Source: Staphylococcus phage MVC_VPHSA1
Length of the DNA stretch: 51,392 nt
Direction: 5' to 3' (one strand)
Sequence record: OR670591.1
Shown here: piece after piece, positions 1 to 51,392 of the stretch
Numbering within the stretch: the stretch's first letter is position 1
How the letters are laid out: each line of letters opens with the position of its first letter
Notes under the pieces: model-generated
What the model was told of the DNA's origin: nothing
Seen by the model: only the letters and a program-made list of their open reading frames with translations
The model's database searches: none
Translations under genes and position numbers: made by a program

Positions 1-24
1 TCCCTCCGATAGATGAAACCAGCA

Positions 25-888
25 CCTCCTTTCCCTCGATGCGGTCAACCTCTAGCAAGTACGATACAGAACTTTAAAAGGGAGGAAATCCGTATGAATA
101 ACCATGAGAAGGCGCTAATTGGACGACTCAAAAGAACGCCCTTGAGGTAGCCGAGGAGATTAACAACATGCAGTATGACAAGTCTAGGAAAAGCAAGGCT
201 GAGCTAGTGAGGAAGCACCTTGGAGAAGCCACTATTATATGCGGTGCTATCAAGAAAGACACTGGTAAGATATGCACAGCTGCCCCTGTGGAGGGTTCTA
301 AGAGGTGTGCTATACATGGAGGCTACTCTACAGGTCCAGCTACAGAGGAGGGCAAACAGAGAGCCCTAGCTAACCTATCTCCACAGGCTAATATGATACA
401 CGGTATATATTCACGCTTTGTATTTACTACTGAGGAGAGTGACTTCTATGCATATATGATGAGTGCATATGAGGAAGCATACGACCTAGACTTAGCTAAC
501 CTGATGCTGCTAGACAGAGCACTAAGAAACTTCATACTCAACCAACGTAAAGAGATAGCACTGGCTGGTGAGCAGGTAGATGAGAGCAATAGCTACAACG
601 ATTATGATACTAAGTTCCTACGTTACATGCAAGCTCTTGGCTTTGACCGTAAGTTTAACATGAGTAAGGAGAACAAGAACAACAAGGGAGACAATACTGT
701 TGTGTTAAACCAATTGTTTGACTTTGGAGACGATAACTAACAACTTCCGATAACCTTAATTATGTAAACTAAGGAATCGCTTAACCATGCGGTTTTGTTT
801 GCTTATTCGCTTTTTATGCAAAGTTGACTGTATGGTTATGCAACTTCCTTGAATAATTATGAGACCCACCCACCCTCTCAAGCACGCA
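25..888. repeat. left copy of long direct terminal repeat (matches 50531..51392; >=862 bp)
   Basis: Near-identical sequence at both window ends (offset 50504). The copies differ by one G in a G-run (83-85 vs right copy) and a 2-nt indel at the boundary. The first ~24 nt of the window are not repeated. Confidence 0.85.
168..740 (+). CDS. putative terminase small subunit / DNA-binding protein (diploid, inside terminal repeat)
   Basis: 190-aa ORF immediately upstream of HNH+terL, with a Cys-rich N-terminal region (CGAIKK..C..C). RBS GAGGAG 9 nt upstream. An upstream ATG at 94 has a strong GGGAGG RBS; its 18-codon ORF would fuse to this frame if one A is added in the A-run 130-134. Confidence 0.4.
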   Translation: MQYDKSRKSKAELVRKHLGEATIICGAIKKDTGKICTAAPVEGSKRCAIHGGYSTGPATEEGKQRALANLSPQANMIHGIYSRFVFTTEESDFYAYMMSAYEEAYDLDLANLMLLDRALRNFILNQRKEIALAGEQVDESNSYNDYDTKFLRYMQALGFDRKFNMSKENKNNKGDNTVVLNQLFDFGDDN

Positions 889-978
889 TAGTGACATTTT
901 TTGACGCAATAGAACCACTTTAGAAAATTTGTATGAAAAGTTTTTACCTATAAGCAAATTTGTAGAGGAGGAACAAAC

Positions 979-1356
979 ATGAATAAAACTACCGAGGCTA
1001 TTCTGTGGGCTGTACAAAAAGGCTACACTGTGAGTCAAAACGGTGAAGTATTTAACCCTAAAGGTAAGCTTGTGCATGGTCGTACTCGTAAACTTGGAGG
1101 CAAAAACAAGAAAGATTATAAATTCATTTCTGTAACCAACCCAGAAAATGGCTATGAAGCTCGCAGCATTCCAGTACACCGCTTAGTTGGCTACCTCAAA
1201 TATGGTGACCAAGTATTCCAAGCTGAGTGTGTTCGTCACTTGAATGATAACTCTTTAGATAATAGTTTTAATAATATTGAGATTGGCAGCTTGATAGACA
1301 ACCACAGAGACGCTGTACGAAATGGAATAGTTCAAGGAGGTGCGCTATGGAGTTAA
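979..1356 (+). CDS. HNH homing endonuclease (HNH_3 family) between terS-like gene and terL
   Basis: Motif HRLVGY...VRHLNDNSLDNSFNNIEIGSLIDN. RBS GAGGAGG. The 3' end overlaps the terL start (ATGGAGTTAA). Confidence 0.8.
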   Translation: MNKTTEAILWAVQKGYTVSQNGEVFNPKGKLVHGRTRKLGGKNKKDYKFISVTNPENGYEARSIPVHRLVGYLKYGDQVFQAECVRHLNDNSLDNSFNNIEIGSLIDNHRDAVRNGIVQGGALWS

Positions 1357-3030
1357 CAGCTGAACAACTCAAGCACATGAGAAACGTAATGCGTGACCCA
1401 GTAGGATTCACTGAAACGACTGGCACTGTTAAGGAAAACCCTTTCGCTTTGACCACAGAGGTCACTTGCATGATGTCTACAGAGACCAGCACCCTCGTAT
1501 TGTCATAGTAGCTGGACGACAAGTAGAGAAATCTGAGACAGTTGACCGCCTCGCTAAGTTCGCTGGTTTTCAGAGAGCTCATACAACGATTACCTACACA
1601 GCTCCACGACAAGAACAGACAACGAGGTTTGTAAACGATAGATTCCGTAAATCAATTGCAGAGTCCAAACAGGGAATACTTGAAGGAATGGTTGACCCCA
1701 AAAGGGATGCCAAGACAGCTATCGCTCTCAAAAACTCAACAGTATACTATTTTGGTTCAGCGTGGGCTGACGGGGATGCTCTACGTGGTATCTCTGGGGA
1801 TATTGTATTTTTTGATGAGGTGCAAGATATTACACAAACAGCTATTGAGTCAATTGAAAAGTCCGTCTCGCATAGTGAAATTACTGACCCAGTAACGGAG
1901 CTAAATGGTCGATGTTTCTTTACTGGCACGCCAAAACAAAAAGGTTCTTACTACGATAGAGTACTTTGGGGACAGTCTGACCAGAAGAAATGGTCAGTAT
2001 GCTGTGAGAAATGCGGTCATGACCAATTTATGAGCATGAACAACATCAAGGTACTTAACGAGGGAGAAGAAGATGAGCGTCGCTATTTTGGTTGCGTGGT
2101 CTGTGAGGAAGAACTAAACAGAGAAAACGGTCAGTGGGTTCGTACAAGACCTATGAACAAAATGTATAGTGGCTACCTATTCAACCAGCTCAACATGACA
2201 TGGATTAGTGCAAACCAAATCTGGCGTGACTACCAGACAATGGACGCTATGACTTTCGCCAACGAGGTACTGGGAGAGTTCTATAGCGGTGACGAGCAGC
2301 CAATTACTCTTGAGGACGTTCTAGCTTGTACTGACAAGAAGCAGTCTCTCAAGAAATACTCTGACACGCCAACAGCTATGGGGATTGACTACGGTAGTGG
2401 CGGTAAGTCTAAAACGATTATCTGCATAGGACACTATGAGGGAAGCAAACTCGCTATTGACCATATAGAAAGCTGGTTGCCAGACCCAGAGAGCGACAAA
2501 TCAACTCATGACCAGCTCATCGAGCATATTTGCTACCTACATGGTCGCTTCAATGTTCAAAAATAGTAGGTGACATTGGTTACGGTTCTTACGAGTCGCA
2601 AAAGCTCTATGGTATCTATGGAAGGGACGCTATAAGTTGCAGGTACGTGACGTACTCAGCTGACCCTCGTAAACGTGAATACAAAGGCTTCAACGATTCG
2701 ACTCTACAGGTTGACCGTACTTATTCAATGGATAAGCTTATTAACATGTTCCAAAAAGGTCAATTGATTATCCCTTACAAGAAACCCGAGGACGTTGAGT
2801 ACTTCTTTGACCACTGGACAGCTATAGAAATGATTTTCACTGAGAGTACTACCTCTACAGGTGCAAAACGCTACGACCACAGAACTCCAGACGATGCTTT
2901 CCACGCTTTAAACTATGTGAGGGAGGCACTACACGAGGTTATGAACCGCTTTGAGTGGGATTACGTAGAGCGAGATATTGATAGAGTAGAGCAAGCTCTT
3001 GACTATGGGGACGACCTACCAGACTGGTAA
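1347..3030 (+). CDS. terL: terminase large subunit, reading frame interrupted twice (1347-1509 / 1466-2566 / 2530-3030)
   Basis: Walker A (VAGRQVEKSE), Walker B (IVFFDEV) and a C-terminal RNaseH-like nuclease region (MGIDYGSGG, VGDIGYGSY). Frame changes sit next to A-runs at 1435-1441 and 2559-2565. Strong RBS GGAGGT before the ATG at 1347. Confidence 0.85.
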
Positions 3031-3099
3031 ACAGTCCCTCCATAAGTTTAATAGAGGCTGGATTCCCTAGAGGAGCAGAAAGCCAAAGGAGGAAAAACT

Positions 3100-4440
3100 A
3101 TGGGATTATATAACGATTTTAAACACTTATTACCTTGGAATGTATACGCTGAGCAGAAACTAGCGCAAGACCTAGCCAAGTTAGCTATAGAGGTCGGTAT
3201 CTACAAAGATACATCTAATGAGAGACCAGACCAACTGGATTACAACCCAAGTGACTTTGACCTTGACGTTTACGACAAAATGATGACTGACGGACAAGTA
3301 AAAGCTGCATTAGACATGATTAAACTTTCAAGTACAGCGAGAGGGTTCACTGTAACAGGTAACTCGGAGGAATCGAGGAAGTATGCGGACTTTGTACTAC
3401 AAAACTTTGAGTCTATTCGTGGTAACATGGAGGATGTCATTGCAGAAATGCTTTCCGCTCTTGAGTATGGTTATAGCGTAACAGAAAAAGTCTTTGAGTA
3501 CAACCCCAAAGGACAAATTGTTTTGAAAAAGTTGAAAGTACTTGACCCTCATAGTCTGAAACTGAAAATAAACAAGTTTGGTGACCTTGAGTATGTACAA
3601 CAAAATATTGGCTCTAAAGAAATACGTCTTCAAGCTAACAAGGTTATTCTCTACACGTATGATAAGCGCTTTGGCAACCTATACGGTAACTCAGCTCTGA
3701 GAACGACTTACAAGCACTGGCTCATTAAAGACAAATTATACCGCTTTGCTAACATTGCTTATGAGCGTTATGGCACACCGCTGCTAGTAGGTACAACTAC
3801 AGATGCTAACGACGTTGGGAAAATGAAGCGTTTACTGAGCAAGATTAACGGTATGACTGGTCTTGCTATTAGTGGTGGCGATAAAGTGGAAGCTGTACAG
3901 ATGCAACCTGTCGATTTCATTGGCTATATCGAACACCATGACCGTAAAATTATGGAGTCAATGCTAGTACCACCTATGTTGCTTGGTCTTTCTCGTGGTC
4001 AATCTGGTAGTTATGCGCTCTCAGGTAACCAATTTGACATTTTCATGATTCGTTTGGAAGCTCTACAGCGTGACCTTAAAGCATTGCTTGAGGAGGAAGT
4101 AGTGAGACCTCTAATAGATTATAACTTCCCAAATGCTAAAGAGTACCCAAGTATTCAGTTCAAGCCACTAGCCAATGAGGATATTACTAAACTAGCTAAT
4201 GTATTCACTCAAATGATTACTGCTGGAGTAATTGCACCTAGCGAGGACTGGTTACGTGAAGAACTTGGCTTCCCAGCTATGAGTGAAGAAACTAAGCGAG
4301 AAATTGAAGCAGCTAAACAGGAGGCTCAAAAGGCTGCTCAAGCAGCTTTAGAAGCTCAGAAGGCAAACGGTAAGGAAGGCAACAAAGAAGGCAATACAGA
4401 CGAATCTGGAGGCTCTGAGAGTAACTCTGAGGGAAAATAA
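3100..4440 (+). CDS. portal protein (SPP1 gp6-like position and size), acidic/Lys-rich C-terminus
   Basis: 446-aa ORF directly after terL and before the Mu-F-like gene. RBS AAAGGAGG. Typical portal length and C-terminal charged tail. Confidence 0.75.
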   Translation: MGLYNDFKHLLPWNVYAEQKLAQDLAKLAIEVGIYKDTSNERPDQLDYNPSDFDLDVYDKMMTDGQVKAALDMIKLSSTARGFTVTGNSEESRKYADFVLQNFESIRGNMEDVIAEMLSALEYGYSVTEKVFEYNPKGQIVLKKLKVLDPHSLKLKINKFGDLEYVQQNIGSKEIRLQANKVILYTYDKRFGNLYGNSALRTTYKHWLIKDKLYRFANIAYERYGTPLLVGTTTDANDVGKMKRLLSKINGMTGLAISGGDKVEAVQMQPVDFIGYIEHHDRKIMESMLVPPMLLGLSRGQSGSYALSGNQFDIFMIRLEALQRDLKALLEEEVVRPLIDYNFPNAKEYPSIQFKPLANEDITKLANVFTQMITAGVIAPSEDWLREELGFPAMSEETKREIEAAKQEAQKAAQAALEAQKANGKEGNKEGNTDESGGSESNSEGK

Positions 4441-4606
4441 AAGCCTCTGACTTTGCTAGAAAAACTGTGACGTTCGGAGAGAGACAAAAAAGAGCCAACT
4501 TGAAGCTCATTGAGCGAGATATGGACGAGATAGAGTTGGCTTTTCTCTCTGACTCTCAGAGGCTAAACAAGAAACGTCACCAGCTACTTATGAAGTCTGT
4601 CAAAAG

Positions 4607-5398
4607 ATGCTCCCAGAGCTCATAAAAGCCTCACAGGAGGGCGACAGCCACACAGTAGACGTATTGGTCCAGTCTATTCGTATTCCGTCTCACAAGGAGT
4701 ACAGGAAGCTTATAACTAAATTGATTAAAACAGCAACTCATACAGGTATTTTGCGTGCTCATGAAGAACTAAAAAGACTAAACGAGCTATATAACTTCAT
4801 GGATGATGAGGTATTTGAGGACATTACGCTGATAGCTGAAACGACCAACACAGTACGCTACCCAGTTCAAGCTATTCAGTGGCTCGAAAATTACGCTCTA
4901 GATATTACAATCATTACGGAGGCGACTGTTAGGGACAGAATAGTTGGAGTGGTAACTAAGGGACTCAAGGAAGGTTTTACAATCAAGGAAATGACACAAG
5001 CTATTAGAGAAACTAGTGAAACTTGGCTCTCTCAGCAACATGCCAAGACAATAGCGAGGACGGAAACTAGTAAGATGTACAACGCTGGTAGACTAGCACG
5101 CTATACCTCACCAGAAAACCGTGGATTCGTAGAGGCTCTACAGTATAGCGCTATTATTGATAGACGAACTACGACGCTCTGCAAGCACCTTGACGGTAAG
5201 ATTGTGAACATCGAGAATCAAGTTACGATAGCCAGCTACTCGCCACCTAACCACTTCCAATGTAGGAGTGTATGGCTTCCAGTAACTCGCTTTGAAGACT
5301 GGGAGGATAACTTTGTGCCAGATGAGAAGCCTCAGAAGGGGTTTGACAGCAAGAATAACATTATGGAGTACCTACTAAGACAAGCAAGCGTAGAATAA
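4607..5398 (+). CDS. head morphogenesis protein (phage Mu F / SPP1 gp7 family)
   Basis: Motif region TIARTETSKMYNAGRLARY, in position after the portal. A possible N-terminal part lies upstream in another frame (4470-4600, ...ANLKLIERDMDEIELAF...), next to the A6 run at 4485-4490. Confidence 0.7.
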   Translation: MLPELIKASQEGDSHTVDVLVQSIRIPSHKEYRKLITKLIKTATHTGILRAHEELKRLNELYNFMDDEVFEDITLIAETTNTVRYPVQAIQWLENYALDITIITEATVRDRIVGVVTKGLKEGFTIKEMTQAIRETSETWLSQQHAKTIARTETSKMYNAGRLARYTSPENRGFVEALQYSAIIDRRTTTLCKHLDGKIVNIENQVTIASYSPPNHFQCRSVWLPVTRFEDWEDNFVPDEKPQKGFDSKNNIMEYLLRQASVE

Positions 5399-5438
5399 AA
5401 AAAAGGGGCTACCTCAACAGGTTAGCCCTTTAATTTTT
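5393..5438. terminator. bidirectional rho-independent terminator
   Basis: A-run, then hairpin GGGCTACC-tcaaca-GGTTAGCCC (5406-5428), then TTTAATTTTT. Located between the convergent + gene (ends 5398) and - gene (ends 5422). Confidence 0.7.
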
Positions 5439-5613
5439 GCTCAGTAGCAAAGTTGTCTGTTAGTTGCAGCAATTGAGAAGCAACCTCTTTAGTCTCTGGA
5501 AACTGGCTCATTGAATCCAACACGCCAAGCACTCCAGCAAATACCATTGAGGACTTACGAGCGTCTAGCTCATTAACGTTACTAAGAATTTCTTTCACTC
5601 GTGCTTTCTCCAA
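5422..5613 (-). CDS. hypothetical protein (63 aa), minus-strand island
   Basis: ORF with TTG start directly after the in-frame TAA of the upstream minus gene. GGAGG 8 nt upstream, embedded in the upstream gene. Confidence 0.45.
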   Translation of the reverse strand: MEKARVKEILSNVNELDARKSSMVFAGVLGVLDSMSQFPETKEVASQLLQLTDNFATEQKLKG

Positions 5614-6008
5614 TTAGTTCGCCTCCAAGATAAATTTTCGTAGGTCTTCCAGTAATAGCTTAGCAGTTTCAAAGTTTAGGTTAATAGCCATGTTGTCATA
5701 ACCAAAGTCAATCCAAAGGACTTCTCTGTCGTAGTGGTCCAATACTTCCTCAGCTTGGAAAGCGTCTGACTGGTCGTTTGCGTCTGGATAAACTTTGTAG
5801 CCAGAGTCATCGTCAGAAGGCTCAAAAGCTGAATGCATGTAGCCAAACACTTGGTTTTCAAACTCCTTAGCAGTTTCAACGTCGATAGCAACAACTTTGT
5901 CTAGCTCACCGTTTTCATAAGCAGCAATTGAGTAGATACCCTTTTAGGTAACGCCTCACAAATCATACTATCTCGACTATCAGTTGCACACTTTAAAGTT
6001 AAACTCAT
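5614..6008 (-). CDS. hypothetical acidic protein (~130 aa; frame change near the A4/G3 run at 5940-5947)
   Basis: The ATG at 6008-6006 has RBS GAGGGAG. The downstream part (5614..5850 in the ORF track) is rich in D/E (EPSDDDSGY...DANDQSDAFQAEE). Lies directly downstream of the minus-strand promoter at 6041-6069. Confidence 0.45.
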
Positions 6009-6040
6009 TCAAACCAGCTCCCTCATCAATTTATGTACTC

Positions 6041-6069
6041 ATCTTACCATAGTCATACCAGCAGGTCAA
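6041..6069 (-). promoter_or_regulatory. sigma-A-like promoter on minus strand (TTGACC-17-TAAGAT) with GGTATGAC element in spacer
   Basis: Reverse complement of 6041-6072 reads TTGTTGACCtgctGGTATGACtatggTAAGAT. It is nearly identical to the + strand promoter at 36828. Confidence 0.55.
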
Positions 6070-6072
6070 CAA

Positions 6073-6291
6073 CTATTTTGTAACTTTGTAGAAAATTCTT
6101 TTATGATTAACCCAGTGAGCCAGATACATAGCGTCATAGCCAGCTTGGAGAAGCTTATTAGTCGTTTTTCTGCCTCGCAATTCATAGTAAACGCAAAGAA
6201 CTAAAGAGTATAGCATCTTAGTTTTCTCTAAGAGTGTAAACCTATTAGTACTAGTTAGTATCTCAATAGCTCTTTCTTTTAGCTGAATCAA
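6073..6291 (-). CDS. hypothetical small basic protein (72 aa); candidate regulator
   Basis: The protein given in the ORF track is encoded only by the reverse complement. TTG start at 6291 with a perfect AAGGAGGT RBS 8 nt upstream on the minus strand. The track labels it + but it is minus. Confidence 0.55.
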   Translation of the reverse strand: MIQLKERAIEILTSTNRFTLLEKTKMLYSLVLCVYYELRGRKTTNKLLQAGYDAMYLAHWVNHKRIFYKVTK

Positions 6292-6310
6292 TTTAGGTAT
6301 ACCTCCTTAG

Positions 6311-6398
6311 TTAACTAATTAGTTAATAACTATATAGTTTTAAAGTATTTAAAATCTTTAATATCTATGAGGTAGAACTAATTAGTTAAGCTATTTAG
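6311..6398. promoter_or_regulatory. AT-rich control region with perfect 16-bp palindrome TTAACTAATTAGTTAA (6311-6326), second copy AACTAATTAGTTAA (6376-6389), TATGAGGTAGA (6366-6376) and TAAGCTATTTA
   Basis: Self-complementary sequence read directly. The same motifs recur at 49367-49471. Confidence 0.5.
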
Positions 6399-6524
6399 TA
6401 ACCCTCAAAAGATATATGAATTAGGTGTTTACTCTTTAGCTTTAACTGTCAGTTTCCAAAGATAAACACCCCAGTCATATATATAGTGTAAGGACAGTAC
6501 GGAATTTACTTAGGAGGTGGAAAG

Positions 6525-7433
6525 ATGCCAGAAAACAAACAAGGCTTATTCTACTTGGGTAAGTTCTCAGAGGTTGTGAACTTTGAAGAAGGCAAACCAG
6601 ACGAGCTAGGAATAGTTAAAGAGGCTGAGCTTTTCTCTACAGGTACACACCGAGGCAAAGAGTACACGACTCAAGATTTAGAAACTTTGGCTACTAACTT
6701 TTCAACTGACGAAAGAGTCCCTATTCAGCTAGACCATTCTGAGAGTGTCCGTGATACAGTCGGCTTTCTTGAAGAGGCAAAAGTTAAGGGTGACAAACTA
6801 CTTGGAAAAGTTAGAATCATTGACGAATTTGCTCAAGACCGTGTAGAAAAAGGTCTCATGGGTAAGCTGTCAGTTTCGTTTTACATTCAGTACAACGAGG
6901 AGGACGACACTATTAGACCTCATAAGCTACGTGAGGTTTCACTGGTTGCTTTTCCTCAAGTAAAGTCAGCTCAATTGTTTAGTGAGAATGGCTTTGTATC
7001 TTATATCGAAAAGGAGGCTAAACCAATGCCAGAAAACAAAAACCCAGAAGTTAAAGCGCCAACTCTAGAGCAGTTCGGTGAGTTAATGGAACAGTTCAAT
7101 GCTATGAAAGACGAAATGGATAAGTTAAAAGCTGAAAAGGTTTCTTTCAAAGAGGCTAACGTATTAGCTCAAGTTGAAAAGTTCCAAGAAGCTAAGCAAA
7201 TCGTACCAGCTCAAGCTGAGTCATTAAAGAACTTACTAGCTTCATTCTCTGAGGAGCAAGCTCAATTGTTCGAGGTATTTATGAGTAACCACCAAACGGT
7301 TGACTTATCTGAACAAGGTCAAGTAGAAGGTGGCGACCCAGAAGACAAGCGCACTCAAGAGCAAAAAGACTTTGACGCTTTCTATGAGGAGCACGCTAAA
7401 AATACGGAACGTCCCTATAATACTATAACATAA
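6525..7433 (+). CDS. scaffolding protein (coiled-coil acidic C-half; N-half may be prohead-protease-like)
   Basis: 302 aa with RBS AGGAGGTGG. The C-terminal half is Glu/Lys/Gln-rich and predicted coiled coil. Located upstream of the decoration and capsid genes. Confidence 0.55.
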   Translation: MPENKQGLFYLGKFSEVVNFEEGKPDELGIVKEAELFSTGTHRGKEYTTQDLETLATNFSTDERVPIQLDHSESVRDTVGFLEEAKVKGDKLLGKVRIIDEFAQDRVEKGLMGKLSVSFYIQYNEEDDTIRPHKLREVSLVAFPQVKSAQLFSENGFVSYIEKEAKPMPENKNPEVKAPTLEQFGELMEQFNAMKDEMDKLKAEKVSFKEANVLAQVEKFQEAKQIVPAQAESLKNLLASFSEEQAQLFEVFMSNHQTVDLSEQGQVEGGDPEDKRTQEQKDFDAFYEEHAKNTERPYNTIT

Positions 7434-7452
7434 AACAAGGAGGTTAACAAAT

Positions 7453-7875
7453 ATGGCACGTAATAAAGTGGAATACCACATTCAAGCTGGCTCTACTTTT
7501 ACTTTCAAAGTGAAAGCAGGTTCAACTTTAAAGATTGGTGACGTAGTAGAAATTTCTGGAGCTCGTGAGGTTACAACTGCTGCTGCTGGTTCTGAAAAGG
7601 TTGCTGGAGTAGTTTACTCTGGAACTGTTGGAGTTGACGGTGTAAACGTTGGCTACCAAGGTGACCGTGGCGACGTAGTAACAGTAATTATCTTACGACC
7701 ATTCGTATATATGACTGCAAGCGCAGCTATTCCAGCTGGAGCTCAATTGAAGGCTGCTGGTGCAAACAAAGTAGCTGCTATTGATACTGCAACTGACAAG
7801 TTTACTTCAAAAATTGGCTTAGCAATTACACCTGCAAGCGCAGCTAATGACGTTATTCTTGTAGCGTTAGGTTAA
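7453..7875 (+). CDS. Ala/Gly/Val-rich small structural protein (head decoration / DUF2190-like)
   Basis: 140 aa, low complexity with G/A/V-rich beta-type sequence. Positioned between the scaffold and major capsid genes. RBS AAGGAGG. Confidence 0.4.
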   Translation: MARNKVEYHIQAGSTFTFKVKAGSTLKIGDVVEISGAREVTTAAAGSEKVAGVVYSGTVGVDGVNVGYQGDRGDVVTVIILRPFVYMTASAAIPAGAQLKAAGANKVAAIDTATDKFTSKIGLAITPASAANDVILVALG

Positions 7876-7907
7876 TAAATAACTCAAAATAAGGGAGGTT
7901 TTACATT

Positions 7908-8767
7908 ATGCCAGATATTATCTTAGGTCAACACCAGATGCTTAAAAAGGAGTTCGTTGACAAGCGTATTCGTGACTTAGTAGGTCACCAGTTTGTGGCT
8001 GACCAATTGTTTACGCAAACAAACGTTGATGCTCTATCTATTAAGTACTACCAAGACGGAGAGGCTGACTCTAAAGGTCGTCAAGCTTACAATGTAGTAC
8101 CAGAAGTTGGAGAAAGCTCTAACTTTGAGCGTATTGGATTAACAGAGGTTGAGAAACAAGAGTTCATTAAAAGTACGGACTTGAGGCTGTAATCTCTGAG
8201 GAAATCCAAAAGTGGGGCAACACAGGTTACATGGAGCGTGCTTACCGCAAGTTAGCTCTTAACGTTAAGAAAATGGTTGACACTATGGCTTACGACGTAG
8301 CAACTAACAAGTATACTGGTGGCGGAGGTCGCTTAGGTATTACTTCTGCTGGTTGGACTACAGCTGACAAAATGATTGGCGAATTAGTTGACGCTAAAAC
8401 AGATGCAGCTGAGTACGGTTACAATCTTGACACTGTAGTTGTTAACCCTCGTGTTATGGCTATGTTGTTAAAGACTAAAGACATTCGTGACGCTTTCCGT
8501 CAGAATAACACTGACGTAGCTTTACTACGTGGCTACATTGGTGACTTCATGGGACTTTCTTTCATTCAAGACGAGAACTTCCAAAACAAGCACGTCTTAA
8601 TGGTTCAAAAGAAAGTTATCGGTGACATTGCTGACGCTGAGGGCTTACGCACAAAAGTATATAACGAGGAGTCAAATGACCGCACAATTGTACGTGCTAC
8701 ACGTTACACTCAAGCGTACTTGTCTGACCCTAAAGCTGTATACTTCTTAAAGAACGTTATTGCGTAA
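7908..8767 (+). CDS. major capsid protein (frame change at A4 run ~8167-8171; fragments 7908-8192 and 8231-8767)
   Basis: RBS AAGGGAGG. The combined ~285-aa product sits in the MCP position. Frame 2 is open from 8171 and continues ...KYGLEAVISEEIQKWGNTGYMERAY. Confidence 0.6.
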
Positions 8768-8826
8768 TACTGGAGTAACACTGAGGAGGGCTTTCAGCTC
8801 TCCTTTAGTTTTATGGAGGCGATACA

Positions 8827-8982
8827 ATGAAAGTTAAAACACTAGAGGAAAACGTTGGCTTGAGCGGTAGACCTGCTGGAGAAGTCATTGAAGTAGACGA
8901 GGAGACAGCAGCTCACTGGCTTTCTATTGGAGTAGCCGAGGAAGTCAAAGCACCAGCTAAAAAGCTCCTGCTAAGAAGGTAG
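8827..8982 (+). CDS. small protein with Lys/Ala-rich tail (52 aa; probably extends to 8996 after a homopolymer correction)
   Basis: RBS GGAGGCGATACAATG. A one-base change in the AAAAAG run at 8958-8963 would give the tail ...PAKKAPAKKVAAKE. Confidence 0.35.
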   Translation: MKVKTLEENVGLSGRPAGEVIEVDEETAAHWLSIGVAEEVKAPAKKLLLRR

Positions 8983-9010
8983 CAGCAAAAGAATAAAGGA
9001 GGCGAACTGG

Positions 9011-9409
9011 ATGGCTTATACAACAGCAACACTCATGAGACAGATAATGACCAACCTTGGAACTAGCATAACGGATGCTGACTTGGAAGTATTTGCTCAG
9101 AAAGCTAGTACTTATTTGGATGCTAAATTGAGTGACCTATTTGTTGTGCCATTCAGCCCAGCTCCTCAATTGGTAACTGACTTGACAACTGACATAGCTG
9201 TATGCATGTTTCACGAGGCAAGATACACAGCTCAAAAGCCAAACCTAGACGAGCGAGTAAACGATAGGTGGAATCGAATACAAGAAACTATCTCGCAAAT
9301 ACGAGCTGGTAATCTAAACATTGGAGTACCGCCAAAGCACAACGCTGAGACAGGTTACGCTACTACGAACGATAGAGACCCAGTATTTGACTTGGATACG
9401 GAGTGGTAA
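9011..9409 (+). CDS. head-tail connector / adaptor protein (gp6-like position)
   Basis: 132 aa, first gene after the capsid block. RBS AAGGAGG. Confidence 0.45.
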   Translation: MAYTTATLMRQIMTNLGTSITDADLEVFAQKASTYLDAKLSDLFVVPFSPAPQLVTDLTTDIAVCMFHEARYTAQKPNLDERVNDRWNRIQETISQIRAGNLNIGVPPKHNAETGYATTNDRDPVFDLDTEW

Positions 9410-9412
9410 CTG

Positions 9413-9856
9413 ATGGCTACTAACACTAACGTAGAAGTACGACTCAATCTAACAATGGTCAATCTCACTAGGCTTACTAACGAGCTCAAAAACATGAAAG
9501 AGCCACTGACTCAATCAGCAACATACATGGAGGGCTCAATTGGTCGCAGGTTCGCTCAAGCGCCTTGGACACCACTTGCAGCTAGTACTATTAAGCGTCA
9601 CCCTCATAGGGCTGGAGGAAAGCCACTAAACGATGGCGGTACTCTTAGAGGTTCTGTGACAGGTGGAGCTATTAAGAACGTTGGCAGAGAGTCTTTGCAT
9701 TTTGGAACTAACTTACCATATGCAGCTCTGCATAACTTTGGTGGAGCTACTAAGTTTGGTTATGTACCGCAACGTCAATTCCTGTACTTTGACAGTAAAG
9801 ACGAGGCAGCTATCAAGCGAGTATTTGAGGAATATATAAAGGGGCTGGCTAACTAA
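9413..9856 (+). CDS. head-tail joining protein, HK97 gp10-like
   Basis: Motif HNFGGATKFGYVPQRQFLY resembles the HK97 gp10 family. Confidence 0.5.
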   Translation: MATNTNVEVRLNLTMVNLTRLTNELKNMKEPLTQSATYMEGSIGRRFAQAPWTPLAASTIKRHPHRAGGKPLNDGGTLRGSVTGGAIKNVGRESLHFGTNLPYAALHNFGGATKFGYVPQRQFLYFDSKDEAAIKRVFEEYIKGLAN

Positions 9857-10282
9857 TGGCTAACTTATATGGAACGATTAAAGAAGCTTTATATAATCAA
9901 TTAGTAAATGGCTTTAACGCTTCAACTGAAAAAGTAGATGTCTACAAAGTACACTATCAGAATATTGCTCAGTTTCCTGCTGTAGCTATAGAGCTTTCAA
10001 AACGAGGAAAAGCCAAAAAGGGCTTGGAGTTTCAGAAAGGAACTTAACAGTATTTGTTTGGGTGTATACTGACTTGCTTGACTCAGAAGAAGCAGAGGAG
10101 CAATGCTATGAGATTTTGGAACTTGCAGAAAAATCATTGAGGAAGATAAAACACTCAATGGAACAGCTGCCTACTTATCTATAGATGATGACGCTGAGTT
10201 CGGTCAAGTCTTGAACGGAGAAGCTAATTTCCTACAAGGCGCTAAACTCGTAGTCAATATTAGAGGCAAACTGGAGGGATAA
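9856..10282 (+). CDS. tail component (tail completion/terminator-like), interrupted by two frame changes
   Basis: Three adjacent frame pieces (9856-10047, ~10040-10200, ~10150-10282) next to A-runs at 10014-10018 and 10128-10132. Confidence 0.4.
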
Positions 10283-10284
10283 AC

Positions 10285-10437
10285 ATGCAGCTCATAAATA
10301 TAACAGAGATACCTCTTTCAGTTTTTGGGGAAAGGGTTGAGCCAAACGGAACGATTGAGGTTACTGATAAGAGACTTATAGCTGACCTCAAGAAAAATGG
10401 CTTTGAAGAAGTAAAGGACAAAGGAGGTAAAAACTAA
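10285..10437 (+). CDS. small hypothetical protein (50 aa)
   Basis: ATG at 10285 after GGAGGGATAAAC. Its stop overlaps the next start (TAATG). Confidence 0.3.
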   Translation: MQLINITEIPLSVFGERVEPNGTIEVTDKRLIADLKKNGFEEVKDKGGKN

Positions 10438-11362
10438 TGCCAAAACAAGCACAAGGTTATGACCATACGGTTAGCATTGGAGTGGAAACAACAGCAGGTG
10501 TTAAAGCGACGGTTTTCAAACACGCTACAATTATTGAGTCATTCGAGCCAGAGGAAAAAACAATGTCGATGTTCGCAGAGGTATTGGACAGCGTGAAGCT
10601 TTCATGTTGCGTACAGGTGCGAAAGAGGTTGACGCTTCACTGAAAGGCGCACTTCAAAATGGACGCTTACTTTTCTTAGCTCTTGGGAATGAAACTAAAA
10701 CAGGTGATTCTACAACTGGTTTCACTCACACGTTAAAACCTGTAAAGGCTGGTCAAGAGTTGCCATCTTTCACAGCTCAACACAATATTGCTGGCGCTGG
10801 CTTATTACGCAACTACTTAGGTGGCAAGATTGATACTCTTACAATCTCAGCTAAAGCAGAAGAAGCTGTTGAGGTTTCTTGTGATATGCAGTTCATGAAA
10901 GTTGACGACTCAGGGACAGCTACAGCAGTACCAGCTGAGTTGAATAACTACATGATGTTCTATGAGGGTACGGTTAAGATTAATAACACAGCAGTCGGCA
11001 ATATCTCAGAGTTTGAGCTTGAGATTGCTAACAACTTAGAAAGAAAGTTTGCTATTAACGGAACAGACACAGCAGCACGAGTACAAGAAGGCGCTTGTGA
11101 TATTACATCTAGTATTACATTCGACTTCATGGATACAACTCAATGGACTAACTTCAAGAATGGAGCAGACATTACTGTTGAGCTAAACTTCCAAGATATT
11201 TCTAACCCTAAGAACGCTATGAAGTTCACTCTAAGCGGTGGTAAGTACGACACGAACGCTATCGGTGCTGGAGCAGAAGACTTGACAGAACAGTCTGTTG
11301 AGGCTATCTACACAGGCATTACTGTTGAAGTGAAAGACACTATTGACAAGTACTTTGCTTAA
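10437..11362 (+). CDS. major tail protein (frame change at A6 run 10554-10559)
   Basis: RBS AAAGGAGG. ~300 aa combined, immediately upstream of the G/GT chaperones and the tape measure gene. Confidence 0.6.
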
Positions 11363-11395
11363 TAAAATAAACCAATAAGAAGGAAATGATTATAA

Positions 11396-11737
11396 ATGGC
11401 TAAAGCATGGTTAAGAAAAGAGAAAACTGACGTTATCGAGGTTATGGGAGCAACTATCGAACTAAGAAACTTATCTTTCGGTGAAACTCGTACAATCGTA
11501 GGAGAAAGCACAACTCAGAAAGGTAAAGCAGTTTTCACTGATAATACTAAAGTCGGTATCTTGCGAGTGATTAAGGCTATTAAGTCTTGGGACGTTACAG
11601 ACGAGAACGAAAATGTTTTACCTCTTGAGCTTAATACTTTTGACAACATTCTTGACGAGGAATTTGTTGCAGAGGTAATCTTAAAAGTCAACGAGTTCTT
11701 AGATGGCAAGGCTGTCACTGAGCAAGAAAAAAAGTAA
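11396..11737 (+). CDS. tail assembly chaperone (gpG-like)
   Basis: 113 aa directly upstream of the tape measure gene. Ends in a slippery heptamer. Confidence 0.7.
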   Translation: MAKAWLRKEKTDVIEVMGATIELRNLSFGETRTIVGESTTQKGKAVFTDNTKVGILRVIKAIKSWDVTDENENVLPLELNTFDNILDEEFVAEVILKVNEFLDGKAVTEQEKK

Positions 11738-11748
11738 TAGAGGAAGCG

Positions 11749-11991
11749 GTGGAGCGTAGCCTAGCAGGTAAAACTGTTGACTACGCTCCTTTTTGTTTGA
11801 CTCTATACGAGTTATGCGCTAAGTTCCACCAGCCTCCTAGTGTCATAATGAACGAGGACAATAGAATTATGGAGGAGTTACTGGTGGTTCACAACGCAGT
11901 CAATCGCTTCCAAGAAAACGAGGCTAAAAGACAAGAAAGTAAAGCTAAGAGAGGAGACCTAAAACAGAAGTACGGAGGAGGTGCTAGGTAG
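11749..11991 (+). CDS. gpT-like extension reached by programmed -1 frameshift at A_AAA_AAG (11728-11734), giving a G-T fusion chaperone
   Basis: XXXYYYZ slippery site GAAAAAAAG at the end of the G ORF. The -1 frame is open to 11991. Confidence 0.65.
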   Translation: MERSLAGKTVDYAPFCLTLYELCAKFHQPPSVIMNEDNRIMEELLVVHNAVNRFQENEAKRQESKAKRGDLKQKYGGGAR

Positions 11992-11994
11992 AAT

Positions 11995-14900
11995 ATGGCT
12001 AATATAGTGGATATTATTATTAACTCCAGAGACAACGCAAGTGCGAATATCGGTAGAGTTGGTCAAGCGCTAAACGGACTACAGACTACAGCAGGTAGAG
12101 CTAATGCTGGTATGGCTGCTTTGCAAGGCGTTGGAGGTATGGCTATGAGTCAGTTAGCTGGCTCTGTAGTCGGTGGATTCGTGAATATGATTCAAGGTTC
12201 TAGAGACTTTGAGGCAGCAACTCGTAGAGCAGCAGTTCTTTCTGGTGGTAACTACAACACAGTAAAGAAAGACGTTTTAGATATGGCTAAGAGCTCGGTG
12301 TACAGCACGACTCAAGTAGCTGACGCTTTCGCAGAGTTAGGAGCTAAAGGTTTCGACTCAGCTCAAGCTACAAAAGCTTTGCCAGGGGTTTTAAGCGCAG
12401 CAGCAGCCTCAGGGGAAGATTTAGGAATGGTAGCCGACACAATTACCTCAGCACTGAACGCCTTTGGTATGGAAGCCTCTCAGTCTTCTCACGTAGCTGA
12501 CGTTTTAGCAATGGCAGCAAACGCAACAGCAGCTGGCGTAGGTGATATGCAGTATGCCTTCAAGTATGCAGCAGCACCAGCTAACGCTCTTGGTATCTCG
12601 ATGGAAGAACTTGCAGCCTCAGTAGGTATTATGTCCAACGCAGGTATTAAAGGCGAAACAGCAGGTACAGCTCTAAGGTCTGCAATGTTACGACTTGTTA
12701 AACCTCCAAAGGCAGCAGCTAACATGCTTAGAGACTTGGGAGTAAGTACTACTGACTCAGACGGTAAGATGAAATCACTAGCTCAGATTACTGGAGAGCT
12801 CGGAAAAGGTATGGAAGGAATGACCCAAGCTCAGAAGGGAGCAGCTTTAGCGACAATTTTCGGTACTGAGGCAGTATCAGCAATGATGAGTCTCGTTGAT
12901 GCTGGACCAGAAAAGCTGCAAAAGCTTACAAACGAGCTAGTCAACTCTGGAGGCAGCTCTAAGAAGGCAGCAGACCAGATGCTTGATGGCTGGGCAGGAG
13001 CAATGACCAAAAATGGAATCAGCTCTCGACGTTACAGCTCGTGCATTAACAGACGCACTAGGACCAGCTTTAAACGTAGTAGCTACAGGAGTAATGAACT
13101 TAGCTAACTGGTTTAATGACCTTTCTCCAGCAGCTCAATCTGTTATAGGTGGACTACTTGGCTTTGGTGCTGTAGTAGTTGTAATTGGCGCAGTCGTTTC
13201 AGCTATTGCTCTATTAGCTCCAGCTTTCTTGAGCGCACTTGCAGCAGCAGCTCCATTTATCGCTATTGGAGTAGCTATCGCAGGAGTAGCAGCTATTATA
13301 ATTTCTCAGTGGGAAACTGTCAAGCCATTTTTCGATAAAGTTTGGCAAGCAATACTACCAGCAGTTCAAGCATTCAAGCAAACTTTTCAGAACACATTCG
13401 ACAACTTAGCTAGTGCGGTTGGTCCAATCTGGGACAAAATCAAACAAGTGTTTAAATCTTTAGAGCCAATTATTTTAGCAATAGGGGTTGTGCTAGGTGG
13501 ATTCCTTGTAATTGCACTCTCAGTATTTAACGGAGTAGTAAACGCAATAGCTCCACTTTTAGATGCTTTCTTGAGCGTCATTGGTTGGGTGAGTGAAATG
13601 GTTCAAATGGTTGGTTCTCTACTAAGCGGAGACTGGCAGGGAGTTATGGACCACTGGAACAATGCGAGCCAGTTTGCTGTTGACTTCTTTAAGTCTCTTT
13701 GGGATGCGCTAGTCGGTTTCTTTGGCGGAATCTGGGACAACATTAACAACGTGCTAAAGTCTTACGGAATTGACATAGTTCAGAGCCTTACTGATATGTG
13801 GAACTCAGCAAAAACAGCAACGTTAAACTGGCTCAGTGAAACTGGTTCTAGTATCTCTAGTGGATGGAACGACATAGTTAACTCTGTGACTCAGTTCTTT
13901 ACGGATATTGGTAACTGGTTCTCGAACGGATGGAATACAGCTAAGACAGCGACTATCGAGTTTCTGACTCAATTGCTTACTGACTGGTCAACGAACTTGA
14001 ACAATATCTTAACAGCAGTTGGCAACTGGTTCAACGAGGTAGGCAACTGGTTTGCTCAACTTCCAGAAAGAATCTTGTCAACTCTACAAGGCTTGTGGGA
14101 GCAATTCACTACATGGTGGGGTAACTTGTTTACAACAACGAGCCAGATTGTATCTGATGGAGTTAATGCTGTAAAGCAATTCTTCCTCGATTTACCTATG
14201 AACATTGTTAACGGTCTAGTGTACGGAGTAGGTTTCATTATCGGGGTATTCGTTGGATTATTCCTAGGAATCTCAAACGCAGTACAAAACGGTATACAAA
14301 TTGTGATTCAGTTCTTCAAGGAACTTCCAACTAACCTGTACAACTTAGCCATTCAAGCTAGGGACTGGGTAGTCAACACGATTAGCAACATGATGGAAAC
14401 CGCTAAGACTTGGACTCAACAAGGCGTGCAAGCAGTTATTACTTTCTTCCGTGAGCTGCCAACTAACTTGAGTAACCTTGCTAGTCAAATGAAAGAGTGG
14501 GTTGTCAACAAGTTCAACGAAATGGTAACGAGTGCGAAACAGTGGGTTAACGATATGGTCAACTCAATTAAGAACTGGTTCAAGAACATGCAAACAGATG
14601 CGAGCAACTCAGCAAACCAGATGGGTAGCCAAGTCAAGCAATGGTTTACTGATATGGTTAACCAAGCTAAGCAGAAAGTAAACGATATGGTTAGCGGAGT
14701 TAAACAGTGGTTCTCTGATATGAAAAGTAACATTAGCTCGACAGTGAGCTCAATGGCTTCCTCTGTTAAACAATGGTTTACTGATATGATGAACAACGCT
14801 AAGAACGCTGTTAACAGCGGAGTCAACAACATTCGTACTTTCTTTAGTAATCTTCCAAGTCAAATTATGGGATACATTACTAATTTAGCGAGCAACTTAG

Positions 14901-15468
14901 TTTCTTCTTTCCGAAATATGATGACTAACGCAGGTAACGCTGTGAGTAATGGAGTTACTAGCATGGTCAATGCGATTAAGAACTTTGGAACTAGCTTTTA
15001 AACGCTGGTAAGGGGCTTATTAACGCTTTCGTTGACGGAATAAAGAATACTATAGGGAAAGCTGTTAGCGCTGTTCAAGACGGTATGAACGCTGTCAGAC
15101 AGTACCTACCATTCTCACCTGCCAAGAAAGGACCGCTAAGCGACCTAGACAAATCTGGTGAGTCATTCTTCCCAACTTGGTACGAGGGAGCACTAACTCA
15201 AGTAAAACCTATGTCAAGAGCTATCGCAGGAGCTATGGGACAAATGAATGACCAGATGCAAGCTGAGTTCGGAACCGTTGGACTTGAAGCCTTCACAGGT
15301 GGCGGCAAGCAACAAGTAACAGTTACTCACGAGCACGTCATGACAGGTAAGATTGAGGTAGAAGGCGACGGAGGCAACAAAGAAACATTTGACTTGACAG
15401 TACAAAAACTACAAGAACAACAAGACGAGTACTGGAAAGATTTAAAGCAAGCATTTAGAAGAAAATAA
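11995..15468 (+). CDS. tape measure protein (three frame pieces: 11995-13107, 13013-15001, 15001-15468)
   Basis: Gly/Ala-rich N region, hydrophobic segments, long W/N/Q repeat region. Breaks at the A5 run 13008-13012 and at TTTTAAA 14996-15002. Confidence 0.85.
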
Positions 15469-15480
15469 GGAGGTAGACAA

Positions 15481-18413
15481 ATGGCTATTGAAAAGAAAGT
15501 CATACCTGTTAACTGGATGGAACAATGGCGCTTATCGGACAACTGGTGGAATGGAGGTTGGTCTCCTATTCGTGCTGGTGGTCCTGAGGGCTACACTTCT
15601 TTCCTAGGTACACCTGACGAGGTACGAACTCTACTTGCTACCTCTAAGACACCTGCAAAAATCTACTTGAGAGCTTACTTCTATTACGGAGGTAAGTTCC
15701 GAGTAGGCAAGCACAAACTGGCAACTCGTACAGTACAAACTTTACGTCCTTTCTACTCACAGGATATGACGGAGTTTACACCTACAGTTGGCGGCTACCA
15801 AGATTATGACTTTACGAATATTATTAAAGCAGATTTACTAAGTGGTTTGTACCAAGGGGTTGTATTGTGGAACAACATAGGAACAGCGTCAAGTGAGTGT
15901 TGGGGTGTTATTGATAACCCTTACAGAGCTTACTGGGTAGTAGAAGGTGATTGGAACGTTCCACCAGAAAGACCTCGTATTGATTACCCTACTTTTGGTA
16001 TCAAGGTAGATGGCACTTTACAGATGAAATGGACACCACCAACTAACGAGTCAAACCCTGCAATTGTTTCCTATGAGGTGGCTATCTCTGACGATAACAG
16101 CTATACATGGAAAAACTTCAAAGTACCAGCAGGAGGAACAACTTTCACGTTTGATACGAGTCAGCTTGCTCAGACATCTAAAGCGCTTGTAGCTATTAGA
16201 GCTTACGACGGAGAATACTACTCAGAGTGGAACTACTCAGACCGCTTCACAATTTTCCATAACGTACCTCCAAAAGCTCCAGTTAACCAGCAGCCAGAAA
16301 TGGGACGCACAGTTGACCGAACAAGTATTTTAAGTTTCACTTGAAAGCTGACGCTAAGAGTGCTCAGTACGGTTACCAATTCCGTTGGAGAACAGTTGAC
16401 AGTAATGGCACACGAGGTAGCTGGAATCAGTTACCAACAGGTGGAACGTGGGCGAACTCAACTAACCAGTATTACAACCTAGCAGCTAGTACTTTGCCAG
16501 CAAGCAACATTGAGTGGGCTGTAAGAGTTCAAGATGAGTTCATGATGACTTCTGAGTGGTCTCAAGAGTCTATGATTGTCGCAGTTAATCCGAGTGCAGC
16601 TCCAAACATGGTAGTGCCAACTTACAACATGACTTACAGCTCAGCTAGAATGGTAGCCGAGTGGACGACTGTAGGACAGATTCAATATGAGTTATTCCTA
16701 AAGAACTCTAGTGGAGTGACACTGTGGAGTAAGTCTGGCTTGAACGAAACAGCTGTACAAATTGATTACACGCTCGCAGCAAATACGTCTTACCAGTTGC
16801 AGGTTAGAATTAACTCGAATGGTGTTTGGTCAAGTTTCGTAACGACTCCTTTCACGGTCAACTATGCAGCTCCAGCTGTACCAGTCATTCAACGTATTGA
16901 GGAAGCTGGCGCAGGAGTAACAAACATCGTTTACAACCAAGGTGAATTAGGTGTTAACTTACCAGCAATTACTGAGGACGGAGTGAACTTGGCTAACGGT
17001 TGGACTCAAAGAGGTAACGTCTCACTATCTCGTATTATTCCAAAGACAGCTAACTCATATTATCTTGCTATGTCAGACTTAACAGCTGGCAACAACTACG
17101 GTGGGCTTTCAATCTACTTAGATGAGACTCAAGTCCCTATTGTTGAGGGTGCAACTTATGAGGTGGTTGGTTATAGTAATGAAACTGGCTTACGAGGTAT
17201 TATATGGTTTTATGGAGCTAACGGTGCTGACTTAGGTAGTACAGCTGACCCACTAGCTCAAACAGCAGGAGCTCCACTAAAAATTGAGGTACACGCTAGT
17301 CGAGTATGTCCAGTTGGAACTAAACAGATTCGTGTAGTATTCGACAACGTGTTTGGCTCGCCTATGAGTGGAGGGAGAAACACCTTAGTCACTGGTATTG
17401 GCTTGAAAATTACGTCTCCAGTAGCTACTAACTTGATAGAATGCTATCGTCGAGAATACAGCGACCTTGGCAACAACGAGTGGACACTGATTGGCTCTAA
17501 TGGTATTACTAGCTCAGTTACTACAAACTTACTACCAAAAGCTCAAGGAAATATTACAAACCCAACTGGTGTAACTTTCAATAGTGATTATGACTTTAGT
17601 GTTATACATGCTGAGGTTACTATGGCTTGGGGAATACAAGTAGCAGTTAAACCTAATACAGACTACACTTTCTACTCACACCATAGCGGAATGATTGGAG
17701 TGTACAATGCAGATGCCACAGCTAATATAAAGAGTTATACAACTGATAGATATTTAAACTTCAATAGTGGTAACAACTCAGTTATTAGATGCTATTTCCG
17801 TCAAGTAACAGCTAACACGAGAGCTTACTTCCTTAACCATATGTTGAGAGAGGGAACTTTCACAGACCAGACTATTAGTTTCGAGCCAATAAAGCCAGAT
17901 GGAATCCAAGGAAACTTCTTGGACTACACGCCAGCGAGCAAGAAAAACTATGAGTACAAACTGACAGCATGGAACTTGGTGAACAACAGGTCAACAGACA
18001 ACACAGGTAAACAGTTCACTCATATGTTTAATGAGACAATATTGCAAGATGTACGGAAAATTAGCGACTTCAACTTTCTGCCAATGGTCACAGCACGAGA
18101 CAGTAACAGCGAGGTAGAAAGCGTGCTTCAACGTTTTGCTGGAAGAACAAACCCAGTAAGGGAATACGGAGCGCACGAACTCACGACAGTTAAGGTAAAC
18201 TGGGAGGTAGATACTTGGAATGAAGCTCAGATGTTCCAGAAGTTACTACAAGCTAGAAAAACTTATCTGTACCGTGACGGAGCAGGTCGCAAACTTTATG
18301 CTACGTGTGAGAGCGTGGACATTAAAGATAAACTGATTAGTGGTTTTGAGTTAAGCTGTGAGTTTACTCAAACGTACTATGACCCAAATGTTAACTGGGA
18401 AGATGAAGACTAA
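15481..18413 (+). CDS. large distal tail protein with FN3-like repeats (Dit-like position; frame change ~16326-16340)
   Basis: RBS AAGGAGG. First gene after the tape measure gene. Repeated motifs PPKAPVN...YGYQFRWR are typical of FN3 domains. Confidence 0.5.
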
Positions 18414-18425
18414 GGAGGAGAGGCT

Positions 18426-20590
18426 ATGCAAGCATTAGCTCGTGGAGGATATTCAGCTCAACAGGTTATGGATGTCCTTCATGCTAAACACAAGCCAAGA
18501 AATGTACGGTTTAGATATGACTTGCTAGACCGCAACCTCAATTATAAAAGAACTTTAAAGAACGTGCTTGAGGGCGAGGTAGCTTTTGCTGCCTTTGCCA
18601 CTATCAAGCGTACTGGTAAGTTCAAGATTGAGGAAGAATACGTCCCAGCTCATATTGACAGAGCAGAGCGTACAGTAATTACAAAGCTTGAAGTATCGCA
18701 GAAGACCCAGCTTTTAGTTTTGATAACTGGGTTAAGACTGACGCTATAGTCGAGGCAAGCAGTAAAGATTTAATCTTACAGCGTTTTTCTGGAACTATCT
18801 CAAACCATGAGTTGGAAACTGGCTGGCGTACAGTTAATATTTACGCAGATGGATGGATGGCTGGTGGCTTCATACCTTGGTACAGCGATACAAAATACAG
18901 AGTAGCTCAAGGTGGAGGTTGGCAAGGAAGCTGGGCTCAAGAAATTACTCGCTTGACTAGTGGAGCATACCCTGTAGGTATGCAAACTGGCATTGACTCT
19001 GGAGGCGGCTACACAGCAACAAATAGTTTAGTTGCACTGTCTGGTGGTCAGAAGGTTTACTGTTCGTTTTACTTTAGAACATTTAACGGAGAGGTTAATC
19101 CAAACTACATCTATGCAATGGGTGGAGGCGGAAACTTTAAATTAGACCAAGTGACTTATACACCTACAGGTTACAATGGTTGGGTGAGGTGCGACGCTGT
19201 TGGGACGTGTCCAGCAGGTAGACCGTCTCAAACTTATGGTTTACTTATAGCTTGTGACTCAGCAGTTAACAATGGAATTTGTAACTACGACAATATCTAT
19301 TATGGAACTAACAGACCTATCTACAGCGGTATGGCTACTAGTCCAATTATTGATGTAAGCAACAAAACTACTCTAGGAAAAGATATTGCACGAGTAAAAA
19401 GCAGCGTTTTAATCTTTGGAGACAAAGGAGGAACACCAACAAATCAAGGCTCTTGGATGCCACCAAGAGGAATGAAGGCTCGCTACTCTACTGATGGCGG
19501 CACTACTTGGAGCGCTTGGAACAACGTAAGTTACGCTGGCTCAATAGTTCCAGCTGGTACTGACGCAACCAACCTGAGAGTGCAACTTCAATACAGTATG
19601 TCTCGTTGGAATAGCTATGACGACGTAAGACTCGGAAACGTTCAAGTGTCAATGATTTACGAGGAAGATAAATATATACCTGACACGGATATTATTAACT
19701 ATGCAAGTGACCGTATTAAGCCATACATGGAAGTTGAAATGCAAGACGGTAACTGGATAGAGTTTCCTCTGGGAGTATTCTTACTCAACAGTCCAACTCG
19801 AATAGATGATACTAACAAGGTACACCGAGAGATTGAAGCTTATGACCAGCTCGTTATACTGAGAGACATTAAGGCTTATTGGAATCACACCTATACAGGA
19901 AACGTTGTGCAAAATATCCGTCTCATAATGACAAACTACGATGTACTCATTAACCCTAATCTCATTAGCATACCACCAATACAGATAAGTCAAAACTTTA
20001 CGTTTCCAATTGGAACACCTTACCTAGAGATAATTAACACAATGCTTGAGGCTATTGGTTACTATCCTCTGTGGGTTGACGCAAATGGTGTATTTAGAAG
20101 CTCGCCTTATATCTCGCCAGCTAACCGTCCAGCAGACTACAAATACTTTGATGATGAACTCTCAGTAACCTACAACGGTATGGAAAGCGAACTTGATTTA
20201 TTTGAGACAGCTAACGCTTGGGTTGCTGTTTCGAATGACCTAGACGGTAATCAAACTTTTTCTAGAATCAGACAGAACAACGACCAAGGCATTACGTCTA
20301 TTAAGTCAGTAGGACGAATTATAGTAGACTATCGAGAAGTTGAGAGCATTAAGACTCAAGCAGCTCTTGACGCTTACGTTGACCGTTTGATACAAGAAAG
20401 TACAGCAACCTATGGAAAGATACGTTTCAAAACAGCTCTAATGCCAATGCATGAGTACCAAGACATTTTACACATTCGTTATGGTCCTCTGGGTATTGAT
20501 GATACGTTTGGAGAGACAGCTTGGAAGATGCAACTCAAAGCAGGTGGAGAAATGGAGCACGAGGCTAGAAGGGTGGTGTATTTACGATGA
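18426..20590 (+). CDS. tail tip / receptor-binding protein (Tal-like position; frame change ~18700-18715)
   Basis: RBS AAGGAGGAG. ~720 aa combined. Second large gene after the tape measure gene. Confidence 0.45.
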
Positions 20591-20835
20591 TGAACTCAGA
20601 CGAGTTAGTTAATATAATAACCAACATAGCTCAAAATAACAACAAGAGTCCTTTCGTGATAGCAACAGTCAGTTCAAGTCATAGCTCTGGTAGACCTCGC
20701 TTAAAGTTTGCTGGAGCGTCTTCTGATTCAGATATAACCTACCCTTATCTTTCGAGTTACACTCCAGCAGCTAACGACAAGGTGTTTTGCGTACAAACTC
20801 AAGGCACTTTGTTGATACTTGGTAAAATTGTCTGA
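20587..20835 (+). CDS. hypothetical protein (82 aa)
   Basis: ORF overlapping the upstream stop (ATGATG). Confidence 0.35.
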   Translation: MMNSDELVNIITNIAQNNNKSPFVIATVSSSHSSGRPRLKFAGASSDSDITYPYLSSYTPAANDKVFCVQTQGTLLILGKIV

Positions 20836-20861
20836 TGAGGTCGCAAACTCTGTGAGGGGAG

Positions 20862-21259
20862 GTGAGACTGGTGGGATTACCAGAAATTATTGCAGCTGTC
20901 AAGGGTGAATACATCTTTGCTCTGTTGTTCATTACTTGTTTGATTGGAGTTGCTAAGTGGGTAGTTGCTTTCATTAAGGAACAGAAAGAAGACAGCAAAG
21001 CGAGGGAGCAACAACTGTTAGCTGACAACAACGAACGAGAAGAAAAGATTCATAGTATCTATGAGAAAAGCTTGCAAGATGCAACTAAGCGTGAAGATAA
21101 ACTCATGAAACACCTTGACAAAAACACTAACCAGTTAGAAAGAATAACTGACACACAAGTACAAATACAGGATAGCTTAAAAAGCTCGAAAATCGAGTTG
21201 AGCAAATAGAAGGTTGGCAAGTTGGAGAGGGCTCAGCTGATAGCTTGCCAAAACAATAA
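20862..21259 (+). CDS. membrane-anchored coiled-coil protein (frame change at A5 run ~21178-21182)
   Basis: N-terminal TM segment IFALLFITCLIGVAKWVVAFI followed by an E/K/Q-rich coiled coil. Located near the lysis genes. Confidence 0.35.
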
Positions 21260-21274
21260 CTTGGAGGCGATACA

Positions 21275-21781
21275 ATGCAGTTCACTTACCACGGTTTTCG
21301 CTCGTTCGTAATTGGAAATGCAAACTTTAAGCCAACAAACGAGATAATGTTACTAGAAATGTTACTAAACAAGTTCAAAACTTCTATGATTTCTAAGTAC
21401 ACTTATGGAGCACTTGATTGCAAAGCATTTATAGACTATTTTGGAGCAGATTCAGCAGCTAACAAAACTAATTTACAAAACGCAATGACTCCTTATAGGT
21501 ATTATTATGGGGTTGGTTTTGAGTGTATTCCTTACGAAACCGAGAAGGTTATTAAAGTTTTGCACTACTTTGATGAGGACAATGCTAATTCCATAGCAGA
21601 AGCTCTGGAGGAAGCTACAGGAGTAAAAACAGTAGCAGAACTTTCTTATACGATTGGTCAATATATACCAGCTGGTTTTATTATACAGCTATACGGTATA
21701 AAAGAGCAAAGTGATTATTACTCACTGTCTAACTCGATTGACGATATAGCGGATTCATTAAGTACATTTTTAACTAAATAG
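21275..21781 (+). CDS. hypothetical protein (168 aa)
   Basis: RBS GGAGGCGATACAATG. Confidence 0.4.
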   Translation: MQFTYHGFRSFVIGNANFKPTNEIMLLEMLLNKFKTSMISKYTYGALDCKAFIDYFGADSAANKTNLQNAMTPYRYYYGVGFECIPYETEKVIKVLHYFDEDNANSIAEALEEATGVKTVAELSYTIGQYIPAGFIIQLYGIKEQSDYYSLSNSIDDIADSLSTFLTK

Positions 21782-21792
21782 GAGGCGATAGT

Positions 21793-22539
21793 ATGATTTT
21801 CTCTTTACACGGTGGTCATAACTCAATAGTTCAAGGTGCTAACTATGGTACTCGTAAGGAGCACGTAATGGACAGACAAGTAAAAGACGCTTGTGTTGCT
21901 AAGCTAAGAGCTCTAGGACATACAGTATATGACGATACTGACGAGGTAGGCACAACTCAGAATGCTAACTTAAATAATATCGTTGCTAAGTGTAACAGCC
22001 ACAAAGTTGACCTTGTAGTTTCTTTTCACTTGAATGCTTACAACGGTTCAGCTCATGGCGTAGAGGTTTGTTATTATGACCAAGAAGCTTTAGCGGCAAA
22101 GGTTTCAGCTCAATTAGCTAAAGATATTGGCTGGTACAACCGAGGCGCTAAGCAGCGCACTGAACTAGCTGTACTGGCTCGCACAACAGCACCAGCTATT
22201 TTGCTTGAGCTAGGCTTCATTGACAATGATGCAGATATGGCTAAGTGGAACGTTGACAAAATAGCTAACTCAATCGTTTATGCTTTAACAGGTCAAACTG
22301 TTAGCGGTGGAGGCAGCACAGGAGGTGGAGCTCAAATGTTCAAGGTACAAACTGGAGGCGTAGGCTTCAATAACTTACAAGCATTAGCTCAAGCGTTGAT
22401 TGATGCAGGTATGGACGGACAAATTGTCATTCAAAAGGACGGTCTTGGTTATGTAGTTACTAATGCATACCCAGCAGGTAATATGGATAAGTTCACAGCT
22501 TGGTTAGATGCTAAAAACTGGTGGTATCAATATATCTAA
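21793..22539 (+). CDS. endolysin, N-acetylmuramoyl-L-alanine amidase (Amidase_3) with C-terminal binding domain
   Basis: Motifs LHGGHN...GA, VDLVVSFHLNA, HGVEVCYY. A GGGSTGGGA linker is followed by a C-terminal domain. Confidence 0.8.
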   Translation: MIFSLHGGHNSIVQGANYGTRKEHVMDRQVKDACVAKLRALGHTVYDDTDEVGTTQNANLNNIVAKCNSHKVDLVVSFHLNAYNGSAHGVEVCYYDQEALAAKVSAQLAKDIGWYNRGAKQRTELAVLARTTAPAILLELGFIDNDADMAKWNVDKIANSIVYALTGQTVSGGGSTGGGAQMFKVQTGGVGFNNLQALAQALIDAGMDGQIVIQKDGLGYVVTNAYPAGNMDKFTAWLDAKNWWYQYI

Positions 22540-22618
22540 TAGTCATACTCAGGTAACACTTTCCGTAAGTCCCACTAGGGCAGGTCCAAATAAAAATGAA
22601 AGGATAAAAGGTGATAAT

Positions 22619-22765
22619 ATGAAACTCGACAAGTCGAAAGCTGTAAAAATTGCTTACCTGTTAGTACCAATCGTTGGCGTGCTTGTTGGTGGAGCTCTTG
22701 CGCCAGAGCAAACAGAAAAACTAATGCAAATACTAACAGATATTATAACTATGTTCGCTCAATAA
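22619..22765 (+). CDS. holin-like small membrane protein (48 aa)
   Basis: ATG with RBS AAAGGTGATAAT. Hydrophobic core AYLLVPIVGVLVGGALA. Immediately after the endolysin. Confidence 0.45.
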   Translation: MKLDKSKAVKIAYLLVPIVGVLVGGALAPEQTEKLMQILTDIITMFAQ

Positions 22766-22771
22766 CAGGGA

Positions 22772-22801
22772 GGCTGGCTCATGGAGTCAGTCTTTCTTTT
22801 G
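22772..22801 (+). terminator. rho-independent terminator after lysis module
   Basis: Hairpin GGCTGGCTC-atg-GAGTCAGTC with G-U pairs, followed by TTTCTTTTG. Confidence 0.45.
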
Positions 22802-22906
22802 TATAAACACCCTTTTCATAAATAGTTGTAACCATTCAGAGAGTTTTTAATACTCTATAGTAAGACTACAGAATTACTAAGGTAGCCAAAAAGTTGTAAA
22901 TATATG

Positions 22907-22935
22907 TTGACTTATGTAGTAATACCAATTAGTAT
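22907..22935 (+). promoter_or_regulatory. sigma-A-like promoter TTGACT-17-TAGTAT
   Basis: Consensus spacing, upstream of 22975. Confidence 0.5.
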
Positions 22936-22974
22936 ACTAAATAGTACAACAATTTAATACTGGGAGGCTAACAC

Positions 22975-23322
22975 ATGAAGGGGAAAGAAATTGCTAAGCG
23001 CTTCAACATCGACGAGTTGCGAGCTAAGAAGGAGGCAGCTTTGAAACCGACAGCTTTCGATGTTGCTATGCACGAGGTTGATTGTTTGGTTTCAGCTGAG
23101 CAAGACAAACTAATTAGACAGCTAGGTTATTCGCTACCAGAGGATGCAACTCACAAACAAATTGTCGAGGTCGCTGAGCAGATGAAAGCTGATGGGGTAG
23201 AAATTTACGTGAGTGACGTGGAAGTAATCGACAACAAGATTCAAGTTAAGTTGTTGGTAGTCCAAGAAGCTCGAACTATTACAGTGGACTTGGGAGGAGA
23301 CGCTAATGGGAGTAACGACTGA
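22975..23322 (+). CDS. hypothetical early protein (115 aa)
   Basis: RBS GGGAGG. Confidence 0.45.
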   Translation: MKGKEIAKRFNIDELRAKKEAALKPTAFDVAMHEVDCLVSAEQDKLIRQLGYSLPEDATHKQIVEVAEQMKADGVEIYVSDVEVIDNKIQVKLLVVQEARTITVDLGGDANGSND

Positions 23323-23584
23323 ATTTATTGAACAGTTAAAGTTGAACGTCCGTAACTTAAAGGACGCTCAAGCAATGTGTAGACACCGTATAGCTGAGCA
23401 AGAGGAAATACTGGCTCAAGTAAAAGCAGAGTGTGACGCAAAGATTGACAGAGAAAACCAAGATATTGCTTACAAGCAACGTGAAATTGACAATCTAGAA
23501 TTTACTATTAAGTTACTAGAAAGTCAGTTACCACCAGAGCCGCCAGCTGGGGAGTCACCACCTCCAGCAAACGGACCACAATAA
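23306..23584 (+). CDS. hypothetical coiled-coil protein with Pro-rich C-terminus
   Basis: 92 aa overlapping the upstream gene. Confidence 0.4.
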   Translation: MGVTTEFIEQLKLNVRNLKDAQAMCRHRIAEQEEILAQVKAECDAKIDRENQDIAYKQREIDNLEFTIKLLESQLPPEPPAGESPPPANGPQ

Positions 23585-23609
23585 ATTTTAAAAATTTTGT
23601 AGAAAATTG

Positions 23610-23638
23610 TTGACACCAAAGTATGACCATAGTAATAT
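23610..23638 (+). promoter_or_regulatory. sigma-A promoter TTGACA-17-TAATAT with AGTATGAC in spacer, preceded by TTTTGTAGAAAATTGTTG
   Basis: Perfect -35 and near-consensus -10. GTATGAC lies at 23621-23627. Confidence 0.6.
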
Positions 23639-23712
23639 AATAGACAGAGAGGCAAACACAGCCACTCAAGTCAGTGCCAAGTTAACCAAGCGAGCTAGTT
23701 AGCTCAAATAAA

Positions 23713-24589
23713 ATGAAAAGGGGCAATGTAAAAATGACTAATGCAAATGGATGGGATTCAGTAGTACGTGAAGAGGAAAACAACGGTGGAGGTTACAACC
23801 CAGAAAATAAGATTGACTTTTTAACTTTAGCTGAGGGCGATACTCTAATTCGTATACTGGATGCTGTACCGCACCGCTACAACGAGTGGTGGGCTGTGAA
23901 AGGTGACGGTGGTGGTAAAAACGGTAAAGGTTGTCGTATTCCGTACCACGGTAAAAATGATTTACTTGAGAAAGCAAACCGTGAGTTTATGGATAAAAAG
24001 TTTAAAGAAGCTGACGCAAAAAGGCTTGAAAGATAAAGCTCGTAAGGACTTCTTACGTGACCAAGGATATAGCAAGCAACCATATGGTAAGTTAAAAACT
24101 AAGTATGTAATTCATGTACTGGATGTTGCAGCTGGTGAGATTAAGCTATTAGATGGAACTGGTGGTATCTTTGAAAATATTAAAAAGATTGCAGCTCGTA
24201 AAGGCGACCCACGAGAGTACGACCTAGTAATTAACCGTGAAGGTACTGGTTTCCAAGATACTGAATACACGGTAATGTACGAGGGTGGCGACAAAGAGAT
24301 TCCAGCTGATGTGCTTGAGAAATACGAGCAAGTAAAAGTTGATTTAGTAAAACTAAAAGGTGCGGATTTCTGTACTCCAGAACAAGCTAAGCGTGTAGCG
24401 GATGGAGCTAAGTGGGACGATGTACTGGAGCGCACTTCAAGTGAATCTAGTGAGTCAGACGTGCCAGCTGGTCATACTGAGGACACACCAGCTCAAGAAG
24501 AAAAACCAGCTCGCAAAGATGAGCCAGTCAATATTGATAAGTCTGAGGAGCTTTCAGACGATGACTTGAACGACATTTCTTTTGAATAA
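23713..24589 (+). CDS. putative ssDNA-binding protein with acidic C-terminal tail (frame change at A5 run ~24018-24022)
   Basis: The C-terminus ...SEELSDDDLNDISFE resembles SSB or gp2.5-type acidic tails. It is the first gene of the replication block. An alternative start ATG lies at 23734. Confidence 0.35.
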
Positions 24590-24781
24590 TATCTTTGAAG
24601 CTCACTCGCAAGCTTACCCAAATAGCGAGACAGATGTTTACTTTCAAGTTGCTTGGCTGACTAGTGAGGGCTGGTCAGTTGAGCAAATTTTTTCGCAATA
24701 ACTCATGCTAAAGAGTTAAAGCTCAATTGCGAGAACTTACTAGAAGGGCTTGAAGGTCAACAAGAGCGTATAGTTAAAGCT

Positions 24782-26209
24782 ATGAGAGTAGCAGCAAGAA
24801 TAGAATCTCAAAGAAAGGAGCTTCCAGAAAAGTATGACTCAAAAATACCGTCAAAAGAGTTAATAAGCCGAGCTGGTTCGGAAAGGGCATTGCTAGGGAT
24901 TTGTTTAAATGACCCTACAGAGATAATCTCAGCCAGCTCAAGTGGCTTGTTACCAGAAATGTTTGCCGTGGATGGTAACCGCTATATCTATATGAGTATG
25001 CTTCACTTGACTGAGAGTGGTAACACGCTTGACCCTATCTCAATATTGTCTGTCTTTCAAGATGAGAAAGCCAAGAAGTCAATCGAGGAGATGGGTGGTA
25101 TTGACTACCTAGAGGGCATTAAGTTGCAACCAGAAATGGGAAACGCTCAGTTATTCATTGACCAAATAAAGCAAGCAGCAGCTCGCAGGGCTGTGTACGA
25201 CCAAGCTCAGAAGACGATGCAGCAAGCCATTAAAGCAGCAGAGACTCCTCTCAATGAGTTCTTACAGACTGTTGAGGGAGACTACAGAGAAATAGCTTTA
25301 GAGTACCAAGTAGCGCAGGGAGTCAAGAAACTCGGTGAAGGTATGGCTGACAGGTTGAAAGAACGACTACTCAACCCCACTGAGGTTATTGGCTTAAAGA
25401 CTGGCTGGCACGCTTTCGACTTAGCTTCAATGGGGTTGGTCATTGGTGAGTTGACTGTAGTAGGTGCTCGCTCAAAGGTCGGAAAGTCTACAACGTTACT
25501 AAATTGGTGCAAAAAGATTTGCGTTGAGGATGGCATACCAACATTGTATATTGACACAGAAATGTACAAAGAGGAGCAAGAAGACAAACTATTGAGTATG
25601 ATTAGCGGAGTACAACACAAAGAAATACGTAATGGTTACTTTGGAAAGAACACTCACCACGGTAAAGCAAAAGACAAAGTAGCAGCTGTACAGAAAGCTA
25701 GTAAGGCAATAGGGAAAGCTCCTTTCTACCACATCTACATGCCACACTTCACGCTCGGTGAGATAGCCAGCGTAATTAGAAAGCACCAGATGGAACACGG
25801 AATACAGCTTGTAGTCTTTGATTACATTAAGCTACCAAGCTCAAATAGCAACTTGGGTGAAAAGGAGTATCAAGCTCTTGGCTACCTGACAAGTGGACTA
25901 AAAGACCTTGCAGGGTTGCTACAGATTCCAATTGCTACAGCAGTACAACTAGGTCGTGCGGCTATCGGTAAGGGTGAAGAAATGGATGAGGGAGACATTG
26001 CTGGCTCAGATAGAATCTTACAGCTTGTAAACCGTGTTTGTTACCTAAGAAAGTCAACCGAGGACGAGGAAGCTATGACAGGTGCAACTCACCAGTTTAA
26101 AATTATAGCTCAGCGAATGGGTGAAGACTTGGATTGGACACCTGTGTATACCGAGAGAGGCAACTGGAGGCAGTCAATGGAGAAACCAACAAGAAAGGAT
26201 GTTGCGTAG
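24782..26209 (+). CDS. dnaB: replicative DNA helicase (DnaB family)
   Basis: N-terminal DnaB-like domain (ALLGICLNDP...) and Walker A GARSKVGKST in a RecA-like C-domain. Confidence 0.8.
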   Translation: MRVAARIESQRKELPEKYDSKIPSKELISRAGSERALLGICLNDPTEIISASSSGLLPEMFAVDGNRYIYMSMLHLTESGNTLDPISILSVFQDEKAKKSIEEMGGIDYLEGIKLQPEMGNAQLFIDQIKQAAARRAVYDQAQKTMQQAIKAAETPLNEFLQTVEGDYREIALEYQVAQGVKKLGEGMADRLKERLLNPTEVIGLKTGWHAFDLASMGLVIGELTVVGARSKVGKSTTLLNWCKKICVEDGIPTLYIDTEMYKEEQEDKLLSMISGVQHKEIRNGYFGKNTHHGKAKDKVAAVQKASKAIGKAPFYHIYMPHFTLGEIASVIRKHQMEHGIQLVVFDYIKLPSSNSNLGEKEYQALGYLTSGLKDLAGLLQIPIATAVQLGRAAIGKGEEMDEGDIAGSDRILQLVNRVCYLRKSTEDEEAMTGATHQFKIIAQRMGEDLDWTPVYTERGNWRQSMEKPTRKDVA

Positions 26210-26220
26210 TGACTTACTTT

Positions 26221-26388
26221 ATGATTAACACTATCGTAATTGCATTGATTGGAGCTACAGCGTTTGCTATCTGGAGAGGGCTATTACGTTTTGGACATCG
26301 TTGTAATAACGATAAAGTATTTGCTGAAAAGATGCGCTGGGTGTTAGTTGTTATCTTATTAGCTTGCGTGGTGAAGTCATTGCTATGA
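26221..26388 (+). CDS. small two-TM membrane protein (55 aa)
   Basis: Hydrophobic segments INTIVIALIGATAFAIW and WVLVVILLACVV. Overlaps the dnaB end and the primase start. Confidence 0.3.
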   Translation: MINTIVIALIGATAFAIWRGLLRFGHRCNNDKVFAEKMRWVLVVILLACVVKSLL

Positions 26389-27397
26389 GTGTTGCAGATA
26401 AATTAAGAGAGGAACTAGACGTTCTCAAGGTGCTACATGCCTTGGGAGCTCAACACATTAAAGGTTCTGGGGAGATACGCTGTCCATGTATAATACATGG
26501 CGGAGATAACCCCACAGCCTTTGTAATCAACGAGACCACTGGCAACTGGTTTTGTCATACTGGCTGTTTGGACGGTGGAGATATATATGATTTGATAATG
26601 CAAGTTGAGGAGATTACTTTCAAGAAGTCTCTCGCTTGGCTTGCTGATTTGCTGGGAATAGATGTTGACTGGACAGTTGAACATGTTGAGGAAGGTCATT
26701 TCAGAAAAGAAGCTCGTAAGTTCATAGAGCAAATGAGAAAGAGACACAAGCAGCATGACCTCCCAGCTTACAAGATTAAAAACATGAAGTTTGCTAAAGT
26801 GAAAGAATACAGAGGCTACTCACCAGAGACGCTGGACTTTTGGAAGATACGCTATTGCACTGAGGGAGAACTAAAGGACCGCATAGTTATGGCTCTTGAG
26901 GACGTTGACAGGAGACTGGTAGGTATTACTGGCAGAGCAACCAAAGCAGAGCAGGTGGAAAGTTCATGCACCGTCCTAGAAACTTGCATACAGGTTACTT
27001 CCTCACAGGTCTTGGACGAAATCTAGAATACATTCGAGAAGCACACAACACAGTCAAGATTGTAGAGGGACTATTTGACTCAGCTAAATGGTGGGATTGT
27101 GGTCATAAAAATGTAGCTTGCCCTATTGGAATATTCTTTACAGATGAACACATAAGGCAGCTCTACAAGGCAGGAGTGACGACGCTTGAGTTTGCATTCG
27201 ATAATGACAAAGCTGGTAGAAATGGCACTCGCAAAGCCATTGAGAAAGCGAGAGGAAAGTTTGAGATATATTGTCTTGTCTACCCAGAAGGGAAGGACGC
27301 TGACGATTGCACGAAAGAAGAACTCGCAGAAGTAGCAGCTAATCGTTTGAATATCTGGGAATGGTATGAACTGTTTGGGAAGGAGAAAGAAGAATGA
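26364..27397 (+). CDS. DNA primase (DnaG-like; Zn-binding CHC2 + TOPRIM), frame change ~26970-27020
   Basis: Zn motif CPCIIHGGDNP...CHTGC. A TOPRIM-like region (EGLFDS, DND) lies in the second fragment. Confidence 0.7.
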
Positions 27398-27579
27398 AAC
27401 TTGTATATGTGCATATGAGAGATTGTGACGCACCAGTTAAGCTGGAAGTAAGTGACCACGAGGCAGGAGTCATAGCTCTGAGATTGGAGAGCGCTCAGTA
27501 TGACTTTGTAAAAGTTGGCTCATTGGTATTACCTAAGTGTGACATTCAAAAAGTTAAATTTACGGAGGTTGGTAAGTAA
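27394..27579 (+). CDS. hypothetical protein (61 aa)
   Basis: ORF with overlapping start (ATGA). Confidence 0.35.
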   Translation: MKLVYVHMRDCDAPVKLEVSDHEAGVIALRLESAQYDFVKVGSLVLPKCDIQKVKFTEVGK

Positions 27580-29899
27580 TGGTTATTATCTTACGAGGAA
27601 CGATTGAGGAAGAATACAACGAGAGTAAGTTAGTTAAGTCAATTATGGACGCACTCGCTGTTGATGGACTGACAGCCGAGCAAGGCGCTAAATATCTGGA
27701 TAGAGTGAAACGTTTCGTAACTCGTAAGCGTTCCATTACGACTGATGCAATACGAGAAAAAGCTATTCAGTTAGCTCTAGAGCAAGTAAGTACTACGTCT
27801 CAACAGTGGGACGCTGTAGCTCGTAACTTACGTTTGCAACAACTATATAGCGCAGCTCGTAAGAATCGCCAAGGAGCTATCTACAACGAGCATAAAGACT
27901 CGCTTGACTATCTTATTACTAAATTAGTACACCTTGGAGTATATGCTCCAGAAATGAAAAGCAAATTTACTTTCCAAGAGATTTGTACTTTACAGAAAGC
28001 CATTATTCCTAAACGTGATAAGTTACTAAATTATGCAGGTCTTACTATGTTGGCTGACCGTTACAACGCTCAAGATAACGAGAAAGGTGTCTGGGAGCTT
28101 CCTCAAGAGCGTTGGATGGCTATGAGTATGTTTATACACCAAGACGAAACAAAACACCGTATAGCACGAATTATTGAGGGATACGAGGAGCTGAGCCAGC
28201 TTAACGGTACAATGGCAACTCCAACTATGGGGAATGCAGCTAAAGCGTTTGGTCAGCTATCGAGTTGCTTTATTGATACACTGGACGACTCACTGGAAGG
28301 TATCTACTTCAATAACGTTGATGTTGCTCGACTTAGTAAAGCTGGTGGAGGACTTGGAGTATATGCTGGAAACATTCGAGCTCTTGGAGCACCTATTCGT
28401 GGATACAAAGGAGCAAGCGGTGGAGTCGTGCCTTGATTCGACAACTCAACAACACAGCTGTTTCGGTTGACCAATTAGGAAAGCGTCAAGGAGCTGTAGC
28501 GGTTTATCTTGACATCTTCCACAAGGACATTGAGAAGTTTCTTGACTTACGTTTGAACAACGGAGACGAAAAAGAACGAGCTCATGAGATTCACCTTGGC
28601 GTATGTATTCCTGACTTGTTCATGAAGACTCTCAGAGAGGACGGAGAGTGGCACTTATTCTGTCCTTATGAGGTAGAACAGCACATGGGATGGAAACTAC
28701 AAGACTCGTATGACGAGAAGGGGAGAGAAGAAGGTGGGAGCTTTACAGAACGCTATAACGCTTGTGTTAGTAACCCGTTATTACCTCGTAAGACTGTTAA
28801 GGCGATAGACCTTTACATTCAGATTTTCAAGAGTCGCCTTGAGGGTGGCGAGCCTTACATGTTCTACAGAGACGAGGCTAACCGTAAGAACCCTAACAAG
28901 CACGCTGGTATGATTTACTGCTCGAATTTGTGTACAGAGATATTCCAGAACATGAGCCCGACAGTCTTCTTGGAGGAGGTTATTGTCAAGGATAACGGTA
29001 AGAGACAGAAACAGCTAACATTCGAAATGGGTGACTTTGTAGTATGTAATCTAGCAAGCTTGAATCTTAGTAAATTTGTTGGAGAGAATCGCAAACACCT
29101 AGCTCAGTCAATTAGAGTATTTATGAGAATGCTTGACAACATTATTGACCTCAACAAGTCACGTATAGACGTAGCTCAAGCAGTTGATACCAACGACAGA
29201 TACAGAGCTACTGGGCTTGGAACTTACGGACTTCACCACTTAATGGCACTAGAAGGAGTACCTTGGGAGTCAGAAAAAGCTATCGAGTTTAACGACAAGC
29301 TGTATGAAGAAATTAACTTCCATGCGATTACAGCCTCAATGGAATTAGCTAAAGAGCGTGGAGCTTACGAGTTATTCAAAGGCTCTGACTGGGACACTGG
29401 CGCTTACTTTGAAGACAGAGGCTACATTTTACACGACGCTGTAACTTTTGAGACAGTTCACTGGGAACAACTTGCAGATGAGGTACATGAGCACGGAGTC
29501 CGTAACGGAAACATTATGGCTGTAGCTCCCAACACGTCTACCTCAGTGGTTGCAGGTACTACAGCGAGTCGTGACCCTATCTTCAACTTAGAGTACAGCG
29601 AGGAGCGTAAGGGCTTCAAGTTTACTGTAGTAGCTCCAGACTTATCGCCAGCCACTTTCCCTTACTATGCGAAAGGTGCTTTCAATATGGACCAATCTTG
29701 GAGCGTAAAGAGTACTATCGCAGCTCAGCGCCACGTTGACCAAGGAATTAGCTTTAACATGTACTTCAAGAAAGGCGTACAGATTCAAGAAATGTATGAG
29801 CGTGATATGGAAGCTTGGGAGGGTGGACTAAAAGCCACTTACTATGTAAGAACTAAGAACCCTCAAGAGATTGAGGATGACTGTGTTGCATGTCAGTAG
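27579..29899 (+). CDS. nrdE: ribonucleotide reductase large subunit (class I NrdE/NrdA-like), frame change ~28425-28440
   Basis: Motifs AGGGLGVYAGNIR, AVAVYLDIFHKDIEKFLDLR, SNLCTEI, and a C-terminal Cys pair CVACQ. Confidence 0.85.
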
Positions 29900-30336
29900 A
29901 ACTGTGGAGAGAATTTCCTCTCAATAATAACTATCTGGTTAGTAACTTTGGTCGTGTGAAAAGTACATTTAGAAACAAAGTACTCAAAGAATTGAATGGC
30001 AAGTTTTACAATAAGTATTGCTTACAAGGCAAATGGTTTGATTGTCATAGGGTTGTCGCTCTTACTTGGGTTGACAACCCAGACGGTAAACCACAAGTCA
30101 ACCACAAAGACGGCAACAGAAAGAATAACCACCCAAACAACTTGGAGTGGGTTACTCCCTCAGAAAATATACTTCACGCTATAGAGAGTGGAGCTATTAA
30201 ACTTAAATTAACGAGGGAACAAATACTTGAGATTCGCAACTCAAAAGAAAACCAATATGAGCTGGCTAAGCGGTTTGGAATAGCTCAGAGCTATGTCTCT
30301 GAAATTCAGCTTAATAAAATTCATAAACAATATTAA
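29890..30336 (+). CDS. HNH homing endonuclease (NUMOD4 + HNH_3) between nrdE and nrdF
   Basis: NUMOD4-like motif WREFPLNNNYLVSNFGRVKS, and HNH_3 motif VNHKDGNRKNNHPNNLEWVTPSEN. Confidence 0.8.
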   Translation: MSVELWREFPLNNNYLVSNFGRVKSTFRNKVLKELNGKFYNKYCLQGKWFDCHRVVALTWVDNPDGKPQVNHKDGNRKNNHPNNLEWVTPSENILHAIESGAIKLKLTREQILEIRNSKENQYELAKRFGIAQSYVSEIQLNKIHKQY

Positions 30337-30350
30337 AAGGTGGAGATTGG

Positions 30351-31390
30351 ATGTTAAACGAAAGAAATTTGTTTGATAAAACAGCGCCAAATATGTCAAC
30401 TGGGATTATTAATGGTCGTTATAGTGGAGTACTCAACTGGGATAATGTGAGGTTCAAGTGGGCATTCCCTCTTACAAACAGATTCTCAGCAACTTCTGGA
30501 CACCGTTCCAGATTCCTATGAGAGACGACCAAACAAGCTGGCTCACATTGTCAAAGGATGAGCAGGAAAGCTTCAAGTTGATTCTTGGTTTACTGTACGG
30601 ACTAGACAGCATTCAAACAACTTACGTAGACGAAACAACAAAGTATATTACTGACAGCTCATTACAAGCTATTGCTATTAACATTGCTCAACAAGAAGCG
30701 AACCACAACCATAGTTACAGTTACGTGTTGAGCTCATTAGTACCACAACAAGTACAGGATGAGGTGGCAAACTTCTGGCGCACTAACGAGGTCATTCTTG
30801 AGCGTAATGAATTTATATTCAACCTATACCAAGACTTTATAGATAACCCTTCTCCTAAGACATTTATTCGCTCTCTCGTGGCAGATATTATCTTAGAAGG
30901 AATCAACTTCTATGCTTCATTTGCTTTCTTTTATGACCTTGCTCGCCAAGGAAAGATGAGTCGTACTAACGAAATGATAAACTACATTAACCGAGACGAG
31001 AACTTGCACGTTAGATTCTATGGTAATGTGCTTATCGAAACACTACGAGAAAACCCAGAGCTGAACACTCCAGAGTTTCGTGAGTGGGTTGGTACTACAA
31101 TGGATGAGGCTGTGCGCTTAGAACAAAAGTGGGGTGACTACATTATTGGTGACAAGTTTGACAGCATCGACTCAGTAGACTTGAACGAGTACGTTGAGTT
31201 CACAGCTAACAAACGACTTATGCAGATGGGATTTGAGAAGCGCTACGACGCTCATAATACGTTACCGTGGATTAAATACTTTGAGAATCCTAGTGAGGTT
31301 AAAGCTGATTTCTTTGAGGGGCACGTAAGAGATTACAACAAAGTTTCTGAGGATAACGGTATTGCTAACTTTAAACTGGGGGGTAAATAG
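30351..31390 (+). CDS. nrdF: ribonucleotide reductase small subunit (NrdF/R2), frame change ~30440-30470
   Basis: Ferritin-like di-iron protein. The ATG at 30351 has RBS AAAGGTGGAG. The downstream fragment 30458-31390 carries the R2 core. Confidence 0.85.
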
Positions 31391-31391
31391 T

Positions 31392-31718
31392 ATGTCTAAA
31401 ATTAACGTAGCTTACGCAAGTGAAACTAATGGTGACTTTGATGGTGCGGTTGATAACCTAGTCGAGTTTTTAAATAGCTATTTGGGAGCCGACCTCTTGG
31501 AAGAAGCTAAGAGTAAAATTGAAAGAATTGTAAAACATGCTGACTCATCTATTCATGAACAAATTGATGAACTAAGAAGTGAACACGAGGAAGAAATTGA
31601 CGAGATGTGTGACGAGGTTGACAACCTCAACAGTGAAGTAGATGACTTAAAACAAGACCTTGCAGAAGCCAACGAACGCATAAAAGAACTTGAAGACGAG
31701 TTGAACGACTATGAGTGA
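31392..31718 (+). CDS. hypothetical acidic coiled-coil protein (108 aa)
   Basis: ATG at 31392 directly after the nrdF stop. The C-terminal half is E/D-rich coiled coil. Confidence 0.4.
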   Translation: MSKINVAYASETNGDFDGAVDNLVEFLNSYLGADLLEEAKSKIERIVKHADSSIHEQIDELRSEHEEEIDEMCDEVDNLNSEVDDLKQDLAEANERIKELEDELNDYE

Positions 31719-32030
31719 ATGTATGAGCAACTTTTAGGAAAGCGACTGTTAGATACCGAGATGCACAGAACGGAATGGAGCTATAAGAACCCTTTCGTTT
31801 TAGCTTCTCTGTACTACACAGAAGGCATGAGCACTATAGATATAGCTGAGCTGTTTGACTGTGAGCAACGCACCGTGAGGAGATACATGAACTACTATGG
31901 ACTACCTCGATTTACTAAACGGTTTAGCTTGCTCGTAAAACACCACGGTATGGCTGGAGCTAAGAAGTTAATGACTCCAGAGTACAGTCCTCTGGGGAAT
32001 CCATTTGAGTTGAAACTGGGGAGGGCTTAA
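31719..32030 (+). CDS. HTH DNA-binding protein (sigma region-4-like / NUMOD1-like helix-turn-helix)
   Basis: Motif MSTIDIAELFDCEQRTVRRYMNYYGLP. Confidence 0.45.
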   Translation: MYEQLLGKRLLDTEMHRTEWSYKNPFVLASLYYTEGMSTIDIAELFDCEQRTVRRYMNYYGLPRFTKRFSLLVKHHGMAGAKKLMTPEYSPLGNPFELKLGRA

Positions 32031-32048
32031 CAGCCTTCTCCTTTTTTA
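32020..32048 (+). terminator. rho-independent terminator
   Basis: Hairpin GGAGGGC-ttaaca-GCCTTCTCC (imperfect) followed by TTTTTTATT. Confidence 0.5.
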
Positions 32049-32077
32049 TTCTTTTTAAAATATTTTGTAGAAAGTTG

Positions 32078-32106
32078 TTGCATTCTGGAAAGATATAGCA
32101 TAGAAT
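32078..32106 (+). promoter_or_regulatory. sigma-A-like promoter TTGCAT-17-TAGAAT preceded by TTTTGTAGAAAGTTGTTG
   Basis: Shares its upstream 18-mer with the promoter at 23610. Confidence 0.5.
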
Positions 32107-32138
32107 AGGTATTACCAAGGAATGACGGAGGTGAGACT

Positions 32139-32597
32139 ATGAAGGTACACAAAGTTACTAGACGTAATGGTGACACTTACGACGTTATACTTGATAATGA
32201 GTTTATTGTCGATAGAGGCATACACATTGTAAAAAGCAAGAATGATAAAGTTGGTTACGCTAAAATGATGGTCAACGGAAAAGATACTTTCGTACATCGC
32301 ATAGTACTTGGAGTTACTGATTCAAAAATAAAAGTAGACCATAAAAACGGTAATACTTTAGATAACAGAAAAGACAATTTGCGTATAGTTACTACTTCAC
32401 AAAATGGACTAAATAGAAAAGCAAAAGGAGTTTATTACAATAAAGTAAATAAAACTTGGATTGCTACTATACATTTTAACGGTAAGCATACCTATATAAC
32501 TTCTAATAAAAATAAAGAGATTGCTATGAAAGCTTACCAAAAGAAACATGCTGAATTGTTTGGGGAGTTTTCACCATGGAAGGGAGAATATAAATGA
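32139..32597 (+). CDS. HNH homing endonuclease (HNH_3 + AP2 domain) upstream of dnaE
   Basis: Motif VDHKNGNTLDNRKDNLRIVTTSQN and AP2-like motif VYYNKVNKTWIATIHFNGKHTYI. Confidence 0.8.
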   Translation: MKVHKVTRRNGDTYDVILDNEFIVDRGIHIVKSKNDKVGYAKMMVNGKDTFVHRIVLGVTDSKIKVDHKNGNTLDNRKDNLRIVTTSQNGLNRKAKGVYYNKVNKTWIATIHFNGKHTYITSNKNKEIAMKAYQKKHAELFGEFSPWKGEYK

Positions 32598-35500
32598 CTG
32601 ACAAATTACAGGTAGTACAAGAAAAGCAAACAGTATCTTATGTAGAAATTCATACTCACAGTTGTGGAAGCTTTAAAGATGCACACTCTAGAGTTGATAA
32701 GTTGGTAGCGAGAGCTAAAGAGCTTGGTCAAAAGCTGTTGCTCTTACTGACCATGGCGCACTCCACTTGATTCCTTCATTGTTCGCTGAGTGCGACAAAC
32801 AAGGTATTAAACCGTTAGCAGGAATGGAAGGATATATTACAGAAGTCAGAGGCGGTCATGGTAAAACTACAGAGAACTACCACCAGTTATATGTTGTAAA
32901 GAATCAGACTGGTTGGCGCAACCTCATGAAGCTCAGCTCAGAGGCTTACCGTACTGGTTTTCACAACAGACCAAGAGCTGACTGGGAACTACTTGAGAAG
33001 CACCACGAGGGGCTTATAGCAACGAGCAGTTGTCTTGCTGGAATGATACCTCAAGCTATACTGAAAGGCGAACTCAAGGAAGCTAGAAGGCTTACAAAGC
33101 GTTTTGTTAATATCTTTGGCGACGACTTCTATCTTGAGATTCAACCTACTCCACAAGCAGAGCAGTACATCGTTAACAAGGAGCTAGTCAAAATAAGTAA
33201 AGAGCTTGGAGTCAAACTCGTAGCGAGCGGTGACGTTCACTATGTAAATGCAGAGGACAAAATAGCTCACCAAGGTATGCTCTGTCTAGGTCGTGGAAAG
33301 AAAATGCTTGCAGAAGATACTCCAGAGTATCCATGTGAGGAATACTACTACATGAAAGATGCTCGTGAAATGGCTAGTATCTTCATAAAGAACGGACTAG
33401 AAAAAGCTCCAGTGATTGAAGCCCTTAACGCTACTCTTGAGATAGCTGACAAAGTAGATTTTAAACTTGAGAAGGTTGAAGGTTTGCTCCCTCAGTTTCC
33501 AGTAGCAAAAGGAACTACAATTGACAAAGAGATTGGCGCAGCTGTCAAGGAAGGACTACTCAGAAAAGTACACCCAGTAACTAAGACGTATGTGGACCGC
33601 ATTAACTTTGAGCTGGGAGTTATTCGTGAGAAAGGCTTCCAAGATTACTTTATGATTGTATCTGATGCGCTCAAGTTTTGTAGAGCTAACCACATTATGA
33701 CAGCACCAGCTAGGGGCTCAGCTGGAGGCTCACTAGTCGCTTACTTGCTAGATATAACTGAGGTTGACCCTATACCACATGGATTGTACTTGAGCGATTC
33801 CTAGATATTACTCGTTTGAAATTCCCTGATATTGACACAGATATTGAGGATGTAAGACGTTATGAACTCATTGAGTATCTACGTGAAAAGTATGGTCGTG
33901 ACAAGGTAGCACAGATAGTGAACACGGTGTACATGACAGCTAAGACAGCTTACAAGAACGCACTCGCTATTTATGATATTCCTTTGGTGAATCTCAACGG
34001 ATTACCAACTTAGTACCAGACGGACTGACTCTTGAGGAAGCATACGCACAAGTCCCAGAGCTACGAAAATTGAGAACTAGCTCAAAGAAAATGAAACGCA
34101 ACAGCAAGAAAGCTAAAGAGAACAAACACATACAAGACTGGGTATATGAAAAAGACATTGCTCAGATGGCTGAACTATTTGAGGGAGTGCTTGAGAAGTT
34201 TGGGAAACATGCAGGAGGCGTGCTCATAAGCCCAACGCCAATTACAGACCACTTCCCAACGTTCTTACCAGACCCAAATGGAGCACCAGAGAACATTGTA
34301 ACTCAATGGAACAAAGACGAGATTGAACAGTATGGAGGCATTAAGTTTGACTTCCTTGGTTTAAAGACTCTGAGAGTAATAGGTACAGCTTTGGAGTCAA
34401 TCTACAGAGAAACTGGTGAGCGTCCTGACATCTTGCATATAGCTAAAATGGCTAATGACCCAGAGGTATACGCTAAGATTGCTAGAGGCGAAACAGCCAA
34501 CGTCTTCCAGTTTAACTCACAAGGTATGCAGCAGCTTTGTAAATCTGTTAAGCCAACTCGATTCGAGCACCTAGTAGCCATAAACGCATTGTACCGACCA
34601 CCAGCTCTAGCCTCTGGAGATACTTGGCGCTACGCTCGCATTAAGAATGGTGAGGAAGCAGAGCACTACAGCCACCCTGACGAGCGTAACATTACAGGTG
34701 AAACCTTTGGAGTCATTACCTTCCAAGAGCACGTTATGGAGATTGTACACGTTTGCTGGTTGGGATTACGGACGAGGCGACAAGTTACGTAAAGCTAGTG
34801 CTGAGGAGCTTGAAGCTATGCGCTCAGAGTTTATTGAGGACGCACTCAACAAGTACGATTTTAACCCAGACAACACTGAGTTTGTTAAGCAGATGGATGA
34901 ACTATGGAGTCGTATTGTACGCTATATGGGTTACGGTTTCAACAAGTCCCACGGAGTAGCATACTCAATGATAAGCTACATGACAGCTTGGTTAGAGCAC
35001 CACTTCCCTACTCACTTCCAAGCAGCACTTATGAGCACGAAAATGAGTGACCTAGACAAAATAGCTCAAGTCTTTCAAGATGTGCGACGAGAGGGCTTTG
35101 ACTTCCAAGCTCCAGATATTAATAAGTCTGGTCTTACTTTCATGGCTACAAGCACTAAGATTGTATTTCCTCTCTTAGTAATTAAAGGAGTAGGTGACGG
35201 AGCTGTAAAAGGTATTCTGGAAGCTCGTGAAGCTGGCAGGTTTACTTCTCTTGAGAACTTCATGGAACGTATTGACCGACGAGTTGTAAATGCTAGACCT
35301 ATGAGACCACTTATACTTGCTGGAGCGTTTGACGAGATAGAGCCAGACCTAACAAGAATGGAAGTACTCGTTAAGTATTACAAGCTCAAAGGTGATTCGA
35401 AAAAGAAAATTGCAGAGGTGGAAGCTGAGGAGTGGAATGAGAACATAATGGCTGAGTACGAAAAAACTTTACTTGGCGTTTACATTACAGCTCACCCTCT

Positions 35501-35779
35501 TGAGAAGTACCACTTTAAAAACTGGCAGGACTTTGCAGAGGGCTACAAGAAGACTCTTATTGGTGGCTGTGTGACATCTATTAAGACGATTAATGACCGC
35601 TCTGGTAGACGAATGGCTTTCGTAGGGATTGATACTCTACAGGGACTACGTGAGGTCACAGTCTTTGCTAACCAGTTTAAAAGTATGAACACCTGATTGT
35701 CAAGAACAAAGTAGTCAAAGTCTCTGGAGAGAAACAGGGAGAGAAACTATTGGCTAACAGAATCGAGGAGTTGAACTGA
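32594..35779 (+). CDS. dnaE: DNA polymerase III alpha subunit (DnaE-type), split into >=5 frame pieces
   Basis: PHP domain (VEIHTHS, AVALTDHG), a palm region with PDIDTD, and a C-terminal OB region. The last open segment reaches the TGA at 35777-35779. Track fragments are 32767-33804, 33816-34013, 34070-34792 and 34647-35696. Confidence 0.85.
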
Positions 35780-36628
35780 TGAATTTAATCGAGTTGTACC
35801 CAAAGAAGTATATTAGTTACTCGCAGCTTTCTTCTTATGAGAGCTGTCCTCACACTTACTTTAGAACCTACATTCTAGGTATTCGAAAAGGAAATAAGTA
35901 CACAGCACTTGGGAGCGTGCTTCATGAGGTGTTTGAGCTACAAGGGAAACAACTAATAGCCAAACGACCTTTGACTCTAGACAGCGTATTTCAAAAGTTT
36001 AATAACCTGTACTTCAACAAAGAGAAAGTACCACAACATTACTTTGATGACAAGGAAGACTACATTAAGATGTACAAAAAGGTTGTGAAGCTATACGGAA
36101 TTTCTATGAGTTTTACAAAGACCAAGTACCTACTTTTATAGAGAAAAGTTTGAGACGAAACTTGTTGACGATATACCACCAGTACTTGGCTACATTGACC
36201 GTATAGACGGTGACCCCTCAGACGCTTCAACTTGGATTGTAACGGACTATAAGTCTGGCTCAAGTGTTAAGTCTAAAGAGTTTTTAAATACTGATATACA
36301 GCTCGCTATATACGCTCAAGCTATTTTTAAGCAGTATGGAGCTTATCCAGCAGCGGTACAATATTTTCACCCAGTCATTTCTAAGTGGCAGAAAGCCATT
36401 CACCAAGGAGACGGAATCTATAAGTATACAAACCAACGAGCTCCAGTTTGTCAATTCTCTGTAGCTGACGCAATGATTAAAGCGAGAAAGATAGTTGAGG
36501 AGATTTGCAACTCAGTAGTTACGGATACATGGAACAAGTATACTGATGGCTGGGGCTGCAAGAACTGTTTCCATTTCAAAGAGTGTAGACCTTTCGAGGG
36601 AGACTCGTGGGGCGCTATCGTAAACTAA
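35779..36628 (+). CDS. Cas4/RecB-like PD-(D/E)XK exonuclease with 4-Cys cluster (frame change ~36110-36141)
   Basis: N-terminal SYSQLSSYESCPHTYF, a core YIDRIDG...IVTDYKSG, and a C-terminal motif CKNCFHFKEC. Confidence 0.55.
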
Positions 36629-36641
36629 AGGAGGAACTAAT

Positions 36642-36809
36642 ATGAATAACCGTAAATATGGATGGAAAATTGATTTTGATGTACACCAGAAAGGAACTGT
36701 GTTGTTTGGCGCTAACTTCAACACGAATGACCACTTTGGAGGACAGCGTGAAAGTTATGTCTGTTTGTATCTTTTCAAGGTCACTGTGATTATTGGAAAG
36801 TTTCACTAA
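36642..36809 (+). CDS. small hypothetical protein (55 aa)
   Basis: RBS AAAGGAGGAAC. Confidence 0.3.
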   Translation: MNNRKYGWKIDFDVHQKGTVLFGANFNTNDHFGGQRESYVCLYLFKVTVIIGKFH

Positions 36810-36827
36810 AAAGTTTGACGAATTTTG

Positions 36828-36856
36828 TTGACACTCTGGTATGACTGTAGTAAGAT
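36828..36856 (+). promoter_or_regulatory. sigma-A promoter TTGACA-17-TAAGAT with GGTATGAC in spacer
   Basis: Near-identical to the minus-strand promoter at 6041-6069. Confidence 0.55.
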
Positions 36857-36879
36857 TAATATAAGAAAGGTTGGATGTT

Positions 36880-37323
36880 ATGAGTAAGTTTAACGCACAG
36901 AAAGTTATCGTAGATGGCATTAAGTTTGATAGTGAGGTAGAGAGCAGATACTATGCTCACCTCAAGAGGCTCAAACATCTTGGCGAGATAAAGGATTTCA
37001 CTATGCAGCCAGCTTTCGTACTACAAGAAGCTTTTACAAAGCACGGTAAAAACTACCCAGCTATTAAATATAAAGCTGACTTCCAAGTCTGGTACAACGA
37101 TGGAACAACAAAAGTGATTGACATTAAAGGAATGAAGACTCCAGAGTTTAAACTCAAAGAGAAGCTTTACGCCAAACAATTCGATGTCCAGCTCATATGT
37201 ATTTGTGAGTCTAACATAGATGGTGGCTGGATAGAGTTTGAAGCTTTACAGAAAGCCAGAGCAGCTAGAAAGAAAGAAAAGAGAAGCTTGACAAAGCGAT
37301 ACTCAAAGACTTTAACTCTATAG
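36880..37323 (+). CDS. DUF1064-like phage protein (putative nuclease fold)
   Basis: Pattern KFDSEVESRYYAHL...DFQVWYNDGTTKVIDIKG. Confidence 0.45.
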   Translation: MSKFNAQKVIVDGIKFDSEVESRYYAHLKRLKHLGEIKDFTMQPAFVLQEAFTKHGKNYPAIKYKADFQVWYNDGTTKVIDIKGMKTPEFKLKEKLYAKQFDVQLICICESNIDGGWIEFEALQKARAARKKEKRSLTKRYSKTLTL

Positions 37324-37430
37324 TTTTAACTCGAAATGTGAGCACCCAAGACACAATAAAACATTTAGCAACAAAGTACTCTGTAACAGTCAACCGAGTT
37401 AAAAAACTAGTCGAAAAGGGAACAAATAAT

Positions 37431-38110
37431 ATGAGCAACTTACCATTGAATGATACACAAAAGCTAATGAGCTTAGCACTATCTGGGGTAGCTCCACAGC
37501 AGCACGACAAACATGTAAATGAGGGTATGGTACTTGCAGCTCAAAACGGTGACAGTGAGGCTATGTGGTCACTAATGCAAGAATATGTAGACGTACTGAG
37601 CGTGATACTTCACAGACCTACTAAGCCACCTCGTAAAGCTAAAGCGCTGCAAAAGCTGTGGGCTAACCCTAGTTTTCAAGACTACGAGGACTTGTTCCAA
37701 GAGTCTTTACTAGAATTTATTATCTTGGTTAATGAGTACCACCCAGAGAGGGAAGCTTTGAGCGTTACGTGAGAGCTAAACTTCACCAGCGAGTATTTGA
37801 CCGCTTTTTCTCGGAGTACTTGGCTACTCAGATTAACGAAATTGAGTTTGACGAAAAGATTAAAGCCAGCATGAAGCAATGGAAGTGGAGGACGAGGAAG
37901 ACCCAAAGCTCCCAGCTCAATATCTTGAACTCTACCAAGCTCTCAATAAACTAACAAGTCGCCAGCGTCAAGTTATTGAGCTCTCAGTCTTCAAGAAGTG
38001 GAACTCCACAGAGGTAGGTAATGAGATTAGTATAAGTCCAGCAACAGTGCGTGTAACTCTAAAGAAAGCTCTTAAAAAATTAAGAAATGAATTGGAGGAG
38101 TCAAGTTATG
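37431..38110 (+). CDS. phage sigma-70 family sigma factor (regions 2 and 4), frame pieces 37338-37772 / 37769-37954 / 37879-~38110; 3' end uncertain
   Basis: Region 2.3-2.4-like motif FERYVRAKLHQRVFDRF. Region 4 HTH LTSRQRQVIELSVFKKWNSTEVGNEISISPATVRVTLKKALKKL. Confidence 0.6.
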
Positions 38111-38491
38111 GAGAAGAAAAATTGCTTAGGTTGCCGTCACAGCTCAGCTTACAAGAAAGATTTCAAAGGGGAAACGGTACGATGTTTGCTGGCAGAGACA
38201 CTTTTCGGTACAGACAAAAACGGAGAGCGTCGAGTAAAGGTTTTACCAGAAAGTCAATGCGGTCAGTGGGAGCAAAGCAGCGATACTAGAGACGTACCAG
38301 TTGACAATAAGTTTTTCCACTGTCCAGCTTGCCACTATACAGGAGCTTTGTTGTTACCTCACCAAGTAATGGGAGCTCTACAGGATGAAGTAGACGTTGA
38401 CGACATCGTTTATGATATGGAGGTAGAAGGAACTATACAAACGTGTCCGTTGTGCGACGGAGAGGGAACACTGGATGAGCTGGCTGATTAG
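38108..38491 (+). CDS. Cys-rich zinc-ribbon protein (8 Cys in CxxC pairs); possible anti-sigma factor or C-terminal domain of the sigma factor
   Basis: RBS GGAGGAG. Cys pairs at CLGC, CPAC and CPLC. Confidence 0.45.
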   Translation: MEKKNCLGCRHSSAYKKDFKGETVRCLLAETLFGTDKNGERRVKVLPESQCGQWEQSSDTRDVPVDNKFFHCPACHYTGALLLPHQVMGALQDEVDVDDIVYDMEVEGTIQTCPLCDGEGTLDELAD

Positions 38492-38561
38492 TGGACTTGG
38501 AATTGTCGCACTCGCTGTAGGTTTGCCAATAGCTATAAAAGACTTTATAGGAGTGATACGG

Positions 38562-38732
38562 AATGATTAACGGATTGATTACTATATTGTATGTTGTTGC
38601 TTTCTTGTATATGACTCTAGTAGTACTCGGATGCTTACGAAAAGTTTTTCTAGGTGAGTTTAAAGGGCTTGACACTTTTAACACATTCGCTTTCATTATG
38701 TGCTGGTTTGCTTTAATAAAAATAGTTTTCTA
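38562..38732 (+). CDS. small membrane protein (56 aa)
   Basis: Two hydrophobic segments. Preceded by a 31-aa hydrophobic peptide ORF at 38470-38565. Confidence 0.3.
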
Positions 38733-38738
38733 AAAGCT

Positions 38739-38766
38739 TGCACCAAAGTATGACTAGAGTAATACA
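38739..38766 (+). promoter_or_regulatory. sigma-A-like promoter TTGCAC-16-TAATAC with AGTATGAC in spacer
   Basis: GTATGAC lies at 38749-38755. Confidence 0.45.
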
Positions 38767-38849
38767 ATGGTAGTACCTACAGTGAGGCTGGCTACTGACT
38801 CGACTCTGGTTGGTCTCGCTACCAAGTAAAAACTAGGAGGTACAAACTA

Positions 38850-39146
38850 ATGGAGAAATGTAACTGTAAATTATGTGAAGCTCGTGAGTTCTTCACTGGG
38901 TTTGACAAGAATGGTAAGTATACTGGAGAGGTAACCGAGACACCTTCCATATATAAAGAGGTTGTAGAAATACACCACATATTGCTTGAGAGTGGGGCTT
39001 CAATAGCCTTACTGAATAGATTGGCTGAGTTGGCTGACAGACTCGATGAACTAGACACAAACTTACTGGAATTGCACACAGAGGCAGCTGAGCCAAAAGA
39101 ATATATAAGACAACAAATTGATAAGCTGAGAGGGGAATTATACTAA
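38850..39146 (+). CDS. hypothetical protein with N-terminal CxCxxC motif
   Basis: RBS AGGAGGT. Confidence 0.4.
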   Translation: MEKCNCKLCEAREFFTGFDKNGKYTGEVTETPSIYKEVVEIHHILLESGASIALLNRLAELADRLDELDTNLLELHTEAAEPKEYIRQQIDKLRGELY

Positions 39147-39883
39147 TGAAAGTAACTTTAATTGGTCACACACAACTATCTCAAGAGTTTAAAAATGAAT
39201 TGATTGCAGCTGAGAAGGCTGTACTTGCACAAACAAAACCAGCAGGTCAACATATAGCTCTTACAGCTATTCGCACCTGCTACTCAGCTAACAAGCCAAG
39301 TGAAATAGTAGCCCTTGAGGGAGACAAATACTTCAAAGAAAAAGCTACCGAGGGTGAAGGCAAGGAGATTGACCGACTAATTAGAATGATTGTCCATAGC
39401 GGTCATACTAGTACGCTGGAACATATCTCATTTATATTTGCTGTAGAGGATGTCTCACGAGCGCTACTGGCTCAACTCACTCGCCACCGTGTAGGGTTTG
39501 GCTTTTCGGTCCAGTCTCAACGGTATGTAAAGCAAAGCTCTGACAGCAAACACGGAAGCTTTGGCTATGTAGTGCCTGAGAAGGTTAATAAAAATGATGT
39601 GACTCAAGCAGTATTTGAACAATCTATGCAACACGCACAACGTACCTATGACACTCTCATTAAATGCGGTGTACCTCAAGAAGATGCACGAGCAGTACTT
39701 CCTCAAGCTGCAACTTGTAACTTAACACTGTCAGTGAACCTGAGAGCGCTACTTGATTTTTACTCAAAGAGAATGACTGGAAAGGGAGCACAACAAGAAA
39801 TAACTGTTTTAGCTGAGAAACTGAAAGAGGAAGTTGTGAAGGTAGAGCCTTGGATAGAGGGATTCTTTGGAGGTGCTAAATAA
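39146..39883 (+). CDS. thyX: flavin-dependent thymidylate synthase
   Basis: ThyX signature RHRVGFGFSVQSQRY (RHR...S...SxRY). Confidence 0.85.
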   Translation: MKVTLIGHTQLSQEFKNELIAAEKAVLAQTKPAGQHIALTAIRTCYSANKPSEIVALEGDKYFKEKATEGEGKEIDRLIRMIVHSGHTSTLEHISFIFAVEDVSRALLAQLTRHRVGFGFSVQSQRYVKQSSDSKHGSFGYVVPEKVNKNDVTQAVFEQSMQHAQRTYDTLIKCGVPQEDARAVLPQAATCNLTLSVNLRALLDFYSKRMTGKGAQQEITVLAEKLKEEVVKVEPWIEGFFGGAK

Positions 39884-40083
39884 TGAAAGGTCAACTTATT
39901 AATATTAAGCTCAACGACACAAACGTTATAAAAGCTGAGTACCAATATGAAATACCTATAGAGCAAGCCCTTAATTTCAAAAGCATAATAGTGATTGATT
40001 ACTACACAAATAAAACTATCTACATTCCAACTCATAGCATTATGTACATTACGGAGGACGACACTAAAAGAATTGGATTCTAG
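39883..40083 (+). CDS. hypothetical protein (66 aa)
   Basis: ORF with overlapping start (TAATG). Confidence 0.35.
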   Translation: MKGQLINIKLNDTNVIKAEYQYEIPIEQALNFKSIIVIDYYTNKTIYIPTHSIMYITEDDTKRIGF

Positions 40084-40095
40084 GAGGTCTGGCTC

Positions 40096-40263
40096 ATGGT
40101 GCGCTCAATAGGAAAAGTGGCTCGTAACTTAGCGAGGAAGCAACTCAATGGTAAGGATATTCGCAGCAAGATAGCTGGTGAGTGCAAGTATAATGGTTGG
40201 TCAGAAAGTAAACTCAAGCGTTTAGTCAAGGAAGAAATACAAATGATGGAAGGGAAGCGGTAA
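40096..40263 (+). CDS. small basic protein (55 aa)
   Basis: RBS AGGAGGT. The track lists only an overlapping minus ORF, which was rejected. Confidence 0.35.
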   Translation: MVRSIGKVARNLARKQLNGKDIRSKIAGECKYNGWSESKLKRLVKEEIQMMEGKR

Positions 40264-40264
40264 A

Positions 40265-40831
40265 GTGAAAAGATTACCAAACATAGCTTTGCTGGCTCGT
40301 ACTAGAGCTGGCAAGGATACTTTCTTTAAGATAGCTGAGGAGCTTGGCTACCACGTTCGTAGAGTAGCTTATGGAGATACTATGAAGCGCATGTTTCACA
40401 ATGACTTTCCAATGATACCAAGCGTGCCAAAGCCAATAGCTCATTACCAGAAGTACAACTTCATGAGAGAGATTGACTCAGAGGTATTTGTGAGACCAAC
40501 CATAGCAGATGTATTGCTACACAAAAACACACTGACTCAATATGGATTGAACGTACCAACTTATATCTTTACTGATGTGCGTCAACTCAATGAGCACCAA
40601 GCGTGCGAGCAACTAGGTTGTGTGTTTGTAAGGATTGAAGCTGATGAGTCTGTGAGAGCTGAACGAATGAGAGAGGCTGGTGAAGAAGTTAATGAGAAAA
40701 TACTTAATGCGCCAACTGAAAGAGCTGTTGATGTGTTGCGTGCTGATTACGTTATTACTAATAACGGAGATTCCAAGTTATTCGAACAACAAGTTAAAAA
40801 CTTATTACAGAAATTGGAGGTAGCAAACTAA
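40265..40831 (+). CDS. deoxynucleoside monophosphate kinase (T4 gp1-like)
   Basis: P-loop LLARTRAGKDT, matching the T4 gp1-type SGKDT motif. Confidence 0.65.
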   Translation: MKRLPNIALLARTRAGKDTFFKIAEELGYHVRRVAYGDTMKRMFHNDFPMIPSVPKPIAHYQKYNFMREIDSEVFVRPTIADVLLHKNTLTQYGLNVPTYIFTDVRQLNEHQACEQLGCVFVRIEADESVRAERMREAGEEVNEKILNAPTERAVDVLRADYVITNNGDSKLFEQQVKNLLQKLEVAN

Positions 40832-41376
40832 TGGGAAGACATATTCAGATTGGCGCAATAGGTGAGTGGGAAGACGAAATAACAGTTTATGCGTATGAGG
40901 GAAGTAACTCAGAAGTTGGGGACACCTCAGAAGTAAATATTGAGACAGCCAACGAAAACAATTACTACTCAGTAGAACAAGCCAAAGAGCTCATTACTTT
41001 ACTGCAACAAGCAGTTGACAAGATTGAAGGTAATGACCCAGCTGCTACTGAGGAAGGCTACAGAGTCGAGACTCAACGCACAGCTGGTAAGTTTGCAACT
41101 GTAGAGGAAGAACTAACTATGCTCTGTATGGGATTAGCTGGAGAGTCTGGCGAGGTAGTTGACACTATTAAGAAAGTTGTCTTCCACGGTCACCCTCTAG
41201 ACATTGACGAACTCAAGAAAGAGCTAGGTGACACTCACTGGTACTTTACTCGCTTGATGGATACTCTTGGGATTGACCCTAAAGAGGTACGACAACTGAA
41301 CGTTGAGAAGTTACGGAAAAGGTATCCTCAAGGATTCAGCTCAGAAGACTCAATTAAGCGTGTTGACAATAATTAA
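40831..41376 (+). CDS. MazG-like nucleoside triphosphate pyrophosphohydrolase
   Basis: Motif LAGESGEVVDTIKK...ELGDTHWYFTRL. Confidence 0.7.
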   Translation: MGRHIQIGAIGEWEDEITVYAYEGSNSEVGDTSEVNIETANENNYYSVEQAKELITLLQQAVDKIEGNDPAATEEGYRVETQRTAGKFATVEEELTMLCMGLAGESGEVVDTIKKVVFHGHPLDIDELKKELGDTHWYFTRLMDTLGIDPKEVRQLNVEKLRKRYPQGFSSEDSIKRVDNN

Positions 41377-41422
41377 CACTTGACATATACTGAAAGTATA
41401 AATATGAAGGGAGCTGATTATC

Positions 41423-41701
41423 ATGAAACCGTGGAAACCGCTAGACATTAACTCATTAGAAAGGAATACTCCAAAGTTCAAAGGTAGCAAAGCAACACGA
41501 GCTGGTGACTTAATTCATGTCAAGTACCAACTAAAGAGAATGGTCATTCACAAGGATACGATTCACTTTGCTGCTGCTGAGCGGAGATTCTGGAGAGGTT
41601 GGTGTCTGGTAGTTAACACTCTTGGTGGTCAGCATGTCATGAAGATGAATAAGAAGTATGCTAGATTGACTGCTCAACATATAAACGCAATGACTAGGTA
41701 G
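41423..41701 (+). CDS. hypothetical protein (92 aa)
   Basis: ORF followed by a terminator. Confidence 0.4.
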   Translation: MKPWKPLDINSLERNTPKFKGSKATRAGDLIHVKYQLKRMVIHKDTIHFAAAERRFWRGWCLVVNTLGGQHVMKMNKKYARLTAQHINAMTR

Positions 41702-41727
41702 GGACTAAAAAGTCTCTACTTTTTTTA
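41698..41727 (+). terminator. rho-independent terminator
   Basis: Hairpin GTAGGGAC-taaaaa-GTCTCTAC with one G-U pair, followed by TTTTTTTA. Confidence 0.6.
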
Positions 41728-41874
41728 TGCCTGATGAGTTCTAAGACATTCTGCTTAGTGTATACCTTATAACATACCAATTAAATTGCTCAGCTGGAAG
41801 TCACACCGAGTATATACCAGATGCAGTCATGTAGCTCCTCAACCTCACTTTAGAGGATGCTCGATAGATGTAAC

Positions 41875-41891
41875 TATTACTTACAGTAATA
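41875..41891. promoter_or_regulatory. perfect inverted repeat TATTACT-tac-AGTAATA overlapping a TAATAT -10-like hexamer in a 200-bp untranslated leader
   Basis: Read directly from the sequence, upstream of the FtsK-like gene. Confidence 0.35.
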
Positions 41892-41925
41892 TAACACTGT
41901 GGCGCAGCTAAGGAGGGAAAGCAAA

Positions 41926-43066
41926 ATGATTTTCGAGGCAGCAAGCACTATGCTTATGGGAGGGATTTCTCTCTATGCATACTTGAAGCAAAACGGAGCA
42001 ACAAACGACCAGCAAAGAATCCAAAAGTTATTTACTTTAAGTGGTCTGAACGTGAAGCACGGAGGCAAGACCTACACAGCTCAGCTGGTCCGAAAAAACA
42101 ACATGACTGGGGCGTCCAATATGTGTACCGTATTCCAGAAGGTCGTCAATTTAGTGACTACGAGGACAAAATAGGAATCCTAAAAGATGGACTGAACAAC
42201 AGAGCTGCTAAATTCAACCTCAAAAGTTTTCTCAAAAGGAGAAGCTAGGAGGACACAAGGAAGTAGAACTCAGCTTTGATGGAATGCTACACGTTAAGGT
42301 ATATGACCAACCATTTCCTACAGAGATTCCCTACCTCACAGAAGATACTAAGGGCTGGAAAGTACCACTAGGAGTCAAGCGAGACGGTAAAGAGGTGTAT
42401 CTGGACTTTGAGAAGACTCCACATGCAGGGCTCGGAGGTGCTACGAGATACGGTAAGAGTAACTTACTCAATAGTATTATCATTTCATTGTTGCACTCTC
42501 AGCCAAACAATACAGAGTTTACCTTCATTGATTTAAAAGGAGGAGTAGAGCTCTGTGACTACGAGAACTTAAAGCAAACCCAAAGTATTGCTTATGAGCC
42601 AGAAGAAGCTCTCAAGGCTCTGGAGGCTGCTTACAATGGTATGCGTAAAGTACAGAACAAACTCAAAGGCAAAGCTAAGAAGGTACAGGACGCTGGCTTG
42701 CTCAAGAGACACTTTATTATCATTGACGAGGTAGGAGAACTGAACCCAGCAGAAGCAACTGACAAGGCTGATAAGAAACTAAAAGAGGAATGTCAACGTT
42801 ACATGTCCCAAATAGCTCGACTCGGGGCTGGCTTAGGGTACAGACTGATAGTGGCTACACAGTACCCAACTGGTGACGTTATTCCTCGTGCAGTCAAACA
42901 AAACTGTGACGTTAAGATATGCTTTCGAGTTCGTAACTCTACAGCCAGTCAAGTAGTACTTGATGAGGGAGGAGCTGAAAAGCTTCCAGCTGTGAAGGGT
43001 AGAGCTATAGTGCAATTAGCTGACAAGCAAGAAATACTCCAGACATTTTTATTAATACTGAGGTAA
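41926..43066 (+). CDS. FtsK/SpoIIIE-family DNA-translocase-like ATPase (three frame pieces)
   Basis: Walker A HAGLGGATRYGKSNLL and Walker B FIIIDEVGE. RBS AAGGAGGG before the ATG at 41926. Breaks lie next to A-runs at ~42096-42101 and ~42226-42230. Confidence 0.55.
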
Positions 43067-43123
43067 TTAGCCAAGTCAGCTCTCCATATATTACTAATAT
43101 AAGCAAAAGGGTGGTGCTCGCAG

Positions 43124-43729
43124 ATGAAGAAGAAAGCATTATCAGTGAGGCAGGAGCTAATACTTTTATCCTTGAAGAAACACGGTTTTCTAACTAGAGA
43201 CCAACTTGGAGCTATTCACAAGCTAGGTAAGATACGCAATGTTAACCGTATACTCTCAGACCTCTCAGAATACCTCCAGAGCTTTCGTGAGGGATACGAC
43301 ACAGTTTACTACCTCAATAGCAATGGAAAGGATTACACGCAAGCCAAGAAAGCTATGAGACGCACTCAATACGCTTATCATACTATTATGCGTAATCAGT
43401 TCTATATTTATGCAGGTCAACCCAAAGACTGGAAAGTTGAAATTAAACTGGGAGACAAGAAAGAGAGTAAAGTCTGTGACGCTTGGTTTCAGATGAATGG
43501 CTATTACCATATTTTAGAGGTTGATAACCAACAGAAAATGAGTGAGAATAGAAACAAGCTTAAAGCATACTCTGGTATGAACGAGCGAGGAGCTATTACT
43601 AAACATTTTGGTTACTTTCCTCCTATTATCTGGGTTACTACTACTGAGTTAAGACGTAAGCAACTGGTTAAGATGTGCGACGAGTTTGGTCTGTCTCATC
43701 AAGTATTAACGATTATGGACATTAAATAG
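43124..43729 (+). CDS. replication-relaxation family protein (winged-helix N-terminus)
   Basis: N-terminal pattern LSVRQELILLSLKKHGFLTRDQLGAIHKLGKIRNVNRIL is typical of the replication-relaxation family, which partners FtsK-like ATPases in Gram-positive mobile elements. Confidence 0.45.
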   Translation: MKKKALSVRQELILLSLKKHGFLTRDQLGAIHKLGKIRNVNRILSDLSEYLQSFREGYDTVYYLNSNGKDYTQAKKAMRRTQYAYHTIMRNQFYIYAGQPKDWKVEIKLGDKKESKVCDAWFQMNGYYHILEVDNQQKMSENRNKLKAYSGMNERGAITKHFGYFPPIIWVTTTELRRKQLVKMCDEFGLSHQVLTIMDIK

Positions 43730-43743
43730 AGGGAGTGGTCAAA

Positions 43744-44231
43744 ATGTTTAAACGTAAAACAACTATTAAGTTCAGTGAGTTCATGTCTGGTGAGTATAAA
43801 ACAAAAGAGAAAGCAGCTCGTAAGAAAAACAAAAGGCTGTAGTACGCTCGCTGAGTGCAATAGCTGTTCCAGCTTTGACTGGTGGCTCTGTCTTACCATT
43901 AAGCTTAGCCTTTGCAGCAGCTCCAGCGTTCGCCTGTGAGCAGAAAGCTGTTGAGGTAGCTGGTGGTGGTGTGACTGAGGGAGTAACACATTTTGTAAGC
44001 AAACATACACTAGAGGTGATAGCTCATTCGCTTGACCCTGTAGTTGAAATACTGGTCGCTTTCGCCTTTCCAGTTGCCTCTGTAATCATGGCTGGTGCGT
44101 GCTTCCTGTTCATGTTTAACCGTGCAGACCGTGGCTTTGAAATGATACAGCGAGCTGGGTTAGGTTACGTACTCATACAAATGCTTCCATTCTTCCTAAA
44201 TGTTCTCAAGGAAATTGGCTCAGCTATGTAG
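43744..44231 (+). CDS. small secreted/membrane protein (frame change in AAGAAAAACAAAAGG ~43822-43836)
   Basis: Signal-peptide-like LSLAFAAAPAFA, then two hydrophobic segments. Confidence 0.35.
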
Positions 44232-44239
44232 TATAATTG

Positions 44240-44257
44240 GTATGAGCTTGGTCATAC
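44240..44257. promoter_or_regulatory. inverted repeat GTATGA-gcttgg-TCATAC immediately downstream of a TATAAT hexamer (44232-44237)
   Basis: Palindromic version of the GTATGAC element. Confidence 0.45.
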
Positions 44258-44290
44258 TATAAGTAAATACAACTTGGGAGGTAGTCAACA

Positions 44291-44502
44291 ATGAAAAAGT
44301 TAAATCAGTGGCGTTTCAATTAGCAGACCCTATGGAGTTCAAGCTGTTCCATTTCTCAATGAAGCAGTCATACTTTTCAACATACGTGAAGCGACTTATA
44401 CAGCGTGACATGGAGCAAGGCAACCAAATGTTTTCTCATGAGTGGGAATCAGCTTATGAGGACTATATGGCAGACCCAAAAGAATATTTGAAAAACCTCT
44501 GA
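44291..44502 (+). CDS. hypothetical protein (~70 aa; frame change in AAAAAG 44294-44299)
   Basis: RBS GGGAGGT before the ATG at 44291. Confidence 0.35.
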
Positions 44503-44503
44503 G

Positions 44504-44531
44504 CCCTTGCCCTGCAAGGGTTTCTTTTGTT
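44504..44531 (+). terminator. rho-independent terminator
   Basis: Perfect hairpin CCCTTGC-cct-GCAAGGG followed by TTTCTTTTGTTT. Confidence 0.65.
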
Positions 44532-44576
44532 TGTCGAGAAATGTCGAACGAATAAGTTAAAATAATTAAAAAAATG

Positions 44577-44606
44577 TTGCAACTTTAGTAAACACCCTGC
44601 ATAATA
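44577..44606 (+). promoter_or_regulatory. promoter TTGCAA-N4-TAAACAC-N3-TGcATAATA (extended -10), followed by GGTATGAC at 44635-44642
   Basis: Near-identical architecture to the promoter at 48174. Confidence 0.55.
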
Positions 44607-44669
44607 TGAAGCACAGAGCAAGACAACACCTCAAGGTATGACTGAGGTAAAACCAAAGGAGGCAACAAA

Positions 44670-45905
44670 ATGGATAACTTAACGATTGTACAGGAGCAAG
44701 CTAATACGTTTACTATTGCAGGTGCAAAATTCAAATTAGTTAATGAAATTTCTGTCGAGGCTATGGCAAAAATGGAGCAAATTATCAGTATCAACGAGCA
44801 AGAAATACCTATACCGCAATATATGTTTGAAAGACTTGGCAGAGGTCACTGTGGAGGCACTTGGGCTATCAGTGACACACACGTACTCAAAGTAAATGAA
44901 ATACACAATAGAGCTGATATAGACATGGACCGCTTTGTTGATGGCGAGTGTCTGGAAACTCTACAAGGTTTACCAATGACTCCAAAGTTATACGCTTACT
45001 CAGAGTGCAAACAGTACATGGTGGTTGAGAGACTTTACGGTATGCAAACTGGAGAGGTAATGTACAATATGAATGCTTTCCCAGCAAAGATGGGACTCTC
45101 AATAGTACCTCAATTGTTTGATTGGAAACACTGGATACAACAAATTAACGAGTTTGTCCGAGAGAGCTGTAAACGTGGTTGGAATCCAAAGGACCTACAC
45201 GGAGAAAACTTGATGCTGACTAGAGAGGGAAAGATAGTCATTGTAGATTATGGACTATTCGAAAAGCATGGAGTACACAACAACGGAATAAGAAGCAAAT
45301 GGAGTTTTGATGAGGAGATAAAAGAAATGACTCGTCAAGTCAAGAAAATAGCTAAAGAGTTGCTTCCAAACGACTTCTCAGAAATTAACCAATATGTTGC
45401 ACCTAACTTGTGTACTTGGGAGGAGTTTCAAAAGCCAATCGAGAAAGAAGCTAAGGAGATTGTCAAGCGCTATAGTTTGACTGCTCATCTTGATGCTGAG
45501 GGGTATGACCAAGGTAACACTAGAGGAGATATTGCTGACTTTCTAGAAAAGTTTTGCCAACCAGTCGAAATCCCAAAAGCTGAGCCATTCAAGCCAATAG
45601 TTATTGACTGGGGACACCACAGAGGCAGCATACGACACATTGGAGCTGCTAAACACCAAGCCCTTAACCCAGTAGCCAATGCTGCATTATTTCAAGATAT
45701 TCGACCTCTTGTAAGCTTTCACTTGAATGACGGAGGAGTAATCAGAGAGCTAAAGGACTTACAAATTAAACCTGTTGAGCCAGTGAAATTCCCTAAGATT
45801 GAGTTTGATGTTGACAATGCAGTTAAGCAATTAGAAAAAGCTGCTGGTGGCTTCAAAGCATTATTCCAAAATATCAAAGGAGTGAAGAATAATGAGTTAT
45901 TTTGA
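44670..45905 (+). CDS. protein-kinase-like (APH/ChoK/eukaryotic-like kinase fold) protein, 411 aa
   Basis: Gly-rich loop GRGHCGG, lysine context VLKV, Brenner-type catalytic motif DLHGENLML, and DFG-like IVIVDYG. RBS AAAGGAGG. Confidence 0.5.
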   Translation: MDNLTIVQEQANTFTIAGAKFKLVNEISVEAMAKMEQIISINEQEIPIPQYMFERLGRGHCGGTWAISDTHVLKVNEIHNRADIDMDRFVDGECLETLQGLPMTPKLYAYSECKQYMVVERLYGMQTGEVMYNMNAFPAKMGLSIVPQLFDWKHWIQQINEFVRESCKRGWNPKDLHGENLMLTREGKIVIVDYGLFEKHGVHNNGIRSKWSFDEEIKEMTRQVKKIAKELLPNDFSEINQYVAPNLCTWEEFQKPIEKEAKEIVKRYSLTAHLDAEGYDQGNTRGDIADFLEKFCQPVEIPKAEPFKPIVIDWGHHRGSIRHIGAAKHQALNPVANAALFQDIRPLVSFHLNDGGVIRELKDLQIKPVEPVKFPKIEFDVDNAVKQLEKAAGGFKALFQNIKGVKNNELF

Positions 45906-46434
45906 GATTAAAGCTACTGAGTTTAAAAGTCTGAATAGGTATTTTACTAAAGTAATGTATGACCTAGGTGTTACCTTGAAGCTTTGCCCAGAGTGCCACA
46001 AAGACAATGCAGCCTTTTGGAATCACAAGGAAAAGCCAATGACAATCGAACTAGATGGTAACTATGCAAGAATAAATAATCTGTACCACTTGACAGCACT
46101 GGCTCATGAATTAGGTCACGCTGCTCAGAACGCTGATAAAGGTTTTACTAGTAATAATGATGCACTAGCACACTTTGGAGTACACGAGGCAGAAATTGAC
46201 GCTTGGGAGCGTGCCTTCCATATGTGCGCTGAGGCTGGTTTCACTAAAGAGCAAATGTATATGACTTATGATGACATGCTCGATGCTCTACCAGCTTACT
46301 TCTCAGAGCAAGGGCTCGATTGGAGTCTATATGTAGCTATGAGAGTTGATGCAAAGCCAAAACTGCTAGAACTGGACTATGCGCTGGCACGCTGTCGAGT
46401 AGCATTTTTGGAAGCTTTAAAAACTGTACAGTAA
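45892..46434 (+). CDS. HExxH zinc metallopeptidase-like protein (ImmA/IrrE, DUF955-like)
   Basis: Motif LTALAHELGHAAQN. Start overlaps the kinase stop. Confidence 0.5.
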   Translation: MSYFEIKATEFKSLNRYFTKVMYDLGVTLKLCPECHKDNAAFWNHKEKPMTIELDGNYARINNLYHLTALAHELGHAAQNADKGFTSNNDALAHFGVHEAEIDAWERAFHMCAEAGFTKEQMYMTYDDMLDALPAYFSEQGLDWSLYVAMRVDAKPKLLELDYALARCRVAFLEALKTVQ

Positions 46435-46460
46435 TTAATATTTCCAAGGAGGTAAGTCTT

Positions 46461-46879
46461 ATGCAAACTATTTGTAAAATAAAAAACATGTTAGTCAAAT
46501 GGCTGCTGGGGAGAAAAGCTTCCTCCTTGGTAAGTTTCAAGATATACCTAGCTTTATGTGGTCTTTCACGGATTACTCAAAGAAACGTCTTGCTGGTCGT
46601 GGAATCAGTGAGACAGACTTCAAAGCATTATTTACAAAGTATGACCTTATCGAGTTTCATGTAGGTGACCACGGAAAGGGAGGCGACCCACGCATTCTGC
46701 TACGCAGTCGCACTACTACTGAGAAATATAACTTTGAGGTGTGCGCTGTGTTTTCTCTCAGAGACGCACGAGTTGTGACTATATGGATTAATCACATTAC
46801 TAACCAGCATGACAACGTAGTAATGGCTAATTACACAAAAAAGTATGACATTATGCAAAACTGGAAAGGGAGGCTGTAA
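46461..46879 (+). CDS. DUF4258-like small protein (toxin-like fold; frame change near GGGGAGAAAAG 46509-46519)
   Basis: Strong RBS AAGGAGGT before the ATG at 46461. The downstream frame KKRLAGRGISETDFKALF...RVVTIWINH matches the DUF4258 pattern. Confidence 0.4.
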
Positions 46880-46939
46880 CTATGTGGATATTCTTAACTG
46901 TTTGTATTATTGCTTTAGTGGTATTGGAGATAAAAGGAA

Positions 46940-47167
46940 ATGATTAAGGTAGGCGACTCAGTAAAAGTCAAAAGCTTTTCGCTCGAAAGTGAGCATAATC
47001 CGACTGGAGAGGACGAGGGAGTTGTAATCTATATCGAGAAAGCTTTCATTAAGACTCCCTACATGCCAGCGGTACAGGTTAAGCTTGTTGGTGGGGATAT
47101 GGATAACCATAAGATAATGAGATTTACGTTTGAGGAGGTGACCAAGATTGAGGACAATGGAAATTGA
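46940..47167 (+). CDS. hypothetical protein (75 aa)
   Basis: Preceded by a 21-aa hydrophobic peptide ORF at 46883-46945. Confidence 0.35.
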   Translation: MIKVGDSVKVKSFSLESEHNPTGEDEGVVIYIEKAFIKTPYMPAVQVKLVGGDMDNHKIMRFTFEEVTKIEDNGN

Positions 47168-47603
47168 CGTAAAAGGTCATAAGGTTTGGATAGACGAGGC
47201 TATATACAATCTATTAGTAGCTGATGGCAGGACTATATATGTGCGAATGAAAAAGAATGCTCCATACTTCATTGTGAGGTGGTCAGCAAAAGAGGAAATA
47301 TACTTGCACCAACTGGTAAGAGGGAAGGCTCCAGAGGGCTATCTCGTTGACCACATAAACGGAAATACTTGTGATAATCGCTTTGAGAATTTACGGATTG
47401 TGAGTAGGACACTAAACAACTTGAATACCAAAGCAAAGAACTATGAGTTTCACCACGGTAAGTATGTTGTCTATTTCAATGTTGAAGGTAAGCGCACTCG
47501 CTATGGACGATATGAGACCGAGGAGGAAGCTATACAGCGTGTTAAAGAGGTCAGAGCTATGCTGATTCAACAATTAATCGAAAAGGGTGGTCATATACTA
47601 TGA
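47148..47603 (+). CDS. HNH homing endonuclease (HNH_3 + AP2)
   Basis: Motif VDHINGNTCDNRFENLRIVSRTLN and AP2-like motif YVVYFNVEGKRTRYGRYETEEEA. Confidence 0.8.
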   Translation: MRTMEIDVKGHKVWIDEAIYNLLVADGRTIYVRMKKNAPYFIVRWSAKEEIYLHQLVRGKAPEGYLVDHINGNTCDNRFENLRIVSRTLNNLNTKAKNYEFHHGKYVVYFNVEGKRTRYGRYETEEEAIQRVKEVRAMLIQQLIEKGGHIL

Positions 47604-47800
47604 GAAAACCAACTGTTACAGAAAGATTGACTGAGGCGTTTGACTTAATGTTTGTGGTACATGTACAGACTTATGATGACGGACGTAAACTGTTTACAGC
47701 TGAGGAGCGTGGTATCCCTTCACTGGTTACTATTGATTCGGACGGACACGTTATGATTAAAAACAATAATTCTGCTTGGTGGGATTATCTAGGAGTGTGA
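47600..47800 (+). CDS. hypothetical protein (66 aa)
   Basis: ORF with overlapping start. Confidence 0.35.
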   Translation: MRKPTVTERLTEAFDLMFVVHVQTYDDGRKLFTAEERGIPSLVTIDSDGHVMIKNNNSAWWDYLGV

Positions 47801-47804
47801 ACTA

Positions 47805-47948
47805 ATGAGAGAGCAAATACTTGACTGTCTTAACGCAGTAGATGAAATGCAAAAGAAAGTTGTTTTTCAGTCGTCAAACTGGTGGTACTTGGAAGGCTCA
47901 AAAGATGCTTATAACAACATGTTGGATGAATTGGAGGAAAACAAATGA
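47805..47948 (+). CDS. small hypothetical protein (47 aa)
   Basis: RBS AGGAGTG. Stop overlaps the next ATG. Confidence 0.3.
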   Translation: MREQILDCLNAVDEMQKKVVFQSSNWWYLEGSKDAYNNMLDELEENK

Positions 47949-48120
47949 AAAAGAAAGTAGTTAGAAGGCTCATATTAGAGCTCTCAGAGGAAGAAGCTAA
48001 TGCAATAGTTACAGCACTCGAAAGAGGAGAATACTCTGTAGATGTCAACTCTGAGGCTCGTGACATTATAGTTAGAGCACAAATTATATTGAGGGAGTTT
48101 GTTGGTGGGGTTGACCATTA
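47945..48120 (+). CDS. small hypothetical protein (58 aa)
   Basis: ORF ending inside a terminator hairpin. Confidence 0.3.
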
Positions 48121-48137
48121 GGTCAGCTCCTTTTTTA
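48110..48137 (+). terminator. rho-independent terminator
   Basis: Hairpin GTTGACC-atta-GGTCAGC followed by TCCTTTTTTA. Confidence 0.5.
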
Positions 48138-48173
48138 TCTTAATAAAAATAATTTAAACTTTTTAAAAAGTTG

Positions 48174-48202
48174 TTGCTAAAAGTAAACACTTTGCATATA
48201 CT
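48174..48202 (+). promoter_or_regulatory. promoter TTGCTA-N4-TAAACAC-N3-TGcATATACT, followed by inverted GTCATAC/GTATGAC pair
   Basis: Twin of the promoter at 44577. Confidence 0.55.
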
Positions 48203-48222
48203 AAGAGTAACAAATCAAACGA

Positions 48223-48240
48223 GTCATACCAGAGTATGAC
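48223..48240. promoter_or_regulatory. inverted repeat GTCATAC-caga-GTATGAC (operator-like)
   Basis: Palindrome of the element found in the promoter spacers. Confidence 0.45.
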
Positions 48241-48312
48241 CGAAAGGGGAACTTATAATGAACTTAAAAAACCTGAGTTAGTTGAGTATATCGCTTTAGG
48301 AGCTAAAAGTTA

Positions 48313-48702
48313 GTGGAGTTGACTTATAAAGGTCACCGTCAACTTGAGGAGCAGCAACGTGTTTTAATTAATACAGCTCAATCTTTTGGTATCACTTTTG
48401 AAAAATCTTATAACTTTGGGGTAAGCGTTTCTTACCACGAATACAAAGCAGTTGCAAATCGCTTCAAGAAAGATGAGCTTGAAAGAATCGCTAAGCACAT
48501 TGATGAGTTAATCCTAAATTTCAAAGCTCAAGAGGAAACAGCTTGCTCCACTGAGGAGGAGCTACCAAGTGGCAAACAGCCAAACAAGCATGATATTACT
48601 AAGGAGATTGTACAATTGCGTCACACTAAAGAGCTTGACCGTGCTCGTTTCCGTACAGTAGTTATGAAGTCACTTGAGGAAGAACTGGAGGAGCTGCTAT
48701 GA
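48313..48702 (+). CDS. hypothetical protein (129 aa, GTG start)
   Basis: GGAG 10 nt upstream. Confidence 0.4.
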   Translation: MELTYKGHRQLEEQQRVLINTAQSFGITFEKSYNFGVSVSYHEYKAVANRFKKDELERIAKHIDELILNFKAQEETACSTEEELPSGKQPNKHDITKEIVQLRHTKELDRARFRTVVMKSLEEELEELL

Positions 48703-48803
48703 GTTGGGACGTATACTTGGCGGTGTTTGGCTTAGGTGGTATGGTCGGAATGGTTGTAGCAACATGTATTTGTTTCCTAGCAGGACTGGAGGAGAAGAAA
48801 TGA
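48699..48803 (+). CDS. tiny hydrophobic peptide (34 aa)
   Basis: ATGA overlap with the upstream stop. Single TM segment. Confidence 0.25.
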   Translation: MSWDVYLAVFGLGGMVGMVVATCICFLAGLEEKK

Positions 48804-48889
48804 GCATGAGAGGTAGTTTGAAGGTCGCAGCGTGCTTGGTTTACATCTGGGTAGTCGGTTACGTGCTTAGTATGGCTTGGGGAGCTTGA
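48800..48889 (+). CDS. tiny hydrophobic peptide (29 aa)
   Basis: ATGA overlap. Single TM segment. Confidence 0.25.
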   Translation: MSMRGSLKVAACLVYIWVVGYVLSMAWGA

Positions 48890-48950
48890 CAGCTTCCCTT
48901 CTTTACTGTAGAATGACCTCTGTAGTACAAAATAGAGAGGAGAAACACAA

Positions 48951-49193
48951 ATGAACTATATCAACGAGGAAATTGACGACCTGAGGGAGCGAAAAGTCAT
49001 ACTTCTTGAGAAAATACAGAGAAAACTCTCCAGATTGAGTTGTAAGCACTCTTTTGACATCTTTGACGTATTATTCTTGAAGAATGACATGATTGCAGCA
49101 TACAAGGAGCTGGAGCTCTTAAATTGCAAACTTATGGTCCTACTAGAAGTCAAACAACACATAGAAGTGCCAGAAAGTAAACACCAGCACTAA
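48951..49193 (+). CDS. hypothetical coiled-coil protein (80 aa)
   Basis: RBS GAGAGGAG. Confidence 0.4.
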   Translation: MNYINEEIDDLRERKVILLEKIQRKLSRLSCKHSFDIFDVLFLKNDMIAAYKELELLNCKLMVLLEVKQHIEVPESKHQH

Positions 49194-49212
49194 AATGCAA
49201 CTAAAAAGCACT

Positions 49213-49281
49213 AACATGTAGTTTTGAAGCCCCAAGATGACGTTTGAAAGCTCCAACATGTTAGAATAAGCTCTCAAGATG
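49213..49281. repeat. four AA(C/G)ATG-centred direct repeats at exact 21-bp phasing (49213, 49234, 49255, 49276), embedded in ~AAGCYCYCAASATG units
   Basis: Read directly from the sequence. Alternating C/G variants. Lies between a gene end and a terminator. Confidence 0.5.
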
Positions 49282-49288
49282 CTCAGAA

Positions 49289-49312
49289 GTCACCTTAAAA
49301 GGTGGCTTTTTG
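49289..49312 (+). terminator. rho-independent terminator
   Basis: Hairpin GTCACC-ttaaaa-GGTGGC followed by TTTTTGCATTT. Confidence 0.55.
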
Positions 49313-49366
49313 CATTTCTGGTAAACACGATATTCATAAGTACTATGAAGAGTTACTTACTAATAG

Positions 49367-49471
49367 TTAACTAATTAGATAAGCTATTTAAAAATAAAAA
49401 CAAACTAAATAGTTATTACTAATTAGGTTTAGCTCATAAAAGAAATAAAAACAAATAACTTATGAGGTAGA
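49367..49471. promoter_or_regulatory. second copy of AT-rich control motifs: TTAACTAATTAG (49367-49378), TAAGCTATTTA, ACTAATTAG (49418-49426), TATGAGGTAGA (49461-49471)
   Basis: Same motifs as 6311-6398. Confidence 0.45.
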
Positions 49472-49538
49472 CAAATAGTCCACTAGAAAGGTAATAACTC
49501 TTAGTACTACTTAGTCAAAACTACAGAGGTGTAACTAT

Positions 49539-49975
49539 ATGTTAAGAGATATTCACGAGGGAGGGAAACCTGTTAAGAAGAAAACTAAAAAGTGGACTGA
49601 TGGTAGGAAGTTCAAGAGTCACAAGTTAGATATGCTCTTTAGGTCAAACTGGGAGATAGAACTAGCTGAACACCTACACTCACTAGACATTGACTTTGTA
49701 TATGAGCCAGAGAGGTTTTACTACAGAGCAGAGCGAGAAAGCTACTTACCTGACTTTTTCTACCTCAATGGAACGTATTTATTGAAGTCAAAGGCTATTT
49801 AGATAAGCGCAGCGAAAAGCGTTGTAAACTATTCAGAAAGTACTATCTTAAAGAGTATGGATTCTTTCTGTATATGAAAGATGACAGAGAGCTGGTCAAT
49901 AATGACCCTAAAATGATTTATACGTTCTTAGAGATAGCATTGGATGAACATAGGAGGATAAAAAATGAGAAATGA
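49539..49975 (+). CDS. PD-(D/E)XK family nuclease (VRR-NUC/Hjc-like), frame change at T-run ~49776-49783
   Basis: Motif YLPDFFYL...(shift)...FIEVKGYLDKRSEKR matches the PD...(D/E)xK pattern. Confidence 0.45.
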
Positions 49976-50446
49976 CTACAGAATTGAAAACGAGCTAGTT
50001 TTCATTGAAGTTATACAAAAAGGTGTAACTAAAGAGGTAATTATTTCTTTTGAAGACCTAAAACGAGTTATTGAGCTTGATAGAAAGATTTCTATTAGTC
50101 CACAAGGCTATGCAGTCTTTAATAAGTCAAACAAACAGTTTACATTACATCGTTTCTTAATGAATGACCCAAAAGACAAACAAGTTGACCATATTGACTG
50201 TAATCGACTAAATAACTCAAAAGTAATTTGAGATTGGTAACTAATAAAGAAAATGCTAATAATCTCAACAATAAGTACTCAGTTGGTAGGTCTGGAGCTA
50301 AAGGAGTTATCTTTCGTGAAGGACGAAATAAACCGTACCAAGTTAGAGTCCATAAAAAGAGTTTTGGTTATTACAAAACAATAGAGGAAGCTAAAGAAGT
50401 TGCAGCAAATTTGTATAAAACTATAGAGTCAAAATCTGTTAAGTAA
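49965..50446 (+). CDS. HNH homing endonuclease (HNH_3 + AP2), frame change ~50225
   Basis: Motif VDHIDCNRLNN and AP2-like motif YSVGRSGAKGVIFREGRNKPYQVRVH. RBS AGGAGG. Confidence 0.7.
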
Positions 50447-50530
50447 CATGAGGAAGTTTATTGACTATAGAGGTTGAAACTCAATCGTATCAATGGTTGA
50501 GGGAGACTCAGAAGGTGGGTCTAATTAGTT

Positions 50531-51392
50531 CACCTTTCCCTCGATGCGGTCAACCTCTAGCAAGTACGATACAGAACTTTAAAAGGAGGAAATCCGTATG
50601 AATAACCATGAGAAGGCGCTAATTGGACGACTCAAAAGAACGCCCTTGAGGTAGCCGAGGAGATTAACAACATGCAGTATGACAAGTCTAGGAAAAGCAA
50701 GGCTGAGCTAGTGAGGAAGCACCTTGGAGAAGCCACTATTATATGCGGTGCTATCAAGAAAGACACTGGTAAGATATGCACAGCTGCCCCTGTGGAGGGT
50801 TCTAAGAGGTGTGCTATACATGGAGGCTACTCTACAGGTCCAGCTACAGAGGAGGGCAAACAGAGAGCCCTAGCTAACCTATCTCCACAGGCTAATATGA
50901 TACACGGTATATATTCACGCTTTGTATTTACTACTGAGGAGAGTGACTTCTATGCATATATGATGAGTGCATATGAGGAAGCATACGACCTAGACTTAGC
51001 TAACCTGATGCTGCTAGACAGAGCACTAAGAAACTTCATACTCAACCAACGTAAAGAGATAGCACTGGCTGGTGAGCAGGTAGATGAGAGCAATAGCTAC
51101 AACGATTATGATACTAAGTTCCTACGTTACATGCAAGCTCTTGGCTTTGACCGTAAGTTTAACATGAGTAAGGAGAACAAGAACAACAAGGGAGACAATA
51201 CTGTTGTGTTAAACCAATTGTTTGACTTTGGAGACGATAACTAACAACTTCCGATAACCTTAATTATGTAAACTAAGGAATCGCTTAACCATGCGGTTTT
51301 GTTTGCTTATTCGCTTTTTATGCAAAGTTGACTGTATGGTTATGCAACTTCCTTGAATAATTATGAGACCCACCCACCCTCTCAAGCACGCA
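50531..51392. repeat. right copy of direct terminal repeat (truncated by window end)
   Basis: Identical to 25-888 apart from a G-run length difference and a boundary indel. Confidence 0.85.
50672..51244 (+). CDS. second copy of putative terminase small subunit gene (within terminal repeat)
   Basis: Protein identical to 168..740. Confidence 0.4.
   Translation: MQYDKSRKSKAELVRKHLGEATIICGAIKKDTGKICTAAPVEGSKRCAIHGGYSTGPATEEGKQRALANLSPQANMIHGIYSRFVFTTEESDFYAYMMSAYEEAYDLDLANLMLLDRALRNFILNQRKEIALAGEQVDESNSYNDYDTKFLRYMQALGFDRKFNMSKENKNNKGDNTVVLNQLFDFGDDN

What the first reader, a model, noticed from the sequence alone, without database searches (positions are those of the whole stretch)
6041..48240. 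GTATGAC operator-like element embedded in the spacer of multiple sigma-A promoters and as palindromes after others
The heptamer (A/G)GTATGAC lies between the -35 and -10 boxes of four promoters: 23610 (ccaaaGTATGACcatag), 36828 (ctctgGTATGACtgtag), 38739, and the minus-strand promoter at 6041-6069, which is nearly identical to 36828. It also lies just downstream of three others: at 44636, as the inverted pair GTATGA-N6-TCATAC at 44240-44257, and as GTCATAC-N4-GTATGAC at 48223-48240. A 7-mer is expected ~6 times by chance in 51 kb on both strands, but at least 7 copies fall exactly in promoter cores. This is the signature of a common repressor or activator site controlling a dispersed regulon covering early, replication and accessory genes.
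Basis: seen in the sequence. Interest (0 to 1): 0.7.

Follow-up and report, generated by a model that had tools for sequence, protein, structure and literature searches.

The report
Phage early-promoter operator made of phased heptads
The repeated GTATGAC is real, but it is one arm of a longer operator (7-bp arms exactly 11 bp apart, one arm often doubling as the promoter's -10 box) that marks nearly all early promoters of this Bacillus-type phage and its relatives; it is probably bound by a small, uncharacterised phage protein that shuts those promoters off.

Summary
Observation confirmed and extended. GTATGAC occurs 25 times (24 in the unique genome) against about 5 expected. Thirteen copies are lone, lie in ORFs and reflect codon content (mostly Tyr-Asp). 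The other 11 belong to 10 operators.

The functional unit is not the heptamer. It is two or three pseudo-palindromic arms (GT-A-N-T/G-AC: GTATGAC, GTATTAC, GTAATAC, GTAGTAC) spaced exactly 11 bp centre to centre (7-N4-7). In 7 related genomes, N4 gives 89 arm pairs against 3.5 expected, and other spacings stay at background.

In "class I" promoters the operator spans -24 to -7, so the right arm is G plus the -10 hexamer. In "class II" it starts right after the -10. Nine of 11 recognisable sigma-A-like promoters in the window carry it.

The architecture is conserved in phages of B. cereus, B. pumilus, B. subtilis, B. licheniformis, an alkaliphilic Bacillus and Geobacillus. Arms can flip to their exact reverse complement between orthologues.

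Best candidate binder: a conserved protein of about 70 aa (window 44291-44502, frameshifted here) whose own promoter carries the best palindrome. A distant subfamily has different arms with the same 11-bp architecture. Its fold is unassigned, and ribbon-helix-helix is only inferred. A conserved sigma-region-4-like HTH protein (31719-32030) remains a rival. Repression is inferred from position.

The parts
6041..6069 (-). Class I promoter with operator: -35 TTGACC (6069-6064), arm GTATGAC (6058-6052), N4, arm G+TAAGAT (6047-6041; -10 = 6046-6041). It drives the small minus-strand genes 5894-5422.
8764..8781 (+). Two-arm site GTAATAC-tgga-GTAACAC just after the major capsid gene. Conserved in Anath (GTAAGAC-tgag-GTAACAC). 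Role unclear.
22542..22559 (+). Two-arm site GTCATAC-tcag-GTAACAC just after the endolysin gene. In Anath the left arm is flipped to GTATGAC.
23610..23638 (+). Class I promoter with operator before the SSB-like/helicase/primase module: TTGACA, N5, GTATGAC (23621-23627), N4, G+TAATAT (23632-23638).
32078..32137 (+). Class II: promoter TTGCAT (32078-32083)-N17-TAGAAT (32101-32106), followed at once by three arms in register: GTATTAC (32109), GAATGAC (32120) and GTGAGAC (32131). It lies upstream of the DnaE-type polymerase gene (ATG 32139).
   Evidence: conserved in Anath
36828..36856 (+). Class I promoter with operator before the DUF1064 gene and the phage ECF-like sigma factor gene: TTGACA, N5, GTATGAC (36839-36845), N4, G+TAAGAT.
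38737..38776 (+). Class I promoter (weak -35) with a three-arm array GTATGAC (38748)-taga-GTAATAC (38759; holds the -10 TAATAC)-aatg-GTAGTAC (38770). It lies before the thymidylate synthase/nucleotide-metabolism cluster.
44232..44257 (+). Class II: -10 TATAAT (44232-44237), then the near-perfect palindrome GTATGAG-cttg-GTCATAC (44240-44257). This is the promoter of the small regulator gene.
44291..44502 (+). Candidate operator-binding protein (about 70 aa; MKKVKSVAFQLADPMEF...YFSTYVKRLIQRDME). In this window it is frameshifted by loss of one A in the A6 run after the ATG. The ORF as sequenced is 44308-44502.
44636..44653 (+). Two-arm site GTATGAC-tgag-GTAAAAC in the leader of the protein kinase gene (ATG 44670), downstream of TTGCAA-N17-CATAAT (44577-44605).
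45503..45520 (+). Intragenic two-arm site GTATGAC-caag-GTAACAC inside the kinase gene. Conserved in DZ1; Anath has a comparable site in its kinase gene.
45957..45974 (+). Intragenic two-arm site GTATGAC-ctag-GTGTTAC.
48174..48240 (+). Promoter TTGCTA-N17-TATACT (48174-48202) with an everted two-arm site GTCATAC-caga-GTATGAC (48223-48240) in the leader. Conserved in DZ1 and Anath.
48886..48928 (+). Promoter TTGACA-N17-TAGAAT (48886-48914) whose -10 overlaps the left arm of GAATGAC-ctct-GTAGTAC (48911-48928).
31719..32030 (+). Rival candidate binder: conserved HTH protein (sigma-70 region-4-like, PHROG 9217 'transcriptional regulator').

Best explanation
The GTATGAC copies at promoters are arms of an operator. 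The operator is two or three 7-bp pseudo-palindromic arms (consensus GT-A-N-T/G-AC) placed exactly 11 bp apart, that is, on one face of the helix.

In most early and middle promoters of this phage, which have ordinary host sigma-A -35/-10 boxes with a 17-bp spacer, the operator either spans -24 to -7, so that G plus the -10 hexamer is its second arm, or begins right after the -10.

A small phage-encoded protein (window 44291-44502) most likely binds each arm as a two-fold-symmetric unit and polymerises cooperatively over neighbouring arms, in the manner of Arc/Mnt-type ribbon-helix-helix repressors. This would occlude the -10 region, repress its own promoter and shut down early/middle transcription, while the phage's own ECF-like sigma factor (itself made from one of these promoters) takes over.

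Shown by computation: the existence, architecture, position, enrichment and conservation of the operator. Inferred: the identity of the binder, its fold, its oligomeric state and the sign of regulation.
For: Architecture and enrichment:
- The palindrome GTATGAC-N4-GTCATAC with <=2 mismatches occurs 7 times in the window against 0.12 expected. All 8 related genomes are enriched.
- Spacing scan over 7 genomes: N4 gives 89 pairs against 3.5 expected; N0-N12 otherwise stay near background.
- Skeleton GT...AC-N4-GT...AC: 38 hits against 2-13 at other spacings; 9 against 0.6 in the window.
- Three-arm arrays in register: 25 against 0.33 expected.

Position:
- 38 of 80 non-coding sigma-A-like promoters carry the operator, against 5 of 109 coding look-alikes. 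The modal offset is -12.
- In the promoter logo, G-24, T-23, A-19, C-18 and G-13 are as informative as the -35 and -10 boxes.
- 9 of 11 recognisable promoters in the window carry it.

Conservation:
- The same layout appears in phages with only 63-73% nucleotide identity in their best-conserved genes and with different hosts.
- Against Anath, the GT..AC skeleton is 95% conserved, flanks 85%, arm centres and spacer about 71%.
- Two orthologous arms are exact reverse-complement flips, which argues that each arm is read by a symmetric unit.

Binder:
- The most nearly perfect palindromes sit in the promoter of one small conserved gene in the window, DZ1, Andromeda, Jayan and BpsS36.
- The protein's N-terminal 42 residues are nearly invariant in all operator-bearing phages.
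- The model shows an extended N-terminus plus two helices.
- A distant subfamily with a different N-terminal strand has different arms (ACCAGT/ACTAGT/ACTGGT), 11 or 22 bp apart, right after a -10-like box upstream of its gene, including one flip.
Against: - There is no experimental evidence of binding or of regulation.
- The HTH protein and the sigma factor are also present in every operator-bearing genome, so presence or absence does not discriminate between candidates.
- Because most early promoters carry the operator, finding it upstream of the small gene is only weakly specific.
- The covariation evidence rests on 4-5 partly related loci.
- In this window the small gene is frameshifted. 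If that is real rather than an assembly error, this phage would lack the protein.
- Some sites lie after late genes or inside ORFs, which a simple promoter-occlusion model does not explain.
Confidence: 0.6

Rival explanations
1. The operator is real, but it is bound by the conserved HTH protein encoded just upstream of the DNA polymerase gene (window 31719-32030; sigma-70 region-4-like). This protein could act as a repressor, or as an appropriator that docks on RNA polymerase next to the -35 box.
For: - It is present and well conserved (core SYKNPF..LYYTEGMST..MA.LLGCEQRTVRRYMN) in all 8 genomes.
- PHROG 9217 is annotated 'transcriptional regulator', and it gives weak HTH/sigma r4 hits.
- The literature on this phage group regards it as the putative transcription factor (PMC9658697).
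- A three-arm array lies directly downstream of its gene (32109-32137).
Against: - Pseudo-palindromic arms, exact arm flips between orthologues and arrays of three arms in 11-bp register fit a symmetric oligomer per arm better than a monomeric region-4-like HTH.
- The best palindromes are not at its gene but at the small protein's gene.
- The distant-subfamily covariation involves the small protein family, not this HTH.
Confidence: 0.2
2. The arms are not a protein operator but part of the promoter itself: an extended element read by RNA polymerase holoenzyme (host sigma-A or the phage ECF-like sigma) that tunes promoter strength or timing.
For: - The orientation and position are fixed relative to the -10 in class I promoters.
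- Many left arms are preceded by TG, giving a TGnTATGAC extended -10-like look.
- The phage encodes its own sigma factor.
Against: - The same arms occur after the -10, in leaders at +20 to +30, everted, after late genes, inside ORFs and as three-arm arrays. None of these is a promoter-element position.
- The 11-bp arm spacing is far too short for a -35/-10 pair (16-18 bp).
- No conserved element lies downstream of the heptamer beyond the -10.
- Arms flip orientation between orthologues, which a directional promoter element should not tolerate.
Confidence: 0.07
3. The sites are bound by a conserved host (Bacillaceae) transcription factor that the phages exploit to sense host physiology.
For: The operator is the same in phages of hosts ranging from Geobacillus to the B. 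cereus group, as would be expected for a conserved host factor.
Against: - I know of no Bacillus regulator with a GTATKAC-N4-GTMATAC box. From my own knowledge, the Rex, LexA, Fur/Zur/PerR, FadR, FapR, PlcR and CtsR consensus boxes differ in word or spacing.
- Phage-encoded candidates with invariant DNA-binding regions exist in every genome.
- The autoregulatory layout points to a phage gene.
- Host genomes were not scanned.
Confidence: 0.05
4. There is no function beyond common descent: the promoters are recent duplicates of one module and the heptamer is carried along.
For: The window promoters at 6069(-), 23610, 32078 and 36828 share an upstream block (TTTGTAGAAAATTGTTGAC).
Against: - The skeleton positions are more conserved than the flanks across about 25% divergence.
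- The arms recur in promoters with unrelated flanks in distant phages.
- The spacing peak at N4 is 25-fold.
- Exact arm flips require three coordinated substitutions.
Confidence: 0.03

Closest known systems
Arc and Mnt repressors of Salmonella phage P22 (immI region; ribbon-helix-helix)
   Same: Small phage proteins of about 50-80 aa. Two dimers bind two sub-sites about 11 bp apart on one face of the DNA. The operator lies within the core promoter, between or over the -35 and -10. They autoregulate and shut off an early function. (From established knowledge of Arc/Mnt; the layout of the present operator is.)
   Different: No detectable sequence, profile or structural similarity. Here the operator is dispersed over about 15 sites in the genome rather than one locus, arrays of three arms are common, and one arm is the -10 hexamer itself.
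Omega (ω) repressor of plasmid pSM19035 (inc18; ribbon-helix-helix) and its heptad arrays
   Same: A global regulator that reads arrays of 7-bp heptads which may be in direct or inverted orientation, one dimer per heptad, with cooperative binding needing at least two heptads. It controls several dispersed promoters. (From established knowledge.) Orientation-tolerant heptads and multi-arm arrays are seen here.
   Different: ω heptads are contiguous (7-bp repeat). Here the arms are separated by 4 bp (11-bp repeat). The word differs (WATCACW against GTATKAC), and no homology is detectable.
Early-to-late switches of Bacillus phages (phi29 p4/p6; SPO1 sigma cascade gp28, gp33/34)
   Same: This phage likewise has sigma-A-type early promoters and its own sigma factor.
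   Different: The proteins, sites and mechanisms differ. phi29 p4 binds upstream of promoters and contacts the alpha-CTD. No operator overlapping the -10 across a regulon has been reported for those phages, to my knowledge.
Andromedavirus and related Bacillus siphoviruses (Andromeda, Curly, Eoghan, Blastoid, Novomoskovsk; DZ1, Anath, 019DV002, Jayan, GBK1)
   Same: The window is a member of this group: 94% identical to DZ1, with shared gene order and the same operator and candidate proteins.
   Different: The published description states that no DNA-binding transcription factor genes were found and does not mention the operator (PMC9658697). The small protein is annotated hypothetical, or at most 'DNA binding domain protein'.

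Membership tests
Transcription-factor operator (generic criteria) | Over-represented relative to composition-matched chance | tested here: met
   18-mer with <=2 mismatches: 7 against 0.12 in the window, and enriched in all 8 genomes. N4 arm pairs: 89 against 3.5.
Transcription-factor operator (generic criteria) | Fixed position relative to core promoter elements | tested here: met
   Modal offset -12 from the start of the -10. 38 of 80 non-coding promoters carry it, against 5 of 109 coding look-alikes. Logo.
Transcription-factor operator (generic criteria) | Conserved across diverged relatives more than the flanking DNA | tested here: met
   Skeleton 95% against flanks 85% in window versus Anath. 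Present in phages of six host groups.
Transcription-factor operator (generic criteria) | Demonstrated protein binding and regulatory effect | not testable with these tools
   Needs EMSA or footprinting and reporter or RNA-seq experiments.
Ribbon-helix-helix (Arc/MetJ/CopG) superfamily, for the small protein | Significant sequence or profile similarity to an RHH family | tested here: not met
   - No Pfam hit at the gathering score.
- 1 of 95 members hits RHH_7 at E 0.009.
- No PDB sequence hit.
- hhalign against Arc/Mnt/CopG/omega gives probability 0.2%.
Ribbon-helix-helix (Arc/MetJ/CopG) superfamily, for the small protein | Beta-strand, helix, helix topology with structural similarity to solved RHH proteins | tested here: inconclusive
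Ribbon-helix-helix (Arc/MetJ/CopG) superfamily, for the small protein | One dimer per short pseudo-symmetric sub-site, with neighbouring dimers about one helical turn apart | tested here: inconclusive
   The DNA side fits: pseudo-palindromic arms, an 11-bp register, orientation flips and arrays. The protein's oligomeric state is unknown.
Sigma-A (sigma-70-type) promoters | TTGACA-like -35 and TATAAT-like -10 separated by 16-18 bp, upstream of genes | tested here: met
   (17-bp spacers; -35 at 5-6 of 6). Transcription start sites were not mapped.
MerR-type activator sites (palindrome in an over-long spacer) | 19-20-bp spacer between the -35 and -10 | tested here: not met
   Spacers are 17 bp, occasionally 16 or 18.
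Promoter of the phage ECF-like sigma factor | Two elements about 16-17 bp apart, directional, upstream of the genes it controls | tested here: not met
   Arms are 11 bp apart, occur in either orientation and in triplets, and also lie downstream of -10 boxes.
Omega-type contiguous heptad arrays | Heptads abutting with a 7-bp period | tested here: not met
   N0 spacing is at background (8 against 2.3), while N4 gives 89 against 3.5.

The most novel reading that the evidence does not exclude
An uncharacterised, widespread family of small phage DNA-binding proteins (PHROG 8966 and relatives; 374 clusters at 50% identity, with no Pfam, PDB or structural neighbour) polymerises on arrays of short pseudo-palindromic arms in strict 11-bp register. 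It uses the -10 hexamer of host-type promoters as one of its arms. In a whole lineage of Bacillaceae phages it would then be the master shut-off switch of early transcription, working in tandem with a phage ECF-like sigma factor. Different subfamilies read different arm words with the same geometry.
Probability: 0.4. Interest if true: 0.65.

Novelty: new variant of a known kind. Interest (0 to 1): 0.55.

Why it matters
The transcription programme of this phage group (Andromedavirus-like and DZ1/Anath-like siphoviruses of Bacillus and Geobacillus) has not been worked out. The one paper that discusses regulation reports no DNA-binding regulators.

A conserved operator at nearly every early promoter, together with a short list of two candidate binders, gives a directly testable model of the early-to-late switch. 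It would also assign a function to a protein family of unknown function found in hundreds of phage and prophage clusters.

Practically, the result offers a compact, portable promoter/operator pair for Bacillus engineering: strong sigma-A promoters with a built-in 18-bp operator. It also gives a rule (7-bp arms, 11-bp register) for finding related regulons in other phages.

It is not a new principle of gene regulation. Promoter-occluding phage repressors are classical.

Tried and rejected
- Heptamer as a stand-alone over-represented word: rejected as sufficient evidence. It ranks about 9th under an order-1 Markov model and is unremarkable under higher orders. Thirteen lone copies are codon content.
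- Text search for GTATGAC in the literature: only primer sequences.
- Heptamer as a -35-like or extended -10 element of another sigma factor: no conserved partner element at 16-18 bp, and positions are incompatible.
- MerR-like activation: spacers are 17 bp.
- From memory only, comparison with the PlcR box, AbrB TGGNA repeats, GntR-type GT-N-AC boxes, and the Rex, LexA, Fur, Zur, FadR and FapR boxes: word or spacing does not fit. Not pursued.
- Presence/absence discrimination between the small protein and the HTH protein: failed, because both are in all 8 genomes. GBK1's HTH is simply unannotated.
- RNA hairpin or terminator reading of the palindromes: class I sites lie upstream of the start site, so a DNA-level reading is needed. 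Not pursued further.

Full report
**What the window is.**
- The 51,392-bp window is a complete siphophage genome with a terminal overlap: 1-888 repeats at 50505-51392, leaving about 50,504 bp unique.
- It is 94% identical to Bacillus phage DZ1 and about 76% to Anath and S4-2.
- Its large terminase places it in a wider group that includes the Andromeda-like B. pumilus phages, the B. subtilis phages of the 019DV002 type, Jayan (B. licheniformis), vB_BpsS-36 (an alkaliphile) and Geobacillus phage GBK1.
- A 100%-identical protein on a contig of exactly 51,392 bp shows that the record is deposited as 'Staphylococcus phage MVC_VPHSA1'.
- Many essential genes are frameshifted relative to DZ1, with 119 indels of 1-2 nt. 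The assembly is therefore error-prone.

**Checking the observation.**
- GTATGAC occurs 25 times on both strands against 5.2 expected from dinucleotide shuffles.
- The raw count is weaker evidence than it looks. Under an order-1 Markov model the word is about the ninth most enriched 7-mer, behind ribosome-binding-site words, and under orders 2-3 it is not exceptional.
- Thirteen of the 24 unique copies are lone, lie in ORFs and mostly encode Tyr-Asp (TAT GAC), or His-Thr on the other strand.
- The other 11 copies belong to 10 paired sites.

**The real unit.**
- In relatives, the heptamer is followed after exactly four bases by a near reverse complement. Andromeda, for example, has GTATGAC-tcag-GTCATAG, GTATGAC-caag-GTGATAC and GTATGAC-caag-GTTATAC.
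- In the 'spacer' promoters the second arm is G plus the -10 hexamer (GTAATAC, GTAATAT, GTAAGAT).
- The palindrome GTATGAC-N4-GTCATAC with up to 3 mismatches matches the window 12 times against 1.6 expected. With up to 2 mismatches it matches 7 times against 0.12, and all eight genomes are enriched.
- Position 5 of the arm tolerates G or T, so the consensus is GTATKAC-N4-GTMATAC.
- A spacing scan over seven non-redundant genomes shows one sharp peak: N4 gives 89 pairs against 3.5 expected, and all other spacings from N0 to N12 stay near background.
- Using only the invariant skeleton GT...AC-N4-GT...AC gives 38 hits, against 2-13 at other spacings, and 9 against 0.6 expected in the window.
- Three arms in the same register occur 25 times against 0.33 expected. 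In the window these are 38748-38776 (GTATGAC-taga-GTAATAC-aatg-GTAGTAC) and 32109-32137.

**Position relative to promoters.** I called sigma-A-like promoters without reference to the heptamer (-35 at 5 of 6 or better, a 16-18-bp spacer, TAnnnT).
- In non-coding DNA of the seven genomes, 38 of 80 carry an operator within -20..+45 of the -10. Among look-alikes in coding DNA the figure is 5 of 109. The dominant offset is exactly -12.
- In these 'class I' promoters the operator spans -24 to -7. G-24, T-23, A-19, C-18 and G-13 are as informative as the -35 and -10 hexamers.
- In 'class II' promoters the array begins directly after the -10. Examples are TATAAT-tg-GTATGAG-cttg-GTCATAC at 44232-44257 and TAGAAT-ag-GTATTAC... 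at 32101-32137. The latter is a promoter I had first scored as lacking the element.
- Other sites overlap a -10 (48911) or lie in leaders (44636, and the everted 48223-48240).
- Nine of the 11 sigma-A-like intergenic promoters I could recognise in the window carry the operator. The promoters at 41363 and 22907 do not.
- The genes downstream are the SSB/helicase/primase module, the polymerase, the DUF1064 and sigma factor genes, nucleotide metabolism, the kinase, small accessory genes and a minus-strand cluster inside the structural region.

**Conservation.**
- A collection-wide scan for TTGAC-N6-GTATGAC-N5-TAA returned 48 loci, 11 of which are distant relatives of this phage. Their promoters have unrelated flanks but the same layout.
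- Against Anath, eight window sites have clear orthologues. The GT..AC skeleton is 95% identical, alignable flanks 85%, and arm centres and the spacer about 71%.
- In two orthologous sites an arm has flipped to its exact reverse complement. At the SSB promoter the window has GTATGAC and Anath has GTCATAC, inside otherwise near-identical DNA.
- A flip requires three coordinated substitutions. It indicates that each arm is read in an orientation-insensitive way, as by a two-fold-symmetric unit. This also makes sense of the everted site at 48223, which is itself conserved in DZ1 and Anath.

**Who binds?** A binder must be conserved wherever the operator is.
- Three DNA-binding candidates are universal: the ECF-like sigma factor, an HTH protein just upstream of the polymerase gene (31719-32030), and a protein of about 70 aa encoded after the FtsK-like and relaxase-like genes.
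- The most nearly perfect palindromes lie in the promoter of this small gene in the window, DZ1, Andromeda, Jayan and vB_BpsS-36. In a second clade the gene has a class I promoter.
- Its N-terminal 42 residues (MKKVKSVAF.(L/V).DP.E..L......YFSTYVKRLIQRDME) are almost invariant in 57 homologues.
- An AlphaFold2 model (pLDDT 81) has an extended N-terminus and helices 14-24 and 31-42, plus a C-terminal helix. This is the topology of a ribbon-helix-helix monomer.
- A profile search over 1.84 billion representatives enlarged the family to 374 clusters. The broader profile still finds nothing, apart from one member in 95 that weakly hits RHH_7.

**Covariation.** In 61 distant loci of the family the GT...AC operator is absent upstream of the gene: 3 of 61, against a 2.7% background. 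The word is therefore specific to the clade with the KKVKSVAF strand. In a subgroup with the strand NKSVSFNV:
- The gene is preceded, right after a -10-like TATATT, by two or three arms of a different word (ACCAGT, ACTAGT, ACTGGT).
- The arms are concentrated about 20-fold over the rest of the locus.
- Six of the ten pairwise distances are 11 or 22 bp.
- One arm is an exact flip.

The geometry is the same and the word is different. This is the best available argument that this protein family reads such arrays, though it rests on only four or five partly related loci.

**Mechanism proposed.**
- Shown by computation: strong host-type promoters carry an operator of phased arms overlapping or abutting the -10.
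- Inferred: the small protein binds each arm as a symmetric dimer and spreads cooperatively over two or three arms on one face of the helix, as Arc and Mnt do on sub-sites 11 bp apart. It thereby excludes RNA polymerase, represses its own promoter and shuts off early/middle transcription.
- The ECF-like sigma factor is itself expressed from an operator-bearing promoter (36828) and presumably directs late genes.
- An activating role cannot be excluded by computation, but the 17-bp spacers argue against a MerR-like mechanism.

**Caveats.**
- In this window the small gene has lost one A from the A6 run after its ATG. Given the state of the assembly this is probably an error, but if real the phage would lack the protein.
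- The HTH protein remains a serious rival. It is the factor that the literature on this group singles out, while stating that no DNA-binding transcription factor genes were found (PMC9658697).
- Sites after the capsid and endolysin genes and inside ORFs (8764, 22542, 45503, 45957) are conserved but unexplained.

**Novelty.**
- I found no description of this operator or of a function for the small protein. PHROG 8966 is 'unknown function' and GenBank calls it 'hypothetical', or at most 'DNA binding domain protein'.
- The kind of system, a small phage repressor on a promoter-embedded operator, is classical.
- The new features are the lineage-wide regulon, the use of the -10 as an operator arm, the strict 11-bp heptad register with orientation-tolerant arms, and an orphan protein family as the likely reader.

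Noticed in passing
window 1-888 and 50505-51392: The two ends of the window are direct repeats (99-100% identical; the spacing of 50504/50505 differs by one indel). This is terminal redundancy or an assembly overlap of a circularly permuted genome.
   Followed up: partly
whole window; e.g. 979-3030, 7908-8767, 11995-15001, 23713-24589, 32139-35696, 37879-38491, 44291-44502: Many essential genes (terminase, capsid, tape measure, SSB-like, DnaE polymerase, sigma factor, small regulator) are split by frameshifts relative to DZ1. There are 119 indels of 1-2 nt against DZ1, 42 of them in homopolymer context. This is probably an error-prone assembly.
   Followed up: partly
whole window: The record appears to be deposited as 'Staphylococcus phage MVC_VPHSA1' (an identical protein on a 51392-bp contig), yet every relative found is a phage of Bacillus or Geobacillus. 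The host label is doubtful.
   Followed up: partly
window 6311-6326, 6374-6389, 49367-49382: A second, unrelated palindromic motif, TAACTAATTAGTTAA (7 strand-hits against 0.7 expected), is confined to the two large AT-rich intergenic regions before the genes at 6525 and 49539. It could be another operator, late promoters for the phage sigma factor, or an origin.
   Followed up: partly
L134, L135, L140, L144 (IMG/VR contigs), 20-95 nt upstream of the small-protein homologue: A distant subfamily of the small protein has its own upstream arrays of ACCAGT/ACTAGT/ACTGGT arms, 11 or 22 bp apart, directly after a TATATT box.
   Followed up: partly
L082/L092 (IMGVR_UViG_2822788015_000001) and L079/L098 (IMGVR_UViG_3300011774_000002): Some related phage contigs carry two paralogues of the small protein a few kb apart.
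   Followed up: no
window 8764-8781 and 22542-22559: Two-arm operator sites lie immediately after the major capsid gene and after the endolysin gene, both conserved in Anath (one with a flipped arm). They are not at recognisable promoters, and their role is unknown.
   Followed up: partly
window 22912-22957: An overlapping AT-rich palindrome (TTATGTAGTAATACCAATTAGTATACTAA...) lies at the sigma-A-like promoter 22907-22935, one of the two promoters without a clear operator.
   Followed up: no
L051 (Geobacillus phage GBK1) 28527-28784: GBK1 encodes an unannotated homologue of the HTH regulator (58% identity to the window protein). The ORF annotated next to it (GBK1_28) is unrelated.
   Followed up: partly
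window 5422-6291 (minus strand): A cluster of three small genes is transcribed against the structural module from an operator-bearing promoter. The equivalent position in relatives holds different minus-strand cargo, e.g. an antirepressor in Anath and a zinc-ribbon 'DNA binding domain protein' in 019DV002.
   Followed up: no

Follow-up and report, generated by a model that had tools for sequence, protein, structure and literature searches.

A "DNA translocation operon" has been known in Bacillus phages since 2012, when it was described in the B. thuringiensis phage 0305phi8-36 together with homologues in SPO1, Gamma/Wbeta/Cherry/Fah, BV1 and GBSV1 (Pathria et al. 2012, PMC3357382). In 0305phi8-36 a nuclease resembling MobC of CloDF13 and bearing an HTH at its N-terminus lies beside a coupling-type ATPase and membrane proteins; the authors likened the ATPase to VirD4/TraG and its membrane partners to VirB6 and MreB. 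They reported no cis site, and the 0305phi8-36 operon is dispensable in the laboratory and can be deleted without a growth defect (PMC3357382). In one survey an FtsK-like gene was present in 24 of 93 Bacillus phage genomes (PMC4197329). Such genes have been recognised in these phages for more than ten years and their function is still a guess; phages and conjugative elements, meanwhile, are treated as separate routes of gene transfer.

The family PF13814 comprises MOBC relaxases (PMC5357655, PMC12857230). In the MOBC relaxosome of pAD1 and pAM373 (TraX, oriT), two plasmids from enterococci, the PF13814 protein is made up of a winged helix and a PD-(D/E)XK domain, a coupling-protein gene lies nearby in pAM373, and in the oriT region of pAM373 an inverted repeat adjoins five direct repeats of 12 bp whose core is TATGCC/TATACC; TraX of pAD1 binds five direct repeats 70–120 bp from nic (PMC12857230). 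CloDF13, itself non-conjugative, likewise encodes a relaxase of the MOBC family together with a coupling ATPase of its own (PMC3357382, PMC12857230). It differs from the locus described below in being a Gram-negative plasmid, in having a MobB that is not FtsK-like and in having no pilin-like gene. MobB is the coupling protein of CloDF13, and MobC its relaxase. TcpA of pCW3, which has two TM helices, and the FtsK-like coupling proteins of the Tn916/ICEBs1 family combine an N-terminal membrane anchor with an FtsK-type motor and have no gamma domain; TcpA acts together with TcpM, a relaxase resembling Tyr recombinases, and with a full Tcp T4SS. Streptomyces TraB (with clt) and SpoIIIE are membrane pumps of the FtsK family that recognise a defined cis site, which for TraB consists of 8-bp repeats, and move dsDNA across septa (PMC5365140). 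The DNA is read by a C-terminal winged helix of the pump itself, and no nuclease is needed.

Here we describe the corresponding operon in a sequence deposited as Staphylococcus phage MVC_VPHSA1 (OR670591.1; 51,392 nucleotides, referred to at its full length as the window). It resembles the operon of 0305phi8-36 in its nuclease and coupling-type ATPase but has a TcpA/FtsK-like ATPase with a pilin-like partner, and the gene pair of the Wbeta group is a direct homologue of its own pair. Where pAM373 encodes a complete T4SS along with a coupling protein of the VirD4 type (TraM-recognition) and has an inverted repeat of ~140 bp, the phage has a TcpA/FtsK-type ATPase and a 17-bp hairpin, with no mating channel. 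Unlike TraB and SpoIIIE, the phage module is predicted to place recognition and cleavage in a separate protein. The operon encodes three conjugation-type proteins and is accompanied by a conserved cis site whose layout is that of a characterised MOBC oriT. The operon itself was already known; upstream of it we found this conserved control region, which resembles a plasmid oriT.

Source phage and sequence errors

The source of the window is a Bacillus cereus phage related to Bacillus phage DZ1, which is 98% identical to it over the module. All seven indels between the window and DZ1 are 1-nt losses within A/T runs in the window. A/T homopolymers are one base short at 42096, 42232 and 43046 in the ATPase gene and at about 43830 in the pilin-like gene, and a single artefactual frameshift at 44294 interrupts the gene for the 70-aa protein. 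An independent contig with 90% identity identifies the same positions of the window as short and carries an unbroken 424-aa ATPase ORF. The genes for the terminase, tape-measure protein, RNR and Pol III alpha are likewise split in the window when compared with the DZ1 annotation, and for this reason the frameshifts are best read as assembly errors (homopolymer under-calling) and not as pseudogenes. A pseudogene or a programmed frameshift in the ATPase gene was also considered and was ruled out by the uniform 1-nt losses, the second relative and the split essential genes.

Gene content of the transcription unit

Positions 41743–44531 (+) form one transcription unit with four genes. The strong terminators that the preliminary description had placed on either side were confirmed. 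The intrinsic terminator of the preceding unit (41696–41727, +) has a hairpin at 41696–41721 with an 11-bp stem followed by a T run (folding energy −13.5 kcal/mol, z −3.2), and the one closing the unit (44501–44531, +) has its hairpin at 44501–44523 (−14.1 kcal/mol, z −3.4). A putative sigma-A-like promoter, weak here, lies at 41743–41773 (+), with AAGACA at 41743–41748 as the −35 element and a −10-like TTATAA/TATAAC at 41767–41773. The promoter scan of the window made no call at 41743–41773; in the alignment the same position in relatives reads (T)GGACA-17-T(A/T)nTAn.

The first gene encodes a TcpA/FtsK-type membrane DNA translocase, assigned by profile matches and alignment with relatives, in which it is 424 aa long. 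It extends from the ATG at 41926 to approximately 43197 (+), where its 3' end overlaps the Replic_Relax gene. In the window it is spread over three frames with a premature stop, so that the 260-aa ORF found there is not the whole ATPase gene but a piece of the 424-aa ORF broken by homopolymer losses. The match to FtsK_SpoIIIE (PF01580) in the ORF at 42284–43063 (E 6.5e-17, Pfam) upholds the initial assignment, as do the Walker A motif GGATRYGKS (42437–42460) and Walker B motif IIIDEVGE (42716–42739) read from the sequence, both of which are invariant in an alignment of 30 ATPase homologues. When a profile of the family was searched against the PDB, the best matches were the chains 6o1w–6o1z (109 bits, 2e-30), followed by EssC (84 bits) and FtsK (74 bits). 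The PDB label of these chains is "DNA translocase coupling protein" and the search output names no protein; we take them to be TcpA of pCW3. On that assumption the comparison with TcpA-type systems comes out in favour of the conjugative protein, and the phage ATPase appears closer to TcpA than to chromosomal FtsK. A conserved hydrophobic stretch visible in the alignment at the N-terminus (MIFE..TT.LMGG.AL.A.L) is a putative single TM helix. The C-terminal gamma (winged-helix) domain of true FtsK/SpoIIIE is absent: only about 50 residues follow the motor, with no further Pfam domain, and they include a conserved acidic tail that ends in EETGLS in the alignment.

The second gene (43124–43729, +) encodes a 201-aa Replic_Relax/MOBC-family protein. 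Its score of 37.2 bits against PF13814, with a Pfam gathering cut-off of 25.3, bears out the proposal that it belongs to the replication-relaxation family, and PF13814 is found in 98 of 99 homologues. The protein comprises a MarR-like winged helix (residues ~8–72) and a PD-(D/E)XK nuclease domain (~84–200), the C-terminal domain having a restriction-endonuclease fold. Residues H86, R90, E106, D119, E132, D134, N142 and K145 are invariant in the family. The acidic and lysine residues of the predicted nuclease site are unchanged across 50 homologues, which argues for an active nuclease. In an hhalign comparison the replication-relaxation protein of pAM373, which is typed as MOBC by MOB-suite, aligned with the phage protein over 162 columns covering both domains (probability 89%, E 2.2e-6, 22% identity). 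The phage protein is a homologue of a studied MOBC relaxase by this comparison, and the role of a site-specific nickase is predicted for it. Taken with the PDB match of the ATPase, this supports the earlier statement that the pair is homologous to conjugation proteins.

The third gene (43744–44231, +; 162 aa in relatives, frameshift at ~43830; phrog_5422) encodes a putative VirB2/T4SS-pilin-like membrane protein. The small secreted protein reported previously at 43875–44231 is real as a gene but is only the 3' part of this longer one. At the family level the profile PF18895 (T4SS_pilin) matches 23 of 26 members (best E 8.9e-6) and PF04956 (TrbC/VirB2) 14 of 26 (best E 1.9e-7), whereas the DZ1 copy reaches only E 0.19 with the pilin profiles, below the cut-off. 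The pilin-like assignment of the phage protein rests on the other family members. Inspection of 39 sequences by eye revealed a basic N-terminus, a signal-like helix ending in AFA, and after it two hydrophobic stretches around GNSEKAW, which are putative TM helices; a search of the family against PDB sequences returned no match. The fourth member of the unit (44291–44502, +; frameshift at 44294; phrog_8966) encodes a 70-aa protein. A ribbon-helix-helix has been asserted for its Andromedavirus homologues (PMC9658697), and in its 13-member family we obtained no Pfam or PDB match, including for the RHH fold.

The leader region

Short direct repeats with an ATACC core occur at 41761–41818 (+), starting at 41762, 41774 (12 bp apart) and 41814, and overlap the putative promoter. 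The Replic_Relax protein may bind them through its winged helix. In a test across leaders, a 12-bp periodicity was found in 35 of 48 related leaders, against 3–15 for any other spacing; exact 5-mer repeats counted leader by leader were not significant, with p<0.05 in only 6 of 52. The Wbeta leader reads ATACC-12-AGACC-12-ATACC. Both the core and the period match those of the pAM373 oriT region, in which the five 12-bp repeats have the core TATGCC/TATACC/GTGCC. The repeat core also varies with the recognition helix, the helix sequence RNAQKVL being paired with TTCG in all nine loci that have it, all from a single clade.

Downstream of the repeats, about 50 nt 5' of the ATPase start codon, lies the palindrome TATTACT-tac-AGTAATA (41875–41891, +), whose 7-bp arms are perfect. 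In the window alone this inverted repeat is unremarkable (−3.4 kcal/mol, z −0.7). Relatives have a hairpin with different arms at the same position, and all seven pairs covary: 96–97.5% of hairpin cells are paired, a level reached by none of 500 shuffles and compared with 32–53% in slid controls, and double changes number 37–58 against 1–2 single changes. The hairpin is found at the same position and on the same strand in 25 of 51 independent genome loci, and a covariance model built on it has a single match in the window, at 41870–41896 (29.8 bits, E 1.8e-4). To judge from the alignments, the hairpin is not a product of chance, and its significance comes solely from the comparison with relatives. 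A simple scan of the distant pair-only modules of Page and Geobacillus gave no clear hairpin or repeats.

Directly 3' of the hairpin is a conserved motif, CTGTGGCGC (41897–41905, +), with the family consensus (A)GAGGTGGCG, which is a candidate nick region or an SD-like mRNA element. A MOBC oriT combines short direct repeats, which are the bind site, with an inverted repeat; the leader has 12-bp periodic repeats followed downstream by a covarying hairpin, and in this arrangement it appears oriT-like. The preliminary suggestion of an oriT-like inverted repeat holds in that its perfect 7 bp are conserved and covary within such a leader, although nothing in the window by itself would single the repeat out.

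Distribution and age of the module

The preliminary description regarded the ATPase–nuclease pair as foreign to phage modules. This view was mistaken: 103 records of Bacillus and Geobacillus phages contain the pair, PHROG families exist for all four genes of the module, and the phage operon was published in 2012 (PMC3357382). The pair is present on phage-plasmids and in prophages of spore-forming Bacillales as well. Among 90 loci, the ATPase is encoded in 89, the nuclease in 87, the pilin-like protein in 76 and the 70-aa protein in 20. With exact peptide seeds and tblastn, every family member that we found, in 50 genome loci and among all phage matches, belonged to endospore-forming Bacillales, a restriction that may partly reflect the reach of the search.

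Nor is the block a recently captured cassette, as had been suggested. Its GC content is 0.40–0.44, the same as in the remaining genome and with no discontinuity; it is syntenic in DZ1, Anath, S4-2, PK-1, BpsS-36, Andromeda and 276BB001; and it is the part of the genome most conserved with DZ1. The absence of a GC step, synteny in at least seven phage lineages and the top similarity to DZ1 rule out recent capture, and nothing points to the hitch-hiking of a satellite.

Function of the module

On the homologies, folds, catalytic-residue conservation, gene linkage and cis-element conservation and covariation observed above, we regard 41743–44531 as probably, although far from certainly, a translocation module derived from conjugation systems, which would move the phage's own DNA starting at a site-specific nick. 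We infer from them which protein would bind which site, where the nick would fall, and what would be translocated to which destination. The winged helix of the Replic_Relax protein would bind the 12-bp-spaced ATACC repeats of the leader, probably also repressing the overlapping promoter, and the PD-(D/E)XK domain would nick or cut nearby, most likely at or beside the hairpin and GTGGCG motif. The processed DNA would pass to a hexameric TcpA/FtsK-type ATPase anchored in the membrane by its one TM helix, with the pilin-like two-TM protein as membrane partner of the ATPase and the 70-aa protein as a DNA-binding accessory. As a result, phage DNA would cross a membrane or septum without a capsid; our first guess for its destination is the forespore or sister cell of the spore-forming host, and our second a neighbouring cell reached through a resident type IV secretion system.

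The cis site lies directly upstream on the element and accompanies the genes in both phages and plasmids, which points to self-DNA as the target. T4SS channel genes (VirB4, VirB6 etc.) are found neither in the DZ1 annotation, nor near the module, nor by the plasmid copies, and since VirB4, VirB6 and a cell-wall hydrolase are lacking, the mating apparatus is not complete. MOBC relaxases are not known to form a covalent intermediate with DNA (PMC12857230), which makes the piloting of the DNA hard to explain and counts against translocation. The further proposal, that the leader functions as an origin of transfer of the MOBC type, is only a tentative one; it would allow this phage and its many relatives, Bacillus phage-plasmids among them, to move their genomes with no capsid. 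If it is true, the TcpA-like ATPase of the phage and its pilin-like partner would pump the nicked genome into another cell by way of a resident conjugative channel, or through the sporulation septum into the forespore, and these would be the first phages and phage-plasmids shown to use a conjugation-type route. The question can now be put to experiment, with the site, the predicted catalytic residues and compensatory hairpin variants all defined. Delivery of phage DNA to spores or neighbouring cells would bear on persistence in spore-formers, including the B. cereus/anthracis group, on phage therapy and biocontrol, and on the mobility scoring of Bacillus "plasmids" that are really phages. A module that serves merely for maintenance or regulation would be an ordinary finding.

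Such a maintenance role is the foremost alternative. The Replic_Relax protein would be an origin-binding initiator acting on iteron-like repeats and a nick, the ATPase would segregate or resolve replicated genomes, and the whole would be a plasmid-prophage backbone retained by virulent descendants. This is the reading taken in PMC9658697 and PMC11526630. PHROG 2190 is labelled "replication initiation protein" and the Pfam name contains "replication", and a winged helix on iteron-like repeats is typical of theta origins. On large plasmids and on the phage-plasmid pBFR_3 the triad adjoins ParA/ParM and not T4SS genes, an arrangement that fits maintenance as well as transfer. However, the "replication" label derives from annotation and not from an experiment on these proteins (PMC3424549, references 156–157). 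DnaB, primase and Pol III alpha are all encoded by the phage itself, with an unnamed gene beside the helicase in the DZ1 annotation, and the DnaD/DnaC-like loaders of Wbeta sit elsewhere in its genome. Moreover, a membrane anchor and a pilin-like partner are unexpected for a replication initiator, and the homologous operon of 0305phi8-36 could be deleted without loss of growth. We consider a replication or maintenance module unlikely.

A role of the leader in RNA is more doubtful. The hairpin and the SD-like GAGGUGG would serve as a 5'-UTR stabiliser or in translational control, the Replic_Relax protein being an autoregulating transcription factor and nothing else. GAGGTGG is similar to a Shine-Dalgarno element, and B. 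thuringiensis is known to have STAB-SD elements; the hairpin stays on one strand at a near-fixed distance of ~50 nt from the start codon, and the repeats overlap the putative promoter. A regulator function was predicted for the family by Steczkiewicz et al. (PMC3424549). Against this, G-U pairs are nearly absent from the hairpin (none in the six inner pairs over 192 cells, two in the outermost pair), whose stability as RNA is very low (−3.4 kcal/mol). Shuffled sequences fold as well as the full leader does (z −0.9), the region 41650–41930 has no Rfam match at E up to 10, and a pure regulator would leave the invariant nuclease residues unexplained.

Least probable of all is an action of pump and nuclease on foreign or host DNA (superinfection exclusion, anti-plasmid activity or the sporulation control speculated on in PMC4197329 and PMC4113786): the module of temperate relatives does follow the lysis cassette, a typical moron position, and PADLOC does match the ATPase motor domain to the defence proteins SspH and mad8, but this match extends no further than the FtsK domain that they share, no defence family is matched by the remaining three proteins, and the conserved cis site is carried by the element itself.

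Gene content of the module

The module is a four-gene unit encoding an ATPase, a Replic_Relax protein (the nuclease), a pilin-like protein and a 70-aa protein. Three-frame translation showed that the ATPase gene, from its ATG at 41926, passes through three frames in the window. The region 41700–44540 shares 98.2% identity with Bacillus phage DZ1 and some 76% with phages Anath and S4-2. All seven indels relative to DZ1 are 1-nt losses in the window within A/T homopolymers, and the same positions are one base short relative to an independent 90%-identical contig, in which ORFs of 424, 194, 161 and 69 aa are all unbroken. Essential genes that DZ1 carries as unbroken ORFs, namely those for the terminase large subunit, tape measure, RNR large subunit and Pol III alpha, also fall apart in the window, each into two or three overlapping ORFs (for example 1466–3030, 11995–15001, 27579–29899 and 32767–35696). 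For these reasons we regard the broken module genes, on sequence comparison, as assembly errors; homopolymers seem to be under-called systematically, and ORF-based readings of the window are therefore unreliable. The preliminary description was affected accordingly: its homologies, inverted repeat and two terminators (−13.5 and −14.1 kcal/mol) are present, and its gene models were distorted, the "small secreted protein" being encoded by the 3′ portion of a gene for 162 aa whose start lies at 43744. The unit also includes the fourth gene, at 44291–44502.

Homology of the module proteins

The proposed homology to conjugation proteins is upheld by matches to coupling-protein structures, to PF13814 and to a pAM373 protein. 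Residues encoded by 42284–43063 match PF01580 (FtsK_SpoIIIE, E = 6.5e-17), and in the alignment of homologues from many Bacillales genera (421–454 aa, 63–68% identity) the N-terminus is conserved and hydrophobic, the Walker motifs do not vary and the C-terminus ends in a conserved acidic tail, the gamma domain being absent. Among solved structures the family profile scored best against 6o1w–6o1z (109 bits, vs 84 for EssC and 74 for FtsK), labelled in the search output only as "DNA translocase coupling protein" and which we take to be TcpA of pCW3. At its C-terminal end (window ~43150–43197) the ATPase has a conserved acidic motif, …IEETGLS, preceded by a variable linker; this motif could perhaps form a docking peptide. 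The ATPase gene invariably runs 60–90 nt into the nuclease gene, and this overlap together with the conserved tail suggests translational coupling. On one IMG/VR viral contig (3001–4842) the two proteins read as one fused ORF, which may be a genuine fusion or the product of a frameshift in the assembly.

The replication-relaxation assignment also holds: 43124–43726 matches PF13814 with 37.2 bits against a cut-off of 25.3, and 98 of 99 homologues carry this domain. Invariant residues in the family are H86, R90, E106, D119, E132, D134, N142 and K145. PF13814 corresponds to the MOBC relaxases (PMC5357655, PMC12857230), and hhalign aligned both domains with the pAM373 replication-relaxation protein (probability 89%, E = 2e-6). 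In the third-gene family, 23 of 26 members match PF18895 (T4SS_pilin) and 14 match TrbC/VirB2; the DZ1 copy, from the 98%-identical relative, scores no better than E = 0.19. An RHH fold has been asserted for the fourth gene (PMC9658697), and this analysis yielded no confirmation of it.

A conserved hairpin and 12-bp repeats in the leader

The leader, 5′ of the ATPase gene, holds a 7-bp inverted repeat at 41875–41891. In relatives, a hairpin whose arms differ in sequence (for example TCTTTAC/GTAAAGA, CTCTTAC/GTAAGAG, ATAGATTCT/AGAATCTAT and TGTTTC/GAAACA) lies about 50 nt 5′ of the ATPase start codon, directly followed on the 3′ side by a conserved motif, (A)GAGGTGGCG. Across 17 distinct hairpins 97.5% of cells are paired, all 7 pairs are altered on both sides, and 37 double changes stand against 1 single change; none of 500 shuffles reached this covariation, and slid controls paired in 32–45%. 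A covariance model gave a single match in the window (E = 1.8e-4) and 42 sites in 90 fetched loci, nearly all just 5′ of the ATPase gene, the resulting alignment being paired at 96% with 58 double changes. Of 51 loci from bacterial genomes collected independently, 25 have a match 30–65 nt 5′ of the start codon and in the same orientation. This covariation and conserved position support the earlier suggestion of a functional inverted repeat.

On the 5′ side of the hairpin, 35 of 48 leaders have identical 4-mers exactly 12 bp apart, other spacings each occurring in 3–15; in the window ATACC occurs at 41762 and 41774. This resembles the oriT region of pAM373, where five repeats of 12 bp, built on the core TATGCC/TATACC/GTGCC, lie beside a large inverted repeat. 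In pAD1, TraX binds five direct repeats 70–120 bp from nic (PMC12857230). Repeats of the TTCG type are confined to one clade, in which the recognition helix reads RNAQKVL instead of RNTNRVL (9/9 loci).

Distribution of the module

The preliminary description considered the module foreign to phages and possibly a recent capture, neither of which is borne out; what stands of its interpretation is the conjugation homology and the functional inverted repeat. By tblastn the Replic_Relax protein was found in 103 phage records (97 Bacillus, 6 Geobacillus), in almost all of which an FtsK-like gene adjoins, and PHROG families exist for all four genes. The GC content of the module (0.40–0.44) equals that of the rest of the window. 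A further 124 records are plasmids; one, pBFR_3, a B. cereus "plasmid" of 51.5 kb, has genes for capsid, tail, lysis, AimR and ParA and is a phage-plasmid. Of the 90 fetched loci, 89 have the ATPase, 87 the nuclease, 76 the pilin-like gene and 20 the 70-aa gene. When one genome per species was scanned, 50 loci emerged, all in endospore-forming Bacillales genera except one archaeal MAG (DASQNU010000228.1, "Candidatus Bathyarchaeia archaeon"), a 55-kb contig whose ATPase is 55% identical to the Bacillales phage ATPase and which is probably a Bacillales prophage or phage sequence binned in error. Judged by this distribution, the ATPase–nuclease pair is a normal and old component of Bacillus phages.

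The module thus belongs to a known operon type, published as a "DNA translocation operon" that is dispensable in the laboratory (PMC3357382), listed by its parts in Andromedaviruses (PMC9658697), recorded for 24 of 93 Bacillus phages (PMC4197329) and expressed as a delayed-early gene in phage Fah (PMC4113786). The conserved oriT-like leader is the added part; it appears to have no earlier description in the publications consulted, and with it the long-standing question of what the module does becomes directly testable.

Possible function

The best-supported reading, which we favour by a modest degree, is that the module translocates the phage's own DNA. The winged helix of the Replic_Relax protein would bind the leader repeats, the nuclease would nick near the hairpin, and the membrane ATPase with its pilin-like partner would move the DNA. 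Restriction to spore-formers, dispensability in the laboratory and a position beside partition genes on plasmids suggest that the destination may be the forespore or septum, whereas the three conjugation-type proteins and oriT-like site suggest that it may be mobilisation via a resident T4SS.

On large plasmids the triad of ATPase, nuclease and pilin-like genes adjoins ParA/ParM rather than a T4SS, an arrangement compatible with either maintenance or transfer. DZ1, a B. cereus siphophage of about 50 kb from sewage, is annotated with its own DnaB, primase, Pol III alpha, RNR, ThyX, sigma factor and protein kinase, and with no integrase. That the module serves replication or maintenance seems to us unlikely. 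Somewhat less likely again is that the leader elements act in RNA, in a regulatory role: G-U pairs are almost lacking from the hairpin, its RNA fold is weak (−3.4 kcal/mol), the folding stability of the whole leader is not unusual and Rfam has no match to it, and we therefore favour an element acting at the DNA level. A function directed at the host or a competitor we consider very improbable.

Other features of the window

Window ends 94–933 and 50598–51367, each with a 190-aa ORF (168–740 and 50672–51244), both align to one DZ1 segment (~49800–48963), which suggests either a terminal repeat of ~0.8 kb or an assembly joined into a circle; the two copies differ, since a 50-nt exact-match test gave no identical copy. 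Only at 5400–6500 does the window combine an inverted GC skew with a low GC content (0.37), and the DZ1 counterpart of this stretch holds three small opposite-strand genes (43792–44656) amid structural genes. Directly 3′ of the module's terminator, 44670–45905 encodes a 411-aa protein-kinase-like protein (phrog_18305 "kinase", E = 1.5e-57), with weak PADLOC matches to PD-T4-6 and a promoter-like site of its own (TTGCAA-17-CATAAT, 44577–44605). This gene and the module are syntenic in Anath, S4-2, PK-1 and BpsS-36.

Follow-up and report, generated by a model that had tools for sequence, protein, structure and literature searches.

A kinase, zincin and BECR gene triad in a Bacillus-type siphophage and its conserved kinase-BECR core

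The kinase of phage T7 (T7K, gp0.7) is a promiscuous counter-defence and host shut-off factor, which disarms many bacterial defences by mass phosphorylation and whose homologues have been reported mostly in Autographiviridae; the report on it makes no mention of Bacillus (PMC13645617). In phage T4, the endoribonuclease RegB inactivates mRNAs (PMC3014915). RegB has the RelE/YoeB fold and comes from a lytic phage without an antitoxin partner. The same general fold class includes DUF4258, which belongs to the RelE/ParE or colicin-like BECR superfamily and overlaps with Ntox49 (PMC11980606; PMC3482391). DUF4258 and Ntox49 have been reported in Caudovirales (PMC3482391), and the function of DUF4258 has never been tested (PMC11980606).

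We analyzed a locus in which a kinase gene and a gene for a BECR-fold protein flank a zincin metallopeptidase gene. The window, that is, the whole stretch of DNA analyzed, is the 51,392 bp record 'Staphylococcus phage MVC_VPHSA1'. The ICTV lists this phage as Chennaivirus MVCVPHSA1 (OR670591) in the family Ehrlichviridae, which also takes in Andromedavirus, Gettysburgvirus (268TH004), Anathvirus, Dazunavirus (DZ1) and Nairobivirus (vB_BpsS-36) (PMC12451628). Its closest relative in the phage collection is the Bacillus cereus phage DZ1, with 95% identity over the kinase region. DZ1 is annotated with its own sigma factor, Pol III alpha, RNR and ThyX, as befits a replication-competent phage, and with no integrase or repressor. 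MVC_VPHSA1 is a lytic Bacillus-type siphophage. Our literature search found no paper on the combination of kinase, zincin and BECR protein, in line with the initial annotation of this DNA, which did not know it as a described phage module.

Gene layout and transcription unit

The ORF calls confirmed the three genes, which lie at 44670-45905, 45892-46434 and 46499-46879 in the record, all on the + strand; the reverse strand of the region has no ORF longer than 71 aa. The coding features are as follows.

44670..45905, + strand: gene 1, predicted minimal eukaryotic-like protein kinase with a tail; RBS AAAGGAGG at 44655-44662
44670-45473, + strand: kinase core of gene 1, residues 1-268
45474-45902, + strand: lineage-specific C-terminal tail of gene 1, residues 269-411, ~145 aa
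45892..46434, + strand: gene 2, small stand-alone zincin metallopeptidase; HELGH at residues 72-76, E101; RBS AAAGGAG at 45876-45882
46461..46879, + strand: gene 3, BECR-fold basic protein (RelE/MqsR/YoeB/colicin E5-like), putative endoribonuclease; RBS AAGGAGG at 46446-46452
46481..46486, + strand: A6 homopolymer, one nt shorter than the A7 in relatives; the deletion puts the 5′ end of gene 3 out of frame

Gene 2 (180 aa) overlaps gene 1 by 14 nt. Gene 3 overlaps neither of them, and hence the tight overlap first described for all three genes holds for the first two. In alignments, the homopolymer in gene 3 is A7 in DZ1, Anath and the independent assembly L035, and A6 in the window. The first 13 codons of gene 3 are therefore out of frame in this record only, where the gene is in frame only from the ATG at 46499. 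With one A added, the gene encodes a 139-aa protein that has the conserved N-terminus 'KKHxSQM'; its true start is the ATG at 46461, preceded by a strong RBS.

The elements that frame these genes and punctuate their transcription are listed below.

44501..44533, + strand: upstream intrinsic terminator (stem 44501-44523, then a T-tract), which closes the Replic_Relax and small-gene unit
44577..44605, + strand: sigma-A-like promoter of the kinase operon, TTGCAA-17-CATAAT, 9/12 consensus match
44636..44650, + strand: GTATGAC-N4-GTAA in the 5′UTR of the kinase operon, ~25 nt downstream of the likely transcription start
45503..45517, + strand: second GTATGAC-N4-GTAA copy, within the kinase-tail coding sequence, ~390 nt upstream of gene 2
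46940..48139, + strand: remainder of the probable transcription unit, five ORFs (75 aa, HNH endonuclease, 66, 47 and 58 aa)
48107-48139, + strand: next terminator, with a stem (48107-48130) longer than 5 bp

The terminator upstream of the triad, already noted at 44504-44531, is a convincing intrinsic terminator. Its 10-bp stem contains five G-C pairs (dG -15.1 kcal/mol, z -3.0), and it is kept in DZ1, L035 and Anath. The 9/12 consensus score of the kinase promoter alone is not above chance. In support of the promoter, its -35 and its -10 block ('CCTG[CT]ATA[AG]TATGAA') both persist in DZ1, L035, Anath and L029 amid intergenic sequence that diverges. A scan of the + strand detected no terminator with a stem of more than 5 bp between the triad and 48107-48130, so that the triad is probably the first part of about eight co-transcribed genes that run to the terminator at 48107. 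The initial annotation had treated the triad as a cassette of its own; instead it forms the front of this longer operon. The HNH endonuclease ORF (47148-47603) matches HNH_3 (E 1e-11), and the four small ORFs (75, 66, 47 and 58 aa) have no Pfam match. The timing of operon expression would have to be read from the promoter consensus only.

The heptamer GTATGAC occurs 25 times in the window against 5.2 expected, and the composite GTATGAC-N4-GTAA six times against 0.02 expected. DZ1 carries six composite copies at matching positions. GTATGAC-N4-GTAA is a real element, putatively an operator or a promoter part. Four copies fill the spacers of strong sigma-A-like promoters (TTGACA-N5-GTATGAC-N4-GTAAGAT/TAATAT). 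The kinase promoter had also been said to carry GTATGAC as an operator-like element, but here the element lies downstream of the conserved promoter and not inside it. This copy, at 44636, is lost in Anath. It was considered as a structured RNA and rejected, since its hairpin is no stabler than shuffled sequence (z -1.0). The copy at 45503 has an orthologue in DZ1 and is a possible internal promoter or operator. An inverted GTATGAC pair was also observed at 48222-48241, directly past the next promoter-like site.

Folds and conserved residues of the three proteins

The N-terminal ~268 residues of gene 1 match PHROG kinase families (phrog_18305 'kinase', 1.2e-59, and another at 6.4e-21); the T7K PHROG is not among these matches. 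Pfam yielded only a sub-threshold match to ABC1, and NCBIfam the LanKC/LanL kinase domains (2.7e-6). A profile built from ten family members matched 633 protein kinases in the PDB at E<=0.01, the best of which was PKA (6.6e-10) in an alignment spanning the Gly loop to DFG. Residues G59, G62, K74, D175, N180, D193 and G195 are invariant at 23-55% identity, and across 10-17 sequences G57/G59/G62, K74, D175, N180 and D193-x-G195 show little or no variation; D-x-[HK]-x-x-N and [IV]-D-[YVF]-G are kept in all 17 sequences examined. The kinase-like nature first ascribed to gene 1 was thereby corroborated, and these patterns identify it as a predicted minimal eukaryotic-like kinase with all catalytic residues conserved. 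At position D+2 of the catalytic loop, gene 1 has His in place of Lys. The core members of the family are ~210 aa long with ~40-60 residues past DxG, and thus the core kinase probably lacks most of the normal substrate-binding lobe. Given this short C-lobe, gene 1 could phosphorylate non-protein substrates.

Alignment of the kinase family with T7 gp0.7 by hhalign gave a probability of 94% (E 1.4e-7, 162 columns). The two also have the motifs LGxGH, QGxPxxPxxY and D[LM]HxxN[IV]M in common, which together with the alignment makes the gene 1 family a remote relative of T7K. Both are phage-encoded and homologous from the Gly loop to DxG over ~160 residues, both carry His at D+2, and in both the kinase core is followed by a separate C-terminal region. 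They differ in the metal-binding motif, which is D-[YV]-G in the gene 1 family and DPV in T7K (PMC13645617). Moreover, the phage carrying gene 1 is a siphovirus of a Gram-positive host, and the gene is not at the genome end. The comparison was made from sequence alone, and kinase activity is accordingly a prediction for gene 1.

The C-terminal part of gene 1, described earlier as unrelated to the kinase core, is indeed a lineage-specific tail of ~145 aa, near-neutral (pI 6.6) and without similarity to the shut-off domain of T7 gp0.7 (E 0.2). It is absent from most members of the kinase family. Tails of this type are present in the B. cereus-group clade only: one version is common to the window, DZ1 and P0016, and Anath and P0018 have another, the two having only a short 'KPxxIDWG...IG' motif in common, at different positions. 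Ser, Thr and Tyr together make up 8.5% of gene 1 against a median of 15.2%, the third-lowest value among 72 ORFs. Early proteins of T7-like phages are likewise depleted in Ser/Thr/Tyr (PMC13645617), and the low content in gene 1 is a hint of selection against self-phosphorylation.

Gene 2 is a rare protein. A word-indexed sequence search returned no match beyond the protein itself. An exhaustive HMMER scan of 1.84 billion protein representatives gave seven matches including gene 2 itself and one spurious match (P0022, a 727-aa repetitive protein), which leaves only about five detectable relatives. Across nine sequences at 20-25% identity, N63, H72, E73, G75, H76, E101, A104, W105, A108, G116 and Y136 are invariant, and so is the zinc motif, HExGH with a Glu 25 residues downstream. 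Single-sequence searches of Pfam, NCBIfam, PADLOC and the PDB found nothing significant. Around HExxH, the family has only sub-threshold Pfam matches to Zn_peptidase_2, M43 and M32, and it does not match Pfam M48. Matches of its profile to snake-venom metalloproteinases were set aside, as they cover the HExxH helix alone and are uninformative on the family.

The initial annotation had assigned the HELGH motif to an ImmA/IrrE-type protease. The metallopeptidase part of this assignment stands; the specific family is not supported. Both gene 2 and ImmA/IrrE (M78, DUF955) have HExxH with a downstream Glu as the third zinc ligand, the Glu lying ~25-27 residues past HExxH in M78 peptidases, and UniRef names the gene 2 protein 'IrrE N-terminal-like'. 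However, none of the nine family members matches PF06114 (M78, ImmA/IrrE) at E<=1, and in structure gene 2 is matched best by M48/BepA and ArdC rather than by ImmA/IrrE in particular. There is no HTH family in the operon and no XRE/HTH repressor neighbour recorded in related loci. The fold of gene 2 is similar to that of solved M48 members; the spacing from HExxH to Glu, 25 residues, is shorter than in M48, and the protein is much smaller than ArdC or BepA and stands alone, without their ssDNA-binding or TPR domains.

Gene 3 matches the unannotated phrog_1905 (7.3e-25). The DUF4258 fold first proposed for it holds at the level of the BECR fold class: the model has helices on a four-stranded antiparallel sheet and matches solved BECR members structurally. 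At the sequence level, its similarity to DUF4258 (PF14076) stays below the threshold (14.5 bits, cut-off 25). Five of the 14 family members match PF14076 at E<1 (best 0.03), and two match BrnT at E<1. Single-sequence searches of Pfam, NCBIfam, PADLOC and the PDB gave nothing significant, nor did Foldseek of the gene 3 model against the PDB, where the best match was HigB2 (probability 0.69). Matches of the broad gene 3 profile to an enterotoxin fragment, its only ones in the PDB, were discarded as chance.

The gene 3 protein is basic (pI 9.4-9.6) and arginine-rich, and arginines (R30, R65 and R69) are the only invariant residues in the broad family. Conservation of E52, H54 and H104, the candidates for acid-base catalysis, is confined to the subfamily of the window. 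Binding to RNA or to the ribosome without any cleavage is therefore conceivable, and the RNase activity of the protein is putative. Gene 3 is in the same general fold class as RegB. It is weakly similar in sequence to DUF4258/Ntox49, and in contrast to these it comes with neither an antitoxin nor an immunity gene and belongs to no polymorphic toxin. No small antitoxin gene with a DNA-binding domain, as in type II toxin-antitoxin systems, lies beside it.

Linkage and distribution of the genes

Every fetched locus was scanned with HMMs for the kinase, peptidase and BECR families. Gene 2 or gene 3 was the route to many of these loci, and the majority come from a single phage family. Pattern-based searches for loci did not suit the broad alignments (A5 and A3), which are too diverse. 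The loci fall into the following arrangements.

Kinase, peptidase, BECR, complete (9): window, DZ1, L035, Anath, S4-2, vB_BpsS-36, 268TH004, L027/L032, L029/L030
Peptidase, BECR at a contig edge (3): L031, L039, L040
Kinase, BECR without peptidase (13): Curly, Finn, L016, L019, GBK1, L014, L015, L023/L038, L025, L026, L028, L036, L037
Kinase alone (3): Jayan type, KKP_3916, L020 (two tandem kinases)
BECR alone (4): Tsamsa, KoopaTroopa, Jenst, L024
Peptidase alone (2): PK2, L033, both adjoined by a class II RNR

The kinase gene precedes the BECR gene in 22 of the 25 kinase loci, with constant order and strand. The peptidase is an optional insert, present in the nine complete loci, and when it accompanies the pair it always lies exactly between the two genes. 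These results indicate that the conserved core unit is the kinase-BECR gene pair. The co-occurrence that was to be checked for the three genes thus applies to this pair, the peptidase being optional and each gene also occurring alone. The kinase gene frequently runs into the start of whichever gene comes next, with overlaps of 14, 10, 4 and 1 nt in the window, Curly, Finn and 268TH004, respectively. In L025 and L028, the pair is located between the endolysin and DnaB genes instead of after FtsK/Replic_Relax, and has therefore moved as a unit.

The module was seen only on phage or probably phage contigs, and we found no locus in a bacterial chromosome or recognisable prophage. Scans of the genomes of 185,579 bacterial and archaeal species found no gene 3 relative and a single kinase relative, which is on a 6-kb high-coverage MAG contig also carrying a BECR gene.

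Proposed role and alternative explanations

We propose that the triad encodes a host-directed effector set for host takeover or counter-defence, a reading to which we give a probability of about one in two and which draws on the analogies with T7K, RegB and ArdC. The three enzymes would most likely act on the host cell and not on each other. The kinase probably phosphorylates host proteins, possibly defence proteins, and in the B. cereus-group lineage its ~145-aa tail may steer it towards certain targets. The zincin, whose fold is near those of M48/BepA and the ArdC protease domain, probably cleaves a host protein; the BECR protein, which resembles RelE, colicin E5 and DUF4258, probably binds and cleaves RNA, as RegB does for T4. 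In evolution, the kinase-BECR pair would be the core, between whose genes the peptidase was optionally inserted. The interpretation given to the locus at the outset thus survives in part: host takeover or counter-defence is the most likely role, and the coupling of phosphorylation with proteolysis found no support.

The three genes might instead be unrelated accessory genes, side by side only through the conserved gene order of a common ancestor. As most linked loci belong to one phage family, the linkage is partly plain shared descent: the window, DZ1, Anath, BpsS-36, 268TH004 and Andromedavirus are all Ehrlichviridae, and shared synteny was reported with Anath (PMC7368026). Each gene can also occur alone, and the triad is no separate transcription unit. 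Nevertheless, the adjacency of kinase and BECR genes persists at 23-30% protein identity where the surrounding small genes turn over, and descent alone does not predict the second genome position in L025 and L028, the fixed place of the peptidase or the recurrent translational overlap of the kinase gene with its neighbour; we consider it unlikely. The tight, ordered and mobile linkage would also suit a coupled enzyme-toxin system, in which the kinase switches the BECR RNase on or off by phosphorylation, or the BECR protein serves as a kinase adaptor, and the zincin adds proteolytic control. The enzyme antitoxins of type VII toxin-antitoxin systems are a precedent for a kinase antitoxin. Two nearly invariant BECR residues, Ser70 next to the invariant Arg69 and Thr94, are possible phospho-acceptors, and BECR toxins normally have a dedicated neutraliser (PMC11980606). 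Kinase and BECR would then be a single device of two enzymes, found specifically in phages that infect Gram-positive bacteria; in it a T7K-like kinase would directly control, or be targeted by, a RelE-fold RNase acting on the ribosome or RNA, with a proteolytic step added by the zincin in some lineages. It is not obvious, however, why a lytic phage would need to neutralise a toxin aimed at its host; Tsamsa-like and Jenst-like phages carry the BECR gene without the kinase, kinases without BECR exist, and Jenst has Gly at the Ser70 position. Both the coupling and the device are, in our judgement, distinctly improbable.

The T7 analogy would fail if gene 1 were a small-molecule or nucleic-acid kinase of the aminoglycoside, Kdo or UbiB type. 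Its sub-threshold matches to ABC1/UbiB and Kdo kinase, the His for Lys at D+2 and the very short C-lobe in the core family point in this direction. Yet the best profile matches of the family are AGC-type protein kinases, the LanKC/LanL domains that it matches phosphorylate peptides, and the D-M-H-x-x-N loop and the 94% alignment probability tie it to T7 gp0.7, a proven protein kinase, which makes a non-protein kinase very unlikely. There is least to be said for a phage-borne defence, superinfection-exclusion or abortive-infection module against competing phages, an alternative raised at the outset. RelE-fold toxins, Ser/Thr kinases and HExxH peptidases do all occur in bacterial defence systems, and the kinase has weak PADLOC matches to PD-T4-6 (E 0.002-0.03). 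PADLOC, however, returned nothing for gene 3 and a chance-level match only for gene 2; the restriction to phage or probably phage contigs, the DZ1 annotation without integrase or repressor, and the operon and related loci without a recorded XRE/HTH or antitoxin-like partner likewise leave this explanation only a slight chance.

Each component of the triad is of a known kind. Two things appear to be undescribed: that kinase and BECR genes are paired in a conserved way, and that a kinase family of Gram-positive phages is linked to T7K. A remote homologue of T7K conserved across a family of Bacillus, Geobacillus and related phages would carry the T7K idea over to Gram-positive hosts. Since it is almost always paired with a RelE-fold protein, and in some cases with a zincin as well, there are three small and easily mutated genes to test. 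If the genes act independently, the locus would be an ordinary accessory operon, better annotated; if the two-enzyme device were true, such a phosphorylation-gated system for RNA attack or counter-defence would have no described counterpart. The pairing would also place two orphan families, phrog_1905 and the gene 2 zincin, in a functional context for the first time.

Composition and tail of the kinase

Ser, Thr and Tyr together make up 8.5% of the gene 1 kinase (44670-45905), the third-lowest value among the 72 ORFs of the window (median 15.2%), and 4.2% of the kinase tail. This is reminiscent of the Ser/Thr/Tyr depletion that has been reported in T7-like phages with a promiscuous kinase, where it affects the early proteins (PMC13645617). 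The tails of window-type and Anath-type kinases are unrelated except for a short common motif, whose place within the tail differs between the two types.
45576-45647, 'KPxxIDWG(H/R)...I..IG' in the window kinase tail (residues ~303-326)
The kinase family also occurs in two tandem copies, with no BECR gene, on a 167-kb viral contig (L020 3148-4597).

Relatives of genes 2 and 3 in other settings

P0024, a metagenomic relative of the gene 2 peptidase (L033 4001-4900), is fused to a T7 gp5.9 RecBCD-inhibitor domain (PF25708, 2.6e-15). Its gene adjoins that of a class II ribonucleotide reductase and has no kinase gene in its vicinity, and the same holds for the gene 2 homologue of phage PK2. Brevibacillus phage Jenst encodes a homologue of gene 3, JENST_108, with no kinase neighbour (L008 3480-4773). 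The JENST_108 gene and the start of a putative RNA ligase gene overlap, an arrangement that sets a predicted RNA-cleaving fold beside a putative RNA-repair enzyme. In three unrelated contexts, a stand-alone small protein consisting of the NAD-ligase Ia domain (PF22745) is encoded one or two genes 3′ of the BECR gene.
L025 4586-4888, NAD-ligase Ia-only protein
L028 4777-5082, NAD-ligase Ia-only protein
L005 4085-4378, NAD-ligase Ia-only protein

Gene 3 reading frame, genome ends and host name

Sequence comparison revealed a run of six A residues at 46481-46486, against seven in DZ1, in Anath and in L035, an independent 51.9-kb assembly. This 1-nt deletion puts gene 3 out of frame over its first 13 codons in the window record only, and reflects either a sequencing error in the homopolymer or a genuine strain-specific lesion. 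The ~60-nt stretch separating gene 3 from the next gene contains a short ORF.
46882-46947, 21-codon ORF encoding the hydrophobic peptide MWIFLTVCIIALVVLEIKGND
DZ1 appears to lack this stretch, its flanking genes abutting there according to their coordinates.

The window carries a direct repeat of ~0.9 kb at its ends.
1-888 and 50505-51392, direct terminal repeat
The copies are 99-100% identical over 74-373 and 93% identical, ungapped, over 888 nt, and a 190-aa ORF is thereby present twice (168-740 and 50672-51244). The repeat represents either a genuine terminal repeat or assembly redundancy. The record names Staphylococcus as the host, which may be wrong: all relatives found infect Bacillus or genera close to it (B. 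cereus, B. mycoides, B. subtilis, B. pumilus, Geobacillus).

The GTATGAC elements

The composite motif GTATGAC-N4-GTAA occurs six times in the window versus 0.02 expected.
6044-6058 (-), GTATGAC-N4-GTAA
23621-23635, GTATGAC-N4-GTAA
36839-36853, GTATGAC-N4-GTAA
38748-38762, GTATGAC-N4-GTAA
44636-44650, GTATGAC-N4-GTAA
45503-45517, GTATGAC-N4-GTAA
The heptamer itself also forms a perfect inverted pair beyond the operon terminator, directly 3′ of a promoter-like site (48174-48202).
48222-48241, GGTCATAC-TCTG-GTATGACT
This pair looks operator-like. Four of the six composite copies form the spacer of strong TTGACA...TAAGAT/TAATAT promoters, and DZ1 retains copies at matching positions. GTATGAC-N4-GTAA may be a site bound by a phage regulator or the mark of one promoter class.
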